Of a DNA stretch of 64,000 nucleotides, positions 1 to 64,000 are shown one piece after another. The position numbers and the translations under genes were made by a program. The stretch lies in IMG/VR virus record IMGVR_UViG_3300045988_183078; one strand, given 5' to 3'. Origin of the DNA: a virus. Numbering within the stretch: position 1 is the stretch's first letter; each line of letters starts with the position of its first letter. The notes under the pieces were generated by a model, which saw nothing but the letters and a program-made list of their open reading frames with translations, had not been told where the DNA came from and searched no databases.

Positions 1-253
1 GATTGTCCAGCTCTTTCGTAAAAGGCACACTCTTATCGAGCATTGCCTTTACGGTTGCGGTATCCCACTGGAGAAGATTGTCAGATAACGTGCCGCTTTC
101 CAGCACTTGGGTCCTGTAGACATCTTCAAAGGTCTTGAGCGCATCAGGGCTTGTTTTCAGCATCGATGCAAGCTCTTCATAGGAAAACGGCTCATTTTCT
201 TTCTTAGATAGCATTGCACCGATTTGAGCAAGCATGTCATTGAACTGAGCCAT
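1..253 (-). CDS. hypothetical protein, partial (N-terminus in window, runs off the 5' edge). Begins MAQFNDMLAQIGAMLSKKENEPFSYEEL...
   Basis: ATG at 253-251 overlaps the stop of the upstream gene (TGATG). GAGGAGG RBS 6 nt upstream. Open frame continues to position 1. Confidence 0.5.
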   Translation of the reverse strand, partial: MAQFNDMLAQIGAMLSKKENEPFSYEELASMLKTSPDALKTFEDVYRTQVLESGTLSDNLLQWDTATVKAMLDKSVPFTKELDN

Positions 254-585
254 CAGTAGCCCTCCTCATCGGAAATCTCATCTGCCGTCAGGTCTTCGTT
301 GAAGTCCACGGTCAAATCAGCAACCGGCGCGTCCAGCTTTTTAAGGCCGAACGACTCATAGAAGCCATCAGGAATCTCGGCCGCATCACCCCAGTTGAAG
401 TAGCCACTGTTGAGTCGCAGCGTCTTTTTGCCTTCTTCGGTATCCAGATAAGACTTTACGGCGTTGCGTACTTGCGTGAGAACGTCATACGCTTTTTCAG
501 AGTCATACTCAAACTGCAACATGGTCGTCTCGGTGCTGAATGGGCCGATGATTTCGTTTGCTGCGATAGTAAAAATTTTAGTCAT
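253..585 (-). CDS. small acidic protein (110 aa), function unknown
   Basis: Six-frame ORF with AAAGGAG RBS about 10 nt upstream. Strongly acidic composition (many D/E). Preceded by promoter P1 and a leader hairpin. Confidence 0.6.
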   Translation of the reverse strand: MTKIFTIAANEIIGPFSTETTMLQFEYDSEKAYDVLTQVRNAVKSYLDTEEGKKTLRLNSGYFNWGDAAEIPDGFYESFGLKKLDAPVADLTVDFNEDLTADEISDEEGY

Positions 586-605
586 TGTAAATACACTCCT
601 TTGTT

Positions 606-650
606 TTGACGCAAAAAGAGCGGGCCTCCCGCGTGGGAAGTCCGCTCTTC
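606..650 (-). terminator. leader intrinsic-terminator-like hairpin (AGAGCGG..CCGCTCT stem plus T-run) between promoter P1 and the gene
   Basis: Minus-strand reading: GAAGAGCGGACTTCCCACGCGGGAGGCCCGCTCTTTTTGCG. Confidence 0.55.
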
Positions 651-714
651 AAGCGAAATTGTGAATACGAAGGGCAAGTCGCCTTTTCGATTATGTTATC
701 TATCGTACACTTTT

Positions 715-742
715 ATCTTATGCAATTCGCATATTTTGACAA
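715..742 (-). promoter_or_regulatory. sigma70-type promoter P1 (TTGTCA-16-TAAGAT) with conserved spacer core TGCGAATTGCA
   Basis: Hexamers and 16-nt spacing read on the minus strand. The spacer motif is shared with 11 other promoters in the window. Confidence 0.6.
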
Positions 743-914
743 CCAAGTGCTTTTGTTGGATGAATGATTGGATACGAGTGGCATCGTCATATTCGAGATG
801 AAGGGTCGCGTTTACCATATTAGTAATAGCTTGGATTGGTTATTGGATAGAATTGGATAGATTTTGTATTGCTATGAGTTAATATCTAATCAAGAACGGA
901 ACAGTTGATACCCT

Positions 915-2072
915 TTACGGCTTGCAATACCCGCAAGGTGTATAGCCCTGCTCGATTAGGTCATCGCGGGAACCTGTATAGTCTTTGCGGTTTGCATCGC
1001 TCATTTGAGCTACGGCGGAGCAGTCAGGCTTATGAAATTTCATAGAGTTTGTGTTCAGGACATAGGTACTGACCGTCGTATCCTTTTGCTGTGACTCCTC
1101 GACCTCGACTGTATCGGTGGTAGTGCTTTCTGCCGCCTGGTGATATTCGCCGTAAGTGAAAATTACGTCCTTACCGTCCGATGTGCAGTAGATGTCTCCC
1201 ATCTCGTCAGTTCTGAAAACCTCAATGTCTTTGCTCTGGAGCTTTGCCAAAGTGATGTCGTGTGGATGACCATAGCTGTTGTCCTTGCCACAGGAAATAA
1301 CAGCATAGGCTGGATTCACTGTGTCGAGGAACGCTTCGGATGTGGAGGTTCGAGAACCATGATGACCTACCTTCAGAACAGTGGACTGGATGTCCTGACC
1401 AGACTGCAGGATAACATCTTCGGCAGGCTCTTCTGCGTCACCCGTAAACAGGAATGAGGTTTCTCCATAAACGATGCGTAGGACAATGGAGGTATTGTTG
1501 GTATCGTCCGGCACTGAGTTCACAGCGATGACAGTCACTTCGGCATCGCCAAGGGAGAATGTATCCCCTACCGACGGAATCGTAAGGCCGTTGCCTCTTT
1601 CTTCCGCTCGCTGCTTGAAGTTCCGAAAAGCTTTACTGTCGTACTCTGTGACAGGGCAATACGTGACATCAGCCGTCACGGCTTCGAATGCACCGGAAAG
1701 ACCTCCGATATGGTCTTCATGGGCGTGCGTGCCAACAACATAATCCAGATGTCCGTCTGTCTCACGTTCCAGAACAGAATATACGAGGTCAGAATCATCA
1801 ACATTGCCGCCATCAATAAGCATAGAATGCCCATCACAGGTAACGAGAGCAGAGTCCGCCTGCCCCACATCAATGAAGTGGATAGTAAAGCTGCCGTCTT
1901 CCGTTACGCCAGCCGTCTGCTCACTGTTAGAAACAGGACTTTCTGAGACGACCCCGGATACAGGAAGACTACCCGAATCAATCGGGGTCTGACCGCAGCC
2001 TGTGAAGCTGAGAGTGAAGAGGGCCGCAATCGTTGCCGCTGCTCTCCGTAAGAATGTGTTTTTGCTTTGCAT
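915..2072 (-). CDS. MBL-fold metallo-hydrolase lipoprotein (ComEC/Rec2-like beta-lactamase domain) with a C-terminal Ada-like zinc-binding motif
   Basis: Signal peptide with lipobox LSFTGC. HAHEDHIGG (HxHxDH) metallo-beta-lactamase motif. C-terminus FHKPDC...GYTPCGYCKP resembles the Ada N-terminal Zn-binding pattern. GGAG RBS. Confidence 0.8.
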   Translation of the reverse strand: MQSKNTFLRRAAATIAALFTLSFTGCGQTPIDSGSLPVSGVVSESPVSNSEQTAGVTEDGSFTIHFIDVGQADSALVTCDGHSMLIDGGNVDDSDLVYSVLERETDGHLDYVVGTHAHEDHIGGLSGAFEAVTADVTYCPVTEYDSKAFRNFKQRAEERGNGLTIPSVGDTFSLGDAEVTVIAVNSVPDDTNNTSIVLRIVYGETSFLFTGDAEEPAEDVILQSGQDIQSTVLKVGHHGSRTSTSEAFLDTVNPAYAVISCGKDNSYGHPHDITLAKLQSKDIEVFRTDEMGDIYCTSDGKDVIFTYGEYHQAAESTTTDTVEVEESQQKDTTVSTYVLNTNSMKFHKPDCSAVAQMSDANRKDYTGSRDDLIEQGYTPCGYCKP

Positions 2073-2089
2073 TGGAAATTTCTCCTTTC

Positions 2090-2138
2090 AAATAAAAAAG
2101 AGCGGGCCTACCCCGGAATGGGATAGGTCCGCTCTTGA
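2090..2138 (-). terminator. leader terminator-like hairpin between promoter P2 and the MBL gene (same AGAGCGG/CCGCTCT stem as at 606-650)
   Basis: Minus strand: CAAGAGCGGACCTATCCCATTCCGGGGTAGGCCCGCTCTTTTTTATTTG. Confidence 0.55.
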
Positions 2139-2203
2139 AACAGATTGTGAACGATAGAAAATCTTAACATCTTTATGCGTTTGGTATCTATCGTACAATC
2201 AAT

Positions 2204-2231
2204 ATTGTAGTCAATTCGAAAGAAATGGCAA
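2204..2231 (-). promoter_or_regulatory. promoter P2 (TTGCCA-16-TACAAT), spacer core TCGAATTGAC
   Basis: Read on the minus strand. Followed by conserved block GTACGATAGATA, as at P1. Confidence 0.55.
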
Positions 2232-2233
2232 GG

Positions 2234-2458
2234 CTATCGCCTTTGGTCATGGGACACTTTAATGTCTGCATAAATGCAGCACCCGATAAACCCAGCACTG
2301 CAAATACAGCCCGTCGCGATATGGCGAGGATAAAGAATGAGCCATGTGGGGTCAGTCATCGCCTTTGCCCAAAAAAGAACGTCCGCCAAAGCAATGGTGA
2401 GCGGAATGATAATGGTCTTTGTGACCTTCCAGATTTTCAGTAGTTTTTCCTTTGACAT
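2234..2458 (-). CDS. small hydrophobic/membrane protein (74 aa), hypothetical
   Basis: ORF co-oriented with neighbours, hydrophobic stretch. No domain recognised. Confidence 0.35.
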   Translation of the reverse strand: MSKEKLLKIWKVTKTIIIPLTIALADVLFWAKAMTDPTWLILYPRHIATGCICSAGFIGCCIYADIKVSHDQRR

Positions 2459-2470
2459 CTTTTGGTACTC

Positions 2471-3244
2471 CTAAGCAGACAGCGTGGCTCTGACGACATA
2501 GCGTTGGTTTGTGGTTTGGTAGTATCCGAACGGATAGCAGGTATACATCACGAGCCGGTCAGTGGTGTCCAAAAGGTCCACAAGAATGGTTCCATCATCG
2601 GCCACCACAGTGCTTGCATCTTCCGTTACGGTTCCGGGCCTAGCGGAATCTATCGTATATACGTATTGTCCGTAGTCTGTAGTGACCACAAATTCGTCTC
2701 CAATACTCACGTATTGAAGCAAAGCCAAAGTGCTGTCGTTATGAGAGCAAAGAAGATGGCAACCACCGTACCCGACCTGATAGGAGCCTGTGTACTGATA
2801 TACACCGCTGCGGCTGTCGAGGAGAGCTTGGTCATCGCCCCAGATAAGGGAAGCGTTGATACCTGCGCTGCTGCATGAGATGGTCCCATAGGACGAACCG
2901 TATGTTGCAGGCACCACATCAGCCCATACGCTGGTCGTGAGTGGAACCGGAGTATCTGTAGGGACCGGCGTTAGCGCTTCGGTTGGTTCAGGAGTCTGTG
3001 TAGGAGTAGGTTCTGGTGCAGCTGTTGGTTTCGACAAAGGAGCATGAGGTGTGGGTTCCGGGATGCTGTCGGTGCTTAGATAAATCGCATCATTCGCTGT
3101 CTCAGCCGTTGCCGCTGATTCCGTTGTGCTGGCAAAAGAGTCTGGTGGTACTGATACGGGAGTAGATGCACTACTCGCGCAAGCTGTGGCAAAGGTCAGT
3201 ACGCCTACTGCCACAGCAGTTATCACTGCTTTTGTCCGTCTCAT
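2471..3244 (-). CDS. sortase-family transpeptidase (N-terminal signal/anchor, Pro/Thr-rich linker, catalytic domain)
   Basis: IGDEFVVTTDYGQYVYTI...LVMYTCYPF matches the sortase beta-barrel/TLxTC catalytic-Cys region. N-terminal TM segment and PT-rich linker present. Confidence 0.75.
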   Translation of the reverse strand: MRRTKAVITAVAVGVLTFATACASSASTPVSVPPDSFASTTESAATAETANDAIYLSTDSIPEPTPHAPLSKPTAAPEPTPTQTPEPTEALTPVPTDTPVPLTTSVWADVVPATYGSSYGTISCSSAGINASLIWGDDQALLDSRSGVYQYTGSYQVGYGGCHLLCSHNDSTLALLQYVSIGDEFVVTTDYGQYVYTIDSARPGTVTEDASTVVADDGTILVDLLDTTDRLVMYTCYPFGYYQTTNQRYVVRATLSA

Positions 3245-3286
3245 ATAACAAGTCCTTTCTGGTCGTTAGTAAAAATCAAAGCTGCC

Positions 3287-3952
3287 TCAATGCTTAACGA
3301 ATCGAGGCAGCTTTTTGGCAACGGACATGATAAGCCATTTTTGCGTTTCTTCTGAGAGTTGGTGCGGTTTGCACTCTACCTTCTTGCGGATACCATAGGT
3401 GCTTTCACCGTCATAGTAAATCAGGACACCGATGCCATCGGGAATTTCGCCTTTCACTTTTTTATAGAGAGCCGTCGGCATAGCATAGTAGTTGCAATGC
3501 CCTACAAAGTTATGCCCGTGGTCAGAGTGAAAGTCCCCTAATGAGACTTTTATTTCTACACAGGTGATGACGGTATCAATCGTGTAGAGATGCTGTGTCT
3601 TATACAACCTACAGAACCGCTCGGTGCAAGGTTCGTTGCGAAAATTCCAGTTGGAGATGTCCTTCGGGCAATTCACTTCCTGCGTCCATTGTTCGATAGA
3701 CGGCATAACGAGGTCTTTATCCTCGTCGGAGTACATCGACAATTTGCAAGTCCCACACTTTGTCTCAGAAGTGAAACACTCCTGCACACGGACGAAGTCA
3801 ACCAGACCAGAGCGTGTCGTGCCGCACTCCACCGGCACTTCAAGAGCATCGAAGCCCTGGCGGAATGTATCCGTTCTATACCCGCCGTAGTTGGTTGGAT
3901 TCCAGTTATGGAGCGCCACCTCAATTTCGCGGGTCAATTGTGTTTTAGCCAC
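3287..3952 (-). CDS. Cys-rich hypothetical protein, possible PD-(D/E)xK-like fold
   Basis: 221-aa ORF with several CxxC-like pairs. VDFVRVQE ... VEIKVS pattern is compatible with a D...E-x-K nuclease core. Speculative. Confidence 0.55.
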   Translation of the reverse strand: MAKTQLTREIEVALHNWNPTNYGGYRTDTFRQGFDALEVPVECGTTRSGLVDFVRVQECFTSETKCGTCKLSMYSDEDKDLVMPSIEQWTQEVNCPKDISNWNFRNEPCTERFCRLYKTQHLYTIDTVITCVEIKVSLGDFHSDHGHNFVGHCNYYAMPTALYKKVKGEIPDGIGVLIYYDGESTYGIRKKVECKPHQLSEETQKWLIMSVAKKLPRFVKH

Positions 3953-3958
3953 TTGTGT

Positions 3959-4078
3959 TTACCTCAGAATATCATGGCCCAGCTGAATCATCTTTTTACG
4001 CTTTTTGTGCAAAGAGACAAGATGCGCAACGGCAGCTGCGATACCGGCTACCATTACGATTTTCAGGAATTTCTTCAT
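3959..4078 (-). CDS. small membrane peptide (39 aa: MKKFLKIVMVAGIAAAVAHLVSLHKKRKKMIQLGHDILR)
   Basis: AGGAGAA RBS 5 nt upstream of ATG. Single TM helix followed by a basic tail. Not in the supplied ORF track. Confidence 0.4.
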   Translation of the reverse strand: MKKFLKIVMVAGIAAAVAHLVSLHKKRKKMIQLGHDILR

Positions 4079-4096
4079 GGGGGTTCTCCTTTCAGG

Positions 4097-4963
4097 TTAC
4101 GCCTTTTTCTTGGCCTTTTTGGTTTCGGGTTTTACGATACGTCCCGTGGCATCGTAGATGTTGTACGGAAAATCACCGTCATTGATGCGCTTTGCGACAC
4201 GCTGGCCGGTGGCAGTCTTATAATACTGGTTCAGTCGGTTCGCAGTACGGTAGAAGGCATACTTTGCATACTGTGTGCCGGTTTTGGAAGTGTTGTTGCG
4301 AATCAGGTCATCACGCAGCATGACGGCATAGTGCTCGGCTTCATTGGTCGTGAAACCGCTATAGAAAACTTCGAGAAACTTGGCGATATAGGCTTCGGGC
4401 ACATCGTTCATCGCTGCCACAATCATGGCGGCGGTGATACCGGCGGAAGACAGGCCACGCATCGAACCACGCTTAATATGGCTCGTGACCATCTCAATCT
4501 GAGGCCGATACTTGGCGAGCCACTCGGTCAGGTCTTCCTCATGGCTTAAATTGGAGCCGGAAAACATACGGCCGATAAGGTTGGCTGCCGAGAGAATTGT
4601 TTTGTCGGTCCAACTCATGTCGTAGTCTGACATCTGGACACGGTTCGCCATCGAGCGGCTGTTGCCGGAATCGATGTGCTGAGACTTGGGCGCATTGAAG
4701 GTCACGTTCATGCGTACTGTAACGCCGGACTCTACTACCGCCATCAGACGGTGCTGACCATCGACCAACGTGCCATCGGTGGCAATCGCAATGCCCTGAT
4801 GAGTCGTGTCCCAGTGACCCTCGCGCATATCCTTTGCCATTTTCTTGACCTTGGCAAAGTTCACATTGCGGTTGTTGGTGTTCTTCTCAAGCCACTGCTT
4901 TGCAAGCGCCGGAGTGACGAGATAGCCGTCACGAGTATGCTGTTCAAAATTATAACGTCCCAT
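4097..4963 (-). CDS. ParB/Srx-superfamily nuclease-domain protein with DGQHR motif (DndB-like/ParB N-terminal domain)
   Basis: The DGQHR signature is present (GTLVDGQHRLMAV). 288 aa. Typical of plasmid/ICE accessory regions. Confidence 0.8.
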   Translation of the reverse strand: MGRYNFEQHTRDGYLVTPALAKQWLEKNTNNRNVNFAKVKKMAKDMREGHWDTTHQGIAIATDGTLVDGQHRLMAVVESGVTVRMNVTFNAPKSQHIDSGNSRSMANRVQMSDYDMSWTDKTILSAANLIGRMFSGSNLSHEEDLTEWLAKYRPQIEMVTSHIKRGSMRGLSSAGITAAMIVAAMNDVPEAYIAKFLEVFYSGFTTNEAEHYAVMLRDDLIRNNTSKTGTQYAKYAFYRTANRLNQYYKTATGQRVAKRINDGDFPYNIYDATGRIVKPETKKAKKKA

Positions 4964-5041
4964 TGTGATTTCCTTCCTGTTTGATAGGCATGTAATATGA
5001 CTGATTTGTATTTACTGTGATTTGCCGATAAATGAGACTGA

Positions 5042-5548
5042 TTAGATGACGTGCTTTTCGGCCGAATACTGACGATTGACCAGTTCCTGCGTACTCATGG
5101 CGCAGAACCCTGCATCGGCGGCCGCGTCAACCGCCTTGAAGTAGTCGTCCACAAAGAGGATTTGGGAAGGTTCCAAGCCATAGACTTTTGCAAACATCTG
5201 CATAACGGTCACTTTGCGCTCCGGGCTGGATGTGCCCAGCATGTCATGGAACTGACCCGGAAAGTGCATCTCAAGCCACTGTTTCTTGAACGGCAGCGTG
5301 ATGCTGTCCTGCACAAACGAGATGCAGTATTTCGGAATGTCGGGGCAGCTCTCAAGGAAGTGCTGGATGAGGTCATTTGGCTCACCGATTTCATCAAAGA
5401 TTCGGTAGCCGTCCTTCGTTTCTTTTTCCCGGCGCAGGAGCCGTTCTCTATGTGCTTCGCCCGTAGAGTCGAGACGCTGTTCCCGATAGTGGATAAGCAG
5501 AGTATCATCAAAATCGAAGAACATCATCTTGATTTTTGAAAGGTTCAT
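5042..5548 (-). CDS. HAD-superfamily hydrolase
   Basis: FFDFDDTL (DxDxT motif I) and LFVDD (motif IV). AAGGAG RBS 9 nt upstream of the ATG at 5548. The longer 5581 start lacks an RBS. Confidence 0.8.
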   Translation of the reverse strand: MNLSKIKMMFFDFDDTLLIHYREQRLDSTGEAHRERLLRREKETKDGYRIFDEIGEPNDLIQHFLESCPDIPKYCISFVQDSITLPFKKQWLEMHFPGQFHDMLGTSSPERKVTVMQMFAKVYGLEPSQILFVDDYFKAVDAAADAGFCAMSTQELVNRQYSAEKHVI

Positions 5549-5561
5549 GTTTCTTTCTCCT

Positions 5562-5846
5562 TTATTTGTAGGCAATTTCATGGTTCACGACATCAGACTC
5601 CGTCAGAAAGACGTTACTATAGTCGTTATCATCCGTTCCGGCACAAACATGGTGCTCATAAGGCATAGAGCCTTCTTGCTCCACATCGATGAGCCAGATA
5701 CCGTCGGTGTAGTGGACGAACAAAACCGTGTCATCTTCCAGAAAGAGCCAGACACCGACTACATCGTAGCAGCCGATTTCGTCTTCTGCATAATTCGAGT
5801 TGTCCAAGCAGACGAGGTCATCGCTCGAACCGTAAATTTTGACCAT
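5562..5846 (-). CDS. hypothetical protein (94 aa)
   Basis: GGGAGG RBS upstream of MVKIYGSSDD. Confidence 0.55.
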   Translation of the reverse strand: MVKIYGSSDDLVCLDNSNYAEDEIGCYDVVGVWLFLEDDTVLFVHYTDGIWLIDVEQEGSMPYEHHVCAGTDDNDYSNVFLTESDVVNHEIAYK

Positions 5847-5861
5847 TCTGTACCTCCCTGC

Positions 5862-6146
5862 CCTATTTAACAATGCAGTCCTTTACCGCAGCCTCTGACT
5901 CTGCATACTGCTGAGCATGGCTCTTGGCTGCCTGCAGCAAAGCGTCACGTTCTGCCTCAAGGCCACTTGCATGGATGTGTGCCGTGTTCTTTTAGCACAT
6001 GAGACAGTATGCTGCCGAACCGCCTGGCGGATGACTGCGTTTGTATGCTGAATGTTGGCAGTTTCCGAACTCGAAAAGTCTCTATCCGTGTCTTTTTTAA
6101 GATTGTATTCGGTTACAGCCTTTGCGAACTCAATAGATGTCGTCAT
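5862..6146 (-). pseudogene. frameshifted hypothetical gene. N-terminal part MTTSIEFAKAVTEYNLKKDTDRDFSSSETANIQHTNAVIRQAV..., C-terminal part in another frame ...KNTAHIHASGLEAERDALLQAAKSHAQQYAESEAAVKDCIVK
   Basis: GGAGG RBS. Start overlaps the stop of the upstream HTH gene by 17 nt. Plausible protein sequence continues in a second frame after about position 5995, implying a 1-nt indel. Confidence 0.45.
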
Positions 6147-6750
6147 AGCTGCCTCCGATTCCGGCCCAAAGAGCTTCATCGCTCAAGTCATTGCGCGGGC
6201 ATTTGATAATGCCAGCTTCTCTTAAAATTTTTCTTGCTTCATTTGGCGTTAATCCATATTGCTTAGCAAGATTCGATAGAGACTGATTTGGAATAGCTCT
6301 GGCTTGGGCAATCAATCGTCTTTTCCTCTCGGCCCAATCGATTTCGGATTTCTTTGTTTTGGGTGCAGAGCGAACGGTTCTCTCGAAGTTGATTTCGAGG
6401 TCTTTTTGGTACTTCTTCGCGATTGCCTGAATGCCGCTGCTGGTCATGCCCCACTTTTCGGCAATTTTGATGTAAGGCACACCGTTTATGTAATCTTCGT
6501 AGATTTTCTTGTTCCTGGCACGCTTTGCCTGTGTGTTTTTCTGCCAGTTTAAGCGCGTCTTTTCCAAACCGTATTCAGAGTCTGAACGAAGGATTTGTAC
6601 AATCCTATAGCCAGTCACCCCGTATTTATCAGCCAAATCCACGACACACACGCCATCCATATAATCTCGGTAAATCGCGTCATTACGTTCTTTCAAGGAT
6701 TCATGGACGTCGTTATGTCTTGGCTTCATCTTAGTATCGCTATTTCCCAT
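6130..6750 (-). CDS. DNA-binding regulator with three tandem HTH repeats (Mor/sigma-70 region-4-like)
   Basis: Three repeats of the pattern [LI]AxKYG[VLM]T...I..I (VVDLADKYGVTGYRIVQIL, YIKIAEKWGMTSSGIQAIAKKY, SNLAKQYGLTPNEARKILREAG). GGAGG RBS. ATG overlaps the helicase stop. Confidence 0.65.
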   Translation of the reverse strand: MGNSDTKMKPRHNDVHESLKERNDAIYRDYMDGVCVVDLADKYGVTGYRIVQILRSDSEYGLEKTRLNWQKNTQAKRARNKKIYEDYINGVPYIKIAEKWGMTSSGIQAIAKKYQKDLEINFERTVRSAPKTKKSEIDWAERKRRLIAQARAIPNQSLSNLAKQYGLTPNEARKILREAGIIKCPRNDLSDEALWAGIGGSYDDIY

Positions 6751-9578
6751 CACAGACCTCCAAACGAAAGCTGCTCGCCCGTGGTCTGAGGCTTTGCTTC
6801 ACTCTTTTCTTTCTTCTTGGAACCAAAACTGCCACCGTTGCGCCGCTTATAGCCATAGCCCTTGTGCGCAGCCTGAACGGATTTGTACCCATACCCGTTT
6901 GCATCGTCCAGCACAGTGTTGGAATCCTCTTCCATGATGACATAGCGTACATCACCAGGTTTAGACAGCTTAGAGGAGCGAATAACTCGATAGTCGGCCG
7001 GGAACATTTCTTTCTCTTTCTTATACTGCTCTTCCCCATCCTTCCACCAGCCGACGGGCTCAGAATCATACGTCTTACGCTCCGGCGGCAAACGCTTGTA
7101 CTGGGAGAAGTCGTAAGGTTCCGTTGCGGTCTCTTCCGCGACTTTGACATCCACGCCCATGCTCTGCAAGCTGTTCAGCATCTGCTCAAAGCTGTCAGCT
7201 GGATTCAAAACTACCTGTTTCGGGGCTTGAGCCGGGCTGTACTGGGTGACAGGCTTCGGGCGCTTCTTCTCGCGGACTTTCCAGACCTTGAGAAGCTGAC
7301 GTTCGTTGAAGTCGATGACCAAGCCGCAGTCTTTGAGCATCTTGCGAACTACATAGGTAGAGAAGGTTGAATAGCCTGAATACGGGCCGACATGGTTCTC
7401 AATATCGACTGCCACGCAAGACATCTGATGCTCAAACTCTGCATGGACATCAAGCCACTGTTCGATGACATGGAGGAGTTCTTTCTTGTTGACCGATTCT
7501 TCCGTGGCTTTCTTATTCTGTTTCACGTATGCTTCGCAGGCTGCCAGAATCGTGTCATATCCGTTTACTGCCGTGCCATCCACGATAGAGCGGGTTCCGG
7601 CATCCAGGATGACATACTGCTCACCCTGCTTGATAATAGCAACGCCTTCGTCCTGCGGCGTTTCCTCTACAATGTTGCCGCCGGTATCAAATTCAGGCAG
7701 CGAAGTGTCGGACATAACTCGGTCAAGAATCGTATCGAGGCTTTGGGAGTAGTCTTTCTCCAGATTGTAGGAGAGAGCTTCCGTATAGACGCCCTTTGTG
7801 ATACACTTCACCACTGCGTTCAAAAACGCCGTGCGGTCCGGAATTTCGACTTCATACATCGTGTTATCCCGAATGTTCCAAAGTACACCGGTAGGCAGGC
7901 CTGTAGCGAGCATATAGCAAGCGCACTGGATGAAATGCTTGTGCGCGAGGTTCGACACAAATTTAAGGCAATATACTTTATTATCTTTGACTACATCGGC
8001 CATGCCACTGACGATAAGAGAAGTGACAGGCTGTTTCAATTCATCCTGCTCCACCACAAGTTTCAACTCGGCGCGTTCCTGAACCTCTTCGTCATGCGTG
8101 AACATAGTAGAAAGACGGTCGGTCAGTGCTTTAGCCTGCTCCGGCGTGATGAAAGGCAGTTCTACCTGCTTGATATAACGGTCCTGGCTCGTCATCAGCA
8201 TTGTAAGAAACAGAACTTTTTGCTCAACGGACTTCCAAGTGGTTGGAACCTTCGCCATCTTGTCCTTGTGTAGGTACATGAAGAAGGCGATGGCGCTGTC
8301 GATGTCGTAAAAATCGAAGAAGTTTGCCTGCTGGTAGATGCCAATGCAGGGAGACAGGTCAATCATCGCATCGGAGTGCTTGATTTCAATTTCCGTCTGG
8401 TCTTTCTGGAATGCCTGCTTGGCCGTGATAAGGCTGTAGCACAAGGCTAAATCCTCATCGAACTTGAAATCGAACATTTCACTGATGTCGAATTTGTCCT
8501 TAAAGGTGGTGCGAGTCTTGACAGGGGTCATCAGTGTCTTGTCACTCACGAGGCTACGCTTATCGGGTTTGACGAAGATGACCTCCTGCTTGCCACGGCT
8601 CGCAGCTACGCAAAAGAGGTTGCGCATGATTTCGTAGCGAGTCAGCGGCTGACGCATACGGGTTGCCCAGTAATCCTCGGTGAAATCGAAGACCACGCAG
8701 ATAGGACGTTCCATGCCCTTGCTGCCGTCGAACGTTGTGAAGATGCCCACATTGCTGTTCGGAGCTATGCTTTTTTCGCCGTCGTTGTCCTTGATGCTGG
8801 CATAAACATGTTTTTTGTCGTAAAGGTTATCGGGGCGCTCTTCCAAGGCATTCAAAACTGCGGCCATCTGGCCGGTACGAGCGCCAAGGCATAGGACGTT
8901 CTTCGGGTCCAAATCGTTGAGGTACTCGATGACCTCATCCTTCGTCATGGACTTGACTTTGCAGTTCTCGTTGACTCCGTTGATTTCCTTATTCCAGATA
9001 GTGCCAAGGCGCTCGGCCAAGTCGTGGGACAAGCGGAAGCATTGGGTAAAGTTGACCTGCGTGTGTTTGCCGAGGAACTTGTTGATGAAGTTCCAGATGT
9101 CCAATGACGTGGTATCGTAGATTTTTTGCTTCATGTCCCCTACTGCGATGATTTGCATGTCGGGGTTCTCTTCCTTGATATATTCAAGCATTCGAGAAAT
9201 TTCTTCGTTAATATCTTGGTACTCATCGATGATGAGCACGTCATAGCGACCGACCGGAACATGCAAATCGAGCGCCTTCTTAATTTGCTCGCCCTGTCCA
9301 ATATTACGAACTCCGTGCCGATAGAGGAGTTTTGAAGCAAAGCCGTGGTAGTTCTGAACGACAACATTGTCGTTTAGGATTTTTTCTTGCGCGTCGAGTT
9401 TTAGCAGACGGTTATAGGTCAGGTACAGAATCTGTTTGGAGGCGTCAAACTCGTTACACAACACGTTGATGGTCGATGTTTTACCGCTGCCGATGCAAGC
9501 GTCACAGAGTATATTTCTGCCTGCGAGAGCCAGGCGTACAAGGTCCTGTTGCTCAGTAGACAGGTTAGCGAGAGTCAT
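6750..9578 (-). CDS. superfamily-1 (UvrD/Rep-like) DNA helicase domain protein, 942 aa, with an uncharacterised about 500-aa C-terminal region
   Basis: Walker A DACIGSGKTS near the N-terminus, motif II VLIIDEYQDI. GGAGG RBS (GGAGGATTCAAACC ATG). Confidence 0.8.
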   Translation of the reverse strand: MTLANLSTEQQDLVRLALAGRNILCDACIGSGKTSTINVLCNEFDASKQILYLTYNRLLKLDAQEKILNDNVVVQNYHGFASKLLYRHGVRNIGQGEQIKKALDLHVPVGRYDVLIIDEYQDINEEISRMLEYIKEENPDMQIIAVGDMKQKIYDTTSLDIWNFINKFLGKHTQVNFTQCFRLSHDLAERLGTIWNKEINGVNENCKVKSMTKDEVIEYLNDLDPKNVLCLGARTGQMAAVLNALEERPDNLYDKKHVYASIKDNDGEKSIAPNSNVGIFTTFDGSKGMERPICVVFDFTEDYWATRMRQPLTRYEIMRNLFCVAASRGKQEVIFVKPDKRSLVSDKTLMTPVKTRTTFKDKFDISEMFDFKFDEDLALCYSLITAKQAFQKDQTEIEIKHSDAMIDLSPCIGIYQQANFFDFYDIDSAIAFFMYLHKDKMAKVPTTWKSVEQKVLFLTMLMTSQDRYIKQVELPFITPEQAKALTDRLSTMFTHDEEVQERAELKLVVEQDELKQPVTSLIVSGMADVVKDNKVYCLKFVSNLAHKHFIQCACYMLATGLPTGVLWNIRDNTMYEVEIPDRTAFLNAVVKCITKGVYTEALSYNLEKDYSQSLDTILDRVMSDTSLPEFDTGGNIVEETPQDEGVAIIKQGEQYVILDAGTRSIVDGTAVNGYDTILAACEAYVKQNKKATEESVNKKELLHVIEQWLDVHAEFEHQMSCVAVDIENHVGPYSGYSTFSTYVVRKMLKDCGLVIDFNERQLLKVWKVREKKRPKPVTQYSPAQAPKQVVLNPADSFEQMLNSLQSMGVDVKVAEETATEPYDFSQYKRLPPERKTYDSEPVGWWKDGEEQYKKEKEMFPADYRVIRSSKLSKPGDVRYVIMEEDSNTVLDDANGYGYKSVQAAHKGYGYKRRNGGSFGSKKKEKSEAKPQTTGEQLSFGGL

Positions 9579-9605
9579 GGTTTGAATCCTCCAGAATACG
9601 TATTA

Positions 9606-9653
9606 ACGCAAAAAGAATACCCCGGCAGGCACGCATGGTGTTCCGCCGGGGTA
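9606..9653 (-). terminator. leader hairpin (ACCCCGGC...GCCGGGGT) plus T-run between promoter P3 and the helicase gene
   Basis: Minus strand: ACCCCGGCGGAACACCATGCGTGCCTGCCGGGGTATTCTTTTTGCG. Confidence 0.55.
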
Positions 9654-9676
9654 CAATTATTTATCTTACAATATCA

Positions 9677-9704
9677 ATTGTAGGCAATTCGCACAGATGG
9701 TCAA
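9677..9704 (-). promoter_or_regulatory. promoter P3 (TTGACC-16-TACAAT), spacer atctGTGCGAATTGCc
   Basis: Minus-strand reading. The -10 is embedded in the dyad TACAATTGATATTGTA. Confidence 0.65.
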
Positions 9705-9751
9705 GCGCTTTTTATCGTATTTTGTTTTGAGTTTTGCGGGCACAAAAACAA

Positions 9752-9880
9752 CGTCCACCCGTGATTTACGGATGGACGTTCAATCTTACGCAGCCACATG
9801 TGCTGCTAAGATGCTTTCGGACGACATGTAGCCGATACCGTCCTCGTTTCAATCTTACGCAGTCACACGGGCTGCTACGG
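9752..9880. repeat. non-coding repeats: imperfect inverted repeat (9752-9778) and two roughly 30-bp direct repeats CAATCTTACGCAG(C/T)CAC... (9781-9810, 9850-9880)
   Basis: Seen directly in a 400-nt ORF-free stretch between the nucleotidyltransferase gene and P3. Confidence 0.5.
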
Positions 9881-9984
9881 CAAAATTACATAACAAAGAA
9901 TTTTGCATATATTCAGCATTGTATATTCTGCCACTATTGGTTCTACGTTATTTTTGTTTGCTATCACCGCATCTCTTTGCGGTT

Positions 9985-10992
9985 TTACATAATTCGATGC
10001 AGATAGGATTTGTTGATTTCTACGAGCAACTCCTCGATTTTCGCAAAATCGGGTTTTGCCGGGAGTTCCGTTTTCTTCACGTCACGCTGGAATTTCGTTT
10101 CGAGCTGGTCCACAAACTCGAAGAATTCAGGTGCATACGACCCATCCTCACGCATATACTTGCCGTTGCGGATAGCCAGCAGTTCTTCGTGCTCCTTGTC
10201 CCTGCGGGTGATAATGCGTCCTTGCTCCAGAATGTCAAAGGCTGTGTAATACAGTCTTACAAGGTGCATGGCGTGCTTATTGATGTGGGCAGCATCTTTT
10301 TGCGCTTTCGGATGCTGCGGCTGTTCATACTGGTCGATAGTCGTTGTCAGACCTCGAAGCAGGGACTTGAGAGAGTTGACAGGGTAGTTACTCAGATTTC
10401 CAGAAATCAAGAGAGGATGTTTGCCTTCAGAATCGACATCTTTACTGATGCTGATTTCAAAGACATCATCTTTACCCTGACCTGCAATCAGTCGTTCGAG
10501 GCTTCTCTTTTCAAACTTGTTTTTGAGTGGCTCAGGAGAAGCGCCGTTCCGCAGTAGCCCCATCTGCAAGCGTCTGAGCTGGTCGTTCGCAAAGCCACCA
10601 TAGCTGTATGCAATGCGCCGGGTCAGGAAAAGTTCCTTGTTATCCAGCAGCATCTGTCCTTCTGGAGTCATGTTCACATACAGCTTCGGGTCGTTGCCAA
10701 GAAGCTCAATGACATTAGGGTTACATTGGACAAGCAGGTTGACAAATTTATTGATGGCGTAGATGACGGTATCCGTCTGATTATTGATGACTTGCTCGAA
10801 GCGATTAAACCCCAAGATTTCAGGCGAACCAGCCGCACCACGGATGTCAACATCTGAACCCTCAACATTCGTACCATAGGCGTGGCTGCCGCCGATAGTC
10901 AAAAACAGGATGTTATCTCCCAGATGCTTGTTGGTACGTAAAAAATCGTATTCTTCACGCTGGAGAATCGCTTTCAATTCTGCGTTTGTCAT
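9985..10992 (-). CDS. Pol-beta-superfamily nucleotidyltransferase
   Basis: GGSHAYGTNVEGSDVDIRG = GS...D.D nucleotidyltransferase active-site motif. 335 aa. Confidence 0.7.
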   Translation of the reverse strand: MTNAELKAILQREEYDFLRTNKHLGDNILFLTIGGSHAYGTNVEGSDVDIRGAAGSPEILGFNRFEQVINNQTDTVIYAINKFVNLLVQCNPNVIELLGNDPKLYVNMTPEGQMLLDNKELFLTRRIAYSYGGFANDQLRRLQMGLLRNGASPEPLKNKFEKRSLERLIAGQGKDDVFEISISKDVDSEGKHPLLISGNLSNYPVNSLKSLLRGLTTTIDQYEQPQHPKAQKDAAHINKHAMHLVRLYYTAFDILEQGRIITRRDKEHEELLAIRNGKYMREDGSYAPEFFEFVDQLETKFQRDVKKTELPAKPDFAKIEELLVEINKSYLHRIM

Positions 10993-11012
10993 GTTACCAC
11001 TTCCTTACTATT

Positions 11013-11432
11013 TCACGTCATTGCAATACATTTCTTTTCAACCCGGACCCACTTCTCCGTACCCCTGTCATACTCCAGCACGTCTTTGGCAACCACTGTG
11101 CTTCCATCGATATATTCCAGAATTTGCCGCACACGCATGGGACGTTTCGCATCCTGTGCTATCCGTAGCGCTGCATCTCTGTACTCAACTGTGTATGCAG
11201 GCTCGTAGGTTACATACGGGCAGCCATCGGGTTGTGTCTGACGACTCAGCTCAAAGCGCGACCGGACGTAGCCGTTGTGCAGGGCATTACGGATGGCGCA
11301 AGCACTTTTTCTTTCGCCACTCTGTTCAAAGGTTTGTGCAATTTCCTCCACACACCGACAAAAATGCGTGGCATCTTGGCTGTGTTTTGCGAAAATCAGT
11401 TTTCGAATCAGCAGTGCTTCATCTTGACTCAC
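11013..11432 (-). CDS. hypothetical protein (139 aa)
   Basis: ORF co-oriented in the operon. No recognisable motif. Confidence 0.5.
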   Translation of the reverse strand: MSQDEALLIRKLIFAKHSQDATHFCRCVEEIAQTFEQSGERKSACAIRNALHNGYVRSRFELSRQTQPDGCPYVTYEPAYTVEYRDAALRIAQDAKRPMRVRQILEYIDGSTVVAKDVLEYDRGTEKWVRVEKKCIAMT

Positions 11433-11444
11433 GGCTCTCTCCTT

Positions 11445-11780
11445 TCACTTCTTCGTCGAGACCAAGAAGACTCTTTTGGAGAAAGTTCCCTTCTCTGCTG
11501 CCTTCTGGCTTCTGACCTGTTCCACTTCCCTCTTAGAAACAGCGCAAGTCTTGCCCATAGCGTACAGAACCTCCATGACGTCTGATATTTCCTCTGCACA
11601 GTCCAGAACGCTCCGTTGCTTGGCGGTGTAGGCTTCCAGCAGTTCGGCAACCTCTTCTTTCAGTTTCTCAGCCAGAGCATCTTCGTACTCCTTATCAGAC
11701 AGCTTACGGGTCACGCAGGTTTCTCCGTTTTTCTCAATAATAGCCGGGATATTATCCCGAACCAGCTTTTGAAACATCAT
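11445..11780 (-). CDS. MazG-like nucleoside triphosphate pyrophosphohydrolase (short all-alpha form)
   Basis: EEVAELLEAY ... EEISDVMEVLYAM ... matches the MazG/HisE-type EExxE metal-binding helices. ATG lies 4 nt after the upstream stop. GGAGGAAAG RBS. Confidence 0.7.
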   Translation of the reverse strand: MMFQKLVRDNIPAIIEKNGETCVTRKLSDKEYEDALAEKLKEEVAELLEAYTAKQRSVLDCAEEISDVMEVLYAMGKTCAVSKREVEQVRSQKAAEKGTFSKRVFLVSTKK

Positions 11781-11784
11781 AGTT

Positions 11785-12207
11785 TTATCTTTCCTCCAGT
11801 TTACAGCGCCGCAGCGGTATGCGCAGCTCACGACAGGTGTATGCGGTTTCTCGTTCATCATCGGTTCCTTCAAAGACTACACAGCCTTTCTGCTGTTGCT
11901 TGGAAAGGTATGCGGGTAAATCATCGTTTGTGACAGATACAAATAGGTATCCACGCTCACTGGCGTACATCGCAGCCAAGGCCGCAATCTTCTGCCCTGA
12001 TTCTGCTACAATGACAACCTTATCTCGCTTTGCCAGCATCTTGTCGAGATACTCAGCTACCTGTTTGCAGTGCTTCCCCATCGCTTGCTGCGTGGCAGTA
12101 ACACCACAAAAGAACCAATCCTTTTCGCAGATTCTGGCATCGCATTCCTTGCACTGAAGGTAAACCACATTGCCGTTTATGTATGGACAGTAAATGCTCA
12201 TTCGCAA
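11785..12207 (-). CDS. hypothetical protein with N-terminal Cys cluster (zinc-ribbon-like) and Rossmann-like C-terminal segment
   Basis: CPYINGNVVYLQCKECDARICEKDWFFCG, then DKVVIVAESGQKIAALAAMYASERGYLFVSV. Confidence 0.5.
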   Translation of the reverse strand: MRMSIYCPYINGNVVYLQCKECDARICEKDWFFCGVTATQQAMGKHCKQVAEYLDKMLAKRDKVVIVAESGQKIAALAAMYASERGYLFVSVTNDDLPAYLSKQQQKGCVVFEGTDDERETAYTCRELRIPLRRCKLEER

Positions 12208-12420
12208 TTACACCTTTTTGAAATATTTCTCAACGTATTCATCCGGCAGCTCCATGCGCATCTTATCCGGTCCTGTGAATTCCTTGAAGCTATATTGCCC
12301 ACCGCACCAGACCAGATGCCAGATAGTCCCGCGTTTGACGCGGTACGGCTTCTTTTTGCCATCAGGCCCGTCATACCATAGTGTCAGCGGCTTGACGCAT
12401 TTGTAATTTGTGTTATACAT
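12208..12420 (-). CDS. small hypothetical protein (70 aa, MYNTNYKCVKPLTLWYDGPDGKKKPY...)
   Basis: GGAG RBS. The longer 168-aa ORF in the track overlaps the macro gene and is judged spurious upstream of this Met. Confidence 0.45.
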   Translation of the reverse strand: MYNTNYKCVKPLTLWYDGPDGKKKPYRVKRGTIWHLVWCGGQYSFKEFTGPDKMRMELPDEYVEKYFKKV

Positions 12421-12469
12421 ATCGCTCCTTGTTTTTGTTGGTGGATTCTCCAACCCGTATTTATTTGTC

Positions 12470-12949
12470 TTATCTCTTATTCGGCGACAAAACCCAAATC
12501 TCCACATTAGCGTTCCACGCCTCAGCAGCTTCGGCAATGAGAGAAAAGACAGTGTCCCAATCACCGCCCGCCAGGCCGCAGCCGATGCTGCTCGGAATAC
12601 GGATAGTTGCTTCCGGGGCAATTTTCGAACAATCTCGCATAAACGTAAACAATGCCGTTGCAAAGGCAGCATAGTTCGTCTGACGTTCACCAAGTCCATA
12701 GTTATTTTGCCCAAACAGGTTCACGACATGAATGTTCGGCTCAACCCGGACTTTCTGGTAACTGCCAAGGAACTCCTTCCATGCCGGAATTTCCATATAT
12801 TGCTGGTACACAACGGGCCACTTACGGCGAATTTTGAGAGCAAGCCCCGCGCCCATCACGCCTCGACAATTCACCTGTTGACAGATGTAGACATCCTTGT
12901 TAGTAGGAAGATTCGTCAGGATGTCGCCGGAGATAATCTTGATGCTCAT
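12470..12949 (-). CDS. macro-domain ADP-ribosyl hydrolase, TARG1/DarG/Poa1p-like
   Basis: VYICQQVNCRGVMGAGLALKI matches the CxxxxxMGxGIA core of TARG1/DarG-type macro domains. 159 aa. Start lies 4 nt after the stop of paralog A1. Confidence 0.75.
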   Translation of the reverse strand: MSIKIISGDILTNLPTNKDVYICQQVNCRGVMGAGLALKIRRKWPVVYQQYMEIPAWKEFLGSYQKVRVEPNIHVVNLFGQNNYGLGERQTNYAAFATALFTFMRDCSKIAPEATIRIPSSIGCGLAGGDWDTVFSLIAEAAEAWNANVEIWVLSPNKR

Positions 12950-12953
12950 GTCC

Positions 12954-13553
12954 TCACTCCTTTATGACGGTATAGTTGCCCGTGGCAAAGCCCAGCAGCT
13001 TGTTGTAAAGTTCCGCAGCAATTTCAATGAATGTCTCGCTGCAAGGGCTTACCCTGTGCAGAAAACGCTTGTCTTGCTGCATCATAGATGCCATATTGAA
13101 GGCAATGGTAAGAACCTTTTTCTGCATGCGGCCGAAAGTCACGCCTCTCATTTCCACACTGTCAGGCGTTGCTGCCCACACGGATGCCTGTACTGTAATG
13201 GCCCACAGGTCCGCATCCCAGAAGCGAGCGTTTTCGTTGCCCATCAAGGGCCGCATAATGCGCCAGGCGTTCTCGTAGCTCTTGCCTTCGACATTTTCAA
13301 TGGCAGGCCCGAAGAAGCCGTCCGTTTTGTTGCTGAGTTCAATGAGACGCTCAGCCATCTTGGTGGCAGCGTAGGCCAGAGACTTGGCATCGGTGTCGTT
13401 CATTTCGATAGTCAGCTCTTCCCCATCGGGCTTGATGTACTTATACTTGTTCTCACCGATGGCTGCACTCTCCCACAGGATGCGGGGCAGTTCCTTCAGC
13501 ATGGTCTTGCTTGCACCAGCCTTTGCTTTATCAATGTAACTGCTGTTTGCCAT
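12954..13553 (-). CDS. paralog-family A protein (A1, 199 aa), unknown function; partner of the macro domain
   Basis: About 39% identity over the central region to the ORF at 19916-20578 (AKxLA...AERL..L.N.T.GF...G.....AW; both end ..AAEL...LLG). Confidence 0.6.
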   Translation of the reverse strand: MANSSYIDKAKAGASKTMLKELPRILWESAAIGENKYKYIKPDGEELTIEMNDTDAKSLAYAATKMAERLIELSNKTDGFFGPAIENVEGKSYENAWRIMRPLMGNENARFWDADLWAITVQASVWAATPDSVEMRGVTFGRMQKKVLTIAFNMASMMQQDKRFLHRVSPCSETFIEIAAELYNKLLGFATGNYTVIKE

Positions 13554-13591
13554 GTTGTGTTCCTTTCAGTTCAAATGATAGATGCCTTAAC

Positions 13592-13990
13592 TCAATTCAG
13601 TTTGTTTCCCGGATAGAGTGCATAATCATTGCGGGATGTATGCTCCTCGCTATGTATCAGCATCACGTTCGCCATGCTGGTGTAGTAGTCTTTGTCTCCG
13701 CTCATAGTGTCTTCGACCTCGAACTTGATGTTCAGACCGCCATCAACAATCTCGTACTTTACGAGTTTGGCTATGACCCACTGGTTATTATGTCGGTAGT
13801 AGATGTGGTCATAGTCAGGCTCTGCTGTCTCTGCTGTGCCGGGTTCGGCCGTCTCGCTCGTAGCAAACAGCTGCGACGGAATGTCTTTCAGCTCTTCCAG
13901 CGTCTGGTCTGCCACTTCACCGCATCCCTCGAAGGCTACCGCAACGACCAGAATCACGCACACAACCAATACTTTCTTTGCAAATCGCAT
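13592..13990 (-). CDS. secreted/lipoprotein, hypothetical
   Basis: MRFAKKVLVVCVILVVAVAFEGCGE signal peptide with Cys. The alternative start at 14017 is in the ORF track. Start uncertain. Confidence 0.5.
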   Translation of the reverse strand: MRFAKKVLVVCVILVVAVAFEGCGEVADQTLEELKDIPSQLFATSETAEPGTAETAEPDYDHIYYRHNNQWVIAKLVKYEIVDGGLNIKFEVEDTMSGDKDYYTSMANVMLIHSEEHTSRNDYALYPGNKLN

Positions 13991-14147
13991 AATCTGTTTC
14001 AAATGAATCACCACCATTATTGTAGGTGCAATGTGCTTTTTTGCTTTCTCTATCTATAATTTTACCTGTAAAAACAGCAAAATACAACGATAGTAGCTTG
14101 TTTTTAATCTTCTGTACACATTTTGAAAGAGTGTCTTTGCCATCGAA

Positions 14148-14186
14148 TAGAAAAGAAAAAGCCCGCCTGTTAGCAGCAGGCAGGCC
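14148..14186 (-). terminator. intrinsic terminator (GCCTG-loop-CAGGC plus GGGCTTTTTCTTTT)
   Basis: Minus strand: GCCTGCTGCTAACAGGCGGGCTTTTTCTTTT. Confidence 0.55.
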
Positions 14187-14321
14187 GTTCTCGCAGTGAG
14201 CGTTTTAGGTCCGCTCAAGACCCTATTCGTCTCTACCGAAGCAACGCTGTCAACGCTGTTCAGTATCTATTAGTATATGGTGGTCGCATATCGTGTCAAC
14301 TGGATATCGCGGCAATGCAAC

Positions 14322-14365
14322 AGAAAAAGGAGCCTCGCCCGTTTTTGCAGGTAAGACTCCTCGTT
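14322..14365 (-). terminator. terminator-like hairpin plus T-run immediately after C1
   Basis: Minus strand: GAGGAGTCTTACCTGCAAAAACGGGCGAGGCTCCTTTTTCTGTT. Confidence 0.45.
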
Positions 14366-14373
14366 CGTTTGGC

Positions 14374-14700
14374 TTAGCCTTCGATATCGAAAGTGTAGCC
14401 CTTCACGGTCATAGTGACCAGGCCGCCACGAGACTGACACTTTACGCCGTCCAGGCTGACATCGAGAGTCAGGCTGGAATCTTCGTTGTCCAGCCAGCTG
14501 GGCCGCATGTAGGCAGCGAGGTCGTGCAGCGCACCGATGACGTAAGCAACCAGGTCCTCATCATCCAGAGTCTGAGCAATCACATCGTTTTCCTTGTCGG
14601 CGGGAAAGCCGATGGAAGCGGTGATGCTGTCAAGGGTGTTGTCGTCCTTGGAGCGGAAAGCGGTGGCGCTGAACTCAATCAGGTTGGGGTTGATGTTCAT
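14374..14700 (-). CDS. paralog-family C small acidic protein (C1, 108 aa)
   Basis: AGGAGAATACC RBS. About 50% identical to 14886-15206. Net charge about -12. Confidence 0.65.
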   Translation of the reverse strand: MNINPNLIEFSATAFRSKDDNTLDSITASIGFPADKENDVIAQTLDDEDLVAYVIGALHDLAAYMRPSWLDNEDSSLTLDVSLDGVKCQSRGGLVTMTVKGYTFDIEG

Positions 14701-14748
14701 AGTGGTATTCTCCTTTATATTTGTTATTAGTTCCCTGTGGTACTTATT

Positions 14749-14776
14749 ATTGTATGCGACTCGCATAAGGCGTCAA
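14749..14776 (-). promoter_or_regulatory. promoter P4 (TTGACG-16-TACAAT), spacer ccttaTGCGAGTCGCA (dyad TGCGA.TCGCA)
   Basis: Minus-strand reading. Confidence 0.6.
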
Positions 14777-14831
14777 CCGTCGCGCCTACGGCTTTTGCAG
14801 CTATGCTCTCTTATCCGTTTAGCAGCTACGC

Positions 14832-14873
14832 AACAAAAAAGGAGCCTCACCCGCTGCTGCAGGCAAGGCTCTG
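14832..14873 (-). terminator. intrinsic terminator after C2 (GAGCCT...AGGCTC plus CTTTTTTGTTG)
   Basis: Seen on the minus strand. Confidence 0.55.
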
Positions 14874-14885
14874 AATTGTCTCAGC

Positions 14886-15206
14886 TTAATCTTCGAGGTT
14901 GAAGGTGAAGCCGTTTCCTTTCATAGCAACGAGACCGCCGCGTGACTGAGCCTCGCTGCCGTCGATGAAAATATCCAGCGTCAGGCTGGTATCCTCGCCG
15001 TCCAGCCAGTTGGGGCGTAGGTCGCTGACAAGGTTGTACAGTGCTGCAACAGCATGAACAATAAGCTTCTCATCGTCCAGCGTGTTCCCAATCACTTCGT
15101 CGTCGTTCTCCACGGGTACGCTGATGGAAGCCGAGAGACTTTCGAGGTTGTTGTCGTCATCATTGCGGAATGCGGTAGCTTCAAATTTCAGAGTGCAAGT
15201 ATTCAT
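14886..15206 (-). CDS. paralog-family C small acidic protein (C2, 106 aa)
   Basis: AAAGGAGATTTCCC RBS. Tandem duplicate of C1 with its own promoter and terminator. Confidence 0.65.
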   Translation of the reverse strand: MNTCTLKFEATAFRNDDDNNLESLSASISVPVENDDEVIGNTLDDEKLIVHAVAALYNLVSDLRPNWLDGEDTSLTLDIFIDGSEAQSRGGLVAMKGNGFTFNLED

Positions 15207-15253
15207 GGGAAATCTCCTTTGTATATGTTATTGGGGGTCTTCTTGCACCTTTA

Positions 15254-15281
15254 ATTGTACGCAAATCGCACGATACAGCAA
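15254..15281 (-). promoter_or_regulatory. promoter P5 (TTGCTG-16-TACAAT), spacer tatcGTGCGATTTGCG
   Basis: Minus-strand reading. Confidence 0.55.
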
Positions 15282-15343
15282 TATAAAATTTGCTTAATCA
15301 AATCCGGTATATTTGAATTTAATTCGTGAAATCCTGAATTCCT

Positions 15344-15922
15344 TTATTCGCTTGACGTTAGCTCTTTTTCAAACTCGACTTTGAGTTGCTTTGCCCTTTC
15401 ATCAGCACATAGTTTGTCATATAATAGTTTATCGTCTCTATCGTAAGAGTTAAAGACGTATGTGTTTTTTATGCAAGCCATGTTGCTTGTCGCACACCAT
15501 GATTTTGCATGCCCAATTAAGCATTCGCACAGCTGTTTTACATCTATAATTCTAAACTGCTCAAAAGATAATCCGCTACAGTGGTTGCCCAAAGAAAAGA
15601 ACAATCTTTTCTTGCCGTCTGCTATATTGGCGCATCCAGCGTGTACTATATCGCATCGCAGATTGTATAAGACATCAGCAAATTCCGTGCCAAGGCACTC
15701 TTTTATCCATATATCATTATTCATTTGAGATTTGCACCAATCCACATAGCATTTTTTATCATTGAAATAGTTCCCATTTTTATAAGCTTCATTATTAGCG
15801 TATTCCAATCTCGAACACATACTTGGAAGCATTAGTGCTACAGACAAAGCACTCCAATAATTTTCGTCTTTCAGAGACTTTTCGCCAGAAGTAATAAAAT
15901 CATAAATGTTAAAATAACTCAT
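15344..15922 (-). CDS. Cys-rich hypothetical protein (192 aa) in AT-rich island
   Basis: Local GC about 33% versus about 50% in flanks. No recognisable domain. Confidence 0.55.
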   Translation of the reverse strand: MSYFNIYDFITSGEKSLKDENYWSALSVALMLPSMCSRLEYANNEAYKNGNYFNDKKCYVDWCKSQMNNDIWIKECLGTEFADVLYNLRCDIVHAGCANIADGKKRLFFSLGNHCSGLSFEQFRIIDVKQLCECLIGHAKSWCATSNMACIKNTYVFNSYDRDDKLLYDKLCADERAKQLKVEFEKELTSSE

Positions 15923-16038
15923 TTGTTAACGCTCCTTTCCTTAAAACAAAAAGCCTCCCACCGCAGTCAGTGTGATACTGATTACGATAGGAGGCTGTAA
16001 ACATGTTGTGATGTTTGTATTATAACGCTTATACTACA

Positions 16039-16704
16039 TTATGTAAATATATTATTTTTGGAATCTGGTTTTGATAGTTTCCCATTTAGTCCTTTTTTGA
16101 GAAGCCTAAGCGAAATTTCAAGTGGGCTGATAATATCCTCGTAGATATATACACAGCGACGATGCGTAAAATCATTATTTTCACTGCAGACCATCATTAC
16201 AAAGTCTGGACTTTTGTTTTTGTTATATGCTTCGTCTTCACTAAAGCCGCAGCAAGTCCCTGTCATAGTGGTATCCATTTTGCAAAATGGGTGAATGTCT
16301 ACATACCATTCTGTTCCATTTCTTCCAAAATCACATTCGCTTCCGCGTCTTGTGTCGAATGGGTGTGCTGTTGTAATGCTCCTTAGCGTTCTGAAACGCG
16401 TGATTTTTAGCTTTTCATCCTCGCTAAAATATTCTGAGCAATTCTCCCCGATTGCAACATTAAATAAATATCTGATAGCGCATAAACACATACTTGTTTT
16501 CAGAATTAGAAGTAACACGTCATCCTGATTATATTTCTCTTTTCTTAACAGAACTTGTATATCTCCAAGATAATAAACCAACATTTGCTTGGCGGCATAT
16601 ATCTTGTTTTTTTCTTTTCCACTCTTGTTTGAAAGACTGATTATTTTATTAGCTGCCGTTTGAGTTAAATTCAGCTGTCTTAATGTTTTCTCATTTACGC
16701 TCAT
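16039..16704 (-). CDS. hypothetical protein (221 aa) in AT-rich island
   Basis: Low GC. No recognisable domain. Confidence 0.55.
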   Translation of the reverse strand: MSVNEKTLRQLNLTQTAANKIISLSNKSGKEKNKIYAAKQMLVYYLGDIQVLLRKEKYNQDDVLLLILKTSMCLCAIRYLFNVAIGENCSEYFSEDEKLKITRFRTLRSITTAHPFDTRRGSECDFGRNGTEWYVDIHPFCKMDTTMTGTCCGFSEDEAYNKNKSPDFVMMVCSENNDFTHRRCVYIYEDIISPLEISLRLLKKGLNGKLSKPDSKNNIFT

Positions 16705-16737
16705 TTTATATCTCTGCTTTGTATCTCTATATAAAGT

Positions 16738-18171
16738 TTAATAGAATTTGGCTGTTGTTGCAGCATTTTCTATCTCTTCTCGCAACTCCCTATTTATCTC
16801 CGCATTCCCCACCATATCTCTCAGCACTACAAACATCGCGCTCACAACAATGCCGGAGCCATGATAGCTCCAAACATGCTGGTACTTTTCATAGTCGCAA
16901 CAATTATGCAGCATCGTTGCTTGCCTAAACGCATCCGCTGCGTTAAGCGCCATCGCAATGGGCGCTCCAATGGCAAACTCGCCATCTGAAATCAATGCAA
17001 GCTTAGCAAACCAGATGTAAGAGCGGTACACATAGAGTATCTCGTCCAGTGACATGCCGCTCCAATCGGGGTTGGCATCGTTCCCTTGGATTGTAGTGAT
17101 GGTCTTCTTGAAGCCTTCTTTCGCTTGCTGGTACTTCCTGTAGGCCGCATCCAGGCAAGCGATTTGAAACATTGCCTTGTAAGAGGAATCATCCAGTTGC
17201 AGCACTTTCTGGAAGCATTGCAGCGCCCTCTCGCCGTCTGCATACATCTGCTTTTCGGACAGGCCGTATTGCAGGAATATCTCGGCCGTAAAAGGCATTG
17301 TCTCTTTGGAGGCGTACTCTATGGCATCACGCAGGTACGGCCGTGCATCAAGAGCAAGCTTGGGCTGTCCTTCGCACAACGCGGCAGCCAGGCGGTACAT
17401 AGGTACGAAGTCGGGGCCTGCGCGGTAGATTTTGTTCAGCTCCGAGAACAACTTCTCTACCGGCTCAAGCACCGAAAGTAGCCTCATTCTCAACGGAGAG
17501 TAAGTCTCCAACGCAGCCGTAAGCTCTCTTAGATGTCTCTGCGCGTTCACATAAGCGTACACAGAATAGATGCTCTGTGGCCCTACTCGACTTTGCTTTT
17601 CCAGCCCAATGAAGGAATCTGCCATCTCGTTAAGGAAGCTGTCTTCTGGTAGCTTGTAATCACTCTTTAGGCTGAGAGCCTTTAGTTCGCTCATTTTCAG
17701 AACCTGAAACGTACTCTTGATTTGCAAGTGCGCGAACATGTCAAACTGCCAGAAAGCGTCATTGATGTGCTGGAGACTCGCTATTGCCATCGCATCTTTT
17801 CGCCAAACGTGACGGATGATGTCATTGAGCGCTCCCTTCCCAAACTGCATTATGGAAAAACGGCCCTGTATAGCATCAGCACCATTGATAATCAGTTTTT
17901 GTTCCTTGATGCTGAAAGCGCACCACAATTCATTCTCAGCCGGTTCTGCATCACCAGGATAGCGGTCAGTGAGAAACAGATACGCTGTCTGTTTATTCTC
18001 AGGGTGCGCCAATGTCTTATGCTGCTTTGACATATCTACGGCCGACATCCTGGTTGTTTTGACCAGGCAGCCAACGAAGGAGAAGAATGTTCTCAAAACC
18101 TCTTGCTCTGTACCCACTTGTGGTTCATAGAAGATTTGGATTGCCGTGATGGGTTTCATTATGTTGGTCAT
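16738..18171 (-). CDS. large hypothetical protein (about 478 aa), possibly TPR-like helical C-terminal region
   Basis: Long ORF. Start uncertain (18171 or 18159; no clear SD). The ORF-track start at 18219 lies inside the upstream terminator hairpin. Confidence 0.5.
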   Translation of the reverse strand: MTNIMKPITAIQIFYEPQVGTEQEVLRTFFSFVGCLVKTTRMSAVDMSKQHKTLAHPENKQTAYLFLTDRYPGDAEPAENELWCAFSIKEQKLIINGADAIQGRFSIMQFGKGALNDIIRHVWRKDAMAIASLQHINDAFWQFDMFAHLQIKSTFQVLKMSELKALSLKSDYKLPEDSFLNEMADSFIGLEKQSRVGPQSIYSVYAYVNAQRHLRELTAALETYSPLRMRLLSVLEPVEKLFSELNKIYRAGPDFVPMYRLAAALCEGQPKLALDARPYLRDAIEYASKETMPFTAEIFLQYGLSEKQMYADGERALQCFQKVLQLDDSSYKAMFQIACLDAAYRKYQQAKEGFKKTITTIQGNDANPDWSGMSLDEILYVYRSYIWFAKLALISDGEFAIGAPIAMALNAADAFRQATMLHNCCDYEKYQHVWSYHGSGIVVSAMFVVLRDMVGNAEINRELREEIENAATTAKFY

Positions 18172-18184
18172 AATTAACTGGATA

Positions 18185-18230
18185 AAGCGCAAAACCGCAC
18201 ACATGCGTTTACGAATCACATGTGTGCGGT
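18185..18230 (-). terminator. intrinsic terminator: 12-bp perfect inverted repeat ACCGCACACATG/CATGTGTGCGGT plus TTTTGCGCTTT
   Basis: Seen on the minus strand downstream of 18237-18647. Confidence 0.6.
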
Positions 18231-18236
18231 ATAAGA

Positions 18237-18647
18237 TTATATCGTTTCTTTTTTCGGGTAGATGCCACTCGTAGTAGCAGTAAACAGTTTTTGGAAGATT
18301 GCTACAGCTACCAGGCAGAACCTCTCTGTTTTTGTTCTTCCTTCTACTTGCAGGCAGCCGCTTTCCTGAATTTGAAGCAGTGCCTTATAGATGGCTCCAT
18401 AGATGGTCTTTCGGAGGTCTGCATCTTCTTTGAGTACAGCCACGATGTCTTTCGATGCCCAGGTGCAAACGCACATGAGTTCTGAAAATTTTTCGTCTTC
18501 TCCTTCAAAGGCCAGCTTCCCGCCGGGTGCGAAAGCTGCAAGTGCCAGTTTGTAAAGGTCCACGTCATCTTTCGGCGTTTTGAGTTTGTCAGACTCTTTT
18601 GTGGCATCCCATACTTTAAGGATGCCGTCAGCATATTTTGCCGACAT
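18237..18647 (-). CDS. hypothetical protein (136 aa)
   Basis: ORF followed by a terminator. Confidence 0.5.
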   Translation of the reverse strand: MSAKYADGILKVWDATKESDKLKTPKDDVDLYKLALAAFAPGGKLAFEGEDEKFSELMCVCTWASKDIVAVLKEDADLRKTIYGAIYKALLQIQESGCLQVEGRTKTERFCLVAVAIFQKLFTATTSGIYPKKETI

Positions 18648-18737
18648 GAAAGCAAGTCTGGTTCGCGTAAAATCGTTTGCCTTTACACGCTGCTCAGTTT
18701 CGGGATTGTAACAGGTCGTACTATCTACAATGTACTG

Positions 18738-18854
18738 CTACTTCATCGTCGTCTCGATAGCTCGAACTGCAGGCATCAGACTTTTTGTATAGCTTTCAAG
18801 GGCTTGAAAGCCTTTATCCCCTTCGCTATTGCGATTCTTGTAATTGCACTTCAT
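18738..18854 (-). CDS. possible small basic protein (38 aa, MKCNYKNRNSEGDKGFQALESYTKSLMPAVRAIETTMK)
   Basis: Strong RBS AACGGAGGCATCT ATG. Not in the ORF track. Confidence 0.3.
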   Translation of the reverse strand: MKCNYKNRNSEGDKGFQALESYTKSLMPAVRAIETTMK

Positions 18855-18865
18855 AGATGCCTCCG

Positions 18866-19477
18866 TTACGCAATAGAATTAACCATATCCAACTCCATAC
18901 AGAAAACCACGAAGGCCAGGTTGGTGATTTTATCGGCATCCGTATCGAGATGCCCGACAAGTTCCTTGACCGCACCGCCGTCCTTGAGGCTCTTGGCCGC
19001 CTGGTAGACGAGCATGTAGGTGTTGATGTAGATGGCCTGCTGCATCACGCGGTCCTTGGTAATGTGCTCCGGCATGCAATCCACGGAAAGTGACTTGATG
19101 AGCGGATACCAACAGGAAAGGTACAAAGCACCATCCTCATCGTTCATCGCCTGCTGAATCTTGACCTGATACTTCGGGTAGTTGCCATTCACGACCTCAA
19201 TGAACTCGGTATCTTTGAACTCATCGCGGTGGCAGTGAAGCCACAGGATAGCGTTGGCAAGGTCCATGCAGATAAGCGCCAACTTTTCGGCTTTGGAATC
19301 ATCCAGCTGAACCGTATCGAAGCTGTCAGCATCGATGTCATACTGCTTGTAAATGTTCACCAGCTTGTAGCTGTTCTCCCCTGCGCGTACCTTCTTCTTG
19401 ATGAAGTCGGTAAAGTCGTGCGCCAAGGCCTCATAGGCTTTCTGCTGCTCTTCGGCAATCGTATTCTGTTCGCTCAT
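18866..19477 (-). CDS. paralog-family B protein (B1, 203 aa), unknown function
   Basis: AAAGGAGAA RBS at MSEQNTIAEE. Homologous to 20705-21316 (YKLVN.Y...D.....A...CDLA.A.LWL...RD.F.D.E...DCMP...KSLK.GG...DADKI.NLAF). Confidence 0.6.
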   Translation of the reverse strand: MSEQNTIAEEQQKAYEALAHDFTDFIKKKVRAGENSYKLVNIYKQYDIDADSFDTVQLDDSKAEKLALICMDLANAILWLHCHRDEFKDTEFIEVVNGNYPKYQVKIQQAMNDEDGALYLSCWYPLIKSLSVDCMPEHITKDRVMQQAIYINTYMLVYQAAKSLKDGGAVKELVGHLDTDADKITNLAFVVFCMELDMVNSIA

Positions 19478-19491
19478 GTTGAGTTCTCCTT

Positions 19492-19935
19492 TTATCTTAA
19501 TTTGGTCCTGATTTCTTCGAGCATCATGCCCAGTTTGTTCTGACCGTGAACGCCCTTGCATCTGGGACACTGGCAGTCGCCCCAATAGTTATCGTGCCAG
19601 CCTGTCGTGTCCTCAATAATGTGCCGGTCGCCTGTAGCGAGCAGTCGCTGTTTGAACTCTTCGTTCTGGTTGAACTTGGCATACAGCACCCGGCGCATCG
19701 CTTCGTCTCGAACTTTGTCCCAATCTGGAGAAAGTTGGACCCGGCGGCCGAGTCGCTTAGCCTCGTTCGGCATGAGGCAGGCAAACTGGCGTCTCTCCTC
19801 CAGCGGGACCTTCTGGGCCTGGAACGCTGCCTCCGCGTTGAGGTAGTAGATTCCATCCAGCACAAAGGAGCAAGGATAATAATTGCTCAGAAACCCGTAG
19901 GTCGGGTCGTCTTTCTTAAACCGCAGCAGATTCAA
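19492..19935 (-). CDS. NADAR (YbiA-like, DUF1768) domain protein; predicted ADP-ribosyl/N-glycosidic hydrolase
   Basis: GFLSNYYP, AEAAFQAQKV, MRRVLYAKFNQ and HDNYWGDCQCPRC match the YbiA/NADAR motifs (FSNF, EHYFQAQKF, MRKALRAKFEQ, D..WG.G). Confidence 0.8.
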   Translation of the reverse strand: MNLLRFKKDDPTYGFLSNYYPCSFVLDGIYYLNAEAAFQAQKVPLEERRQFACLMPNEAKRLGRRVQLSPDWDKVRDEAMRRVLYAKFNQNEEFKQRLLATGDRHIIEDTTGWHDNYWGDCQCPRCKGVHGQNKLGMMLEEIRTKLR

Positions 19936-20578
19936 TGTGCATTCCCTCCATGACCCCGGCGGGCGTATCTTTGAGAACCTTGTATCGCATCGTCGTAACG
20001 CCCAGCAGACCGTTGAAGATGGTCACAGCGGTATGCGTGAACAGAGGGTTCTGCAAGGTCATCTTGCCGTTTGTATCCCACTGGCCTTTGAGTTCAGCGG
20101 CCGCATCGTACACAACCATCATCATGGCTTCATACATGTCGGACATCAGCTGTCGGTCGTACTTCTTCAAAGCATAGTAGCTTGGCAGGTTGTAAACGCG
20201 GCCGAGGAGCGGCTCGTCATACAAGGGCGAACCTTTCGCAACCATCGTATTGTAGACTTTGGGCCAGGCAGCTTCTTTCGGCTTGCCGGTGGTTGCCTGC
20301 ATCTCGATGTTCTTGAAACCAGCCGTCATGTTGTACAGCACCATGAGCCGCTCGGCAAGCAAGACGGAAGATTCAGCCAGGTGCTTTGCTTCCTCATTGG
20401 TCATCGCAACCTGCATGGCCGTGCTGTCCGAGTCGTTGCCATAATAGAAATACTGCTTGCGCCCGGCGGCAGCTTTCTGTACGAGCTTCTTTGCCAGCTG
20501 GCTTTCGATGTAATTGTAGATGTCGTTTTCCAACTCACAGGTGATGTGCGTTGCGGTATAATGGATATTTTTGTTCAT
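19916..20578 (-). CDS. paralog-family A protein (A2, 220 aa); 3' end overlaps the NADAR gene start by 20 nt
   Basis: Homology to A1 (see 12954-13553). N-terminus NIHYTATHITCELENDIY. Confidence 0.6.
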   Translation of the reverse strand: MNKNIHYTATHITCELENDIYNYIESQLAKKLVQKAAAGRKQYFYYGNDSDSTAMQVAMTNEEAKHLAESSVLLAERLMVLYNMTAGFKNIEMQATTGKPKEAAWPKVYNTMVAKGSPLYDEPLLGRVYNLPSYYALKKYDRQLMSDMYEAMMMVVYDAAAELKGQWDTNGKMTLQNPLFTHTAVTIFNGLLGVTTMRYKVLKDTPAGVMEGMHIESAAV

Positions 20579-20599
20579 TGGTTTACCTCTTTGTGTATA

Positions 20600-20630
20600 A
20601 TAAAAAGAAAGAGCGGTCGAGCCGCTCTCC
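20600..20630 (-). terminator. leader hairpin GAGAGCGG...CCGCTCT plus T-run between P6 and A2
   Basis: Minus strand: GAGGAGAGCGGCTCGACCGCTCTTTCTTTTTATT. Confidence 0.5.
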
Positions 20631-20659
20631 TCAAAACACTTATTTAGCTTACAATTTTC

Positions 20660-20687
20660 ATTCTATGCAATTCGCACAGACACGCAA
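20660..20687 (-). promoter_or_regulatory. promoter P6 (TTGCGT-16-TAGAAT), spacer gtctGTGCGAATTGCA
   Basis: Minus-strand reading. Confidence 0.6.
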
Positions 20688-20704
20688 GGCAAAATGGCGA
20701 CGCC

Positions 20705-21316
20705 TCACGGATTCATCTCGTAGGCAATCAGTGCATCGTTGAAATACTTGAAAGCAAGATTTCCGATTTTATCTGCGTCTTTCGGCAGCTTGTCCACCAT
20801 GCGTTTGATGGAACCACCTGTCTTGAGAGACTTCATTGCCAGGTGAACATTCCAGTACATGTTGGTGTATACCAGTTGCCACTTCTTCTTGTCGTCAACA
20901 TAGGCATCCGGCATACAGTCTTCTGCCACAAGGCGAATAAGCATGTCCCACGCATCCAGGTAGAGAGGACTTGTATCATCGTTCAGCTTATGGATGATTT
21001 GCTTCAGATAGGAAGTGTAGTCTTCCCCACTGATGTCAACAAGCTCGATGTCTGCGAACTTGTCGCGGAAGTAATACAGCCAAAGCGTTGCTTTCGCAAG
21101 GTCACAGCTGGCCGCAGCAAGCAGCTGAGCTTTCTGGTCCTGCAAAGTCACAATCTTGGCATCAGGGTCATCCAAGCCCTTCTCACCATAGAGATTGACC
21201 AGCTTGTACTGGTCTTTGCCGACTCTATCCTCTCTGCGAATAAACTCTTTGAAGTCTTCCACGAAGGCAATGTATGCCTGGACTTGCGGGTCGTTTTTCG
21301 GGTTGAAATCACTCAT
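20705..21316 (-). CDS. paralog-family B protein (B2, 203 aa)
   Basis: AAAAGGAGATGCGTAT ATG RBS. Homologous to B1. Confidence 0.6.
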   Translation of the reverse strand: MSDFNPKNDPQVQAYIAFVEDFKEFIRREDRVGKDQYKLVNLYGEKGLDDPDAKIVTLQDQKAQLLAAASCDLAKATLWLYYFRDKFADIELVDISGEDYTSYLKQIIHKLNDDTSPLYLDAWDMLIRLVAEDCMPDAYVDDKKKWQLVYTNMYWNVHLAMKSLKTGGSIKRMVDKLPKDADKIGNLAFKYFNDALIAYEMNP

Positions 21317-21356
21317 ATACGCATCTCCTTTTCATCTCTTTATCAGTTTACCTACA

Positions 21357-21384
21357 ATGATACTCGATTCGCACGGATGAACAA
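21357..21384 (-). promoter_or_regulatory. promoter P7 (TTGTTC-16-TATCAT), spacer atccGTGCGAATCGAG
   Basis: Minus-strand reading. Confidence 0.5.
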
Positions 21385-21513
21385 GGAACCTTACGACATG
21401 TACATGGTTTCTTTAGAAATTGTTATCACGCTTTTAATAAATAGCGTCAAATCTCGCATTTTTGTGTTTTATGTGCTATAATGCAAACAGAAAAGAAGGA
21501 TGAGGTGTTCCCT

Positions 21514-21948
21514 ATGACACAAACCGATACTAAGACCCGTATCACTGGTTTTGGCTTTTACCTGGATGAAATTGAAAAGATTATATTTTATATTTTCCTT
21601 GAGAATCATCGCCAGGCCATAGACGCTATGATTGCATCTGGCACTGTTCGTGCGTTTCTTGACCGTGTATGTCTCGATAACTACCACATCAACTATGATG
21701 AAGCAGATAGGCTCTTGGCTGATGACGAGGATTGTGCCTTGATGGGCGAATGTCTTACTGCCATCCTTAATTATGAGTTTGGAGAAGAGCTACTCTCTTG
21801 CCACTGTAGCGGTTCGACCGCCATGAACCGTCCGTGCCTTATACTTTCATCTGAAAAAAGCCATGATGTGTCGGCTTCGGCGTATGTGCAGAAAGCGACG
21901 AAGGAACTGCTCGTAGATTTTGAGCATGTGTGCCACCATGCCCTGTAA
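21514..21948 (+). CDS. hypothetical protein (144 aa), only plus-strand gene in this block
   Basis: GAGGTG RBS 7 nt upstream of ATG. Ends at the bidirectional terminator. Confidence 0.5.
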   Translation: MTQTDTKTRITGFGFYLDEIEKIIFYIFLENHRQAIDAMIASGTVRAFLDRVCLDNYHINYDEADRLLADDEDCALMGECLTAILNYEFGEELLSCHCSGSTAMNRPCLILSSEKSHDVSASAYVQKATKELLVDFEHVCHHAL

Positions 21949-21949
21949 G

Positions 21950-22002
21950 ACAAAAAGAAGGCTGCCACCCCGGAGTTCGAGGTGACAGCCTATTTTATTT
22001 GG
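21950..22002. terminator. bidirectional intrinsic terminator (GGCTGCCACC...GGTGACAGCC flanked by T/A-runs on both sides)
   Basis: Between convergent genes 21514-21948(+) and 21995-22192(-). Confidence 0.6.
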
Positions 22003-22192
22003 CACGGCCGTTATAAAGTGCCGCAACCATATCCAGCGCTTCTTCCGGCGACTTACATTTGTAGCTGATGACGGTCCCGTTACCCACAAGCGTCGAGCCG
22101 CAGCGCCAGAAGGCTTTGCCATCGGAGGTATAGATTGTGTTGCCATTAGATACTCGAAGCGTTACTCCGCTATTGGTTCTGATTTCATCCAT
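21995..22192 (-). CDS. small protein (66 aa), paralog of 22185-22385
   Basis: GGAAGGAGACAATCA ATG RBS. Similar to the neighbour (G..LR..NGT.I..S.....W..G..L / A...V.A.Y.G). Confidence 0.55.
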   Translation of the reverse strand: MDEIRTNSGVTLRVSNGNTIYTSDGKAFWRCGSTLVGNGTVISYKCKSPEEALDMVAALYNGRAK

Positions 22193-22385
22193 TGATTGTC
22201 TCCTTCCTGCCACCATACTTTGCAAGTACGATTGCAACTGCGTCTTTCATTGTTTTGGCTTCTCCTTCGATTTCGCCATCACTCCGAATTAGTCGGCCGT
22301 TAATGAACCAGTAGGATACATTGTTGGAAGCAAAGATGACTGTGCCATTGATGCGAAGGTTGATGCCTGATTTTGTCTCAATCAT
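22185..22385 (-). CDS. small protein (66 aa), paralog of 21995-22192
   Basis: GGAGGTGAACCAGGT ATG RBS. ATGA overlap with the upstream gene. Confidence 0.55.
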   Translation of the reverse strand: MIETKSGINLRINGTVIFASNNVSYWFINGRLIRSDGEIEGEAKTMKDAVAIVLAKYGGRKETING

Positions 22386-23272
22386 ACCTGGTTCACCTCC
22401 AAACATTCATTGCAGACGGTGCGGTAATAATCCGCCGTAGGCTTCTCGCCTTTAGGAAGCGGCATGATGGGCATAACATGAAGGCTCACACCCTCCGTTG
22501 GTGAGCGGCCGCAGAGAGTGCAGCGGAACCCATCACGCTGCAGGACTGAGTAACGGAGTTCGGCAGATGCGGCTTTGCGAGCTGCTGCTCGTTTTTCCTT
22601 CTCTGCCTCATGTTCCTTTGCAAGCCTCACAAACTCTTTAGCCTCTGCCATAGAATATGTACGGGTCTCAGCGAGTGATTTTCCCCTTGCGGGAATATAC
22701 TGCTTGACCACATGGAAGACAGGCTGTGTGACAGGTGTGCCATACACCGCATCGTTCACGAGCTTCTGTTCCCACTTGTGATAGAGGCGGAACGGCACCC
22801 GGCGGCCGCAATCGTCATCTTTCTCCGTCCAGTTGGGCAGGCCTTCGAGTTCTTTTTTGTACATTCCAAACTGGATATTATTGCTATTGGCCCAGCCGAA
22901 GACCTCCTCAAATGTCGGAATTTTCTTCTGGACGGTGCTCATAAAGAGCCGGTCAAAAGAAGCATTTTCATAAGCTTCCTTCGTATCCTGAGGATACTGC
23001 AGCGTGATTTCCGCATCGACATCATAGAACACGTAGCCCTGATTGATTTCCAGCAGCCCTTCGAGGATATTGCTTGTCTGCTCCACATTCTTCTTGGCTT
23101 GACGCGTGATAAAAAACCAGATGAGTCCGACAATAACCAGCAAGCCTACTGCCATCAGCACAATATCCAATGACGTTATCATTGCCATTTGGTCTTCAAG
23201 CCAGAACGAGAACTCATCGGGCAGGTCAATCAGCCAGTCGTAAAAGTCAATCGGCTTTCCGTAGTTGTACAT
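22382..23272 (-). CDS. membrane-anchored HNH-like protein with degenerate HNH motif (catalytic His lost: LHVMPIMP instead of LHVDHILP)
   Basis: TM helix (residues about 30-55). C-terminus LRYSVLQRDGFRCTLCGRSPTEGVSLHVMPIMPLPKGEKP...CNEC aligns with the paralog at 23286-24122. Confidence 0.6.
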   Translation of the reverse strand: MYNYGKPIDFYDWLIDLPDEFSFWLEDQMAMITSLDIVLMAVGLLVIVGLIWFFITRQAKKNVEQTSNILEGLLEINQGYVFYDVDAEITLQYPQDTKEAYENASFDRLFMSTVQKKIPTFEEVFGWANSNNIQFGMYKKELEGLPNWTEKDDDCGRRVPFRLYHKWEQKLVNDAVYGTPVTQPVFHVVKQYIPARGKSLAETRTYSMAEAKEFVRLAKEHEAEKEKRAAARKAASAELRYSVLQRDGFRCTLCGRSPTEGVSLHVMPIMPLPKGEKPTADYYRTVCNECLEVNQV

Positions 23273-23285
23273 AAAAATGCCTCTT

Positions 23286-24122
23286 TCAATTCAGACCGTT
23301 TTCATCGTACTTGTTGCTCTTTCCAAGCTTACAGATGCTGCAAAGGGTCCGCAGGTTGGACGGCACAGTCTTTCCGCCTTTAGATACAGGTAAGATGTGG
23401 TCAACATGTAACGTGATGCCATCTTTCGGAGTGCGGCCGCAAAGCACACACTTAAAGCCATCGCGCTTCATAATGTCATATCGCAAGGACGGTGTCATGG
23501 CTTTCCGCTGGTATTCCTTGCTTTCCTTTTCTTTATCCTTCTGATAGGACTCGTTTATAAGAGTCTCAATCTCACTCGCGGTATAAACCTGGCTGTCCCC
23601 ATAGTTTCGACGCCCCTGCGGTGAAGTATAGGTTTTGGCACAGCGCAGGAGCAGTTCCGTTGTGGGAGTCGGACAGTTGCGTTCTTCTTTCTTGACTTCA
23701 TCGCGTTCGAGTCTCGCATACATCTTTGAGCGCCATGTAGGCTCATAATCTTCTGTCTCGTCGAAGTACGGAGGCAAATCATCAAAATCATGGAGGTATT
23801 GGTTCATCAAGTTGGCATTTTCTCTTGTGAGCTGCAACAGCGTTTCAAATTCTTCTCGTTCCTTACTGACTTGCATAAAGACGTTCTTCTCGAAGTTAAA
23901 ATGGTCATATTTCGGCTTTGTATCAAGTTGCCATCTGCGAGTTACCATCTCCGGAACATCGTAGAAGGTATATTTTCCGTTCAGCTCAATCAGTGCATGA
24001 AGCCGCGTACTGGTAGTAAGGACCAGCTGCTGCATCTTGTTTTCATAAACCAAGTACCAGATGAATCCAAGAAGGAATACGATAGAAACTGTGAGCAGCA
24101 AAAGAAACATTGGGAAAGTCAT
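23286..24122 (-). CDS. membrane-anchored HNH endonuclease
   Basis: N-terminal TM helix. C-terminal canonical HNH: RDGFKCVLCGRTPKDGITLHVDHILPVSKGGKTVPSNLRTLCSICKLGKS. AAAGGA RBS at MTFPMF. The track start at 24209 is judged upstream extension. Confidence 0.7.
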   Translation of the reverse strand: MTFPMFLLLLTVSIVFLLGFIWYLVYENKMQQLVLTTSTRLHALIELNGKYTFYDVPEMVTRRWQLDTKPKYDHFNFEKNVFMQVSKEREEFETLLQLTRENANLMNQYLHDFDDLPPYFDETEDYEPTWRSKMYARLERDEVKKEERNCPTPTTELLLRCAKTYTSPQGRRNYGDSQVYTASEIETLINESYQKDKEKESKEYQRKAMTPSLRYDIMKRDGFKCVLCGRTPKDGITLHVDHILPVSKGGKTVPSNLRTLCSICKLGKSNKYDENGLN

Positions 24123-24384
24123 GGGTGAAAGTCCTTTATACAAATATAGATAGAATTCGATATACGATACCAACGGCAACAAGCATAAGCACCGGAATCC
24201 AGATGCCAAGTGTCAGAGGCTGGTCTTCTCTACAGCAGAATCCTTTCTTCGGGTTGCCGCTCGGAAAATAGAACATCCTGGCTTCCGGGTAATCATCTTG
24301 CTTACGGTGCTTTTTGTAGATTCTGCCTTCAAACTCGAATTGATATACGACAGAATAGTTGTAGTTTTTATAGGCGGGTTCACT

Positions 24385-24561
24385 TTAGTCATACGGCAAG
24401 TTCCGGATTTTGACAGGCATAGCCATAGCACAGTAACCTTTATCTTTTGCTGCCTGAACCTGCTCTTCGTATGTGTTGAACCAGTGAGGATGCTTGGCTA
24501 CCGGTATGCCGATACAGATGATGACAATGAATGTTGAGATGGCAAACAGAGCAATGTTCAC
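24385..24561 (-). CDS. small membrane protein (about 58 aa)
   Basis: Hydrophobic ORF. GGGAGGG RBS upstream of a GTG/TTG start. Overlaps the end of the ATPase gene. Confidence 0.4.
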   Translation of the reverse strand: MNIALFAISTFIVIICIGIPVAKHPHWFNTYEEQVQAAKDKGYCAMAMPVKIRNLPYD

Positions 24562-25835
24562 GGCCAATCCCTCCCATAAACTCTGATGTCAGACGGATAT
24601 TCGGTCATCATCTTGTATTCATCTTCGTTAGCCTTCACATCACACCATGTCCACTTATTATCAGCAAAGATAAGGACATCACCTCTTTGCAGCTCTGAAA
24701 TGTATTTTGCTCTTTCTGCACTTAGATGGCACGCCTTTGCTACATCGGAAACTAAATGGCTGAATACTTTGTGGTATACCTGAACCTCTGAATCAGCCAT
24801 GATTTCATGGAGAAACGCATCGTCAATACCGTCGTTAAACACGCTGGTAACGGTGATTACGGTGCAGTCACAGGACATCGCGTTCTGGCAGATGTATTTA
24901 CTCCAGCTCAAAGTGGTGTCACGCTCCAGCATAAACGGAGCATTTTTCATAACGTCACGGTTCTCGCCAAAGAATACATCACGCATTAGAATAGCCTTCT
25001 TGTCCGCCTCGTTCTGCATACGCTCGCTGAGGATTTCAAAGCAATAGGCCATCATAAAGTCCTTGGCCGTACTGTCTTTTTCGATTTGTCCCCTGTATTT
25101 CATAAAGTCCAGCACAAGGAAAGGACTATTCCAATCAACATCCGTCTTATGGTTGAACCAGCCATAAGGTCCATCTACAAACTGTGAAAGCACGTTTGTG
25201 AAGTCATCAAGTTCTTTCAGATGTGCAAGCTTAATGGTCGTATAAAAGTCTTCTATAGTCGGGAACTCTTTGTACTGGTCTGAGCCTTCCACGAGAAGAC
25301 TTGCATTGTCATAGGCGATGCCTTTGACCTTATAAAGGCGGTAGAGTAACGCGTCAAGCAATCCCGCTTGCTCCGGTGTCATCTCAGGATACATTGCTCT
25401 GAACACTGTGAGCAGTTCCTGTACTTTCCTTGTTAGAGCTGAGCACTTACGGGGGCCTTCTTTCGGCTTGCGAATGTCGAACAAGTTGATATGTGAGTTT
25501 TCTTCTCCTATAATCACGTTCTTACCGCCAAGCTGGTCGCACATATAGCCGTACTCTTCACGGCTCAACCCATTCGTTAGGATAGTCGCTTGTGCTCCAT
25601 GCTTGCAAAGGCGGTAAAGAATCAACTTGCCAGTAAAATCCTTGCCCTGGCCGTGGCTTCCGACAATGGAGATGACTGAGCTTTGATGTTTGGAAGCGTC
25701 AGTCATGTTGACGACTATATCGGCATCCTCTTTTCCTGTCCAGCACTTTGCAATGCAGACACCGCCTTCTTCCTGAATCGGTATGATTTCAGGAACATTA
25801 GCGGGCGCTTGCTTCTTTTTGAAAAACGGAAACAT
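24558..25835 (-). CDS. P-loop NTPase (425 aa), uncharacterised; possible DUF87/VirB4-like or assembly ATPase
   Basis: Walker A-like ISIVGSHGQGKDFTG. GGGAGGG RBS at MFPFFKKKQ. First gene downstream of promoter P8. Confidence 0.55.
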   Translation of the reverse strand: MFPFFKKKQAPANVPEIIPIQEEGGVCIAKCWTGKEDADIVVNMTDASKHQSSVISIVGSHGQGKDFTGKLILYRLCKHGAQATILTNGLSREEYGYMCDQLGGKNVIIGEENSHINLFDIRKPKEGPRKCSALTRKVQELLTVFRAMYPEMTPEQAGLLDALLYRLYKVKGIAYDNASLLVEGSDQYKEFPTIEDFYTTIKLAHLKELDDFTNVLSQFVDGPYGWFNHKTDVDWNSPFLVLDFMKYRGQIEKDSTAKDFMMAYCFEILSERMQNEADKKAILMRDVFFGENRDVMKNAPFMLERDTTLSWSKYICQNAMSCDCTVITVTSVFNDGIDDAFLHEIMADSEVQVYHKVFSHLVSDVAKACHLSAERAKYISELQRGDVLIFADNKWTWCDVKANEDEYKMMTEYPSDIRVYGRDWP

Positions 25836-25868
25836 GTCATTTTCCCTCCCAATATGTATCTGATTTTT

Positions 25869-25896
25869 ATTATCTGCAATTCGCACAAATCATCAA
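25869..25896 (-). promoter_or_regulatory. promoter P8 (TTGATG-16-GATAAT), spacer atttGTGCGAATTGCA
   Basis: Minus-strand reading. Confidence 0.6.
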
Positions 25897-25961
25897 ATTT
25901 TTGCAGATACGAAAAAAGCAGCCACCTCCCGAAGGAAGCGGCTGCGTATCACTAATCCGAA

Positions 25962-26828
25962 TTAGAACTTGAAGAATCGAGGCACAATATCATCTTTGTC
26001 CATGTCCAGAATCATGGCAGCGAAGGTATCCATCTGAATCGGCACGAACTCAGCCGTATAGCTGAGCGAGCCACCTGACTCCTCTGCAATGTCAAGCATC
26101 GTCTTGAGGAATGCTGTAAAGTCCTGAATCTGGTTAGGTTTGAGGGTGACGCTTGTACAGATAGAGAGGCAATCCTCATCTACATCTGCCACATCGCCTT
26201 CCTCGCGGCCGAAGACGCTCCTGACGGATTGAACTGCGGCCAGCATCTTATCGACCTGCTGAACGGTGAAGGTCTCCCCTGCTTCCAGCTCCATCTCGAA
26301 GGTGTAGCAGAACCAGAAAGGAATGTCCTTTACCGCTTCTTCCGACACATAATCGGGACTGTCGCACAGCGTCTTGCCATCAAAGGTCAGCATCGACACA
26401 TGGCTGTCCACGTCGTAGTATTCAAGGCCCTGATACCGGACCGATTCAGCCCCGCAATCCTGCAAGACATCGCTCCAGAATGCAGAGCCGTAGAAGATGC
26501 TGTGGCTGAAGTAGTGAATCATGCCGTAAGACAGAAACGCTTCTACGTCCACATCACGGAGAATGCCAGAAACAGCTTCTTCTGTTTCGGACGCATGCTG
26601 CCAGCTGGTATCGAGACCATCAAGCCCCTTCCCGCCGGTCTTGTCGTGAATGTCCAGAACAGTTTTCCCGTCAAGTTTGATGACCATTGCGCTAAGACTC
26701 ATGGACTCGATGCTGGTGGTATCGAGGAACTGGCGCAAATATCGCGCCAAATCTTTACGTACCTGCTCGGCACCCTTCTCGCCTTTCCCGATAATGATGC
26801 GCTCAATAGCGACAAGTTCAGTGCTCAT
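25962..26828 (-). CDS. hypothetical protein (288 aa)
   Basis: ORF, acidic. No motif recognised. Confidence 0.5.
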   Translation of the reverse strand: MSTELVAIERIIIGKGEKGAEQVRKDLARYLRQFLDTTSIESMSLSAMVIKLDGKTVLDIHDKTGGKGLDGLDTSWQHASETEEAVSGILRDVDVEAFLSYGMIHYFSHSIFYGSAFWSDVLQDCGAESVRYQGLEYYDVDSHVSMLTFDGKTLCDSPDYVSEEAVKDIPFWFCYTFEMELEAGETFTVQQVDKMLAAVQSVRSVFGREEGDVADVDEDCLSICTSVTLKPNQIQDFTAFLKTMLDIAEESGGSLSYTAEFVPIQMDTFAAMILDMDKDDIVPRFFKF

Positions 26829-26838
26829 AAAAGCTCCT

Positions 26839-27003
26839 TTACTCTATATGGATAGGTAGTTTGATTTCCGCCTCGTTATGCTTTAGAGGCGGCAAGACCT
26901 GCTCGTACTCCGCAATCTTTTCAGCCAGTTCGGCAGCGCTCAGCATTTTGATTTCCGGCGGAACAATGCAGCGGTCATCAACGACATAGTTCTTAGTACC
27001 CAT
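26839..27003 (-). CDS. small hypothetical protein (54 aa)
   Basis: GAGGG RBS 7 nt upstream of MGTKNYVVDD. Confidence 0.35.
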   Translation of the reverse strand: MGTKNYVVDDRCIVPPEIKMLSAAELAEKIAEYEQVLPPLKHNEAEIKLPIHIE

Positions 27004-27013
27004 AGGCATTCCC

Positions 27014-27490
27014 TCACAGTGCAGCCAGATAGTGAATCGCCATCTTTGCAAACCCGATAGCAGATACAAAGCACCATCCTGCTTTTCCAGCCCAGATAAC
27101 CTTTGTATAGATGGGTAATACCTTTCGGACTGACGCCAATTTCCCGAATGCAAGAGGAATTGCAGATACCATCAGCAGCGAAATATCAAACGCTAAACAA
27201 ACAAACACAGTTAAACAGTAGTTCAGCATGATTTGAGCTTCGACCTTATTGACTTCAATTAAGCGCAAAGCTAACAAAGCAAATGCCGTTGAAATCACAC
27301 AGCTAATGACAAGGATTCGTACCGTATGGTTCAGAGTATCTTCAGGTGATAGGTATTTTCTTTTGCCGCAGCAATAGGTTACTTCTTGGAAGGCTTTACG
27401 CCCAAAATACAAGTTATAAACACCACTTGCGGCAAAAAGGATAGCAGTCACAAAGAACAGCGCCACTCTGCAAATATCAACGATACCCAT
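27014..27490 (-). CDS. integral membrane protein (about 4 TM)
   Basis: Hydrophobic segments. Start 5 nt after the upstream stop (translational coupling). Confidence 0.55.
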   Translation of the reverse strand: MGIVDICRVALFFVTAILFAASGVYNLYFGRKAFQEVTYCCGKRKYLSPEDTLNHTVRILVISCVISTAFALLALRLIEVNKVEAQIMLNYCLTVFVCLAFDISLLMVSAIPLAFGKLASVRKVLPIYTKVIWAGKAGWCFVSAIGFAKMAIHYLAAL

Positions 27491-27495
27491 AGGAA

Positions 27496-28383
27496 TCAGA
27501 AGGAGAACTTGCACTCACGGCGCTCGCGGCCATTGCCGCACCAATAGTGCCGCCAGGTGGGAGCCTTACCGTTTGCTTCCTTCTTGTAACGCTCCATCAG
27601 ATAATGGCCCACCACGAAGGTCTTGATATTGACTTTCTTGGTCTGGCCCTTGAACGTAAAGACAGGACGCTCGTCCTTTTTCGGACTGTCCAGACGAATC
27701 TCCGCGCCTTTGCTGGCAAGGTAGTAGGCACACAGCATTGCGAGGCGGACATAGGGCGTGCCTTCGCCGTAAACAGACGGGATAGCGTCCAGCGTTTCAG
27801 GAATAGTGATGTCATCTTTATCGCGAGTCGAAGATGCTTTTTCGATGTACTGTTTCGTGCTGCGAGTCGCCTCCGTCAGGCTCTGACCCTCCTTAATCCA
27901 AGCGGGCAGAGACAGGAACGCGAAGTTCTCCTTTTCGTTCTGGACCGGGCCCACGAGGACGATGCCAACGAAGGTGTCATCCGTCTTTGTATCAAACTCG
28001 ATATGTACGAACATGCCGCAGTAGTCTACGCTGTTGTACAGAGGCACATAGAAGTTCTTGAACGGCAGGCGCTCCAGCACCTCGCGATGGATGGTGAGGT
28101 CATCGGTATCCATCAGCAGCTCCAGAAAATCCTTGCCGAAATCATAGATGACCTTGGTCTGGTTCCAGTTGGCGATGGTGTAGCACGGGAAAATCTGGAC
28201 AGCCAGCACCTTTTCAAAGCCAGGCTGCTGCATCTGCTGGGCAACACGCAGGCACTGAAGCGTAGCGCCCTTGGTGAATTCGTCCAGCGTCTTGCCGCAG
28301 GGGTCCTCAAAATCGAAGCCGGTACGGGTCGAGCGAGTAACGGCATTGGCGGTGAGTGCGATACGAACCTGTTCAGAAGTCAT
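27496..28383 (-). CDS. hypothetical protein (295 aa)
   Basis: ORF in operon. Confidence 0.5.
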   Translation of the reverse strand: MTSEQVRIALTANAVTRSTRTGFDFEDPCGKTLDEFTKGATLQCLRVAQQMQQPGFEKVLAVQIFPCYTIANWNQTKVIYDFGKDFLELLMDTDDLTIHREVLERLPFKNFYVPLYNSVDYCGMFVHIEFDTKTDDTFVGIVLVGPVQNEKENFAFLSLPAWIKEGQSLTEATRSTKQYIEKASSTRDKDDITIPETLDAIPSVYGEGTPYVRLAMLCAYYLASKGAEIRLDSPKKDERPVFTFKGQTKKVNIKTFVVGHYLMERYKKEANGKAPTWRHYWCGNGRERRECKFSF

Positions 28384-28526
28384 AAATATCCTCCAAAATA
28401 TGTTATTTGTTTTCGGCTTCCCGATGGTTTGTTAGAAAGCAAAGTTGTCTGCCAGCCGTAGCTGTTGCCCGCTGCCCGCCTCGTGGAGGCCCCTTTGCAT
28501 AAAGGCAGCTGCGGGGAGAACCCCGC

Positions 28527-29102
28527 TCAAGATTTGATGTTTAGGCGTCTATTGATTTCTTTTACGCCGAGTTTCCGAGATGTAAATACAGGCTTTACCT
28601 CTTGCCCGTGCTGTTTCACAAACCGTTCGAGCACTGTCCATGACGGCTCGCTTCCATCCTCAAAGGAATACGGGTCAAGGTTCAGAAAGAGCCAGGTCTT
28701 GGTGTGTTCCCTGCCGGCCAGATAGTGAATGAGTGATGCCGTAATGGCAAGAACCCCCTTATGCCATGTGTAGGTCATAGTTCGGCTCACATCATGGACA
28801 ATAAGTTGGGGCTGCTTTCCCATCGCCATATCGACTTCGATGGTATGCGCCACAACGGGCTTATCGTCCGTAATCTTATATTGATGCAGAATCATCGGAA
28901 TGCGGCCCGGAACGATACGGTCATGGTCCAGTACAAAGTCCGCGTACTCCCCTGTCACATCAAAGACAATGATTCGGTCTGAGATGGTACGCAGCGTCTT
29001 GACAATCTGACGCTTACACCAGAACGTCTTCCCTACCCCTTCATTGGCAGATACGAGAGTATAGTAGCTGGTTTCAATGATATTAGGTTCTATCCGTTTC
29101 AT
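28527..29102 (-). CDS. small P-loop NTPase-like protein (191 aa)
   Basis: LVSANEGVGKTFW Walker A-like. ATGA overlap with the upstream stop. Confidence 0.5.
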   Translation of the reverse strand: MKRIEPNIIETSYYTLVSANEGVGKTFWCKRQIVKTLRTISDRIIVFDVTGEYADFVLDHDRIVPGRIPMILHQYKITDDKPVVAHTIEVDMAMGKQPQLIVHDVSRTMTYTWHKGVLAITASLIHYLAGREHTKTWLFLNLDPYSFEDGSEPSWTVLERFVKQHGQEVKPVFTSRKLGVKEINRRLNIKS

Positions 29103-29629
29103 TCCTTGATGTACTCCTCGCAAAACTCCAGTTTGCGTTCTGCATAACTCTCATCACCCGTAACATTGACCAGAAATTCTTGCAATTCCGCTTCGAGCTT
29201 CTTCTCGGTCAGAGTGGCGAGCCTTTCGTTATACTCTTTCGGCGGCCAATCAATGGCGCAGAAAACCATCGTGTTGCCATCGTAATCAAACGTACTGAAA
29301 AAGCTCCCGGAGGGATAGCCGTAACACTTTTCAAAAACGTGACACAGGGCGTTTGCATAGATGATATGGGCTTCTTCCTTCAAGCAGTCACTTCCGTAGT
29401 CCTTAGCCCGGTGCAGATTATACCAATCACCGGCTGCCGCAACGAATTTCATGCCCAGCGGCCAGGATTCATACCCTTCGAGGTCTTCGTTTTTGAAAGA
29501 CGGCACTAAGGCAAGAACTTCTTCTTTAGTCGGAACATATCTCGCCAGAAAGTCCTCGTTGTAATGGACTTCCTCCCCGTCTCCAAGGTTAATACCTTTC
29601 CCGGTGTTGTTTACGTGATACCACTCCAT
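29099..29629 (-). CDS. hypothetical protein (176 aa)
   Basis: GGAGGGG RBS. Confidence 0.5.
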   Translation of the reverse strand: MEWYHVNNTGKGINLGDGEEVHYNEDFLARYVPTKEEVLALVPSFKNEDLEGYESWPLGMKFVAAAGDWYNLHRAKDYGSDCLKEEAHIIYANALCHVFEKCYGYPSGSFFSTFDYDGNTMVFCAIDWPPKEYNERLATLTEKKLEAELQEFLVNVTGDESYAERKLEFCEEYIKE

Positions 29630-30203
29630 TAGTTGTTTGCCCCTCCATTTGCATTTTGATTAGCAGAACTGCGCTTGTTGCGCACAGCAGTGAAAGAAAT
29701 CCGCACAGAAACGATGCCCAAAAATTCTCGGCGTCGGAGCTGCTGTCTACGCTGATATAGTACGGATATGCGTTCATGTCTCCAATTGCTTCCTGATATT
29801 CCTCCAGGTGTTCTGCCGGTACTGCCAGGATATTGCCTTTAATAGGAGCATGGCTATAGATATAGGAGCCTTTTTCGCTATCATCAAACTCGGCCGCGAT
29901 GATATAATCATCACCACTTTTGGTGTATACCTTTATCGGGTAGAAGGCTGTTACGTAGTCGCCGGACGGCTCATCACTTGCGGCCTGATGCCGTTCCCAC
30001 ATGATGATGTTGGATACAATGTTATAGTCTTCCGAATCCAGCGCAATGGATTTTTTCTCATACTGCTCCAATTGAGAAGGCTCAACCGTAGCCAGGTTCG
30101 TTCTGATAACCTGCTGCATGTAGGAAATCGGTACGAATGCAAACAGTACCGCCATCACCAACATAAGAAGTATCTGCATAATGGCTTTCGTTTTCTTTTT
30201 CAT
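29589..30203 (-). CDS. bitopic membrane protein (N-terminal signal/TM and C-terminal TM)
   Basis: MKKKTKAIMQILLMLVMAVLFAF at the N-terminus, FLCGFLSLLCATSAVLLI near the C-terminus. GGGAGA RBS. Confidence 0.55.
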   Translation of the reverse strand: MKKKTKAIMQILLMLVMAVLFAFVPISYMQQVIRTNLATVEPSQLEQYEKKSIALDSEDYNIVSNIIMWERHQAASDEPSGDYVTAFYPIKVYTKSGDDYIIAAEFDDSEKGSYIYSHAPIKGNILAVPAEHLEEYQEAIGDMNAYPYYISVDSSSDAENFWASFLCGFLSLLCATSAVLLIKMQMEGQTTNGVVSRKQHRERY

Positions 30204-30289
30204 AGTTATCTCCCGTGTGCTGCATACCAAGCATAGAAGCCATCGTATTGCTCCCGCCCTGGTCTGCCTTCGCTCAAACTCGCGGGTAT

Positions 30290-30544
30290 CTACAAATGAC
30301 TATACCGTCCGGCGTGCAAGCCTCTACCACAGGCTTCTTTTTCGGCTTCTTTGAGTTTCTCAGGAAATTCCCGTTCTTCCTTCTCGTTTTCTCGGAAGGC
30401 TTCCGCAAACGCTTTGTACAAGTCGTAAGTATCTTTTTCAGGATTAAAAGGCACGGTCCTATAATACTCCGTTATGAACCATTTCTTCCCGTCAACGCTG
30501 GTCAGATAGAATCTTGTATTTGGAATTGGGATACTTCCCATCAT
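30290..30544 (-). CDS. hypothetical protein (84 aa)
   Basis: GGAGGA RBS upstream of MMGSIPIP. Confidence 0.45.
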   Translation of the reverse strand: MMGSIPIPNTRFYLTSVDGKKWFITEYYRTVPFNPEKDTYDLYKAFAEAFRENEKEEREFPEKLKEAEKEACGRGLHAGRYSHL

Positions 30545-30549
30545 GTTAC

Positions 30550-30942
30550 TCACCATCCTCCACGAGATAAGCGAACCCACTCTGTCCTTGTCCCGCTGTA
30601 ATACGGAGTATGAGTATACGCTTCGTAGGCCCATTTGCGCTCTTGCTCTTCCCTCAATGCTTGCTCCTCCTTCAGTTCCTTGACTGTGGCGATGAGCTTG
30701 TTTTCTTTGCCTTCCGCTTCACCTTTGGCAAAAGCGGCTTTTTGGGCTTCGTCAATACTCTGGTATCTGTTCTTTCGTTCTTTCTCGATATAGAGTAGTC
30801 CATTGGCTACTGCATCGAGAAATGCTTGTGTCTCAAAGGCAGAAATAGGTTCTTTTCCATCCTTATCTTTGGATACACAGAAAAAGCCGTTTTCGTCATA
30901 GCAGATGAAATAGGGAGAGTTTGGGACCTGTTGTGTTTTCAT
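30550..30942 (-). CDS. hypothetical protein (130 aa), charged C-terminal helix
   Basis: GGAGAAAGCC ATG RBS. Confidence 0.5.
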   Translation of the reverse strand: MKTQQVPNSPYFICYDENGFFCVSKDKDGKEPISAFETQAFLDAVANGLLYIEKERKNRYQSIDEAQKAAFAKGEAEGKENKLIATVKELKEEQALREEQERKWAYEAYTHTPYYSGTRTEWVRLSRGGW

Positions 30943-31073
30943 GGCTTTCTCCCCTTCTTTTTCGTTCTGAAGACTATTTGCCAGGAGCCTTTCCCGTTGC
31001 CCGCCGCTTGCCCCGTGGAGGCTGTCTTCGTTGAGCGGCAGCAGCCCTCAATGGGCTGCGTGATGAACCTCAA

Positions 31074-32765
31074 TTATTTGTTGGGGCCCGTCTTCTTTTT
31101 ATACGGATTGGTTTTGTTGGTGGTAGCATGCTTCTCAGCTGCCTTGGCGTGAGCATCCATGATGGCCTTTTCCTCGTCCGTAAAATCGGGACGGAAAGAA
31201 GTTTTATCTTCGCCGGTGATAGGGTCTTTCTCATGGAACATCCAACCATCTTCGACACGCTCGGAGGTGATGTGAGATTTTGGCTCGTCCAACTCCACAC
31301 CATCGATATGGATGTTGCGGTCCGTCTTAGCCTGGATGCTATTGGCACGAACAATCTCACCCATGTCGATACCGGTTGCCTCCTTCACCGTCTGCATGGT
31401 CTGGGCCATGAGCACCGGGACGTTACCAGACACGCCGGATACGCCGGAAGCATCACCACCGATGATAGACACCTTGTCGATGCTGGACAGGGGCTGGGCC
31501 ACGCTCTTGGCGATGTCAGGCAGAACCTTGATAAGCATTTCGGCAACAGCTGCGTCGTTGTACTGTTTGTAGGCTTCGGCTTTCTGCTTCATAGCCTCTG
31601 CCTCAGCCAGACCTTTCTGGCGAATGGCTTCAGCCTCAGCCTTACCGACCATCTCGATGCCTTCTGCTTCCTGCTGCTTAGCGAACTTTTGTGCTTCGGC
31701 TGCACGCTCCGCCTCGTACTTCTTGGCCTCCGCCTCTTTCTGACGGCGGTACAGGTCTGCATCAGCCTGTTTACGGACTTCTGCGTCCAGTTTACGCTGC
31801 TGGACTTCGGCTTCCTGCGCAGCAAGGTCAACCATCTTCTTCTGCTTGGCAATCTCTGCGTCAGCCTCAGCTTCTTTGATTTCCTTGGCACGGAGGTTCA
31901 TCTGGATACGACCGGCAGCATCTGCGTCGGCCGCAGCCTTGTCAGCTTCTGCCTTCAGCTTTGCCTTGGCAAGCTGCAACTCGTTGTTGCGCTGTGCGAT
32001 AGCGGTCTGGGCTTCAACTTCCTTGGCGTTCGCTGCCATCTCAGCATCTGCTTTGGCACATGCCACATCGCGAGCAGCCTGGGCACGAGCAATCTCAGCC
32101 TGCTTCTTCACCAGTTCTTCCTGCTCGATACCGATAGCTTCGATGACACCGTGATTGTGGCCCTGTGCATCAATCGCGTCCCTAATGTCTTGAACATTGA
32201 AGGTCACGACCTCAAGGCCCATCTTGGCGAGGTCTGGACGAGCGTTCTCAATGACGCTCAGTGCCATCTGCTTGCGGTTTGTCAGAATCTGGTCAACGGT
32301 CATGTCGGAAACAATCTCACGCAGGTTGCCCTGTAGAACGTCATTGACCTTGTCGTTGATGCCCTGCTCGTTCATGCCCAAGAAGTTCGAGATAGCTGCC
32401 TGCTGGCGGGACATGATATACGCCTTGGCGTCCTTCAGACCAGATGCTTTGACCTCATCGTCCAACACAGTGGAGTTCTCACTGTAAACCTGAATCGTCA
32501 CAACAGAATCAATCCAAAGGCTGACACCATTCTGAGTCTTAACGCCTGTTTCCGGGGTCTTGACATCAATCTTCAGAAGCCGCATGTTCAGTTTGTCTGC
32601 TCGTTGCAAGACAGGAAGCACAAACGTGCCTTTACCGGATACTACTTTGGGCTTTGACAACCCAAAGCCGGTCACGACGATAGCCTCCGTCGGAGGGGCC
32701 TTCTTGTAGCACAGAAAGCCGAAGATGATAATAAGGACTGCTACAATCCCGATGATAAGCGCCAT
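31074..32765 (-). CDS. flotillin/SPFH (band-7) family membrane protein with long Ala/Glu/Lys-rich coiled-coil
   Basis: N-terminal TM. SPFH-like region followed by EA-repeat coiled coil, as in FloT/YuaG-type flotillins. AAAGGAG RBS at MALIIGIV. Confidence 0.75.
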   Translation of the reverse strand: MALIIGIVAVLIIIFGFLCYKKAPPTEAIVVTGFGLSKPKVVSGKGTFVLPVLQRADKLNMRLLKIDVKTPETGVKTQNGVSLWIDSVVTIQVYSENSTVLDDEVKASGLKDAKAYIMSRQQAAISNFLGMNEQGINDKVNDVLQGNLREIVSDMTVDQILTNRKQMALSVIENARPDLAKMGLEVVTFNVQDIRDAIDAQGHNHGVIEAIGIEQEELVKKQAEIARAQAARDVACAKADAEMAANAKEVEAQTAIAQRNNELQLAKAKLKAEADKAAADADAAGRIQMNLRAKEIKEAEADAEIAKQKKMVDLAAQEAEVQQRKLDAEVRKQADADLYRRQKEAEAKKYEAERAAEAQKFAKQQEAEGIEMVGKAEAEAIRQKGLAEAEAMKQKAEAYKQYNDAAVAEMLIKVLPDIAKSVAQPLSSIDKVSIIGGDASGVSGVSGNVPVLMAQTMQTVKEATGIDMGEIVRANSIQAKTDRNIHIDGVELDEPKSHITSERVEDGWMFHEKDPITGEDKTSFRPDFTDEEKAIMDAHAKAAEKHATTNKTNPYKKKTGPNK

Positions 32766-32821
32766 ATTCATACTCCTTTCGCTCATCACAACCAATGCCT
32801 GTCTTTTGTGCAGGCGCGAAT

Positions 32822-32862
32822 ACAAACAAAAAAGCTGCGGAAGCAAAAGCAACCACAGCCTT
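32822..32862 (-). terminator. terminator-like hairpin (GCUGUGG...CCGCAGC plus UUUUUUGUUUG) inside the roughly 240-nt flotillin leader
   Basis: Seen on the minus strand about 60 nt upstream of the RBS. Confidence 0.45.
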
Positions 32863-33008
32863 TTATATGAACCACCGGCCCAGGAAAAAGCCGATGGGGT
32901 GAATACAAGCGGAAAGCAAACATGTCAAAGTGAGAGGAAACCACGTCGTACACACCGGCAGGAAGAGGTTAAGACCCGCCGGAACCCAATTCCGCTTGTA
33001 CAATTCTA

Positions 33009-33036
33009 ATTCTACGCAATTCGCACAAATGCACAA
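33009..33036 (-). promoter_or_regulatory. promoter P9 (TTGTGC-16-TAGAAT), spacer atttGTGCGAATTGCG
   Basis: Minus-strand reading. Confidence 0.6.
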
Positions 33037-33049
33037 GACATTATTTCGA

Positions 33050-33097
33050 TAAGCAAAAAGAATCCCCGCTGCTCTTTGCGGGGAAAAGCAGCGGGGT
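33050..33097 (-). terminator. intrinsic terminator (10-bp stem CCCCGCTGCT/AGCAGCGGGG plus ATTCTTTTTGC)
   Basis: Seen on the minus strand. Confidence 0.6.
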
Positions 33098-33274
33098 CCG
33101 TAAGAAAGGATAAAGAAAGGATGTAAGGAACGAGGTGACTGCATGAAAGCAGATAGAACCGTCGGAGAGGGACGGCAAATGTTGTGAGAACTCAGGCACT
33201 GTACCCTGCCCCGGTTTGCATGGCTGCCATCGACAGCACCGTCGGGTCTTTGTCCTTGCCCTCTATATTGTATT

Positions 33275-33290
33275 ATACCACATGTGGTAT
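33275..33290. promoter_or_regulatory. perfect 16-bp palindrome ATACCACATGTGGTAT (operator-like) in a non-coding stretch
   Basis: Seen directly. Adjacent to a plus-strand TATAAT-containing segment. Confidence 0.4.
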
Positions 33291-33451
33291 ACAAAATCAA
33301 GATGCAATCCGAAAATATGGCACATTTAGTGCTTTGTCTGTATAATGAGTTGAACTTTTTTGCCTCTGTTTGTGGAGCTCAATCCAAAAAGATAGCCGTT
33401 TTCCAACATTTTGGGAAATGAGATACACTTTTAACTTTAACTCATTCCTGA

Positions 33452-33954
33452 AGCAGAGTAATGATGACGGTTCTGGCATTGGAATAGTCCGAGGCACAGG
33501 TCGTCAGTGCCAACACCTTATAAGTTCCAGCATCTTTTTTGTAGGCTGCGAGTACATCCTGATTTACGTTCTCTGCATTTTCTTCTACATGTCTCGGCAG
33601 CAAAGCCAAACGGTGCGTAGACGCTTTCCAGCTGTTCAGCCGTTAGATAGTAGCGTTCCCGGCCAGCCAGGTGTTCGGGTCCTTGCAGGTCTGTGGTACT
33701 GCCCACCTTTGCCCAGTCACCATTGATGAAAGCAAAGAAATCGGCAGCCGAGCCGTCCTTGCTTTCAAGTTTGATGTCTGCTTCTTTGTCTTCTTCAAGG
33801 CTGCTTTGCATTGCTGTTTCGGAGGTCGCAATTGATGTTGTATTTTGTCCCTTCTTATCATCTGCGTAAGCCGCCGGTATGAAAGGAGTAAACAACTGCG
33901 CGGCGAGCAAAATGGCAGCCGATAAGCTTGTGATTCTTTTTGCGTCTGTCACTG
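33452..33954 (-). pseudogene. secreted protein gene with apparent frameshift (signal peptide MTDAKRITSLSAAILLAAQLFTPFIPAAYA; C-terminal part continues in another frame ...HVEENAENVNQDVLAAYKKDAGTYKVLALTTCASDYSNARTVIITLLQE)
   Basis: GTG start with AAAGGTG RBS just downstream of promoter P10. Frame 0 degenerates into an R/K/C-rich tail near 33595 while the adjacent frame is protein-like. Confidence 0.45.
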
Positions 33955-34014
33955 TATCACACCTTTGCTGATATTTTGCGAAAAAGTTATAATGTGACAA
34001 CCATTGCAATGGAT

Positions 34015-34042
34015 ATTGTTGCCAATTCGCACGTTTTGGCAA
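34015..34042 (-). promoter_or_regulatory. promoter P10 (TTGCCA-16-AACAAT), spacer aaacGTGCGAATTGGC
   Basis: Minus-strand reading. Confidence 0.55.
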
Positions 34043-34150
34043 CAAAAAAGCCCGACCGCTTTGGGTCGAGCTTAATGCTTCTTATTATATGTTGCTGGTT
34101 TTGCGTTTTCTTTTGGGACAGTGAAGTGTTTGTAAACAATTCATCACACA

Positions 34151-34180
34151 CTGTCAAGATTTATTATGATATGGTATAAT
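34151..34180 (+). promoter_or_regulatory. plus-strand promoter with extended -10 (TGGTATAAT)
   Basis: Upstream of 34211-34624(+). Confidence 0.45.
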
Positions 34181-34210
34181 GGGTATAGAAAATGAGAGGA
34201 ATGATGTGTA

Positions 34211-34624
34211 ATGCAAACCTCAATGCAGAGACTGTGTCTTTCAAACGAGCAGATTGAACGGCTTCAAGCTATCATAGAGTCAAAGCAAAACTGCAAGTGC
34301 CAGGCGGATGTATCGTTTGGCACTGTATGGATTACATCGGATGATGAACTCAATGAGCTGCGAGTCTCTTTTCTGGGTGATTTCGAGCTTGTCGTGTCCC
34401 GCGTTGGCTTTACTCATAAGCGTCGTGGTACGATGACTTCTGTTCTGGAAGAACTGAAGAAGATATGCACCGAGGTCGGCGTTCCCAGGATTGTGATACA
34501 GTCTGTTCTGACACCTGAGATGCAGGCATTCTGCCAGGCGCATCATATTGAGCCTGACAAGAACACAACCATGCAGGTTGGTGATGTCTTGGTAGGCGAC
34601 TATTATCTTATGCTGGATACCTGA
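34211..34624 (+). CDS. hypothetical protein (137 aa)
   Basis: GAGAGGAA RBS. Convergent with 34631-35020. Confidence 0.5.
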   Translation: MQTSMQRLCLSNEQIERLQAIIESKQNCKCQADVSFGTVWITSDDELNELRVSFLGDFELVVSRVGFTHKRRGTMTSVLEELKKICTEVGVPRIVIQSVLTPEMQAFCQAHHIEPDKNTTMQVGDVLVGDYYLMLDT

Positions 34625-34630
34625 ACCTTT

Positions 34631-35020
34631 TCAGCATTCGAGAACTTCCGGGTCTCCATCGAAATTCTCTCCCCTGTCGAGGCGCTGCCCCACAGAGAAG
34701 TTGATGACAAGGGGGTCCTTGTCATATTCAGAATAGTCGAAGTCTTCCCTCTCACCGTCACTCAACGCTGGGTCATACTCAATTGTTGCGAGCCAAGCAT
34801 CGAACGGCATTTCATCATGGGTTGCGATGTATTTGGCGTACTGCCCAAACAGTTCGCAGCATCTGGGCCACGGCAGAGGATTGTCAAGATAAAACTCAAG
34901 CTGCCAGTCCTCATACGGAGTCAGGTCGTTCACGCCGTAACGCTGGAGCCCCTTGAGTGCTTCCTGGCCTTCCTTGCTGGTAAAGAGATAATCGTATCCG
35001 TTCATGTTCATTTCCGTCAT
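34631..35020 (-). CDS. acidic hypothetical protein (129 aa)
   Basis: AAAGGA RBS. Confidence 0.5.
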   Translation of the reverse strand: MTEMNMNGYDYLFTSKEGQEALKGLQRYGVNDLTPYEDWQLEFYLDNPLPWPRCCELFGQYAKYIATHDEMPFDAWLATIEYDPALSDGEREDFDYSEYDKDPLVINFSVGQRLDRGENFDGDPEVLEC

Positions 35021-35179
35021 CTTTTACAGGTCCTTTCTTTGTTTGTGTTTCTTCCAAGTTCGTGGTGGTCGGCCGAGTCCCTGCCTCCTTTCTTTGTGGG
35101 GTCACTCTATAAAGAGATATTTTCTATAAAAATGTAAACCGCTATATACAAAAAGCCTCCAAAATTCTGGCGGCTGCTG

Positions 35180-35704
35180 TTATTTGTGATGGAGAGGTGC
35201 TGCTCCGAGTAATGCTGTCACATCAAACGACGATGCGTTATAGACTGTCAGCTGTTTCTCAAGCGCGTATTTCACAGTATAAGCTGTGCCGCCTGTCTGC
35301 TTCGTGCAGTAAGAAATGCAATAGTCTGAGCAATCGACCAGATGCCTGTCACGGGTCAAGTAAGCACTCTTGCTCGGCTCTTTACTGACATAGACGATTT
35401 TGTCCATCTTTTTGTCTAAGTTCTTAGCATGGAGCTGCTGTTCTGGAGTCCATCGGTCGCGGTAGCCTTCAAAAGGAAGCACCTCGATGATGCGCAGGCG
35501 GCCGTTTTCTTTCTTCAGCTCAATGAGCATCTCCGCTACGAGGGTATCGAATCCTAAAGCACCGCCTACTCCATAGTAGATAATTCCGCTCTGGATGAGT
35601 GGGATAAGCCGATGCCTTACTCTGGTTAGAATCTTTGTCTGCTCTCCCGGTGGGATGTTTCGATGCCCCGTAAAGCAGCATGTTTGCTTCTTAAATTTTC
35701 CCAT
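35180..35704 (-). CDS. SLOG-superfamily protein, YpsA-like (DUF1273-like)
   Basis: N-terminal CCFTGHR signature of the YpsA/DUF1273 family. 174 aa. Confidence 0.65.
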   Translation of the reverse strand: MGKFKKQTCCFTGHRNIPPGEQTKILTRVRHRLIPLIQSGIIYYGVGGALGFDTLVAEMLIELKKENGRLRIIEVLPFEGYRDRWTPEQQLHAKNLDKKMDKIVYVSKEPSKSAYLTRDRHLVDCSDYCISYCTKQTGGTAYTVKYALEKQLTVYNASSFDVTALLGAAPLHHK

Positions 35705-35775
35705 ACCGACTCCTTTCTGTCAATTGGACAATTTGTCATCTTTTGTCAATTTCGCTCACAAATAAAGTGACGATA

Positions 35776-35803
35776 TTGACGAATTAGCGCAATTCCGTAT
35801 AAT
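35776..35803 (+). promoter_or_regulatory. promoter P11 (TTGACG-16-TATAAT) on the plus strand, spacer aattaGCGCAATTCCG (same core in opposite orientation)
   Basis: Drives the BlaI-like regulator gene. Confidence 0.6.
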
Positions 35804-35846
35804 TGAAATCAGCATTACAGAATAGCAATGAAAGTTGGTGTTTTCT

Positions 35847-36230
35847 ATGGCAGCTTCCAGCCATGCGCCCCGTCCGTATCATCTGACTCCCGCAGAGGAA
35901 ACCGTTATGAAAGCTTTCTGGAACAGCAAAAAGCCGCTGTGCCAGCAGGATATCCTTGACCATGTGAAAGAGAATGGTGACCTGTTCTGGAAAGAGCGTT
36001 CCATCTTCGCCATCATCAATTCCTTGATGAAGAAAGGCTGTATTAAGGAAGATGGTATGGTTCGCGCAGGTAAGACCTATGCGAGAACCTTTGTCGCAGC
36101 TATGAGCCGTCCGGAGTTCTACGCCGCTATGGTTACAAACGCTCTGACAAAGAAGGAACTGGTCGAGTTCCGCCGCGCTATGCGTCATTTGGCGAGTGAA
36201 GACACTGAGTCTCCTGACGAGGAGGCTTGA
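35847..36230 (+). CDS. BlaI/MecI/CopY-family winged-helix transcriptional repressor
   Basis: LTPAEETVMKAFW...ILDHVKE...WKERSIFAIINSLMKKGCI matches the penicillinase-repressor family N-terminal wHTH. Start choice uncertain (ATG 35847, no clear SD). Confidence 0.7.
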   Translation: MAASSHAPRPYHLTPAEETVMKAFWNSKKPLCQQDILDHVKENGDLFWKERSIFAIINSLMKKGCIKEDGMVRAGKTYARTFVAAMSRPEFYAAMVTNALTKKELVEFRRAMRHLASEDTESPDEEA

Positions 36231-36251
36231 CCTCATTTGGAGGTGATTCTT

Positions 36252-36545
36252 GTGTCAAATGCACGAATGCTGGGTGCTTATATCAGGCAGAAAATGGAAG
36301 AGCGGAATGTTTCAGTGTCCTCTGTTGCTTCCCTGCTCGGATGCCAGGAAGTCGAGGCAGAAAGGTTTTTATGCGGCCGTGTACTTGCGACGTATCCGCA
36401 GATGAAGCAGATTGCTGAGTATCTTGGCTTATCTGTGCATGAACTCCTGCGGAACGCCTCTCAACTTGAGGAGGATACCCCTAAAAAGAAAGTGCTCGAC
36501 ATCATCTGGGATTACATGGATGTCAGAGACGCGGTATTATGTTAA
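36252..36545 (+). CDS. XRE-family HTH transcriptional regulator
   Basis: LGAYIRQKMEERNVSVSSVASLLGCQEVEAERFLCGR = HTH_3 pattern. GGAGGTGA RBS before a GTG start. Confidence 0.65.
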   Translation: MSNARMLGAYIRQKMEERNVSVSSVASLLGCQEVEAERFLCGRVLATYPQMKQIAEYLGLSVHELLRNASQLEEDTPKKKVLDIIWDYMDVRDAVLC

Positions 36546-36567
36546 CCACACGCCACGGTGGTGGGCC

Positions 36568-36840
36568 TTAACAAGGGTCTGCTGCTGTGGCGCTTTTTCG
36601 TGCTTCCACGAACCATTTATCTACTTCATAATAGAGATATGTGCTGGCTCTGCCAATCTGGCATGTATAGCGTACTCCCACGCCGCCGGTTTTAGAGTAT
36701 TTGCGCGGCATCACCTCCGAAATGTTTGTGATGTCGAAGCGTTGGCCCGTATCCCAGATAACGGTCTGTGGTATGAGCGTTCCGTCCGGCTGAAAGTCAG
36801 CGATGACCTCAACATATTTCTTGATTCTCTGTTCTGGCAT
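36568..36840 (-). CDS. hypothetical protein (90 aa) immediately downstream of the Y-family polymerase
   Basis: ORF. Possible polymerase accessory factor (speculative). Confidence 0.45.
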   Translation of the reverse strand: MPEQRIKKYVEVIADFQPDGTLIPQTVIWDTGQRFDITNISEVMPRKYSKTGGVGVRYTCQIGRASTYLYYEVDKWFVEARKSATAADPC

Positions 36841-36843
36841 GGA

Positions 36844-38112
36844 TTATATGCTCCCTTGTAAGTATCCGTGTGGGTGAATCGTATGGTCTGCCCTCGCGTC
36901 GCAATGTGAGAGGAGTCGGTCCTTATACATCACGGCTCGCTGCACGGAATAGTATCCAAATCTATTTCGGACACCATCAATGGCAGATTCTAAGCGTTCC
37001 ATCTCTTCTTGCTTTTCGGCACTGAAGTCGAACGAGATTTGGCAAGGCTCCGTATCCGGCTGTAGGTCTATGGCCCGCACGCCAATGGAACGAAGATGCT
37101 CGCTCCAATGATAGTGCTTTTTATATAACGTGAACGCGGCGGTCGCTATCTCTTGCTCTTGCATCGTCGGCAGGGACAGCTTCATCTGGCGCTCGAAGCT
37201 GAATAGGTTGGAGTCCCTCAAACTCACCTCCACGCCTCGGCATCGGAAATGGCTCTCTCGGAGGCGTGCCGCGACACTCTCTGCGAGCAGGTAAAGCACT
37301 ATCCAAACATCCTGGTCGGTCTTTAAGTCCCGTGGTGTCGTCCAGCTATTTCCGATGCTCTTGATGGGAGCAAGCACCTCCCGCTGCTCGTACTTCGCCA
37401 CCGGGTCAGAATCCAGGCCGTTGGCAAACCTCCAGAGCAAGAGTCCTACCTTGCCGAGCTTCTCCTGCAAGAACTGAGGTCTGGTCTTCGCCAAGTCTCC
37501 AATGGTATGTATGGCATAGTTATCTAACTTGGCTGCCGTTTTCTTTCCTACATATAGCAAATCCGAAGCAGGCAGTGGGAAAACTATCTTCTCGAAGTTC
37601 TGCCTATTGATGACCGTAATGGCATCCGGCTTTTTATAGTCCGAGCCGAGCTTTGCCATCGTCTTATTCCAACTGACTCCGACCGAACATGTGATACCGA
37701 GTTCGTCCTTGACGGTGTCGGAAATTTTCTTTGCTATCTCCTCACCTGTCCCAAAGAGAAACTGACTCGCGGTACAATCGAGCCAGGCCTCGTCCAAACC
37801 AAACGGTTCGACTTGGTCGGTGTAGCGAAGGAAGATTTCTCTTGTGTAGTCGCTGAATCGGGTGTATAGGTCATAGTGAGCCGGAACAAAGGTGATGTCT
37901 CTGCAATGCTGCTGCGCCTCCCAAAGCGGCATACCGGTTTTTACCCCCATCCGCTTGGCCGGATACGAAGCTGTCAATACGATGCCGCTCCGTCGCTCTG
38001 GGTCACCGCATACTGCAATCGGCTTGTCCCGCAATTCGGGATGGTAGGCCATCTCGCAGCTGGCATAGAAACAGTTCATATCGCAATGAAGGATGGCTCG
38101 CTCTTTTGCCAT
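36844..38112 (-). CDS. Y-family translesion DNA polymerase (UmuC/DinB/ImpB family)
   Basis: ILHCDMNCFYASCEMAYHPELRDKPIAVCG...EPFGLDEAWLD is the conserved Y-family N-terminal palm. GAGGTTG RBS. Confidence 0.85.
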   Translation of the reverse strand: MAKERAILHCDMNCFYASCEMAYHPELRDKPIAVCGDPERRSGIVLTASYPAKRMGVKTGMPLWEAQQHCRDITFVPAHYDLYTRFSDYTREIFLRYTDQVEPFGLDEAWLDCTASQFLFGTGEEIAKKISDTVKDELGITCSVGVSWNKTMAKLGSDYKKPDAITVINRQNFEKIVFPLPASDLLYVGKKTAAKLDNYAIHTIGDLAKTRPQFLQEKLGKVGLLLWRFANGLDSDPVAKYEQREVLAPIKSIGNSWTTPRDLKTDQDVWIVLYLLAESVAARLRESHFRCRGVEVSLRDSNLFSFERQMKLSLPTMQEQEIATAAFTLYKKHYHWSEHLRSIGVRAIDLQPDTEPCQISFDFSAEKQEEMERLESAIDGVRNRFGYYSVQRAVMYKDRLLSHCDARADHTIHPHGYLQGSI

Positions 38113-38307
38113 AATATACAACCTCAATTCGTACAGATGGTTCCTAATTCGCATATAACAACCGACTGTTGTTATTATAGCCTATCAAGTGGTGGGATGC
38201 AAGGGGTATGGAAGAATTTGCCGTTTGCAATCCCATTAGTTACTCTACAACTGTGGAAGACCTTGACAAAAGAAAGAGAGGAGCTTGTTTGGCTCCCCTC
38301 TTTTACT

Positions 38308-40017
38308 TTATTCTGTGATATTCAGTTTTTTGAGTTCCTCGTATACGCTCTGCTCTACAAGGTTCAGCGATGTGACGTCACGGATATAGCCTACCGGAAC
38401 ACCTTTTCGTCCGGCGAGGTCTTTGATTGGCGTATACTCTTTATGGCCCATGCTGTCAGTCTTGAAGAGTACGGCGGCCGCACCGTCCAATTGCCTATCG
38501 GCCGTCATCGCCTTATCTTTCTCGACGACAGCAGCATCTTGGTATTTCTGAGCAAATTTGCCCATGATGTTTGGATGCCCACCAACGAAGACGATTTTCT
38601 TGGCCGAGAAGATTTTTGAAAGTTCCTCCTCATAGTTGATGTTTGGTTCCGCCGGGGCAGCCTCTACTCTTTCTTCGGTCGGTTGAGCTGGAAGCTGCTG
38701 ACGCAGCCTGGCGTTCTCTTCCCGCAGGGCTTTGAGTTGTTCCTCAAGGTCCGTGATGTGCTTTTGCTGGGACTCGACCTTGGATTGGATGCCTGCATAG
38801 CGATTCCTGGCATCCTCGGCCGCACGCTCTGCCGCATCGGCGCGGACCTTGTATTCCTTCAGAGACTCTTTCTGCTGTTTCAGCAGCTCACCGTCCCGTT
38901 CCATCTGTCGCTTGCACTTCTTCAGTTCATTGTTTAGGCGGGTCCCCTGCGGATTGAAGAAGTAGTCCTGTAATCCTTCCAGCACAGTTTTCTTCGTTTG
39001 CTCGCAAAGCATCGTATAGTAAGTAGCATTAAAGAGTGCAGTACGGAATATTTTCACTTTCTCTTTTGCTATCTGTATGGTTTCGTCATCGTAAGCAGAT
39101 TCGTTTTCTGCGTCAATCGCTTCCCATACCTTCTCAAGCGGTGCATCTACTTTATCGATACCGGCAGCCGTATAAGCAGCGACTGCCATGTGCATCAGCA
39201 TTTCCTTGGACAGCACCTGCTTATCCATTCTTTGCTGGTTCATTACGCCACTGGCCGTGAGTGTCGCGATAAGAGGCATCTGGAGAGCGTTTTCTTCATC
39301 GCGCTCTATACCTGTTTTCCGGCGCATCGTATTGGAGTCGTTAATCCAGGTGGCACCGAAGCTTTTAGCAGCAAATCGCGGCCGTACTATGGTTCGATAC
39401 AAATAGTCGTAGCGTTCCATGTAGCGAACCTTGGCAGTGGTATTGATATTACCCAACAGCATCATCGCCAAGAGTGCATTGGTGTAGATGTCATTGCTGC
39501 AAGAATCGAAATTCTTGTATCGCGGTGCATATACCGCAAAGAAGGCTCTGGATGGCGGATTCAGTTTATGTTCTGTAAAAGCGTCATACGCTATGGTTTG
39601 CTTGCTCTTGTCGTCATCAGGGGTTGACTCTATCTTACTGTATACTGCTTCGAGCGCCTTCTCGTTAATCGCAGGCAATTTTTCTTTCTTCGTGTTTTTC
39701 AGATAGGTTGATAGGAGGTCTTCGGTAAGCTGTGGCTTATCATCTTCGTCACTGCTTAGAATACATGCCAGGCATAGGACTGCGTTGCGGCTCTGCACTG
39801 TATCTAAGCCTAATATGTATTGGAGCGGTTTCTCTCCGTGGCAGATTGCTTTGATATGCTTATCTACCTTATCCTGATGCTCACTGTAGTATTTGCCGGA
39901 CAACTCTATGCACGCTTTGCTTCGGCTCGCAAATAGCGCCATGCGTTCGGCGTACTTATCGTACAATGCGCCCACTGTCATGGTCTCCGGGATGTTGTTC
40001 TTTGCCACGTCATTCAC
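38308..40017 (-). CDS. large hypothetical protein (569 aa) with central coiled-coil and C-terminal VFVGGHP domain shared with 41606-43753
   Basis: C-terminus KIVFVGGHPNIMGKF... parallels HIVFGGHPSWLKAIRP... of the paralog. Confidence 0.55.
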   Translation of the reverse strand: MNDVAKNNIPETMTVGALYDKYAERMALFASRSKACIELSGKYYSEHQDKVDKHIKAICHGEKPLQYILGLDTVQSRNAVLCLACILSSDEDDKPQLTEDLLSTYLKNTKKEKLPAINEKALEAVYSKIESTPDDDKSKQTIAYDAFTEHKLNPPSRAFFAVYAPRYKNFDSCSNDIYTNALLAMMLLGNINTTAKVRYMERYDYLYRTIVRPRFAAKSFGATWINDSNTMRRKTGIERDEENALQMPLIATLTASGVMNQQRMDKQVLSKEMLMHMAVAAYTAAGIDKVDAPLEKVWEAIDAENESAYDDETIQIAKEKVKIFRTALFNATYYTMLCEQTKKTVLEGLQDYFFNPQGTRLNNELKKCKRQMERDGELLKQQKESLKEYKVRADAAERAAEDARNRYAGIQSKVESQQKHITDLEEQLKALREENARLRQQLPAQPTEERVEAAPAEPNINYEEELSKIFSAKKIVFVGGHPNIMGKFAQKYQDAAVVEKDKAMTADRQLDGAAAVLFKTDSMGHKEYTPIKDLAGRKGVPVGYIRDVTSLNLVEQSVYEELKKLNITE

Positions 40018-40093
40018 TCCTTTTCTATCTGTATTATATCAATCACGGTATCAACAACCAATGTTGGCGGCAAGAATGTTACAGATTCTTCAG

Positions 40094-40543
40094 TTATTCT
40101 TTGATAAACGCCCATAAGTTAGGCAATTGAAGTATCGTGCGGAGGTAATCTGAAAGCTCTTTGTTCTGGTCAAGACCTATACGGCCACGGAAGAGATATT
40201 GTTCCCCCATATCGTTTGTCAGGGTCAGATACCAGCGGTCGGTGTGTTGCGCTTCATCTGTTTGCAGGAGCATCGGCAAATGATGTTTTACTTTCGCGAG
40301 CACGGAATGTATTGTATCGGCCGGTAGATGATGGATGGTGTAGTGGTCCCGGACTGGTTCATCCCCATCCAGATATTCGAGCTGTTCGAGATATACATGA
40401 CCTCCCTGTTCTGCCACAATGAGCCGCTGCTCTGATTCTTTGTTCGGTTCTGCATCGAGACTTAGTTTCGTACAGGTGGTACGAAGCTGCAATCTGATGA
40501 TGTTTCCCTCGAACTGCTTCGAGTTATGGTCTGTAAGTGCCAT
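40094..40543 (-). CDS. hypothetical protein (149 aa)
   Basis: ORF. Confidence 0.5.
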   Translation of the reverse strand: MALTDHNSKQFEGNIIRLQLRTTCTKLSLDAEPNKESEQRLIVAEQGGHVYLEQLEYLDGDEPVRDHYTIHHLPADTIHSVLAKVKHHLPMLLQTDEAQHTDRWYLTLTNDMGEQYLFRGRIGLDQNKELSDYLRTILQLPNLWAFIKE

Positions 40544-40654
40544 GAAGATGCCTCTTTCTGAGTACGATGTGTCTCTGTATAGTTTATCGCCCTATGCACA
40601 ACTCGTTTTCATTTTCCGCATGACGATGTTTGTATTTATAGCACGTAGCGTGCT

Positions 40655-41461
40655 TTATGGTTTGCGGCTCTCAAGGTTTTCCTTCTCACGCTGATAAGCA
40701 GAATCAAACTCTCTTTGTTTCTTCTCTCTCATAACATCTGAAAAGAGAATCAAGTTCTTGCGTTGCCCCATCTGTTCGTCGTCTTGGAAGCCCTCAAAGG
40801 TCAGTTTGCAGTCGAGGGCCATCTCTAAGCTGACGATACGGGAATAGTCCTTATTGAGTGGAAGCTCGTGCTCTTCGTCATCCAAAAGCAGGATACTATA
40901 GAGCCATCTGGCTGGTCCTTCGATAAAGTCAAGGTCAATCTTTGTGTCGAACAGTTCTTCGCCTGGGAACAGCGGAGATTCAACTCTTGGGTATTCTTCA
41001 TCAAAGCCGAAATTATAAATCAGCTCACAGTAAGGTGATGCGGGTGTTATCGTGCAGCGGTATTTTTCAGTCGGAAAGGCAATGCACTGTGTTAAGGTGT
41101 AGGCAAATGGCCCAGCGCTGCGAGTTGCAAGGTTGAAGTATTCGACCCAAGCGTTCTGGTTCGTTGTCAGATAGGTAGAGGTAGCTTCCTGTATGAGCTT
41201 TATGGCCTCTGTGCGATTTGTATACAGGAGGTCCCCTTCCGGCGTGTCTCTGCCATTCTCCATCTGGAACCCATCAACTTCGTCATACAAGGTCTTGACT
41301 TTGCTTGTTTTGATTTCGAGGCGCGAAAAGCCAAAGGCTCCATCATAGTGCAGAAAGCTGTACTTCCGTGTGTCGATATAAAGTGTTCCTTTGATGATAA
41401 ACTCTGTGTCATAGAAGCCTATATGGTGGTAGCCGGAAACTTCCGTACGGATGATACTCAT
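40655..41461 (-). CDS. hypothetical protein (268 aa)
   Basis: ORF. Confidence 0.5.
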   Translation of the reverse strand: MSIIRTEVSGYHHIGFYDTEFIIKGTLYIDTRKYSFLHYDGAFGFSRLEIKTSKVKTLYDEVDGFQMENGRDTPEGDLLYTNRTEAIKLIQEATSTYLTTNQNAWVEYFNLATRSAGPFAYTLTQCIAFPTEKYRCTITPASPYCELIYNFGFDEEYPRVESPLFPGEELFDTKIDLDFIEGPARWLYSILLLDDEEHELPLNKDYSRIVSLEMALDCKLTFEGFQDDEQMGQRKNLILFSDVMREKKQREFDSAYQREKENLESRKP

Positions 41462-41535
41462 ACCAATACCCTCTTTTGATTTTTAGGAAACAGAGATTTT
41501 TTCAGAGAAAATTTTCAAAATTGCGAAAGCGGCTT

Positions 41536-41563
41536 GTAGCAAAGATTTAGCAAGTATTAGCAA
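41536..41563. repeat. three TAGCAA(G) direct repeats at about 10-11 bp phasing (iteron/regulator-site-like)
   Basis: Seen directly in the AT-rich 145-nt intergenic region upstream of 40655-41461. Confidence 0.35.
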
Positions 41564-41605
41564 GTTCGTAGATAGTTTGTTCTGAACTGAAGCAAGTAAC
41601 GGCTT

Positions 41606-43753
41606 TTATTGTTGCTGGTCCGCATTGACTACCTGCTCTGCGCATTTTGCAGCGGAGGCGGAAGTGAAATAACGCAGCGGGATGTTCTTGCTGCGGACAA
41701 TGTCGATGATTTTGTAGAAAGCCTTATGGGAGAGGTAGTTGGTTTGCAGCCATACGATGTCCGCACCTTTGATTTGTTCAGTGCTCGGAACTCCATCCAC
41801 GAATTTCACATCCGGCACCATCGGCCGTATTGCCTTCAGCCAGGAAGGATGTCCGCCAAAGACGATGTGCTTCATGGTGGTGTGGTACGGAAACTCTATC
41901 TGCGTCTTGGTATCTTCCCTGGCGGCAGAGTCTGCGTCATTGGTCAGCGCAAACACAAGCTCACGAAGGTCGTTCAGCTCTTGCTTTTCTTTCTCGTGTT
42001 CTGCAGAAGCCTTCTCTATGGCAGTAGTTAGTTCACTGATTGTCTTTTCGGCTTTATAGAGTCCCTGCTTATTCTTTTCATCCTTATTCTTGAGCTTCTC
42101 AATCTCTGCTTCATACGCATCGCATTTGGCACGTAGAGCATCACACTCATCTTTTGCGTCGTTGGGAAAATCGATGCGGCCTTTTAGGTTGGACAGTAGA
42201 GATATGTATGCGGCGTATACAGCTCTACCTTCTGGCGCTGTCACACCCAAATCGGCAAGTGTTGCTTCTATCGGGTCTGCGCTGGCTGTGTTACGTGGAA
42301 CGAGGACTCCATCGGTATAGGTGTATACGGCGGCCGCTGGGGTCATACGCACGGGAGTCTTTGCGTCTGCACCTTCTTGTTGTACCAAGGACATCGTATT
42401 CCAGCAGATTGGCACAACACTACTATCGCTTGTTAGGTTGTCTTCCATCAGATGGAGCTTGGCTGTATTGGCATCAATATAGAAAGCGGTTTGACCTGTT
42501 GCATCCACGCATTGTTTGACTGCTCCTCCACACCACGGTAGTTGTGCCGCTGCGTGGGAGAGAAGCACACAGGATGGATAGTAAAGCCACGGAAGGTTAT
42601 CGCCGTTATCTATCATGTAATAGAATGCGAAGCATACTGCATACGGGTCCATGACTTCAAACTTCACCGCACGTTTTGCTACGGCCGTCGAGTATTTCTT
42701 TGTCCATGTTTCTTCTGTCCAATAGGCGCATTCGGCACTATCATAAGCAAAGTCTCTTTCCAACTCGTTGAGCTTTTGGAGCTTGGTTTGCATTGCCTCT
42801 AACTTTGCAACGATAGTTTCTCCGCGTTCTGCAATAGAATGGAGCCCGATGGTCATTTCGGCTTTCGCGCCGACTCCAGGCATATTATTTTTAGCAAGCG
42901 GCATGGCTTTTGCCTTGACCATAGAATGCGTCTTTTTGGAAAAAGCATTTGCCTCGTCACTCACTTTATTAAGCTCATCATCAAGGCGATGGATTTCATC
43001 CAGGCATTTCTTTTCTTCCTTGACCCACTTAGAGCGGCAGCAAAAATAACGGCTTATGGCTCCCTTTACCTGTATGGCATACATATTTACAGCATTATCG
43101 ACCTTATCTTCTGGGAGCAAGCCAACAATGGCATCAAACGCATTTCTGGACGGTACATTCTGATGCTGCTTACCCGCAACGGTATAGCTGTCTGTAACAG
43201 GATACTTGAGCGGAGGCTTCTCCGGGTTGTAGATGCCGACACAATCCTCGTTTCGATGCAGGATGACATAAACCATACTGCGAATTACGGCTTCACTATA
43301 ACAAGGCGATACACAAGACGGTAGTTCGATAGACGCGAGCTTTTCCTCGTCCTTTGGCAGCAAAGCGATGGCATCATCCATCTTGTGGTTTGCTCTGATT
43401 GAATCCAGCATCCAGATGGCCGCAGCGAGCGAGTAATTGAACTGCCGCTCGCCTATGTTGAACGGAGGTGTCATCACCATATTCAGGCGGACCCATTCGG
43501 CCTCGTATCGCACCTCAAGGTCCTCTGGTACATATTCTTTGGCAATAGCTACTGCCATGTCTCGTGTTTCAGCAATAGCTTCCACTCGCCGGTCTATTGT
43601 TTTGTTGTCGATGTCAAACTCAAAGGCAAGGGATGGGTCCTTCTCAATCTCACCGCCGAATCCAGCTATGTTCTTCAGTACCGCTTGTTTGCATCGTTCT
43701 TTGAAGCTGCCAGTTGGTTTCTTGCTATTGCGTCTTGCCTTGCTTTTGCCCAT
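41606..43753 (-). CDS. large hypothetical protein (715 aa), coiled-coil plus C-terminal GGHP domain (paralogous C-terminus to 38308-40017)
   Basis: AAAGGAGAA RBS at MGKSKARR. Confidence 0.55.
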   Translation of the reverse strand: MGKSKARRNSKKPTGSFKERCKQAVLKNIAGFGGEIEKDPSLAFEFDIDNKTIDRRVEAIAETRDMAVAIAKEYVPEDLEVRYEAEWVRLNMVMTPPFNIGERQFNYSLAAAIWMLDSIRANHKMDDAIALLPKDEEKLASIELPSCVSPCYSEAVIRSMVYVILHRNEDCVGIYNPEKPPLKYPVTDSYTVAGKQHQNVPSRNAFDAIVGLLPEDKVDNAVNMYAIQVKGAISRYFCCRSKWVKEEKKCLDEIHRLDDELNKVSDEANAFSKKTHSMVKAKAMPLAKNNMPGVGAKAEMTIGLHSIAERGETIVAKLEAMQTKLQKLNELERDFAYDSAECAYWTEETWTKKYSTAVAKRAVKFEVMDPYAVCFAFYYMIDNGDNLPWLYYPSCVLLSHAAAQLPWCGGAVKQCVDATGQTAFYIDANTAKLHLMEDNLTSDSSVVPICWNTMSLVQQEGADAKTPVRMTPAAAVYTYTDGVLVPRNTASADPIEATLADLGVTAPEGRAVYAAYISLLSNLKGRIDFPNDAKDECDALRAKCDAYEAEIEKLKNKDEKNKQGLYKAEKTISELTTAIEKASAEHEKEKQELNDLRELVFALTNDADSAAREDTKTQIEFPYHTTMKHIVFGGHPSWLKAIRPMVPDVKFVDGVPSTEQIKGADIVWLQTNYLSHKAFYKIIDIVRSKNIPLRYFTSASAAKCAEQVVNADQQQ

Positions 43754-44088
43754 CGTGTTCTCCTTTGTCTGGGTTGCGCCAGATTTCTCTAATATAACAT
43801 TATACGACATGTTGCGGTATTTATCAATCACCACGCTTTTCCGTGTACGGCAAGCTTCACATTTTCCCGACGAGTTTTTGCTGATTCCGGCACTTTTTGC
43901 AGCGAGTTTTGTTCTGCGGCTCGGGATTCATGTGAGCACTGCGCTCTGCACCCATATAGAGCATCTCACTATCTGTTTCTTGGCAGACTGTTCTGATGCG
44001 AGAGCTGGCATGGCTTGCCCGCCATGAAGCGTGTGCCGGTTGTACTGGACCATGCCCCCTTGCCGTGGTTCATCCAGCACAAAGAAAA

Positions 44089-44148
44089 CTTACACGCCGT
44101 GCAACAGGATTCGCCTATAGCTTACACGCGTGTAACTATTCGTGTAAG
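44089..44148. promoter_or_regulatory. cluster of CTTACACG / CGTGTAAG repeats including perfect 14-bp palindrome TTACACGCGTGTAA (operator-like) in a 465-nt intergenic region
   Basis: Seen directly upstream of the phosphoesterase operon. Confidence 0.4.
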
Positions 44149-44299
44149 TCACAGCATTATTATTCCCTTTGGTTTCCCTTCACAGCGCCACAAAGCTGCC
44201 TGCTACGAGGTTCTGAGCGTTTAGTCAGACATTCTTCCCGTGCAACAAGAAAAGCACGCCACAGAAGCCCGTAGGCCCCTATGACGTGCGTATCGTTAT

Positions 44300-45142
44300 T
44301 TAGAGATAGTTAGATAGCTTAATGACGGATACTCCGTATGGAGATGTATCAATGTCGAGGTATGTGCAGCCGGAGTTGGGTCTATCCATCCGAGTGATTT
44401 CTTTATGAGGAATGTGTCCAAAAATATAGAGCGTATCCCGATGACCGGTCAGCATTTCGTCTTTATCATAATCAAAGACTCGACCGAACGGATTGTTGTG
44501 TGTCACTACGACTTGTTTGAATCGAGAGCCAGGCGGAGGTGTGATGTTGAGTTCCTGTGCCTGATTCTCGAAGATAACTTCAAAGTTCTCTCTCGTCTTT
44601 TTCGTACCAGACAGGTACTCGTAGATGGTATGCTCTGCTTCATACGGTGTGCCACACATATTGTCAAGCAAGTATACGACCATCTGCCAAAGCCCATCAT
44701 TCTCCCACGCGAGAGTGTAGGTGATGAAGAGCTTTTGCCACCCAGCGAATGTATGAGGTCTTGCGGCGAGAATATTCTTTCTCTCCTCCATGCCGCATCT
44801 GAGCGCTTCGAGTTCTTCTTTTGTTCTGAAGATGTTCTCTCCCTGTCTGTAGTGGAGAAATACCCAGGCTGCGAGCTTTCTGACGGTCGGAGACTGTGCG
44901 AGTGCTTTATAGTATCGAAGCATCTGCCTATGTTCGTATTCGTGGTTACCAAGAACGAGATGGACTGTATCTGGATGTTCCGTAATGAAGTTGACGACCT
45001 TTGCGTTTTCCTTTCCACGGTCTACTACATCACCGACGAAGACGAGCTTATCATTTGCCTCGTCCCATCCGGCCGCTGCGAGAGACGCTATGAGACCTTT
45101 GTAGTTCCCATGCACATCTCCTACAACATAGATATCGCTCAT
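44300..45142 (-). CDS. calcineurin-like metallophosphoesterase (PPP-family Ser/Thr phosphatase-like)
   Basis: GDVHGN, GDVVDRG and GNHE motifs. Confidence 0.8.
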   Translation of the reverse strand: MSDIYVVGDVHGNYKGLIASLAAAGWDEANDKLVFVGDVVDRGKENAKVVNFITEHPDTVHLVLGNHEYEHRQMLRYYKALAQSPTVRKLAAWVFLHYRQGENIFRTKEELEALRCGMEERKNILAARPHTFAGWQKLFITYTLAWENDGLWQMVVYLLDNMCGTPYEAEHTIYEYLSGTKKTRENFEVIFENQAQELNITPPPGSRFKQVVVTHNNPFGRVFDYDKDEMLTGHRDTLYIFGHIPHKEITRMDRPNSGCTYLDIDTSPYGVSVIKLSNYL

Positions 45143-45927
45143 TGGTTATCACCTTCTTTCCCAAAGTCGTCCGTGTTTACTTTAGCAATCTGATTATACA
45201 GAATTCTGAGCTTGTACATTGGTTTGTCAATGTCTTGGTGCATGTGGCCGCAATACCATTGTTTGAACTTCACCCGGCGGTAAATTTCATCAAGGTATAC
45301 GCCCGTTGGGTCGTGAATCGGACTGATGTCTCTGAAATAGATTGGCATGAGCATCTGTGGAAGCATGTGCGTAAGGATAACATCCACTTCGTTTCCGTGA
45401 GATTCCAGCGTATCAAGACCGTGCCACATCTCTTTCTGAGATGGGACTTCTTCCCTCCACCAAGTGACGCCTTCTGTACGGTATGCTTTGTCGATAGACT
45501 CTGCACCTCCCATACACCATACAGTCATACCATCTATCGTGTAGTATTCGCCACGCATCAGGTGGATGACATTCGGTGCTTCCGGCAGGCGTTGAATCAT
45601 GCCACCGTTCCACCGTTCGGTAGGCTGCTCTGCCCAGAAGGTGTGGTTATCGTGGTTACCATCGATGAAGAGGATATTGCAAGGAAAAGACTTCATCCAG
45701 TCGGTGTACATCTGGTACGCTCGCGCTGACTTGATACAGTGTTGCGGCATGTCCAGTGTCTTGAGGTCGTCCGCCGGGATGCGGTCTGTCGGAAAGAACG
45801 GAAATCCGAAGTCTCCGCAAACAACAATCGCATCATCTTTTGTGATGTCACGGTTAAGGAACCGTTTCGGATTGATTTTGGAAATCTCATCCGGTCCATG
45901 TGTATCGCCAAAAATATGAAGAAGCAT
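45139..45927 (-). CDS. calcineurin-like metallophosphoesterase
   Basis: GDTHG, GDFG and GNHD motifs. ATGA overlap with the downstream paralogous-fold gene. Confidence 0.75.
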   Translation of the reverse strand: MLLHIFGDTHGPDEISKINPKRFLNRDITKDDAIVVCGDFGFPFFPTDRIPADDLKTLDMPQHCIKSARAYQMYTDWMKSFPCNILFIDGNHDNHTFWAEQPTERWNGGMIQRLPEAPNVIHLMRGEYYTIDGMTVWCMGGAESIDKAYRTEGVTWWREEVPSQKEMWHGLDTLESHGNEVDVILTHMLPQMLMPIYFRDISPIHDPTGVYLDEIYRRVKFKQWYCGHMHQDIDKPMYKLRILYNQIAKVNTDDFGKEGDNQ

Positions 45928-45986
45928 CCGTCGTCATCTCCTTTCTGTTCTGCGTTGATTTTGTTCTGGATGGATTATAGGGTGCC

Positions 45987-46745
45987 TCACAGCATCGCGA
46001 GCAGTTTCTCTGCTTCATGGTTTTCCTTGTAGGCCGCAATCGCCATATTCCGCCGGTCTCTCTCCTGCTCTTCTTCGGGATACCAGTCTTCGGTATAGTC
46101 GTCGCCCAGCAGCTTCTTTACGACATCCTCAAACGGAATGCCCTTGCTGGGTTCGCCGCTTTCAGCAAGGTCTTTCTTTTCTTCCTCAAGGTTCGCATCG
46201 ATTTCAGCTTTGGCGTTCTCCATACCTTCAGGTTCGATGCCAAAAAAGGTCATCTCCCACAACACGCGGGAAAGGCACCACTCAAGGCCGTAGATATAGA
46301 TACTGGACGGTGCCAGTTTCCAGCTGAGAATCTCTTCCCAACTGCAAAACTCAAAGGCGTATTGTGTCGGCAAGTCCTGCTTCATTACGGCGGCCATGAT
46401 GTCGTCGGTGCTCATAAAGGTAAGCATCTCGTCGCTGATGGTTTCCGCTTCAGGAACTTTTGTGTGCTTCTCTTTCCACTCGCGAAGGTCACTAGCTTCA
46501 ATGCAGACGGTGTCATCTCCTACATTGCCAAAGCCCTTGCAGACGAAGAGCAGTTTCTGCTCCGGCTCTACTTTCAGGGTGAGTGTCTTCATGCGCATGA
46601 ATGCAGCATTGACCTCTTCTTTGGCATCTGCAAGCCTGTCGCGTTCTTCGCCGCCACTGTGATACATAGCTGCAAACTCCGCAGCCAGCTTGTCTACGTC
46701 ACAGTGCATGAATGCCTGATAGGTGTTCTCAAAGTTCGTGGTCAT
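45987..46745 (-). CDS. acidic hypothetical protein (252 aa)
   Basis: ORF. Confidence 0.5.
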   Translation of the reverse strand: MTTNFENTYQAFMHCDVDKLAAEFAAMYHSGGEERDRLADAKEEVNAAFMRMKTLTLKVEPEQKLLFVCKGFGNVGDDTVCIEASDLREWKEKHTKVPEAETISDEMLTFMSTDDIMAAVMKQDLPTQYAFEFCSWEEILSWKLAPSSIYIYGLEWCLSRVLWEMTFFGIEPEGMENAKAEIDANLEEEKKDLAESGEPSKGIPFEDVVKKLLGDDYTEDWYPEEEQERDRRNMAIAAYKENHEAEKLLAML

Positions 46746-46850
46746 AATTGCCTTTCCGGCTGTTCACTTCAGCCCAATTCTTGTGTATTCCAAAGTGCTG
46801 CTTCATAGTTCTTGATGACCTTATATCAGGCAACAGCTTCATCATATCTC

Positions 46851-47084
46851 TTATTTCTTCGTTTTCTTCCCGGCTTCTTTCAAAATAGTCACCTTCGTCT
46901 TCGGATGCAGCTTATCCTTTACAGCTTCATATTCTTCTGTCGTCCCCTCAAAGGTGATTTTACTACCTCCTGCTACCATCGCTTTTTGCATATCAAGAGA
47001 GTCAATGCACTGTGCGGATTCCGTATGAACTCCAATGATAGTTCCTGTTCCGCGTCCTCTCGGACTTATCACTTCATATACCAT
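46851..47084 (-). CDS. small hypothetical protein (77 aa)
   Basis: AGGAGG RBS. Confidence 0.5.
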   Translation of the reverse strand: MVYEVISPRGRGTGTIIGVHTESAQCIDSLDMQKAMVAGGSKITFEGTTEEYEAVKDKLHPKTKVTILKEAGKKTKK

Positions 47085-47262
47085 GTTTGGCTACGCCTCC
47101 TAAAAAGAAAAAGAACGACGGCTACGCAACCAGCGACCAGTTTCATGGTGGCAGCTACGCTTCCGTCGTTCATAAGCTCCTTTGCTATTGGCAGCGATGC
47201 TTTCATCCTCTGCCTACGGTTCGTTCCACGCGCACCTACGGTTTCACCCGCCGGGCTACGCT

Positions 47263-47451
47263 TTAATCATCGTCGTCTTTGAGTGCGTTATAGGCAAAGA
47301 ACCCATAAAGGCCAAAGAAGTACAGCGTAATAACCCAAGTGGGAAGGTATTCAGTCACGCCGGTCAGCGTGAAGACAACAGCCATAATACAAGCCGTTAC
47401 CAGGAACTGCGAATCGACGTACAGCACCAATCCGATGTTAAAGCCTTTCAT
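47263..47451 (-). CDS. small membrane protein (62 aa) ending DDDD
   Basis: Strong RBS GAGGAGG. Two TM helices. Confidence 0.55.
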   Translation of the reverse strand: MKGFNIGLVLYVDSQFLVTACIMAVVFTLTGVTEYLPTWVITLYFFGLYGFFAYNALKDDDD

Positions 47452-47453
47452 CT

Positions 47454-48119
47454 TTATGCCTCCTCAAAGTAGTCTCTCAGCGAGTCAGAGACTTTAACTC
47501 GTACAGTGTCATCCCACGAGTCGTATTTGTTCTCCGGGTACGAAACATCTTCGACAGAACTCAGCTTCCAGGTAGAAACAGGCTCACCGTCTTCGATGCG
47601 AACAATGGTAGGAGCGCCGATACGCTTCTCTCCAATCTCGTACTTGTTCTTGTCCTTATCACTTACCGTGTAATCTGCCAGGTAGTCTTGCAGCCAATTG
47701 AGAAGTTCATCATACCCTTCCCCTGCTGCTTTTGTCATCACAGGAGCACCAGCATTCTCGTCGTATGCGTAGATGTCGCGGTACTCATCGATTTGGCAGT
47801 AGTAAACGGTCTGGTTCTTTTCTTTGGCAATACCGGTAAGTTCAGGAATCAGGTTGCGGCAGTAAGGGCAGCGAGGATACGCAAAGATAACGATGCCATC
47901 TTTGATTTCTCTCGCCTGTGTCGCAGTCACTTCAACATAAGTGTTATTCCAGGGAATGCCTACGGTTTGATAGGTATAGTCAGCAGCTACGCTCGGCTTC
48001 TGGTTGTTGTATCCAGAGTAGCTTCTTGCAACTACGGCTCCATCACTACTGGCTACGCTAATTGCAGCAGCCATTGCCAGCGATGCAACTACGTAAGGAA
48101 CAATGAATTTCTTAGTCAT
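47454..48119 (-). CDS. secreted thioredoxin-fold thiol-disulfide oxidoreductase (CPYC)
   Basis: Signal peptide. FAYPRCPYCRNLIPEL thioredoxin CxxC motif. Common in Gram-positive conjugation gene clusters. Confidence 0.75.
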   Translation of the reverse strand: MTKKFIVPYVVASLAMAAAISVASSDGAVVARSYSGYNNQKPSVAADYTYQTVGIPWNNTYVEVTATQAREIKDGIVIFAYPRCPYCRNLIPELTGIAKEKNQTVYYCQIDEYRDIYAYDENAGAPVMTKAAGEGYDELLNWLQDYLADYTVSDKDKNKYEIGEKRIGAPTIVRIEDGEPVSTWKLSSVEDVSYPENKYDSWDDTVRVKVSDSLRDYFEEA

Positions 48120-48235
48120 TTCTCAAAACCTCAAGTGCCTACGGTCAGGAGCTACGCTTTGAGGTTTGTAGTTCTTCGGCTACGCTTCGGCAGCTACGCT
48201 CCTTCCGTGTTTCGTCTTCTTTATTTTCATCGCCA

Positions 48236-48264
48236 TTATACCACGAATTCGTAATTGTCTCAAT
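48236..48264 (-). promoter_or_regulatory. promoter P12 (TTGAGA-17-TATAAT with TGG extended -10), spacer caattACGAATTCGtgg
   Basis: Minus-strand reading. Coordinates about +/-1. Confidence 0.55.
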
Positions 48265-48325
48265 TGTGGTCCTTCGATGTTCATAAAATAGTAATATTTG
48301 CTTTTGAGGTTTTTGACGTGCGCTA

Positions 48326-48601
48326 TCAGCTACGCTTCTTTTGAATGAGACTTAAAAGAGACTCTTTACTCTGTCGTGGAGGCGGCGGCAAAAGTGATGG
48401 AACGAGAATCGGGTCTTTCTCGTCTTCTATCTCTTCAAATTTCTCATCATCTCCGTCAAAGAACCAACTTGACTCCTTTACGGCTTCGTCCATTGCTGCA
48501 AGGTCTTGCGTTATCATGCAGTCGTCGCAATAGACTTTCGGGACGCCTACTCTACCCTCGAACGTCTTCTTGCATATCGGGCACACTCGAATTGCTATCA
48601 T
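48326..48601 (-). CDS. small zinc-ribbon protein (CPIC...CDDC) with acidic/Pro-rich tail
   Basis: GGGAGGAAGAACA ATG RBS. Confidence 0.55.
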   Translation of the reverse strand: MIAIRVCPICKKTFEGRVGVPKVYCDDCMITQDLAAMDEAVKESSWFFDGDDEKFEEIEDEKDPILVPSLLPPPPRQSKESLLSLIQKKRS

Positions 48602-49863
48602 TGTTCTTCCTCCCAATACCCAGAATGAGTTAGCGGGTTAATGCCATCACGGCGGATTCCGTAGTCGTCATATTTGTGCGCAGGCATAGGCGTGTTGTTC
48701 ATATCTTTGAAGTCAATGAGTTTTTTGCCCATAACTCGGCTGATTCCGTCTTGCGTTCCTCTTTCACATACAATGTGATAGCGCTCTTTACTTGCTTTTT
48801 GGAATACAAGCTCTTCAAGCTCAATGATGGGAAAGATGAGCGTCTTATCTTCTTGGTCTTCGATGTAGGCTTCCACATACTCTCGCGATGAAACGGTTGT
48901 GTATCGTTCAGTCATTTCTGAAAGCCACATCTCAATCATACTGTTGAGGTCGCTTCGTGTCAGCGTTACTGTTCTGGAGAGAAGTTCTACGCCGAGCGTG
49001 TTGGTTGGAACGAAGTAGTTGCGTGCGTACACCTGTTCGAGATTCGCAAGAGTCATCAGCTTATCCGTTATAGTGCTTCTGCTTGCGTTCTCGACTACCT
49101 TGCCGTACTTGTTGCCTGTGATGATTTTGGGAATCATGGCGCAAGTCTTTCCAATGATGACGCTTTTGGGTACAGACGCACACGCTTCAGCAAAATCATC
49201 ATTGGCTTTTGCTGCGTCACTGCTCTCAAAGAGCTTGGATATAGCTGCGACTCTGCGGCGCTCATAGGAGATAATCCAACGCATCAACCTGTCCAGCGTG
49301 CAGTAAACGTAGAAGATTCCTTTGCAGTTTACTATCACTCCTACCAGACGGCTCATGCCAGTTGTGTATTCCTCGCCAACTGTCTGTTCAGCCTTGATGG
49401 TTGCAGAGAGTTCGTCAGATAGAAACAGCAGGCCTTTATCATAGAAGTAGTCGTCCATGAATCTTGCGTAGTCATCCGCATCTGCATTCAGAACATTTTC
49501 AAGACGGATATGTTCTTCCTTTGCGAGTTTGATGCCTGCCGCTCGACACATGCAGCTTACTACTTCCATACGGTTCAGCCGCCTGCCGTTTTCACCCTTG
49601 AGTCTCCGCTTCATAGTAGCTCGCTTTTGCCCATCCAGCGCATCACGAGCCATGGAGCGGATGTACTTTACTCCATCTGGTGTTATACGCAGATGGTTAG
49701 ATTCATCCTTGCGAAATACCTCTACATAGCCGTGCTTGACTGCATTTCGTACTGCCAGCGTAACGCTCTGATACGGCATATCCGACAGTGCAATCACAAG
49801 CTGCCTGCGCTGAATGGAATCCACACTGTAGAGATAACACAGAAGCCTTTGCTCGTTTGTCAT
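48598..49863 (-). CDS. winged-helix DNA-binding protein (421 aa); candidate plasmid replication initiator or oriT-binding/relaxase accessory protein
   Basis: N-terminal wHTH-like LLCYLYSVDSIQRRQLVIALSDMPYQSVTLAVRNAVKHGYV. AGGTGA RBS at MTNEQRLL. No HUH motif seen. Function inferred only from context. Confidence 0.45.
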   Translation of the reverse strand: MTNEQRLLCYLYSVDSIQRRQLVIALSDMPYQSVTLAVRNAVKHGYVEVFRKDESNHLRITPDGVKYIRSMARDALDGQKRATMKRRLKGENGRRLNRMEVVSCMCRAAGIKLAKEEHIRLENVLNADADDYARFMDDYFYDKGLLFLSDELSATIKAEQTVGEEYTTGMSRLVGVIVNCKGIFYVYCTLDRLMRWIISYERRRVAAISKLFESSDAAKANDDFAEACASVPKSVIIGKTCAMIPKIITGNKYGKVVENASRSTITDKLMTLANLEQVYARNYFVPTNTLGVELLSRTVTLTRSDLNSMIEMWLSEMTERYTTVSSREYVEAYIEDQEDKTLIFPIIELEELVFQKASKERYHIVCERGTQDGISRVMGKKLIDFKDMNNTPMPAHKYDDYGIRRDGINPLTHSGYWEEEQ

Positions 49864-50031
49864 TTTGTCACCTACTATTTGTATATAAGAAACGCTATGC
49901 CGTACCACCTGATACGCCGAAAGTCTATTACTGCGCCAAAAAACAATGAAAGGATACAACAATTTAAGGGGCATAAAAACAGCATCCTGAAAATGTTGTA
50001 TTTTGCAGTCCCCAAAATTGTTGTATCCGAG

Positions 50032-50805
50032 CTACGCTTCAATCCATCTTGTGATGTCTGATTTTTCGCACAAAATCACATCCAGATAGGGTCCTTCTGA
50101 ATCCTCTATGGCGGTATAGACGAAGCTCATTTGCTGCCAACCGTCGCCGTGCTTCAATACACGGCTGATAGCATTGGTGATAGCTCCTGTATAGACGTTA
50201 TTATTGTCTATCGGCATCTTACCGCCTGGTCGGATACCTCTGCGAAATACCAGATACACAAGTCCTGATGGCACGTTGATAGGCCCATTCTTTGAGATGT
50301 ATTCTGTCACAGCTGCTTCGGTAATAATGTCGAATTCTGCATCCAAATAATACTGTCCGGTGTCGTCTTTTTCTTTTGCTTTGCGGCTGTACCACTCATA
50401 GTGAAATGGTGGCAAAAACGACTTATAGCGTACCGCCAGGAGCGCATGTTTTGGTGCTGATACTGAACAGAAATCATCTGGAATAGTGCCCATTCCAGCA
50501 TCTTTTTTATACGGAACAGGCTTTTCTCGGCCTTGGAAAGATGCTAAAATCGAGCGTTCGGATTTCAAAAGTTCGATTGAAACACTATTCAGGATAGATG
50601 CTGAAATCTTGCTGAGTGGCATATCATCTTGGATTTGGCTCATCATAGCCGAAGCGTTTTGGACGTGTTTCTTTACATACCCTGCCGTATCATGGTAAAG
50701 AACCGGCTTCTCAGATGGTGAATCGGAACGGTTGGAAGCAGGTTTTTCGCTCGGCTTGTTTTCTTCGATGTATCGTTTGTAATCAATCAACGATGGGAAC
50801 GCCAT
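50032..50805 (-). CDS. hypothetical protein (257 aa)
   Basis: ORF. Confidence 0.5.
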   Translation of the reverse strand: MAFPSLIDYKRYIEENKPSEKPASNRSDSPSEKPVLYHDTAGYVKKHVQNASAMMSQIQDDMPLSKISASILNSVSIELLKSERSILASFQGREKPVPYKKDAGMGTIPDDFCSVSAPKHALLAVRYKSFLPPFHYEWYSRKAKEKDDTGQYYLDAEFDIITEAAVTEYISKNGPINVPSGLVYLVFRRGIRPGGKMPIDNNNVYTGAITNAISRVLKHGDGWQQMSFVYTAIEDSEGPYLDVILCEKSDITRWIEA

Positions 50806-51373
50806 CCCAAACCTCCTCGTCAGGAACCTGCTCGGTCACATCGAGGTTGTAATCGTCGTCAACCGTGCAGAAAAAGCGGATGCCGCAGCCATCCAACAGC
50901 TCACGCTTTGCGCCAGGGCGCAGAATAGCGATACGAGAGGTAACGGACATCATATCTTCGCGAATACCGGCGTTGCGAATCATATCAGCCGTAATGAGCT
51001 CCTTGCCTTTTTCAAACTCACAGACATAATAGACGCTGCTATCAAAGCAAAAGCTCAGCAACCAAGGGCTGGTGGCGGGAATCGAAAAACGACGGCTCTC
51101 CGGCAAAAACTCGCAAGCAACACGGAATGCACGGCAACGCTTACGATACAGGCTCGTCATAGTAATGTAATCGGCTTTGGCAAGGCCGTCATTGGTAGCA
51201 TAGCAGGCCGGACGGCGGTTTGAACCTTTGCGGCAAGCGTTGTAGATGATTTCGCGAGCCTTGTTGGGTGTAATTTCGTACCGACGTGTCAGATATTCTT
51301 CCATCAGCGTATTAGGGATAACCGGAATGGAATCAAGCAGTTCGCGGATGTCGGTGTTGTGAATCTCAGACAT
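50783..51373 (-). CDS. hypothetical protein (196 aa)
   Basis: GAAAGGAGA RBS at MSEIHNTD. Confidence 0.5.
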   Translation of the reverse strand: MSEIHNTDIRELLDSIPVIPNTLMEEYLTRRYEITPNKAREIIYNACRKGSNRRPACYATNDGLAKADYITMTSLYRKRCRAFRVACEFLPESRRFSIPATSPWLLSFCFDSSVYYVCEFEKGKELITADMIRNAGIREDMMSVTSRIAILRPGAKRELLDGCGIRFFCTVDDDYNLDVTEQVPDEEVWDGVPIVD

Positions 51374-51496
51374 AAGAATGTCTCCTTTCAGTATTGGCAA
51401 AATGTGTATTTGTCATATTTCGCATTAGATTGAGTGCCAACTTACGCATAGCAGCGTTCAAATGCGGCACTTTCAGAAATGTGCAATTTAAGGTTT

Positions 51497-51575
51497 GACA
51501 AAAAGGAAAAGCACTTTTGAGATACACAAAAGCAGCACGTTTTATTTGTACCGGGCCATTGCATATCTCAAAAGT
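51497..51575. terminator. large bidirectional terminator: 15-bp perfect inverted repeat AGCACTTTTGAGATA / TATCTCAAAAGTGCT (36-nt loop) flanked by T/A-runs
   Basis: Seen directly, immediately downstream of the VirB4-like gene. Confidence 0.6.
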
Positions 51576-51620
51576 GCTGTTTTCAGTTAGTATTAACGGA
51601 GTATCGTTTGATTTTGCAGT

Positions 51621-54329
51621 TCAGAATGTCACATTCAGCAAATCCTCGTCATCGCTGTTAGAGTCAGACCCACCTTTGGCGTTTTCAGCCGCCAGGCGCT
51701 CCTGCTCTTCTTTGTGCTGTTTCTCTTTGATGGCTTTCTCTTGCAGATAGAAGCTCTTTGCATCTGTCGTGATTTCCTGCTTTTCATAAGGTGCAGCAAC
51801 AAAGTCAACGAACAGCTTGGCAGAAGCGGCACAGACCAGACCTTGACCACGCTGCAAGTTGGAGACGTTTTCCATCTCCGCATCAGTCAACTGAATGGCA
51901 GACTGCAATGCCTGCGCTTCAGACGGGATAAGGTGCATGATGATTTTGGTGTCAGCGTTACCGATGATTGCCTTACCATACTTGCCGCCCTTATACTCAT
52001 AGAACTGAGAAATGTCCTGCGTCATAGCGAAAGCCGAGCCACCGTAAGCACGAATTGTACGGAAGATTTCCACAACGTCCTCTGCCGCCATCTCGTTTGA
52101 GTCGGTGCCAATCAGCTTCCAGCACTCGTCGATAAATACGGCCTTGCGCTTTGTACGGTCTTCTTTGATTTTGGTCCAGACGAAGTCCAGAACAACAAAC
52201 ATCGACATCGTAAGGATAGCGCCCTTCATGCCGTTGAAGTCAAATACAATGTATTTGGCTTTCAGGTCAACATTGGTAGGGCGATTATAACACGCCATTG
52301 AACCGGTAATCAGCGGGTTCAGGATGTTGCAGATACGATGAAGTTCAGGAACATTCTGCATCTCTTTCTGGAGGTCTTCCAGCAGAGGCATCTTTTTATA
52401 ACCGCCGTGTTCTTTATCGAGAATCGATTCGTTATCATTGGTGATGCCGAAGTCCTTATAGCATCTGTAAAGACTTGTATCAATAAGCTGTTCCTCTTCC
52501 TGTGTCATATCCTTAACGACCAAATGCAGGAAGGACTTGATGGTGTGAATCTTCTTGGTCAGCAGAGAACCAGTAGACTCGTAGTCGTCCAGCTCCTTGG
52601 CGTCCGCATCGTCCGGCACGCGGATATCCATGATGTTGATGCTATTGATGGAAGACGGGTCCATACTGATGAACTGGCCGTCAACCGCCTTGCATCCGCC
52701 GCCGTAGTCTTCCAAGCCTTTCAGCGGAGAGATAACGAACACTTGCGTATCCATTTCAGACAGACGCAATGCAAAAAGCTGTGCGGTGAAGGTCTTACCA
52801 TAACCGGAAGAACCAAGGATAACAGCGTTTGCGTTGGCGTGAACATCCGTGTCGAACATGTCGATAGTGACAAGGGAGTTGTTGGCGCGGTTTGTACCAA
52901 TCATAACGCCGTCAGGGTCCTGCATTTCAAAGGAAATGAAGGGATAGCAAGATGCCACACCAGAGGTCAGCACGTTGCGCTGTGCCCGGCGCTTGATGTC
53001 CTTATGGAGCTTACCCAGAGGCAGCAACGCAGACTCAAAGCACTCTTCCATCATAAAGTTTGCACGACGAATCTTCATTCCCTGGCCTTTGACGCGCTTT
53101 TCAAGGGAGTTATACTTGTATTCCAACTCGTCCAAGCTATCACCAACAATGGTGATGAGGATGCTCATATAATAAAATTCTTCGCCGCTGGACAAGCCTT
53201 TCAACATATATTCGCTGGAAGAAATTTTCTCCATACGAGCATGGTAGTCGGAGTCTGTATCATGGCTTTCCATAGCATTAGCGCGGCTCAAACGAAGCTG
53301 GGTACTGATTTTGTTGTAAACCGCTTCACGGGATTGATGCTCAAAGAACACATCCATATCTACGCCTTCGCCAGCGTTTACGAAAGTAGCAATCCAACCA
53401 GCGTACACCCGCTGATTATATCCAGTAGATGGAATGTAGGCAAAGGTGTAGAACTTGCCATCGATGACGATATAGTCATAGTGGGTGAAGTCAATCCAGT
53501 CAGGCGCAATCAGTTCCGTCGCGTTCAGAGAAGTTTTCACGCATTTCTTATCCGCTTCGGTATAGCGCTCAATGATGGGCGTGACGTGGTCGTGGAACGT
53601 AATAGTCTCACTCTTGCGGCGGTTCAGCATCTGATAAAACAGCTGATGAATACCGGCATCTTCATTACGGCTGCTGTCGCCCAGAGCCGGGATGAAGATA
53701 TTGCCGCACTGTTCCATGTGGGAGCGTACGTTAGCCGCCATTGCATTAAGGTCCGCAACCACCATATCAAAGTTAGAGCCGTCATTGCTGATGGTACGCT
53801 GAAACTCAATGATGATAAAGAAACGGCGCGTAATACCAACGGACAAAGCCGTCTTACGAAGCAGGCCGATGTAAGCTTTCAGCATCCGCTTGCGCTTGAT
53901 GTTTGTCTCTTCCCGATAATAGGAAGTGACTGTAGCAATCGTCTTCTCGACATCTGCTTTACGGGCAAAGGTCTTGAACTGGATGTTGACCGGAACAGCC
54001 TTGAAAGTCTGATAGAAGAGTGAGATGATGCGGTTCTGTGTCTCGGCATCCATGTAACCGAAGTTGATGGGCCGAAACTCAAGAATCTTCACATAACGGT
54101 GGTCTTTTGTAATAATGACACCGTTATAAATGTCTTGAACAGGGATAATGCGCTGTGTACTGCGGACGATTTGATAACGGTCCGCATTGGCCTGCATCTC
54201 TTTGTCGATACGCTTACGTTCGGCGTTGGCAATTTCTTCGCGTTCTTTCTTTGTCAGACGAACGCTCTCCAGGCTGTCACCGACAACGCCATTCGGAACA
54301 GCTTGCTGCTTATTTTTCTTTCTAAACAT
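51621..54329 (-). CDS. VirB4/TraE/ConE-family type IV secretion (conjugation) ATPase
   Basis: 902 aa. Walker A LGSSGYGKTF and Walker B VFIDECWKL in the C-terminal half. GAGGAG RBS. Typical size for Gram-positive VirB4 homologues. Confidence 0.85.
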   Translation of the reverse strand: MFRKKNKQQAVPNGVVGDSLESVRLTKKEREEIANAERKRIDKEMQANADRYQIVRSTQRIIPVQDIYNGVIITKDHRYVKILEFRPINFGYMDAETQNRIISLFYQTFKAVPVNIQFKTFARKADVEKTIATVTSYYREETNIKRKRMLKAYIGLLRKTALSVGITRRFFIIIEFQRTISNDGSNFDMVVADLNAMAANVRSHMEQCGNIFIPALGDSSRNEDAGIHQLFYQMLNRRKSETITFHDHVTPIIERYTEADKKCVKTSLNATELIAPDWIDFTHYDYIVIDGKFYTFAYIPSTGYNQRVYAGWIATFVNAGEGVDMDVFFEHQSREAVYNKISTQLRLSRANAMESHDTDSDYHARMEKISSSEYMLKGLSSGEEFYYMSILITIVGDSLDELEYKYNSLEKRVKGQGMKIRRANFMMEECFESALLPLGKLHKDIKRRAQRNVLTSGVASCYPFISFEMQDPDGVMIGTNRANNSLVTIDMFDTDVHANANAVILGSSGYGKTFTAQLFALRLSEMDTQVFVISPLKGLEDYGGGCKAVDGQFISMDPSSINSINIMDIRVPDDADAKELDDYESTGSLLTKKIHTIKSFLHLVVKDMTQEEEQLIDTSLYRCYKDFGITNDNESILDKEHGGYKKMPLLEDLQKEMQNVPELHRICNILNPLITGSMACYNRPTNVDLKAKYIVFDFNGMKGAILTMSMFVVLDFVWTKIKEDRTKRKAVFIDECWKLIGTDSNEMAAEDVVEIFRTIRAYGGSAFAMTQDISQFYEYKGGKYGKAIIGNADTKIIMHLIPSEAQALQSAIQLTDAEMENVSNLQRGQGLVCAASAKLFVDFVAAPYEKQEITTDAKSFYLQEKAIKEKQHKEEQERLAAENAKGGSDSNSDDEDLLNVTF

Positions 54330-54338
54330 ATCGCTTTG

Positions 54339-55469
54339 TTACTCCTCGTCGTCAAAGATAGAAAACGAATCTGCGGAGAAGTCTCCATTGTGGCTGTTAT
54401 AGATTTGAGGCTTGGCTTTCAGAGGGCGAACAACTGGCCCGACCTGGTTCTTCATGCGCTCATTCGTAATAATGCGCGGTACGAACGGACCATTGTGAGC
54501 TGTTGCTTCCTCATCAAAGCTGACGTCAATTTCTTCAGGCTCGGCGGAGGCCATGTCATCCAGCAGCGTCACATCGTCAAGACTCAAATCAGGAGTCTCG
54601 GTAACAGCTTCAACTTCATCCAGCACAACATCCATCGTCTGTTCTTCGGATTGAGTGGCGGTATAGTTGGGGTCAGTCTGTTGCTGCATCTGCTGCATAG
54701 CGACCAACTTAGCACGATACTGGGCGGCCTTAACACGTTCTGCCTTTTCAATACGACGCTTGATACGCTCCTGCACCATCTTCTCGTGTTCTTCTTCTTG
54801 ACGTTTCTTGGCTTCGGCCTCTTCCTTATGCTTTTGTTTCAAGGCGGCACGCGCAGCACGGCGCTGGTTGCGCGGCAAAGAATTGATATATGCCTTTTCT
54901 TCCTTTGCGCGTTGCTTTGCTTCTGCTTTGAGTTCTGCTTTCGTTTTGAGTTCATCAGGCTTTTCTACGAAGTCCTCATCGTCATCGTAGTAAATCTGCA
55001 AATCATCAGCAGTAATGTCTGCGCTAATTGGCCCATCACTTCCGCCAAGGACCTTCTTCTTGAAGTTCTCCCATGCTTCTTTCAGTTTTTCCTTCGGGAG
55101 CATACCGCTTTCTTTCAGTAGGTAGTCGGGCTCGAGCTCTGTTTTAATACGCGGATTGTACTTGGAAATTCTACGACTTTTGCGGAAATGAATTACATGA
55201 GCCAAGAACTCAAAGAAGCTGTCATCACCTACGCCGTGCGATACCGCTACGAATACTCCGGCACACACGATTGCGGCATAGGCTACGGTAGACTCCACAT
55301 CCCAGCCGAGTTGTGTCCACCCGTAAATAAAGATTCCAAGGAACGGAATCGCTACAACTACGCCTTCGATGAAGTTCTTGGTTTTGAACGCACCACCAAA
55401 AACGTAACCGGTATCAAACGAGTTCTTCGGAATCATGTAAACATTTGGCTGCTTTTCTTCTTTGTTCAT
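54339..55469 (-). CDS. VirB3/PrgI-like two-TM conjugation membrane protein with long charged coiled-coil C-terminal extension
   Basis: Two TM helices after a short N-terminus, immediately upstream of VirB4. K/E/A-rich C-terminus. GGGAGGG RBS. Confidence 0.55.
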   Translation of the reverse strand: MNKEEKQPNVYMIPKNSFDTGYVFGGAFKTKNFIEGVVVAIPFLGIFIYGWTQLGWDVESTVAYAAIVCAGVFVAVSHGVGDDSFFEFLAHVIHFRKSRRISKYNPRIKTELEPDYLLKESGMLPKEKLKEAWENFKKKVLGGSDGPISADITADDLQIYYDDDEDFVEKPDELKTKAELKAEAKQRAKEEKAYINSLPRNQRRAARAALKQKHKEEAEAKKRQEEEHEKMVQERIKRRIEKAERVKAAQYRAKLVAMQQMQQQTDPNYTATQSEEQTMDVVLDEVEAVTETPDLSLDDVTLLDDMASAEPEEIDVSFDEEATAHNGPFVPRIITNERMKNQVGPVVRPLKAKPQIYNSHNGDFSADSFSIFDDEE

Positions 55470-55816
55470 TACTGGTTGCCCTCCCCTTCCGGGATGATTG
55501 CAAGCATCACAGTGCAGCACTGGCGGAAGAGACTTACAGCAAGCTCTTTGTTTTTATCCAACTCAGACAAAAGCAGCGCAGATTCTTTTACGCTTGCAAC
55601 AACGCCATTTCCACTTACATCCAATGACACAAAGGCTTTGTTCTCCCTGCATGACGTTTCAATGACAGACATATCCACATCATTCAATTCGAGAAAAGCA
55701 GAGACAGTCAGCTCCACCGCATTGTTTCGTACAGTACAGGAAACGAACACGTCTCTGCTTTCAAGCTGCGAAAAGAACAGTCCCGAACGAACGCCGTGAT
55801 TTTGACACACAAACAT
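55469..55816 (-). CDS. hypothetical protein (115 aa)
   Basis: ORF whose end overlaps the downstream start. Confidence 0.4.
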   Translation of the reverse strand: MFVCQNHGVRSGLFFSQLESRDVFVSCTVRNNAVELTVSAFLELNDVDMSVIETSCRENKAFVSLDVSGNGVVASVKESALLLSELDKNKELAVSLFRQCCTVMLAIIPEGEGNQ

Positions 55817-55955
55817 TCACCCCAATCACATAAAATCTGTATTCTGATACCATCGGCCTGCGGTTATGCAGTTGCTCACCATGCGCCACGAGAAGGCAGG
55901 TATCTTGCATGGCAACCGGCTGTCCACCGGGAAAGCAGCAGACAGTCGGCATGGA

Positions 55956-57116
55956 TTAGACCTTGTGGCAAGCGCCCCAGACGTAGTTGCGCTTATCGTC
56001 GTAGCCGTAGACCAGCAGCGTAACACGGTCGCCACGAGTCAACAACTCGTCAGAAGAAGTCAAGGCAACGCGGGCCTGGATGTTGCCGACATCCACGATG
56101 AGGCGGTAGAAGCGCTCATTGACAGACGTGACAGTTGCGCCATAAGCACCACCACGCGCCAGGCTGTGGATGTTCATGGCGGGATTTGCACGACGCTCCA
56201 GGATGGCGCGGTTCATGCGCAGGCTCACAGTGCCATTCTCGGCATCTACGTTCAGGTCTTCGATGACCACAGGAATGCCTTCGCCAACATGGAACTTGTC
56301 GGCCACGTTGTCAATGTACTCATAGGCAGACAGAGCAGCAGCACCGATGCTGGTCTCTACGCCCAGGGCCTCAGCAATGACGTAGTCGGGACCGGTAGAC
56401 AGGATAGATGCTGCGGCGCGGGTGCCTTCCTTGACATCGGCGTTGCGGCCGAAGAAGTGACGATTGCGCTGGAGCTGCATAGCGTCCTGGCGGGAGCCCG
56501 CGAAGACGACCTCGCCATCTTCAGACTCGGCTTCCAGATAGGGGCAGAAGTTGATGATAGCGCCGTTCATCAATTTGGCTTTGCGCAGGAAACGGCGCTG
56601 ACGAGTGGCTTCATCATCGTTCTCGATGCCCTTCATCTGAGAGAAATGGAAGAAGTCTTCGGCCTGAATCATCACGCGCAGCGTACCACGGGTAACTTCA
56701 ACGACCGCGCTGCCGTTACCGACAGGACGGACACCGAAAACCTTGCCCTGCAGGAAGCGGCGGGGGCTGCGCTTGTTGTCAGCCACACAGCGGCGCATCT
56801 CTGCGAGGTCACGGGCGCGGCGGTCTTCAGGCATATCGACTTTCAGCATATCGTTGCCATCGTCAACGAAGGCACCAATCTGCAAATCGTCGTCATTGAA
56901 GCGGCGAGAAGCACGGGGAGCTTCAGGGACATCGTCCTCGTCCTCTACGTCGTCAGCCGGGGCGGGAACGGCCTCGACAGGGTCTTTTTCCTCAGCAGGC
57001 TCGGCGGCAGGAGCAACGCTCTGAGCGTTTTCCATAGCCTCCTCCGCAGGGGCAATAGGGGTGGTCACCTCGTCGGTCTCGACGGTGGTGGGGTTCAGCA
57101 TTTCGTTCTCGTTCAT
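55956..57116 (-). CDS. hypothetical protein with acidic N-terminal region and two S1/OB-like repeats
   Basis: AAAGGAGACC RBS at MNENEM. Repeats GKVFGVRPVGNGSAVVEV and GDRVTLLVYGYDD are loosely S1-like. Speculative. Confidence 0.45.
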   Translation of the reverse strand: MNENEMLNPTTVETDEVTTPIAPAEEAMENAQSVAPAAEPAEEKDPVEAVPAPADDVEDEDDVPEAPRASRRFNDDDLQIGAFVDDGNDMLKVDMPEDRRARDLAEMRRCVADNKRSPRRFLQGKVFGVRPVGNGSAVVEVTRGTLRVMIQAEDFFHFSQMKGIENDDEATRQRRFLRKAKLMNGAIINFCPYLEAESEDGEVVFAGSRQDAMQLQRNRHFFGRNADVKEGTRAAASILSTGPDYVIAEALGVETSIGAAALSAYEYIDNVADKFHVGEGIPVVIEDLNVDAENGTVSLRMNRAILERRANPAMNIHSLARGGAYGATVTSVNERFYRLIVDVGNIQARVALTSSDELLTRGDRVTLLVYGYDDKRNYVWGACHKV

Positions 57117-57246
57117 GGTATTGGTCTCCTTTGTAGGGATGTAGTATGTTATCGACATTCGCTGCCCGATAGCAGGATACGGGCACTAACCACTACGCGC
57201 CGCGCGGAGGCTGTCGATGTGCGTAGTTCCCGACTCATTGCTGAAT

Positions 57247-57287
57247 CGGGGAAAAGAAAAATCCCGGCCTATCACAAGACCGGGATT
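57247..57287 (-). terminator. intrinsic terminator (ATCCCGG...CCGGGAT plus TTTTTCTTTTCCCC) after the coupling-protein gene
   Basis: Seen on the minus strand. Confidence 0.6.
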
Positions 57288-57298
57288 AGAGTTAATAC

Positions 57299-59470
57299 TT
57301 ATTTCTTTTTGGACTTATCTGCGAAAGCGTTCTTCTTGGAAGGAACTTTATCATTCCCGATAAGGTCGCTCTTTCTCATACGAGGATTCATACGCTCTTC
57401 CGAACGTCTCTGCGCAATTTCGGTGTTGACTTCTTTCTGACGCTGGATGTCGCCTACCAGTGACTCCAGAGCATCATGCTTACGAGCGTCAGGATAAAGG
57501 TCAACTGTCTTGGGCAGTTCAGACCAGCGAGTCGGAACAAAGTGCGGGTCGGAGAACAGCGGATGATGGATAAAGCCAAAGCGCTTAGCTTTCAGCAGGT
57601 TCTGACCATTGGTCATAATCAGAATTTCTTCTTTACCAAGGTGCTGAACTTCATCAGGGTTCATCAGGTTGCGTTTACCATCACCTTCGCTGAGAGAATA
57701 CCCCTGCATAGCGCCACGATAACCAACGGAGTTTGCTCTGGAATCGCTCACGCTCTTGGCACGAATCGTAACGATGCCGCTCTTGTCGGAGATGTACTCG
57801 GCCGTGTACTTATCGTTGCAACCAAGCACCAGCATGGTGTTGCAGCAGCCAATGATGGTTTCGGCGTTTTCCTCGCCATACAACTGCGTCAACTGCGGCA
57901 AGCTCTGCAAGATAAGAGAGACCGCAATCTTACGAGAACGAGCGGTAGCAATCGTCTTCTCAAAGTTGGGCCAGACGCCTGTATTTGCCAGCTCGTCCGC
58001 AATGACGTTTACAGGGATACGACCATCTCCGCCCACTGCATCGAACGCTTCCTTCAGGTCCTTAAACAGGAAGCTCAGAAGCAGAGACGAAAGCAGCTGC
58101 ATGGATGCGTTATCGTCCGAGATAATCAGGAACAATGCGGTCTTTTCAGCACCAATGTCTGCCAGACGGATGTCATCGTTACTGATAACACGACGAACCT
58201 TAAAGGTCATAAACAGCTGCAAGCGGGTATTCAGACCACCGACAATGTTAGGCTGTACACGCTCGCCCATGCCTTTGAATACGGCCCAGGCGGATGCGGC
58301 GGGGTGGTTCATGGGCACGCTCTTGAAGTTCTCTTCCCAGGAGTTCAGGTCGTTGTGCATCAGAGCGTTGTAGATGTCGGAAATGTTGCTGGTCGGTGCA
58401 TCTTCCTCCCAAGCCAGCAGCTTCTTCTCTCCCTCTTCCTCGCCATAGAGATTCTTAGCAAGGTACTCGACAACACGGCGACGGTCCACCATCGCAGATT
58501 CGGGATTTGTAACAGCTTCGACAAGTGCCTTGCCATCTTCTTCCGAAATGAACGGCAGCTGCGTGAGAAGTTCTTTGGTGCGGCGCTCATAGATTTTGAT
58601 AAGAGTTGTCTCGCGCATATAGGCGCAGTAGGAAACCGCGACGCGGAACAGGTTTTCTTCCGAACTCTCCCAGAACGGGTCGCCCTTGCTGTTCGCGCCA
58701 CCGCCTGTATTGGCGATAACGGTTTTACAGAACGCAATGACACGCTGGTCATCAATGTTGCCCGTAATGGGGTCATAGATTTCCTGTACGCAGTCCCAGG
58801 CATTGGAAAGGTCAAGGTTGATGAGGTTGAATACCTTTACCTTATAGCCGTTTGCTTCGAGCAATTTGCGCATATCATTGTGGATTTCGCCTTTGGGGTC
58901 TGTAACGACTACCGACTCACCACGAACGATAGACTGGAATACAGCAGTACGAACATAGCCAAAAGACTTGCCAGAGCCCGGAGGTCCGATAAGGATAAGG
59001 TTGCGGTTGCCAGTCGGTTCATACGGCAAAGCAATGACTTCTTCGCCATCGGTCGTAAACTGACCAAGAATTGTACCCGTCACATCTTCAACAGGGCCAA
59101 CCTCATAAACCTTTTTGGCTTCGTCCTCTGACATCCACTCTGCTGTTCCGTAAGTACCAGCATTGGAGGTAATCATGCCACGGTCATCGACTTCTTTGGC
59201 AGAATTAAGGTCTGTGTTTTTTCGAGAAAGCAGTACGATAACAACCGTAATAGCAGCGGCGAAAATCAGAGTCGAAATAATGCCATAGCCTGTTGTGATG
59301 CTAAGCACCAGTTTACGGAAAAATCCCGCATCCCATTCTCCGGCAAATACCGCCGCAATGAATCCCGCCGGGATAAGAGAAACAACAAACGAGCAGCAGA
59401 ACAAGATGACCAGTTTCTCCTCTTTAGAAAGAAGAGAGAACTTCACCTTCAGTTCGTTCCATTTGGTCAC
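57299..59470 (-). CDS. VirD4/TraG/TraD-family type IV coupling protein
   Basis: 723 aa. N-terminal TM segments. Walker A LILIGPPGSGKSFGYV. GTG start with AGGTGA RBS. Confidence 0.85.
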   Translation of the reverse strand: MTKWNELKVKFSLLSKEEKLVILFCCSFVVSLIPAGFIAAVFAGEWDAGFFRKLVLSITTGYGIISTLIFAAAITVVIVLLSRKNTDLNSAKEVDDRGMITSNAGTYGTAEWMSEDEAKKVYEVGPVEDVTGTILGQFTTDGEEVIALPYEPTGNRNLILIGPPGSGKSFGYVRTAVFQSIVRGESVVVTDPKGEIHNDMRKLLEANGYKVKVFNLINLDLSNAWDCVQEIYDPITGNIDDQRVIAFCKTVIANTGGGANSKGDPFWESSEENLFRVAVSYCAYMRETTLIKIYERRTKELLTQLPFISEEDGKALVEAVTNPESAMVDRRRVVEYLAKNLYGEEEGEKKLLAWEEDAPTSNISDIYNALMHNDLNSWEENFKSVPMNHPAASAWAVFKGMGERVQPNIVGGLNTRLQLFMTFKVRRVISNDDIRLADIGAEKTALFLIISDDNASMQLLSSLLLSFLFKDLKEAFDAVGGDGRIPVNVIADELANTGVWPNFEKTIATARSRKIAVSLILQSLPQLTQLYGEENAETIIGCCNTMLVLGCNDKYTAEYISDKSGIVTIRAKSVSDSRANSVGYRGAMQGYSLSEGDGKRNLMNPDEVQHLGKEEILIMTNGQNLLKAKRFGFIHHPLFSDPHFVPTRWSELPKTVDLYPDARKHDALESLVGDIQRQKEVNTEIAQRRSEERMNPRMRKSDLIGNDKVPSKKNAFADKSKKK

Positions 59471-60804
59471 GATGCGCTCACCTCACTTTCTGAATCAGAT
59501 TCCGTACTATCGACATCAGGTAAATCGTTCAAATCAATTTCGATTTCTTCGACATCCTGCTCCTGAAGCAGAATGTTTTCTTCTTTCGTGTCGTCGAGAG
59601 AATCAGTAACTACGCTCAGGACATTGTCGCCATACCAGAAATCCCAGCCAAGGATACGGGCAATGTCTTCGACAGGCATCACAACATCACTGGTGGTAGC
59701 GAGCGAGAACGTATCAGTCCAAATCTCAGGCGGTTTTTTGCTGGTAAACACAAAGGTGTTGTTTGTATTGTCAATCTGGTAATACTCACTGGCGTTATGG
59801 AGAATGCCTTTGACTGGGATATAGATGCGCTCCCCGTAGGTGATTGGCACAATGAGCAGATGCTCTACATCGTCATATTCTGTGTTTGAATCGTATGCTT
59901 CTGCCAGCGCACGAAGAGAAACACACAGGCGGCCGTCGCTGTTGATGGTGTAATTGAGCTTCGGAATGAGAGAACCGTTCAAAATGACGCTCTTGATTGG
60001 CGCATCCATTTCACCTGTCAAGATAGCCTGACCGTTTTTACGGTTTTTGAGAGCCTGTTCGTACTCCTCTTTCGAATGGTAAACGTAAAGGCGCTCGCAT
60101 GTTCCCTCTTTGCGAAGCTGCGAGAAATCAGAAGGATACTGGATTTCGTCGCTGTAGTTGTCAAGGTCAAATACTTCCTCGCCGGAAACAATGCACTTCT
60201 GGTCCGTATCAGAAAGCGTAGACGAAGTGGTTGCTCTATTACTATCAGTGGCATCTTCAACATAGTTGCCGTTTTCGTCGATGTAGCCGGAACTTGTATC
60301 GGTTGATGTCGTAGTATCGGTGATAATTTCTTCTGTACTGGAGGAGTCATCTGCCGTAGTTTCAGGCATCTCACCAACGCCTAAGCCTGTCTTACGCACA
60401 TAGACTGTATGACCAGAGAAGATTTTCAGACCCGCTCCGTTTGCATCCGTATACGGAACAAGGTTCTTGGCGGCAACGGTTTCCGCCTTAACCTGATAGC
60501 GGTAAGTACCATCCAGGTTCTTTTCTTCCATATAGCCGTTCGATGCGCAGTTGTTCGGCTCGGCAGGTTCAATTTTCGTAAGAACCAGCTTTCCATTTTG
60601 GATTTTGTTGCCACCTGATGTGTCAACGTCGCCATAAATGTTCGGATTTGCCGACGGTTCAGGGGTACTCTCAATGGCCGGTGTCGGGATAGGCGTAGTA
60701 TCCGACACGCTACCATCATCTTTCTTTCTACATCCCGCAAGGCTTGTACACAGCGTTGCTGCTGTAAGCCCTACCGCGAGTGCCCTTTTCAAGAAACATT
60801 TCAT
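59467..60804 (-). CDS. secreted lipoprotein (445 aa), Ser/Thr/Asp-rich; putative T4SS surface/channel component
   Basis: Signal peptide with lipobox LAGC. Co-transcribed with the coupling protein. Confidence 0.6.
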   Translation of the reverse strand: MKCFLKRALAVGLTAATLCTSLAGCRKKDDGSVSDTTPIPTPAIESTPEPSANPNIYGDVDTSGGNKIQNGKLVLTKIEPAEPNNCASNGYMEEKNLDGTYRYQVKAETVAAKNLVPYTDANGAGLKIFSGHTVYVRKTGLGVGEMPETTADDSSSTEEIITDTTTSTDTSSGYIDENGNYVEDATDSNRATTSSTLSDTDQKCIVSGEEVFDLDNYSDEIQYPSDFSQLRKEGTCERLYVYHSKEEYEQALKNRKNGQAILTGEMDAPIKSVILNGSLIPKLNYTINSDGRLCVSLRALAEAYDSNTEYDDVEHLLIVPITYGERIYIPVKGILHNASEYYQIDNTNNTFVFTSKKPPEIWTDTFSLATTSDVVMPVEDIARILGWDFWYGDNVLSVVTDSLDDTKEENILLQEQDVEEIEIDLNDLPDVDSTESDSESEVSAS

Positions 60805-60852
60805 ACACTAAAAATCCCCACTCGATGCGAGTGGGGCTCCTTTCGTTGCAGT

Positions 60853-62640
60853 TTAATTGCCGAGATAAGATTCCGGGTCTACTTGCTCAAAGCCAATATA
60901 CTGTTCAAGATGCAGATGCTCGCCAGTACCGCCATGAGAACTAACACAGTAGCCACTCCATCCGGTCCGTCCGATAACTGCACCAGCTGGGATTGTATCT
61001 CCGACGTGCCATGTGATACCAGGCGTCAGATGTTGATACAAAACAAATACACCTTTTTGTCCTCCGACACTTCCCTGTTCGCCATAGTAGACAAACACGA
61101 AATTGCCACGAGAAGCTTGACCGCTCGTTTGAAGGGCACCATTTGCATAACCATCTTGAATGCCAACGATAATGCCTTGGGATGGTGCAATCAAAGAGTA
61201 TTGTACTGACGGAACCAGAATGTCGGTGCCGTTATGGGCAACACCATTGCGAATCTGACCAAGAGGAGAGTTGACGCGGGATTTCCAGCCGGACCAAGGA
61301 CCGCCAACCGGAGAAGGTGCAACGAACAACGAATCTGCGGAATGGGTCGCGTAGAACTGTTGAATCAGTGTGCGGATTGCAGGACTGGTCACGACCGTTC
61401 CGGTTGCACCGTTTTCAGGATAGTTTTCATCAATTACCAAATCGGAGTTGTAATCGAATTCGGCTTCACGAGCATGATAAAGTTCACGCAGCTGAGCAAC
61501 CTGTTCGTCAAACAGCTCTTTATCCGAAATATCTTTATCATCGGACTTGTCGTTAGTAATTCCAAAGCGGTCAAGAATGTACTGCTTGGCACCTTCTTTA
61601 GGCGAATACTTGTACGATACCGTGATGTTCGCTGCCGTATACTCTTCGGGTACTGTTTCTGAATATGGCTCTTTGATGATTGTAGTACGAGGATTTCCCT
61701 TGGCATCATATAACTGATTTCCGTTTTCATCGGTAACAGGGACTTCCTTATCGCGAGTACCACTGCGAGTGACCATTCTAGTTTTCTTTTCTGTCGTATA
61801 AGTGGATTTCAGCGTGACTTTCCAAAGATTGGACTTTTCCAATCCTTTGGCGGCATCAATCATTTCCTTTACACGGAAGTGAATGCCTTCTTCGTTTCTT
61901 GCGGTATAGCTGTCACCGGCAATGATGTAGAATGTCCAGTTCAGGTAGTTTTTGCCTTCGTAGATTTCAGGGTCAACACTGTACGTTACATCGCTTGACG
62001 CAATACCTTCATTTGTTGCTCGCTGTTGCAGTTGCTCCAAACGGTTATTTGCAGCCACACGAGCCTTAGCGTCAAAAGCCTCATACTCGTCTCTGAAATA
62101 GTTATTTAGAACAGCAACAATCACATTTGATGTGCCAATGTAACCGGTAAAGACATCGTCGTTTGCAATCGCCAAGTCATCCTTGTAGGCTTCCATCTTC
62201 GTGCCGCTTTTACCAGTGGTGATAAGCGTCAAGAAGTCATCAATTGAATTGCTCAAACGTGCCTTATAGTCTTCCCAGCCCAGAACGACACTGTCAACAG
62301 ACTGCCCGATAGCCGACTGCGTGGCCTCTGCAATATTACCAGGCAATGCCAGAACAAAAACTGCACATCCGACGATAGCCATAAGCGGAATCGACAAAAT
62401 GACGATGCCAACAAGCAAGACCTTCAAGGCTGTCATCGGGTTTTCAATAGCAGTCTTCGCAGCTCCGGCAACATTACCAGAGGCAAGCTGTCCAGCAGCT
62501 TTTGCAACTGCTTTGGCATCTTTCTTGCCTTGTTGATACGCCTTGTATCCTGTGGAAGCCGCACTCATTGCTTTTTTTGCATCATTTACAGCTTCATTGC
62601 CCAAGTTGTCAGTGCTATTACCGCTTCCAAATCCTGCCAT
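60853..62640 (-). CDS. membrane-anchored cell-wall hydrolase with C-terminal M23 (LytM) peptidase domain
   Basis: TM helix. C-terminal AHNGTDI ... GRTGWSGYCVSSHGGTGEHLHLE matches M23 HxxxD...HxH. The start may be 62736 (track) or the internal Met at 62640. Confidence 0.7.
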   Translation of the reverse strand: MAGFGSGNSTDNLGNEAVNDAKKAMSAASTGYKAYQQGKKDAKAVAKAAGQLASGNVAGAAKTAIENPMTALKVLLVGIVILSIPLMAIVGCAVFVLALPGNIAEATQSAIGQSVDSVVLGWEDYKARLSNSIDDFLTLITTGKSGTKMEAYKDDLAIANDDVFTGYIGTSNVIVAVLNNYFRDEYEAFDAKARVAANNRLEQLQQRATNEGIASSDVTYSVDPEIYEGKNYLNWTFYIIAGDSYTARNEEGIHFRVKEMIDAAKGLEKSNLWKVTLKSTYTTEKKTRMVTRSGTRDKEVPVTDENGNQLYDAKGNPRTTIIKEPYSETVPEEYTAANITVSYKYSPKEGAKQYILDRFGITNDKSDDKDISDKELFDEQVAQLRELYHAREAEFDYNSDLVIDENYPENGATGTVVTSPAIRTLIQQFYATHSADSLFVAPSPVGGPWSGWKSRVNSPLGQIRNGVAHNGTDILVPSVQYSLIAPSQGIIVGIQDGYANGALQTSGQASRGNFVFVYYGEQGSVGGQKGVFVLYQHLTPGITWHVGDTIPAGAVIGRTGWSGYCVSSHGGTGEHLHLEQYIGFEQVDPESYLGN

Positions 62641-62783
62641 CACATCACTCCCTTGCGAACATATTTCAGAGTCACTCTCAGCTATACTGCCTTTCAGTAC
62701 ATTACCGTCTTGCACCAACGTGGAGGTGGTGACCATTGCAAGACACTGGCAACCATTACTGATTGCCAGAAGGGAGCTATCCC

Positions 62784-64000
62784 TTATCTTTTGGTTTTGA
62801 AGCCATCCATATTCTTCAGCGGATTATCACGTTTCTTTGCCGTATCGCTTTTGCGCTGTGCGCGGTGTTTTCCGCCACGGCTTGTCGAGGTTGTACGACG
62901 TCCTTCAGTCAGTCGTGCGTCATCCGTGTACGCTCTCGGATTCCTTTCACGCTTGAAGCGTTCGTGTTCCGGCGGATTCTGAGGTTTATCCGAACGGCGA
63001 GAGCCACGGCTCTGATTTGCGCTTTGGCTGATGTCGCGGAAATCTACTGCTTCTCGAACTTCTTTTGCGACAGAATCGAAGCCCTCAGGCTGATAGCTTC
63101 TCGTCTGTGCGTTCCACTTAGCGGTACGCTCAAAGGTGAACGTGTTGGCACTGTAATCTGTCACGGGATTGCCTTCAGCATCCTGTTTCAGCGTTGCACG
63201 CCATACCGTTTTACCTGTATCTTCGTCAAGTCCCTCACGCGTCAGCTGGAATACGCCTGCGGATGCAGAGCGAATCGTACCATTGGTATCGCTGAGCTTG
63301 TTGACGCTGGTATTGGAAAGTACAATACCTTGAGGAACGGGCGGAATTGATACTTCCTCGGCCTGCTCATTGCTCTGCTGTACCGTGGTATCTACCTGAG
63401 CTTGACCAAGCATTGCGTCACCGGTTTGTTTTGCATCAGGTACAGTAGTCGTTTCCACGACTGCACCAGAGGTGGTGTCAGAAACGTCAGCGTGGATGCT
63501 CTGTGCTTCTGGTTCCGCAGCAGAAGACATACTGTCATCCGTAGCGGCCTTGATTTCGTCTTCCTTAAACGAATTGCCTGTACCTTCTCCGTAGAATCCA
63601 GCACCGTCTGCAATCGGAGAATCCTCTGCTTCGTAAGTGCCAGTATCTACGTCATCAGCATCATCGCCATTGGATGCGCTATCGGAGTGTTTGTTTGCTC
63701 CACTATCACTGTCGTGAACCGTCTCGCTATCGCCGTCATCATAGTCAGAAGAACTGTGATGTGTATATGCGGAATCAGGTTCATCATCGGCATCGTTATC
63801 GCTGTCACTGGAAGATGCGGCCACATTGGAATCGTTGGACGGGTTCGTTGCAGCCAGGCCGTCACCAGCGGCATCCTCAGACTCAAAGCTATCAGTGGCT
63901 TCTCTACCCGTAGGCTCGTAACCAGAATCATTACTGGAGGTTTCGCTCATCGGAGAGGAGCTGCCAGGCTCGTATGCCTCTGTGGTGTTGGAAGAGTCAG
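62784..64000 (-). CDS. acidic Ser/Asp-rich low-complexity protein, partial (frame stays open beyond the window end)
   Basis: ORF continues without stop upstream of the Met at 63950. Intrinsically disordered composition. Confidence 0.5.
   Translation of the reverse strand, partial: DSSNTTEAYEPGSSSPMSETSSNDSGYEPTGREATDSFESEDAAGDGLAATNPSNDSNVAASSSDSDNDADDEPDSAYTHHSSSDYDDGDSETVHDSDSGANKHSDSASNGDDADDVDTGTYEAEDSPIADGAGFYGEGTGNSFKEDEIKAATDDSMSSAAEPEAQSIHADVSDTTSGAVVETTTVPDAKQTGDAMLGQAQVDTTVQQSNEQAEEVSIPPVPQGIVLSNTSVNKLSDTNGTIRSASAGVFQLTREGLDEDTGKTVWRATLKQDAEGNPVTDYSANTFTFERTAKWNAQTRSYQPEGFDSVAKEVREAVDFRDISQSANQSRGSRRSDKPQNPPEHERFKRERNPRAYTDDARLTEGRRTTSTSRGGKHRAQRKSDTAKKRDNPLKNMDGFKTKR

Follow-up and report, generated by a model that had tools for sequence, protein, structure and literature searches.

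Why would a mobile element place a terminator-like hairpin between a promoter and the ribosome-binding site (RBS) that follows it? This arrangement recurs at minus-strand genes of the window analysed here, a 64,000-nt stretch of DNA (IMG/VR virus record IMGVR_UViG_3300045988_183078), and the original prediction had offered two answers: leader attenuators served by a dedicated factor, or terminators that belong to the upstream genes. On the sequence evidence, the best-supported reading is that these are leader terminators read through conditionally, rather than terminators of upstream genes. The three hairpins with an AGAGCGG...CCGCTCT stem were found, at 617-648, 2099-2135 and 20610-20628; folded as minus-strand RNA they are stable (z = -3.4, -4.0 and -2.0, respectively), and the claimed order of hairpin and then RBS holds for all three: a U-run comes next, then an SD, with the start codon 21-27 nt on. 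The block said to be common to the first two leaders is also present, as TGTACGATAGATA at 709-697 and 2197-2185. What needed revision was the placement of the promoters: the hexamers to which 'GTGTACGATAGATAAC in the leader' points have a better sigma-A promoter ~15-20 nt upstream of them. The revised promoters (-35 TTGNNN, 16 nt, -10 TAnAAT) occupy 742-715, 2231-2204, 9704-9677 and 20687-20660, so that the shared block begins at about +1.

The four sites, which start at 742, 2231, 9704 and 20687 on the minus strand, are copies of one cassette: a sigma-A-type promoter (TTGNNN-N5-TGCGAA-N5-TAnAAT) is followed after 5-6 nt by an invariant box, TGTACGATAGATA, starting at about +1; the leader comes next, and a GC-rich hairpin plus U-run separates it from the RBS and start codon. 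Cassette 1 has its promoter at 715-742 (-35 TTGTCA, 742-737; TGCGAA, 731-726; -10 TAAGAT, 720-715) and its initial-transcribed box TGTACGATAGATA at 697-709, which includes a -10-like TACGAT and the 5' strand of a stem, P1. Its leader (658-685) comprises a hairpin, H1 (685-670), a CGTAT anchor that is the 3' strand of P1 (669-665) and a C-box, TTCACAAT (665-658); the predicted intrinsic terminator (612-648; stem-loop 648-617, U-run to 612) precedes the SD AAAGGAG (602-596) and the ATG (585-583) of a 110-aa gene (253-585). Cassette 2 consists of a promoter at 2204-2231 (-35 TTGCCA; the variant TTCGAA, 2220-2215; -10 TACAAT, 2209-2204), the box TGTACGATAGATA at 2185-2197, a leader at 2144-2158 with TCTATCGT, which would pair with ACGATAGA of the box, and the C-box TTCACAAT, and a predicted intrinsic terminator at 2093-2135 (stem-loop 2135-2099 plus U-run), followed by an SD (2088-2082) and, at 2072, the start ATG of a gene with a metallo-beta-lactamase fold. 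A covariance model matches cassette 1 at 709-611 (E = 4.7e-12) and cassette 2, a copy outside the seed alignment, at 2197-2093 (E = 3.6e-8).

Cassettes 3 and 4 are short forms, with box and terminator and no leader domain. The former (9658-9704: -35 TTGACC; TGCGAA, 9693-9688; -10 TACAAT, 9682-9677; box TGTAAGATAAATA, 9670-9658) runs into a predicted terminator at 9607-9653 (stem-loop 9653-9618 plus U-run), an SD (9593-9588) and a UvrD-like helicase gene (942 aa) from 9578. Its terminator stem is unlike the AGAGCGG/CCGCTCT of the other three sites, and variants of it in relatives preserve pairing via G.U; its promoter is preceded by a separate, ordinary predicted terminator of the upstream gene (9750-9780). 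Cassette 4 (20641-20687: -35 TTGCGT; TGCGAA, 20676-20671; -10 TAGAAT, 20665-20660; box TGTAAGCTAAATA, 20653-20641) has its predicted terminator at 20597-20630 (stem-loop 20628-20610 plus U-run), an SD at 20591-20586 and a 220-aa gene from 20578. Hairpins with a U-run and no downstream promoter also occur between cistrons, for example at 3313-3280 ahead of a sortase gene.

Judged by sequence, the arrangement is far more extensive than had been predicted: repeated promoter-structured leader-terminator cassettes stand before genes in their hundreds on human-gut mobile elements of ~240 kb. The related gut-metagenome and IMG/VR DNA (2.15 Mb) holds 313 distinct copies, 309 of them with a terminator (104/105 in a smaller set), forming same-strand arrays that are co-directional with the genes and spaced at ~1.8 kb. 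Of 105 relatives, 103 have a 16-nt spacer between -35 and -10 and 92 have 6 nt between -10 and box, while an SD and start codon follow the U-run within 20-53 nt in 103 of 104 cassettes, a gap so short, SD included, that it leaves no space for an additional promoter. Within the window, nine TGCGAA-type promoters, all on the minus strand, compare with an expected 0.12, and the order of promoter, hairpin with U-run and RBS is far beyond chance. No cassette was found in the 247.5-kb plasmid of Subdoligranulum variabile, a distant relative, which makes the system lineage-restricted and without independent phylogenetic replication.

Positions 3-8 of the box (TACGAT) vary in the manner of a -10-like element, with consensus TAnnAT: the variants are TACGAT, TAAGAT, TATAAT, TATGAT, AACGAT and TACAAT, all of which retain A2 and T6. 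The counterpart of this hexamer at lambda pR' is AACGAT. At PalpB it is CACGAT, and Q/AlpA control is defined by a -10-like element together with a downstream intrinsic terminator (PMC9371919). The leader is conserved at 93%, as against 82% for the downstream coding sequence, and its hairpin H1 covaries at 6 of 6 informative pairs among 58 distinct arm pairs, exceeding shuffles with a combined p of ~3e-14; the many G.U pairs in H1 make the structure specific to the sense strand. Stem P1 (GUACG/CGUAC) is nearly invariant on both strands, with only two compensated variants, so that covariation is uninformative for it, and because its 5' strand overlaps the -10-like hexamer, the RNA-stem and -10-like readings are confounded. 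The cassette has no Rfam match. The TGCGAA between -35 and -10 also occurs in terminator-less promoters, and is thus not a read-through-specific site like QBE.

The covariation check that had been proposed for the leaders came out positive for the terminator as well as for H1. Its stem shows compensatory changes at 10 of 13 pairs, with 97% of cells paired across 116 distinct sequences, and none of 500 shuffles equalled this. Terminators average ~-18 kcal/mol, with 5-7 consecutive U in ~92%, and they track the box: in a non-redundant set of 149 promoters of TGCGAA type, 88 of the 91 that have the box also have a terminator, compared with 16 of the 58 that lack it (Fisher p = 3e-20). The box-less promoters lead straight to an RBS, which fixes the position of the transcription start. 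Furthermore, a separate terminator stands directly ahead of the -35 in 36 of 85 distinct upstream contexts (at least 42%), so that the cassette hairpin is more than the terminator of the upstream gene. The cassettes contain no competing antiterminator helix that we could find (-4 vs -18 kcal/mol) and no leader peptide (0/220), both of which speak for a modified polymerase rather than an RNA switch.

Together, this anatomy, conservation, covariation and coupling of box to terminator point to what may be a previously undescribed system of read-through (antitermination) control. We put at about even the chances that the hairpins act as intrinsic terminators, each within a self-contained cassette at which a read-through factor is loaded promoter-proximally, in a Q/AlpA-like or LoaP-like fashion; start site, pause, termination efficiency and the factor's existence are what we infer from the sequence. 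The element would place this regulatory cassette, of ~150 bp, ahead of many genes and short operons. Host sigma-A RNA polymerase would initiate ~7 nt past the -10, at the T/G with which the box TGTACGATAGATA begins, and the -10-like TACGAT at about +3 to +8 could then hold the sigma-containing polymerase in a promoter-proximal pause. In the nascent RNA, a 5' domain would form in which P1 closes the variable hairpin H1 and is followed by single-stranded AUUCACAAU. Transcription would by default go no further than the GC-rich hairpin and its U-run, ~100 nt downstream of the start, leaving a short RNA and a silent gene, and expression would depend on the polymerase acquiring, at the conserved promoter-proximal element, resistance to the terminator. 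A factor encoded by element or host could bring this about by joining the paused complex, as Q does at lambda pR' and AlpA at PalpB, or the effect could be exerted via the hairpin of the leader RNA, in the way that LoaP acts at dfn. Since only polymerases from the cassette's own promoter would retain sigma, the terminator could also block read-through from the upstream gene.

Comparison with known systems suggests that the cassette anatomy fits either of these two models better than conAn or canT. In the systems of Q (lambda, 21 and 82) and AlpA (pR'-tR', PalpB-tB), as in the cassettes, the promoter is of sigma-70 type and has a conserved element between its -35 and -10, the initial transcribed bases hold a -10-like nACGAT, and the first gene is preceded by an intrinsic terminator; the default product is a short terminated RNA, a prediction in the case of the cassettes (PMC9371919). 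Unlike those systems, of which each phage has one, the cassettes occur in hundreds of copies per element family, belong to a host in Bacillota (Oscillospiraceae-like), have their spacer element TGCGAA in terminator-less promoters too, and add a covarying leader RNA domain. The dfn leader of Bacillus velezensis, also in Bacillota, has the same succession of small leader hairpin, intrinsic terminator and operon, the hairpin being required for read-through by LoaP, a NusG paralog (PMC12691694); the cassettes differ in fronting short accessory operons instead of long biosynthetic ones and in having a box at +1. The likeness to pCF10/pLS20-type conjugation operons that had been suggested did not hold up. 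ConAn of pLS20 and canT of Tn916 also belong to Gram-positive mobile elements, with terminators in or ahead of their own operons and element-encoded read-through, but they are single large RNA elements (over 300-450 nt) that head a conjugation operon (PMC8191782, PMC11658703), whereas the cassette is ~100 nt, recurs every ~1.8 kb before accessory genes and was not found in the window's T4SS region.

The proposal of attenuators with a dedicated factor is strengthened by the covarying terminator, the coupling to the box and the separate upstream terminators; its protein half fared less well, as a search of the window's ORFs yielded none of the known antiterminators, whether Q, AlpA, a NusG paralog or another. 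In the related loci (~2.1 Mb), a phmmer query with E. coli NusG, whose sensitivity is limited, gave no match in 10,048 ORF segments. The sole recognisable transcription-factor-like gene in the window (6130-6753, minus strand), a member of the cassette 3 operon, encodes a protein of 207 aa whose three HTH repeats, arranged in tandem, are Mor / CD3324 / sigma region 4-like; it is no more than a candidate regulator.

That such a factor was not found would be expected if the cassette were a leaky, factor-free attenuator or insulator, which would set a low fixed expression and block upstream transcription while P1/H1 shielded the mRNA from 5'-dependent RNases. P1 would begin at the first transcribed nucleotides, and pairing is poorly conserved at box position 1 and well conserved at position 2, as would suit a helix that reaches right to the 5' end; the promoter-less intercistronic hairpins suggest that leaky terminators may be a general habit of the element. 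We nevertheless consider this unlikely, since a stabiliser leaves unexplained the near-invariance over 13 nt, the -10-like variation and the strict coupling of box to terminator, and the terminators appear strong.

Less likely still is a factor-independent, cis-acting antiterminator RNA that would always let the cassette's own transcripts pass. The model here is the put RNA of phage HK022, which has two stem-loops, is present in two copies per phage and, unlike the cassettes, lacks an adjacent terminator. Like put, the leader directly follows its promoter and is a short structured RNA with the potential to act on the polymerase transcribing it; we found no sequence or Rfam similarity between the two. 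A conserved structured leader does lie between promoter and generic terminator, fixed while terminator sequences vary freely, and in canT a mobile element of Bacillota has an RNA antiterminator that acts in cis (PMC11658703). However, upstream read-through transcripts would carry the same RNA, which makes the terminator pointless, the short cassettes have box and terminator without the 5' domain, and this domain, at ~45 nt, is far below the 452 nt of canT (PMC11658703).

We see little prospect, and about the same for each, that the cassettes are small RNA genes or that box and anchor are a DNA operator. An sRNA gene is built in just this way, of a promoter, ~100 nt of RNA and a strong terminator, the common 5' end is seed-like, and default termination would yield such RNAs anyway; that downstream expression is incidental read-through agrees poorly with the nearness of an SD and start codon in the same orientation, which lack any other promoter, and with every array being co-directional with genes. 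An element repressor astride the start site, with terminators unrelated, could bind TGTACG and CGTACA as inverted half-sites; one variant has GTGC in both copies, identical and not Watson-Crick complementary, and these elements have an expanded set of multi-HTH proteins of Mor/CD3324-like type. Yet the distance between box and anchor varies from 32 to 44 nt, the intervening H1 covaries with G.U pairs, sensible only in sense-strand RNA, two other variants are complementary and not identical (GTATA/TATAC, GTAGC/GCTAC), and the coupling to the terminator is left unexplained. Finally, that the hairpins are upstream genes' terminators below spurious promoters is barely credible: the hairpin is the sole intergenic terminator at cassettes 1, 2 and 4, but promoter geometry is fixed in more than 300 copies, the box-less genes have no other promoter, and terminators follow the box, not gene ends, with separate upstream terminators in 42% of cassettes.

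Beyond the four cassettes, the order of promoter, hairpin and RBS also occurs at one non-family site, and two other sites needed correction. The structure at the 48166 end, outside the family, is weak (6-bp stem, long loop, z = -0.32), and the promoter at 33300 is followed ~200 nt downstream by a terminator (33096-33064) and then by another promoter, the ordinary order. At 15952-16047, in contrast, a minus-strand, non-family promoter (TTTACA-17-TATAAT, 16047-16019) precedes a strong hairpin with a U-run (15996-15952; z = -5.6), an RBS and a gene at 15344-15922.

The original prediction placed terminator hairpins with a shared AGAGCGG...CCGCTCT stem between promoter and RBS. Such stems do lie at 617-648, 2099-2135 and 20610-20628, and their leaders, taken as minus-strand RNA, are more stable than shuffled sequences (z = -3.4, -4.0 and -2.0); at all three hairpins the order hairpin, U-run, SD and start codon holds, with the start codon 21-27 nt on. 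A fourth site, ahead of a UvrD-like gene, is laid out likewise although its stem is unrelated (hairpin 9653-9618, z = -3.5). The AGAGCGG stem is present and is one version of a common core, GC(G/A)GAC...G(G/U)C(C/U)GC, in the lower stem. Promoters are present too, but had been placed slightly off: when the four sites and their relatives are aligned, a canonical sigma-A-type promoter appears further upstream, consisting of a -35 TTGNNN, a 16-nt spacer in which -23 to -18 almost invariably read TGCGAA, and a -10 TAnAAT. By this alignment the four promoters occupy 742-715, 2231-2204, 9704-9677 and 20687-20660 on the minus strand. The sequence block said to be common to the first two leaders, TGTACGATAGATA, is found at 709-697 and 2197-2185 and begins 5-6 nt past the -10. 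We call this block the box, and the promoter, box, leader, terminator and RBS together a cassette (cassettes 1-4, in the order given). In the two short cassettes, which start at 9704 and 20687, the terminator follows the box directly, with no leader domain between them. Outside this family, the order promoter, hairpin, RBS occurs at one further site in the window (promoter 16047-16019, hairpin 15996-15952).

The cassettes form a large family with a rigid geometry. The promoter-plus-box pattern was found in 79 stretches of metagenome contigs, mostly from the human gut, and in 21 stretches of IMG/VR, where a looser pattern finds at least 120. The 2.15 Mb retrieved hold 313 distinct cassettes among the matches listed, with a hairpin and U-run no more than 135 nt from the box in 309 of them. 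Wherever a locus carries two or more cassettes they share one strand (128/128 loci), at a median spacing of 1.8 kb and with up to six copies per 11-13 kb. Of the 105 distinct copies compared first, 103 have a 16-nt spacer between -35 and -10 and 92 a -10-to-box distance of 6 nt, and the U-run ends 49-127 nt from the box start, with a mode near 100; SD and start codon come 20-53 nt further on in 103 of 104 cassettes. A covariance model seeded with 17 leaders recovers cassettes 1 and 2 in the window (E = 5e-12 and 4e-8, the second from outside the seed); in IMG/VR loci totalling 0.8 Mb it matches 204 copies. The 185,579 GTDB species genomes gave six matches to the promoter-plus-box pattern, as expected by chance only; either the host genome or the element is missing from that set. 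The genes behind the cassettes are diverse and include those for an MBL-fold protein with a faint Pfam match to the Anti-Pycsar protein Apyc1, a NADAR-domain protein, UvrD-like helicase, NrdD-like and HD-like proteins, and many unknowns. The protein families 3' of the cassettes are narrow, with just 3 and 7 homologues found, too few for deep comparison.

That the cassette is real and that the terminator belongs to it we regard as very nearly certain. A GC-rich hairpin is directly followed by a U-tract, as in an intrinsic terminator, and the U-runs are 5-7 long in ~92%. The terminator helix is 97% paired, with compensatory double changes at 10 of 13 pairs in the model alignment (116 distinct sequences), a level reached by 0/500 shuffles and by no slid register; the stem covaries in an unfitted alignment too. 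The alternative offered in the original prediction, that these hairpins are read-through terminators of upstream genes, fails as a general explanation. A separate terminator, its U-run abutting the -35, is present in 36 of 85 distinct upstream contexts (in the window, 9780-9750), and among 149 non-redundant TGCGAA-type promoters a terminator follows 88 of the 91 with a box versus 16 of the 58 without (Fisher p = 3e-20). These upstream terminators, the coupling of box and terminator, and the covariation together argue that box, leader and terminator are therefore one optional unit set between promoter and RBS.

The leader of the longer cassettes also appears to be structured. The sequence CGTAC(A), the reverse complement of (T)GTACG in the box, is found 32-44 nt downstream in 151 of 220 distinct leaders, and is followed by a conserved single-stranded AUUCACAAU. 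Directly adjoining CGTAC(A) is a small hairpin, H1, which occurs with 58 distinct arm pairs; the covariation analysis proposed earlier for the leaders found all 6 informative pairs of H1 to covary in a hand-registered alignment, with 78 double-change cells versus 23.6 in shuffles (0/500 shuffles reach 78). Since H1 was located by a hairpin search it was also controlled against shuffled segments, which gave a combined p of ~3e-14 over 22 arm types. G.U is frequent among its pairs, so the structure makes sense in the sense-strand RNA alone. The putative closing stem P1, pairing GTACG of the box with CGTAC, is conserved but near-invariant and so uninformative for covariation; two compensated variants occur (GTATA/TATAC and GTAGC/GCTAC). 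For H0, a further hairpin in which the box would pair with the segment after it, the leaders did no better than shuffles (p = 0.58). The cassette 1 leader is 93% identical in relatives, compared with 82% for the CDS downstream, and Rfam 15 gave nothing at the gathering threshold across the whole window, nor did permissive thresholds help, the best sub-threshold match being L20_leader (23 bits versus 58.7). Three independent short Logan contigs (loci L033, L035 and L036 in our comparison set) begin at one identical base in the cassette 1 leader (AAAGTGCCC...), as expected if the upstream promoter and box are a multi-copy repeat that breaks assembly graphs.

The window holds nine TGCGAA-type promoters, all on the minus strand, where 0.12 are expected. 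Where promoters of this type have no box, SD and start codon come within ~10-35 nt; they are then the sole promoters these genes could have, and transcription must begin ~7 nt after the -10. By this geometry, we infer that the box opens at about +1 of the transcript. Positions 3-8 of the box are mostly TACGAT, with variants TAAGAT, TATAAT, TATGAT, AACGAT and TACAAT; A2 and T6 of the hexamer are kept, positions 3-4 vary, and it sits at about +3 to +8. Judged from its sequence, this variation is the signature of a putative -10-like element read by sigma. TGCGAA is near-invariant in cassettes, yet equally present in the 58 box-less promoters, most of them without a terminator; it looks more like a feature common to promoters of the element than a site specific to read-through.

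The most economical reading of the cassette involves a pause followed by resistance to termination. RNA polymerase starting from the cassette's own promoter would pause at the -10-like box, and would become terminator-resistant either at that pause or on the nascent 5' RNA domain; polymerase that had not passed through this step would halt at the cassette terminator. Such a model would explain why an apparently strong terminator follows a good promoter and lies flush against the RBS, why fixed recognition elements stand alongside drifting terminators, why box and terminator co-occur, and how a single terminator can close off the upstream operon as well. Comparison of the sequences leaves it about evenly balanced whether the cassette is a conditional leader of some kind, controlled by read-through. 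We propose, tentatively and with less than even confidence, a new kind of processive antitermination regulon that spans the whole element. One factor, or the leader RNA together with proteins of the host, would activate several hundred cassettes ahead of accessory genes; the signal, promoter-proximal and likewise new, would join a sigma-pause-like DNA box at +1 to a small, three-way RNA domain at the 5' end. The elements concerned would be ~240 kb gut megaplasmids of Oscillospiraceae type, which IMG/VR files as viral. The narrower reading, loading in the manner of Q/AlpA while polymerase is held at a sigma-dependent pause, we consider less likely than not.

Among known systems, two offer close analogies, and the cassettes may work like either. 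The -10-like element of lambda pR' is AACGAT. What defines Q/AlpA-type antitermination is a -10-like element among the bases transcribed first, CACGAT in PalpB, plus a downstream intrinsic terminator (PMC9371919). The cassettes likewise carry an intrinsic terminator between promoter and first gene and a predicted -10-like element, with A2 and T6, in the initially transcribed region; where Q/AlpA systems have a binding element between -35 and -10, the cassettes have TGCGAA, which box-less promoters share. For the RNA part, the LoaP/dfn leader of Bacillota, a small hairpin with an intrinsic terminator (PMC12691694), would be an equally close functional analogue, with H1 as the small hairpin ahead of the cassette terminator. 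We do not assign the system to either family, since a search of the window turned up neither defining protein. The likeness to pLS20-type conjugation operons suggested by the original prediction did not hold: conAn and canT are each a single large RNA region heading the conjugation operon (canT is 452 nt, and conAn also works with the ConAn1 protein; PMC8191782, PMC11658703), whereas the cassette is ~100 nt, multi-copy and outside the T4SS region. Neither a switch between terminator and antiterminator nor leader-peptide attenuation is supported: extra pairing averages -4 versus -18 kcal/mol for the terminator, and SD plus start codon occur in 0/220 leaders. A single-stranded DNA promoter of the Frpo type, where a long imperfect hairpin in a plasmid leading region renders -35 and -10 double-stranded in the transferred strand, is rejected: folded as DNA, the 329-nt intergenic region 586-914 does no better than shuffles (z = -0.15), and the promoter lies in no stem. 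The literature searched yielded no paper on the box sequence. Neither the cassette nor its RNA domain is in Rfam; promoter-proximal conditional termination is known, and here would act at regulon scale.

The search for an antiterminator protein among the window ORFs, also proposed earlier, found no Q-, AlpA- or NusG-like protein: Pfam, NCBIfam and PHROG gave no Q- or AlpA-family match, Pfam gave no NGN/KOW match that would mark a NusG paralog, and phmmer with E. coli NusG, a query of limited sensitivity, gave nothing at E <= 10 in 10,048 ORF segments of the related loci. The sole transcription-factor-like gene in the window (6130-6753, minus strand) encodes a 207-aa triple-HTH Mor/CD3324-like protein, for which PDB holds no informative sequence match. 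Its family, proteins with 3-4 tandem HTH repeats like Mor, CD3324 or sigma region 4, is expanded among the related loci: 29 of them, L162, L188, L204, L237 and L242 included, have 48 distinct ORF segments of this kind, with 2-4 paralogs often adjacent.

Nearly all window genes lie on the minus strand. They include genes for a VirB4-like ATPase (51621-54329), a VirD4-type coupling protein (57299-59470), a sortase and an M23 peptidase, and accessory genes for a UvrD-like helicase, ImpB-type polymerase, NADAR protein, HNH nuclease, MBL-fold protein, RlaP-like protein and flotillin. Many human-gut metagenome contigs of ~218-253 kb, from different assemblers, carry proteins identical to those of the window, and the nearest deposited replicon is the 247.5-kb Subdoligranulum variabile plasmid OY725878.1, whose VirB4-like protein is 37% identical. 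The T4SS genes, the size of the gut contigs and this nearest relative together indicate that the window is therefore a piece of a large conjugative element with an Oscillospiraceae-like host. Relatives of up to 389 kb are also filed as viral contigs in IMG/VR, although the window has T4SS genes and a sortase; searches for near-identity to phage and plasmid records gave no match, and the element may be a plasmid, an ICE or a phage-plasmid. One copy sits within the 1.36-Mb contig GCA_964261755.1. OY725878.1 has no box, no TGCGAA-type promoter and no covariance-model match, and a generic scan of it for a hairpin followed by an RBS gave matches mostly inside coding regions, with no common motif.

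If the terminator is conditional, the cassette would be a compact and portable on/off unit of ~150 bp, used hundreds of times, with which abundant uncultured mobile elements of the human gut gate accessory genes; it would also provide a new structured RNA motif outside Rfam and a defined cis-element for fishing out the factor. The proposed regulon, if true, would carry promoter-loaded antitermination beyond the late operons of individual phages, to an entire regulon in Bacillota. A Q/AlpA- or LoaP-like system at regulon scale would be a first, as would its occurrence in this bacterial group. The rigid geometry and natural variation (>300 alleles) make the cassette directly testable and an attractive synthetic-biology part. 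Several cassette-served genes (915-2072, 19492-19935 and others) are of the anti-defence or establishment-region kind, encoding a secreted MBL-fold protein with the faint Apyc1 match, NADAR, an HNH nuclease, an RlaP-like nucleotidyltransferase and YpsA/SLOG; all point in the same direction, an arrangement that recalls the leading region of a plasmid.

Further structures were noted on the minus strand. The stop codon of gene 3287-3952 lies within an intercistronic hairpin at 3280-3313, with a stem of 9 bp and a loop of 15 nt, which is followed by TTTGATTTTT; the sortase start codon comes 26 nt later, which leaves no space for a promoter, and the sortase would therefore also depend on terminator read-through. 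At 14161-14299, a promoter of the TGCGAA type (14299-14272) leads into ~85 nt of leader that lacks the box and opens with AATAGATAC; a terminator (14186-14161) and ~140 nt of AT-rich DNA come before the next gene. The unit is conserved as a whole in loci L074 and L171, and may represent another type of leader or else an sRNA. The promoter at 33300 has the ordinary order, with a terminator ~200 nt downstream and then another promoter. It is a strong extended -10 promoter (33300-33272, TTGATT-17-TATAAT), followed by ~180 nt with no plausible ORF and a 13-bp terminator at 33096-33064; 33064-33300 is a candidate small RNA gene. Immediately beyond that terminator, at 33036, is a cassette promoter in degenerate form (TTGTGC...TGCGAA...TAGAAT, box TGTACAAGCGGAA); the U-run of its hairpin (~32985-32955) has been lost. 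At the far end of the predicted range, the structure at ~48175-48135 was unconvincing (z = -0.32); the hairpin placed at 48166 looks structured because of a cluster of [GC]CGTAG[GC] heptamers at 47096-48335 (minus), 14 copies in 1.24 kb (GCGTAGC ten times, CCGTAGG four times) against just 10 in the remaining 63 kb of this strand. The cluster sits just upstream of and inside the first genes ahead of the T4SS block, and could represent iterons, a centromere or oriT-type protein-binding repeats. Direct repeats also precede some cassettes: (A/G)CTGCGTAAGATTGAA occurs twice within 9794-9863 (at 9863 and 9794, minus), with a similar GTTGCGTAAGATTGAAG before a cassette in locus L044, and TCTATCCAAT occurs twice, at 861 and 851 (minus), and three times in locus L014.

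What the first reader, a model, noticed from the sequence alone, without database searches (positions are those of the whole stretch)
715..48264. Family of at least 12 promoters sharing TTGnnn-16 nt-TAnnAT with a conserved GTGCGAATTGC spacer core
P1-P12 (see features) have sigma70-like hexamers at exact 16-nt spacing (17 at P12). They all carry a near-identical, partly dyad-symmetric 11-mer (consensus tGTGCGAATTGCa; variants TGCGAGTCGCA, ACGAATTCGTG) in the spacer, usually right against the -10. They sit upstream of most operons of the element, including the BlaI/MecI-like repressor gene itself (P11, opposite orientation). Several -10 regions are embedded in TACAAT...ATTGTA dyads, which resemble BlaI/MecI-type TACA/TGTA operators. 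This looks like a single regulon controlled by an element-encoded repressor binding inside the promoter spacer.
Basis: seen in the sequence. Interest (0 to 1): 0.7.

Follow-up and report, generated by a model that had tools for sequence, protein, structure and literature searches.

The report
Shared-operator promoter family, conjugative anti-defence island
A gut-bacterial conjugative element drives about ten of its accessory (largely anti-defence) operons from near-identical promoters that carry an extra conserved TGCGA motif between the -35 and -10 boxes, most likely so that one element-encoded protein switches them all together; this resembles known plasmid 'establishment regulons' but uses a different motif and adds unusual leader terminators.

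Summary
TTG-N8-TGCGA-N3-G-N3-A-N3-T occurs 9 times in the window against 0.07 expected. All 10 members lie on the minus strand between 715 and 34042, each upstream of an ORF. P11 (35776, plus strand) and P12 (48263) fail the family matrix.

The window is part of a conjugative element (coupling protein, VirB4-like ATPase). The promoters sit only in its accessory half, which holds AcrVA2-like, NADAR and MBL-fold genes and a mini-CRISPR array. None lie in the transfer-gene half.

Relatives occur in more than 120 human-gut metagenome contigs, giving 87 distinct promoter groups. TGCGA is as conserved as the -35 and -10 boxes and always lies 11 bp from the TTG.

Best reading: a sigma-A promoter family with a built-in operator for an element-encoded regulator, giving transient expression after transfer (analogues: Reg576/p576, ArdK/R388, Aca). 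The best candidate is a tandem triple-HTH (Mor-like) protein, the commonest first gene behind these promoters. The BlaI-like TACA/TGTA idea is weakly supported.

About 40% of the promoters are followed by a conserved start sequence and a leader terminator. One leader class is a covarying RNA motif absent from Rfam. An antitermination-type mechanism therefore remains possible.

The parts
715..742 (-). Family promoter Pa: TTGTCA-AAATATGCGAATTGCA-TAAGAT. Drives a type I leader, then a 110-aa ORF (253-585).
   Evidence: Matrix score 32.7, leave-one-out 22.9; pattern hit.
613..708 (-). Type I leader RNA after Pa: GUACGAUAGAUAAC, variable hairpin, UUCACAAUUU, then an intrinsic terminator.
   Evidence: Covariance model R1, 75.7 bits. 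Its 5' end lies 6 nt after the -10. Fold.
2204..2231 (-). Family promoter Pb: TTGCCA-TTTCTTTCGAATTGAC-TACAAT. Drives a type I leader, then a 385-aa MBL-fold hydrolase (915-2072; faint Apyc1-like hit in orthologues).
2095..2196 (-). Type I leader RNA after Pb, with terminator.
   Evidence: R1, 73.5 bits.
9677..9704 (-). Family promoter Pc (best match): TTGACC-ATCTGTGCGAATTGCC-TACAAT. Drives the UvrD-like helicase (6750-9578), the tandem-HTH gene and onward to the sortase gene.
   Evidence: Matrix score 41.0. Conserved in L026-L034 while flanks vary.
9610..9670 (-). Type II leader after Pc: UGUAAGAUAAAUAAUUGU plus terminator hairpin ACCCCGGCGG...CCGGGGU and a U-run.
   Evidence: Fold at -30.8 kcal/mol. 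Stem kept while the loop changes in orthologues.
14749..14776 (-). Family promoter Pd: TTGACG-CCTTATGCGAGTCGCA-TACAAT. Drives a 108-aa ORF (14374-14700).
15254..15281 (-). Family promoter Pe: TTGCTG-TATCGTGCGATTTGCG-TACAAT. Drives a 106-aa ORF (14886-15206), a paralogue of the Pd gene.
20660..20687 (-). Family promoter Pf: TTGCGT-GTCTGTGCGAATTGCA-TAGAAT. Drives a type II leader with terminator (about 20600-20653), then a 220-aa ORF and a NADAR-domain gene (19492-19935).
21357..21384 (-). Family promoter Pg: TTGTTC-ATCCGTGCGAATCGAG-TATCAT. Drives a 203-aa ORF (20705-21316).
25869..25896 (-). Family promoter Ph: TTGATG-ATTTGTGCGAATTGCA-GATAAT. Drives an ORF of about 425 aa (24558-25835), then an HNH gene.
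33009..33036 (-). Family promoter Pi: TTGTGC-ATTTGTGCGAATTGCG-TAGAAT. Drives a type III structured leader, then a flotillin/SPFH-like gene and an operon that includes the AcrVA2-like gene (27496-28383).
32815..33002 (-). Type III leader: a roughly 100-nt domain closed by GUACAAGCGG/CCGCUUGUA, containing CCUCUUCC. Further hairpins and a U-run follow.
   Evidence: Fold at -54.8 kcal/mol. Homologues in L008, L043, L044 and L051 precede different genes. No Rfam match.
34015..34042 (-). Family promoter Pj: TTGCCA-AAACGTGCGAATTGGC-AACAAT. Drives an ORF of about 144 aa (33518-33952).
6130..6750 (-). Tandem triple-HTH (Mor-like) protein, 206-207 aa, in the Pc operon. Best candidate for the factor that reads the spacer motif.
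   Evidence: Pfam Mor/HTH_23. Three HTH units in the AF2 model. A paralogue of 169-176 aa sits directly behind a family promoter in relatives.
35847..36230 (+). BlaI/MecI-like (Penicillinase_R) repressor gene. Minority candidate regulator.
   Evidence: Pfam PF03965, E = 1.4e-10. Recognition helix and wing invariant across 48-94% identity. Family-type promoter in L051/L109/L139.
35776..35803 (+). Not a family member in this window.
   Evidence: Below 12 bits. Spacer not conserved in L043/L044.
48235..48263 (-). An ordinary promoter, not a member.

Best explanation
What it is. These are sigma-A (sigma-70-type) promoters of a large conjugative element from an uncultured human-gut Clostridiales bacterium. 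They share a built-in regulatory site. Its core, TGCGA, lies exactly 11 bp downstream of the -35 TTG, with a weaker YYGCR 3' part, and the spacer is always 16 bp.

How it most likely works. One element-encoded DNA-binding protein recognises this site and occludes RNA polymerase. All the accessory, largely anti-defence ('establishment') operons are then silent in an established host. After transfer, the DNA enters a new cell without the protein and the operons fire together. They shut off again as the regulator, itself made from a family promoter, accumulates.

Most likely regulator. The tandem triple-HTH (Mor-like) protein at 6130-6750, or its 169-176-aa paralogue. Its single-chain, asymmetric architecture fits an asymmetric site. 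Its three HTH units could span the three conserved blocks spaced 11 bp apart (TTG, TGCGA, TAnAAT).

Second layer. In about 40% of the promoters a conserved initial transcribed sequence (TRTAMGATARATAA) and an intrinsic terminator in the leader damp or gate read-through into the genes.

Shown: the family, its register, its conservation, its gene context and the leader structures.
Inferred: that a protein binds the site, that it represses, which protein it is, and the timing after transfer.
For: - Non-random family in the window: 9 hits against 0.07 expected. Leave-one-out scores are 18-38 bits against a shuffle maximum of 12.6.
- All 10 sites are intergenic, co-oriented with the next ORF, and 22-150 nt upstream of an RBS-preceded start codon.
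- The motif is selected, not just inherited. In 64 promoter groups that do not match the search pattern, T11 G12 C13 G14 A15 carry 1.8-2.0 bits. That equals the -35 TTG and the -10 A2/T6, while -35 positions 4-6 and spacer positions 1-4 carry 0.5 bits or less.
- Strict register: TTG to TGCGA is 11 bp in essentially all contexts, and TGCGA to the -10 is 11 bp (160 contexts) or 12 bp (18). 114 of 124 unique TGCGAATTG contexts are in-register promoters.
- It is element-specific, not a host promoter habit. A scan of 185,579 species genomes found only one true relative, L008. More than 120 gut-metagenome contigs carry it. Ordinary promoters in the same element are TGnTATAAT with 17-bp spacers.
- The same core persists in elements whose regulators are only 25-55% identical.
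- Context is a conjugative element (T4CP, VirB4-like). The promoters lie only in the half that holds AcrVA2-like, NADAR, MBL-fold/faint Apyc1-like, HNH and Y-family polymerase genes, plus a mini-CRISPR array.
- The tandem-HTH family is the largest cluster of genes immediately downstream of family promoters (34 of 266 promoter hits with a called ORF, 5 promoter variants, across the most divergent elements). The window's copy is in the Pc operon.
- The promoter prediction is corroborated. A conserved leader RNA motif (43 covariance-model hits) always begins 6-7 nt after the predicted -10.
- Precedents for the logic: Reg576/p576 (PMC6294495, PMC8708921), ArdK/R388 (PMC9723621), and Aca repressors, including one Aca controlling several operons and binding both DNA and 5'UTR RNA (PMC13551039).
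Against: - No binding or expression data exist, so repression as opposed to activation or antitermination is inferred from promoter quality only.
- The absolute register to the -35 is tighter than most steric repressors need. It would equally suit a factor that works with RNA polymerase.
- A pure repressor model does not explain the leader terminators placed after the promoter in 62 of 152 unique promoters. It also does not explain the invariant 14-nt transcript start.
- Mor-family proteins are classically activators.
- The AF2 model of the triple-HTH is only moderate (pLDDT 73.5, pTM 0.35), and the fold search gave nothing significant.
- The BlaI-like gene also carries a family promoter in some elements.
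- Anti-defence assignments rest on Pfam-level or faint hits, and most genes are of unknown function.
- The origin of transfer was not located, so 'leading region' is not shown.
Confidence: 0.5

Rival explanations
1. Promoter-proximal antitermination of the lambda-Q type. The spacer element is a loading site for an element-encoded factor. That factor joins RNA polymerase paused at a -10-like sequence just after the start (TAAGAT/TACGAT at about +2 to +7) and makes it read through the leader terminator and later terminators.
For: - The site lies between -35 and -10 in fixed register, as the Q-binding element does in lambda PR' (own knowledge).
- The -10-like initial transcribed motif TRTAVRVT is strongly associated with a leader terminator: 35 promoters have both, 7 the motif only, 27 the terminator only, 83 neither.
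- 62 of 152 unique promoters have a terminator before the first ORF, and type III leaders have two in tandem.
- The terminator hairpin of type I leaders carries a conserved A.C mismatch and a U.G pair amid covarying pairs, which suggests specific recognition.
Against: - No Q, NusG/LoaP-like or other antiterminator domain was found in about 70 window ORFs scanned with Pfam.
- More than half of the family promoters have short leaders with no terminator, yet keep the spacer motif.
- The motif-terminator association may reflect shared ancestry of leader modules.
- Needing a newly made factor would delay anti-defence expression after entry.
Confidence: 0.15
2. The BlaI/MecI-like repressor (35847-36230) controls the family, through the TACAAT...ATTGTA dyads or through the quasi-palindromic core TGCGA-N-TYGCA.
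For: - A Penicillinase_R protein is present, and its DNA-reading helix and wing are invariant across relatives at 48-94% identity.
- Orthologous genes in L051, L109 and L139 sit behind a bona fide family promoter, TTGACG-ATACTTGCGAGTTGCC-TATAAT.
- The 5-1-5 layout of the core resembles the close half-site spacing of cop-box/BlaI operators (own knowledge).
Against: - In the window and in L043/L044 its own promoter lacks the motif. The conserved element there is a different palindrome, GACAATTTGTC.
- The family logo is strongly asymmetric.
- TACA/TGTA dyads are perfect at only 2 of 10 sites and have different spacing.
- It follows family promoters far more rarely than the tandem-HTH genes do (3 against 34 of 266).
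Confidence: 0.13
3. The spacer motif is read by the transcription machinery itself. It could be a dedicated element- or host-encoded sigma or activator, or a direct RNA polymerase-spacer contact that makes these promoters unusually strong. In this reading it is not an operator.
For: - The register to the -35 is absolute, at one helical turn.
- The spacer is uniformly a non-optimal 16 bp, and the -10 is never the consensus TATAAT. Other promoters of the element are 17 bp with TGnTATAAT.
- Mor-family proteins are activators (Pfam name).
Against: - No sigma-factor domain appears in the window ORFs scanned.
- The -35 TTG and the -10 A2/T6 are fully kept, so sigma-A should suffice.
- Nothing is conserved upstream of -35, where Mor/C-type activators bind (IC 0.3 bits or less).
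- MerR-type spacer activators need 19-20-bp spacers.
- The motif is virtually absent from 185,579 species genomes.
Confidence: 0.12
4. No regulatory role. The similarity reflects copy-and-paste spread of one promoter cassette, perhaps serving as homology for shuffling gene cassettes.
For: Gene content between conserved promoters differs among related elements. The same leader modules precede unrelated genes.
Against: Neutral copies would decay evenly. Instead the -35 tail and the first four spacer bases are randomised while TGCGA stays near-invariant across 64 or more groups, with no indels between TTG and TGCGA.
Confidence: 0.07

Closest known systems
Establishment regulon of Bacillus plasmid p576 (EGeRS2 promoters repressed by Reg576; PMC6294495, PMC8708921)
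   Same: It is on a Gram-positive conjugative element. Several strong sigma-A promoters with a shared conserved regulatory sequence sit upstream of variable establishment or anti-defence operons. The regulator's own gene is under one of them. The expected outcome is transient expression after transfer.
   Different: The Reg576 operator is a dual TTATCCC heptamer flanking the -35 or the start site, not a site inside the spacer. Reg576 is a ribbon-helix-helix protein, and no such protein was identified here. p576 has 4 promoters, against at least 10 here and dozens of variants in relatives. No leader terminators or conserved transcript start are described for EGeRS2.
ArdK / KorA-type global repressors of Gram-negative plasmids (R388 ArdK, PMC9723621; pKM101 CUP repeats, own knowledge)
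   Same: One plasmid HTH protein represses several promoters that each contain a conserved repeat, including anti-restriction genes. Asymmetric recognition is documented for ArdK.
   Different: The proteins and motifs are unrelated, the hosts are Proteobacteria, and the operators are direct or inverted repeats without a fixed position in the spacer.
Aca (anti-CRISPR-associated) repressors of acr promoters (PMC13551039)
   Same: Strong promoters of anti-defence genes carry an operator overlapping the promoter. One Aca can control several operons. Aca2 (and Aca1) also bind conserved RNA structures in the 5'UTR, which parallels the conserved leaders here.
   Different: Aca proteins are small dimeric HTH or RHH proteins that bind inverted repeats. 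The site here is asymmetric, the candidate is a single-chain triple-HTH, and the leaders contain terminators.
Lambda PR' / Q antitermination module (own knowledge)
   Same: The layout matches: a factor site between -35 and -10, a -10-like element in the first transcribed bases, and a terminator a short distance downstream.
   Different: No Q homologue was found. There are many copies per element instead of one, and more than half of the copies lack the terminator.
Frpo/ssi single-strand promoters of leading regions (PMC11541004)
   Same: They are repeated promoters upstream of anti-defence genes, all on one strand of a conjugative element.
   Different: The -35 and -10 boxes here are not paired in the folded single strand. 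These are ordinary duplex promoters.

Membership tests
Sigma-70/sigma-A type promoter | -35 TTGnnn and -10 TAnnnT hexamers separated by 16-18 bp | tested here: met
   All 10 have TTG, a 16-nt spacer, and A2/T6 in the -10.
Sigma-70/sigma-A type promoter | Intergenic, and oriented toward an ORF with a ribosome-binding site | tested here: met
   Each site lies 22-150 nt upstream of an RBS-preceded start codon on the same strand.
Sigma-70/sigma-A type promoter | Mapped transcription start 6-8 nt after the -10 | not testable with these tools
   Indirect support only: a conserved leader RNA motif always begins 6-7 nt after the -10.
BlaI/MecI/CopY regulon | Operator with a TACA/TGTA dyad (cop-box type TACAnnTGTA) at the regulated promoters | tested here: not met
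   Only TACAAT-N4-ATTGTA (TACA-N8-TGTA) is present. It is perfect at 2 of 10 sites, and the family logo is weak at those positions.
BlaI/MecI/CopY regulon | Penicillinase_R-family repressor encoded in the element | tested here: met
   PF03965, E = 1.4e-10, for 35835-36230.
BlaI/MecI/CopY regulon | Repressor gene autoregulated through the same operator | tested here: inconclusive
   A family-type promoter is present in L051/L109/L139. It is degenerate in the window and absent in L043/L044, where GACAATTTGTC is the conserved element.
Plasmid establishment regulon (p576 EGeRS2/Reg576 type) | Several promoters on a conjugative element sharing one conserved regulatory sequence | tested here: met
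Plasmid establishment regulon (p576 EGeRS2/Reg576 type) | Downstream genes are establishment or anti-defence genes | tested here: inconclusive
   AcrVA2-like, NADAR and a faint Apyc1-like MBL are present. Most genes are unknown, and oriT was not located.
Plasmid establishment regulon (p576 EGeRS2/Reg576 type) | RHH repressor Reg576 and dual TTATCCC operator | tested here: not met
   The motif is TGCGA-N3-G inside the spacer, and no RHH hit was found among the scanned ORFs. This is an analogue, not a homologue.
Plasmid establishment regulon (p576 EGeRS2/Reg576 type) | Transient de-repression after transfer | not testable with these tools
   Needs mating experiments with reporters.
Frpo/ssi single-strand DNA promoter | The single strand folds so that -35 and -10 lie in a duplex-like hairpin | tested here: not met
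   DNA folds of 2085-2275 and 600-790 pair only the leader hairpins, not the promoter boxes.
Lambda-Q-type antitermination module | Factor site in the spacer, a -10-like pause element at about +1 to +7, and a downstream terminator | tested here: inconclusive
   The layout is present at Pa, Pb, Pc and Pf, and in 35 of 152 unique promoters overall. It is absent at Pd, Pe, Pg, Ph and Pj.
Lambda-Q-type antitermination module | Q-family antiterminator gene | tested here: not met
   No Q, NusG or LoaP domain was found in the window ORFs scanned. The element extends beyond the window.
MerR-type spacer-binding activation | Over-long 19-20-bp spacer with a dyad operator | tested here: not met
   The spacer is 16 bp, rarely 17.
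Mor/C (phage Mu) activator-dependent promoter | Conserved binding site upstream of or overlapping -35, with a poor -35 | tested here: not met
   No conservation from -20 to -1 relative to the TTG (IC 0.3 or less), and TTG is 95-98% conserved.
Known RNA families (Rfam 15) for the leaders | Match at the gathering score, or a suggestive E-value | tested here: not met
   There were 0 matches at gathering for the whole window, and only chance-level matches in the leader regions.

The most novel reading that the evidence does not exclude
The module of spacer site, invariant transcript start and leader terminator is a new, massively reiterated post-initiation switch for anti-defence genes. It would be one of two things. 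The first is a Q-like factor loaded at TGCGA that lets RNA polymerase pass the leader terminators. The second is a protein- or ligand-responsive attenuator RNA (the type I leader: invariant 5' GUACGAUAGAUAMC, junction UUCACAAUYU, and a terminator with a conserved A.C mismatch). In either case a conjugative element would gate dozens of counter-defence cassettes at the level of termination, and a single-chain triple-HTH protein would read a three-block, 11-bp-periodic promoter.
Probability: 0.2. Interest if true: 0.85.

Novelty: new variant of a known kind. Interest (0 to 1): 0.6.

Why it matters
Conjugative elements must express counter-defence genes quickly and briefly when they enter a new cell. 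Outside a few Bacillus and Proteobacterial plasmids, how this is wired is largely unknown.

This finding gives a simple sequence signature, TTG-N8-TGCGA-N3-G-N3-TAnnAT. The signature marks the whole accessory regulon of a widespread family of very large gut Clostridiales elements (contigs up to about 370 kb, seen in more than 120 metagenome contigs).

It can serve as a guilt-by-association handle for new anti-defence genes. Most genes behind these promoters have no known function, and some lie next to AcrVA2-like and NADAR genes and a mini-CRISPR array.

It also points to an uncharacterised class of tandem-HTH regulators, and to at least one new structured leader RNA that couples promoters to terminators.

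Tried and rejected
- Near-identity searches of 30-50 kb of the window against the plasmid and phage record collections found no match.
- An exact look-up of the window's BlaI-like protein found nothing on record.
- In the genome-collection motif scan, 24 of 25 hits were chance matches in unrelated taxa, and only L008 was a relative.
- The core with up to 2 mismatches is not enriched (23 against 24.6 expected). Only the 0-1 mismatch and in-register versions are.
- Spo0A box, LexA/Cheo box, cre, sigma-H and ECF promoter consensus sequences were compared from memory and rejected as non-matching.
- The TGCGAATT copies upstream of the Y-family polymerase gene (38124-38154) were considered as stand-alone operators. 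They are not conserved in relatives.
- Frpo-like single-strand promoter folding was rejected.
- Rfam found no family for any leader.
- The AF2 model of the triple-HTH, searched with Foldseek against PDB, gave only generic HTH hits, none significant. A PDB sequence search gave nothing relevant.
- Possible complementarity between the type I leader motif CAATTTCG and the spacer core was examined by eye and judged too short and inconsistent to claim.
- An overlapping second promoter using TGCGAA as -35 and TRTAAG as -10 was considered. It was judged unlikely because that -10 lacks the -7 T.
- A look-up of P0155 found nothing on record.

Full report
**1. Checking the observation**

A scan for GTGCGAATTGC with up to one mismatch gives 8 hits against 2.0 expected, and no shuffle reaches 8. 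Seven of the hits lie on the minus strand inside TTGnnn-16 nt-TAnnAT promoters.

The register pattern TTG-N8-TGCGA-N3-G-N3-A-N3-T gives 9 hits against 0.07 expected. The tenth member (2204-2231) has TTCGA in place of TGCGA.

A position matrix built from the ten sites gives leave-one-out scores of 18-38 bits. Twenty shuffled windows reached at most 12.6 bits, and nothing else in the real window exceeds 12. The core 8-mer GCGAATTG occurs six times, always in these spacers and never in coding sequence.

With two mismatches allowed the bare 11-mer is not enriched (23 against 24.6 expected). The signal lies in the near-exact, in-register copies.

- P12 is a standard TGG-TATAAT extended -10 promoter with a 17-nt spacer and an out-of-register ACGAATTCG.
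- P11's spacer is not conserved in relatives.

All ten members lie between 715 and 34042. None lie in the 34-64 kb part.

**2. What the window is**

Pfam identifies a type IV coupling protein (57299-59470), a VirB4/TraG-like ATPase (51621-54329) and an M23 peptidase. The window is therefore part of a conjugative element. Nearly all genes are on the minus strand. There is no close match among plasmid or phage records.

The half that carries the promoter family encodes:
- an MBL-fold hydrolase, whose orthologues have a faint Apyc1-like hit;
- a NADAR protein;
- a protein 98% identical to one annotated AcrVA2-like;
- an HNH nuclease, an RlaP-family nucleotidyltransferase, a MazG-like protein and a UvrD-like helicase;
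- many ORFs with no family assignment.

A Y-family polymerase, a YpsA/SLOG protein, a BlaI-like repressor and an XRE protein sit at 35-38 kb. This content matches the anti-defence islands described for the leading regions of conjugative elements (PMC11541004). I could not locate the origin of transfer.

**3. Relatives**

A scan of one genome per species (185,579 species) with TGTGCGAATTGCNTANAAT returned 25 loci. Only one, a Clostridiales MAG (L008), is a true relative. The motif is therefore not a general promoter feature of any sampled host.

Homologues of the window's triple-HTH protein led to syntenic loci on contigs of up to 258 kb. More distant ones led to L036/L037. Homologues of the BlaI-like protein led to L039-L044. 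All of these loci carry the same promoter family, including elements whose regulators are only 25-55% identical to the window's.

Across all loci I found 297 matrix hits, 166 unique sequences and 87 distinct promoter groups.

In the 64 groups that do not match the search pattern:
- T11 G12 C13 G14 A15 carry 1.8-2.0 bits each, equal to the -35 TTG and the -10 A2/T6;
- the rest of the -35 hexamer and the first four spacer bases carry 0.5 bits or less;
- the 3' half (A/T/T/G/C/R) carries 0.5-1.5 bits.

This logo is conditional on a matrix threshold. The unconditioned register test gives the same picture. Among 618 unique TGCGA-N3-G contexts, the combination of TTG 11 bp upstream and a -10 hexamer 11 bp downstream occurs 160 times. 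A further 18 have the -10 at 12 bp, and almost nothing lies in other registers. 114 of 124 unique TGCGAATTG contexts are in-register promoters.

The element is therefore selected, asymmetric, and locked one helical turn from the -35.

**4. What lies downstream**

Most members have TRTA 5-6 nt after the -10. Many share the first 14-15 transcribed bases (TGTACGATAGATAMC or TRTAAGATAAATAAG).

Pa, Pb, Pc and Pf have a strong intrinsic terminator between the promoter and the start codon. In the whole data set, 62 of 152 unique promoters have such a terminator. This co-occurs with the -10-like start motif: 35 have both, 7 the motif only, 27 the terminator only, and 83 neither. Shared ancestry of leader modules inflates this association.

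There are three leader classes.

- **Type I (Pa, Pb).** It has an invariant 5' GUACGAUAGAUAMC, a short helix pairing the 5' end, a variable hairpin, the junction UUCACAAUYU, and a terminator hairpin. In that hairpin, 7 of 11 pairs show compensatory changes and 98.6% of cells are paired. A conserved A.C mismatch and a U.G pair are retained. Shuffle and slide controls are far lower. A covariance model finds 43 copies in 0.96 Mb of loci. Every strong copy begins 6-7 nt after the -10 of a TTG-16-TAnnAT promoter with TGCGA in register, even where the 3' half of the core has decayed. This is independent support for the predicted start sites. It also shows that TGCGA is the essential part of the core.
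- **Type II (Pc, Pf).** It is a short leader with a terminator. The stem is kept while the loop changes in orthologues.
- **Type III (Pi).** It is a roughly 100-125-nt domain closed by GUACAAGCGG/CCGCUUGUA, with a conserved CCUCUUCC. One or two terminators follow in relatives. It precedes unrelated genes in different elements.

None of the leaders matches Rfam.

**5. Which factor?**

No sigma, Q, NusG-like or RHH domain was found in about 70 window ORFs scanned.

The first candidate is the 206-207-aa Mor-like protein at 6130-6750, in the Pc operon.
- It consists of three tandem HTH units.
- Each element also has a 169-176-aa paralogue (28% identity). That gene lies directly behind a family promoter in every relative examined.
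- This tandem-HTH family is the largest cluster of first genes behind family promoters (34 of 266).
- The wider family has 124 representatives in a 1.8-billion-protein library, some with up to 10 repeats.
- A single-chain triple-HTH fits an asymmetric site. The three conserved blocks (TTG, TGCGA, TAnAAT) are spaced 11 and 11 bp apart, which is an appealing but unproven match.

The second candidate is the BlaI-like protein.
- For: its DNA-reading residues are invariant across relatives, and in L051, L109 and L139 its gene has a genuine family promoter.
- Against: in the window and in L043/L044 it does not, and the conserved neighbouring element is GACAATTTGTC. The TACA/TGTA dyads are not a family feature.

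**6. Mechanism**

The promoters are good sigma-A promoters on their own (for example TTGACC-16-TACAAT). Nothing is conserved upstream of -35, and the spacer is short. These facts argue against Mor/C-type or MerR-type activation.

The single strand does not fold into an Frpo-like promoter.

The best-supported reading is a common repressor site inside the spacer. It would give zygotic-induction-type control of an establishment or anti-defence regulon, as shown experimentally for Reg576 on p576 (PMC6294495, PMC8708921), ArdK on R388 (PMC9723621) and Aca proteins (PMC13551039).

The pure repressor model leaves three things unexplained: the absolute register, the invariant transcript start and the leader terminators. 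A lambda-Q-like or attenuator-type layer is therefore a live alternative or addition.

My probabilities are about 0.5 for the repressor-operator model, with the tandem-HTH as the favoured factor. The rivals get 0.15 (Q-like), 0.13 (BlaI-like as the factor), 0.12 (machinery-intrinsic or activator) and 0.07 (no regulatory role).

**7. Novelty**

The logic is known. The motif, its fixed position in the spacer, the candidate regulator class, the scale (dozens of variants in a widespread family of very large gut elements) and the coupled leader RNAs are not described in the literature I could search.

I rate it a new variant of a known kind, with interest 0.6.

Noticed in passing
window 9776-9876 (minus strand): Orphan mini-CRISPR array just upstream of Pc. 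Repeat 1 is GTAGCAGCCCGTGTGACTGCGTAAGATTGAAAC, followed by a 37-nt spacer and then repeat 2, TAGCAGCACATGTGGCTGCGTAAGATTGAAC, with a terminator after it. The repeat resembles type I-C repeats (from memory). Relatives L028/L029 keep the repeats but carry a different spacer.
   Followed up: partly
window 613-708 and 2095-2196 (minus strand); 43 copies in loci: Type I leader: a conserved RNA motif at the 5' end of transcripts. It has an invariant GUACGAUAGAUAMC, the junction UUCACAAUYU, and a covarying terminator with a conserved A.C mismatch. It is not in Rfam.
   Followed up: yes
window 32815-33002 (minus strand); L008, L043, L044, L051, L054: Type III leader: a roughly 100-125-nt structured RNA closed by GUACAAGCGG/CCGCUUGUA, with a conserved CCUCUUCC (anti-Shine-Dalgarno-like). 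One or two terminators follow. It precedes flotillin-like, AcrVA2-like or other genes in different elements.
   Followed up: partly
window 35715-35760 (plus strand): Palindrome GACAATTTGTC and TGTCAATT repeats lie between the YpsA-like and BlaI-like genes. The palindrome is conserved in L043/L044 while the BlaI promoter spacer is not. It is a probable operator of the BlaI-like or XRE protein.
   Followed up: partly
window 38155-38205 (minus strand): The promoter of the Y-family polymerase gene carries the palindrome AACAACAGTCGGTTGTT. A related CAACCGGCGGTTG sits inside the promoter spacer in L040/L043/L044. It looks like a separate operator.
   Followed up: no
window 14374-14700 and 14886-15206 (minus strand): Tandem paralogous small proteins of 106-108 aa, each with its own family promoter. 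This family is the second commonest behind family promoters (19 occurrences, 15 promoter variants). It has no Pfam hit. They are candidate small anti-defence proteins.
   Followed up: no
window 33270-33300, 38175-38202, 40033-40061, 43799-43827 (minus strand); 34160-34200 (plus strand): A second, ordinary promoter class in the same element: TTGnnn-17-TATAAT, often with a TGn extended -10 and without the TGCGA core.
   Followed up: partly
L036 about 15000-16150: tRNA-like sequences (an acceptor/T-arm ending in CCA, and a long-variable-arm tRNA) lie inside the accessory region of a related element. They were not checked with ARAGORN.
   Followed up: no
P0012, P0019, P0028 and others: The Mor-like HTH unit occurs as arrays of up to 10 tandem repeats in proteins of up to 1557 aa. 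This is an uncharacterised poly-HTH protein family.
   Followed up: no
window 1-34100 against loci L026-L044: Gene cassettes between conserved promoters differ among otherwise syntenic elements, for example a 385-aa against a 561-aa MBL protein, and the presence or absence of AcrVA2-like, PDDEXK and IS605 genes. This suggests cassette shuffling at the promoter and leader modules.
   Followed up: no
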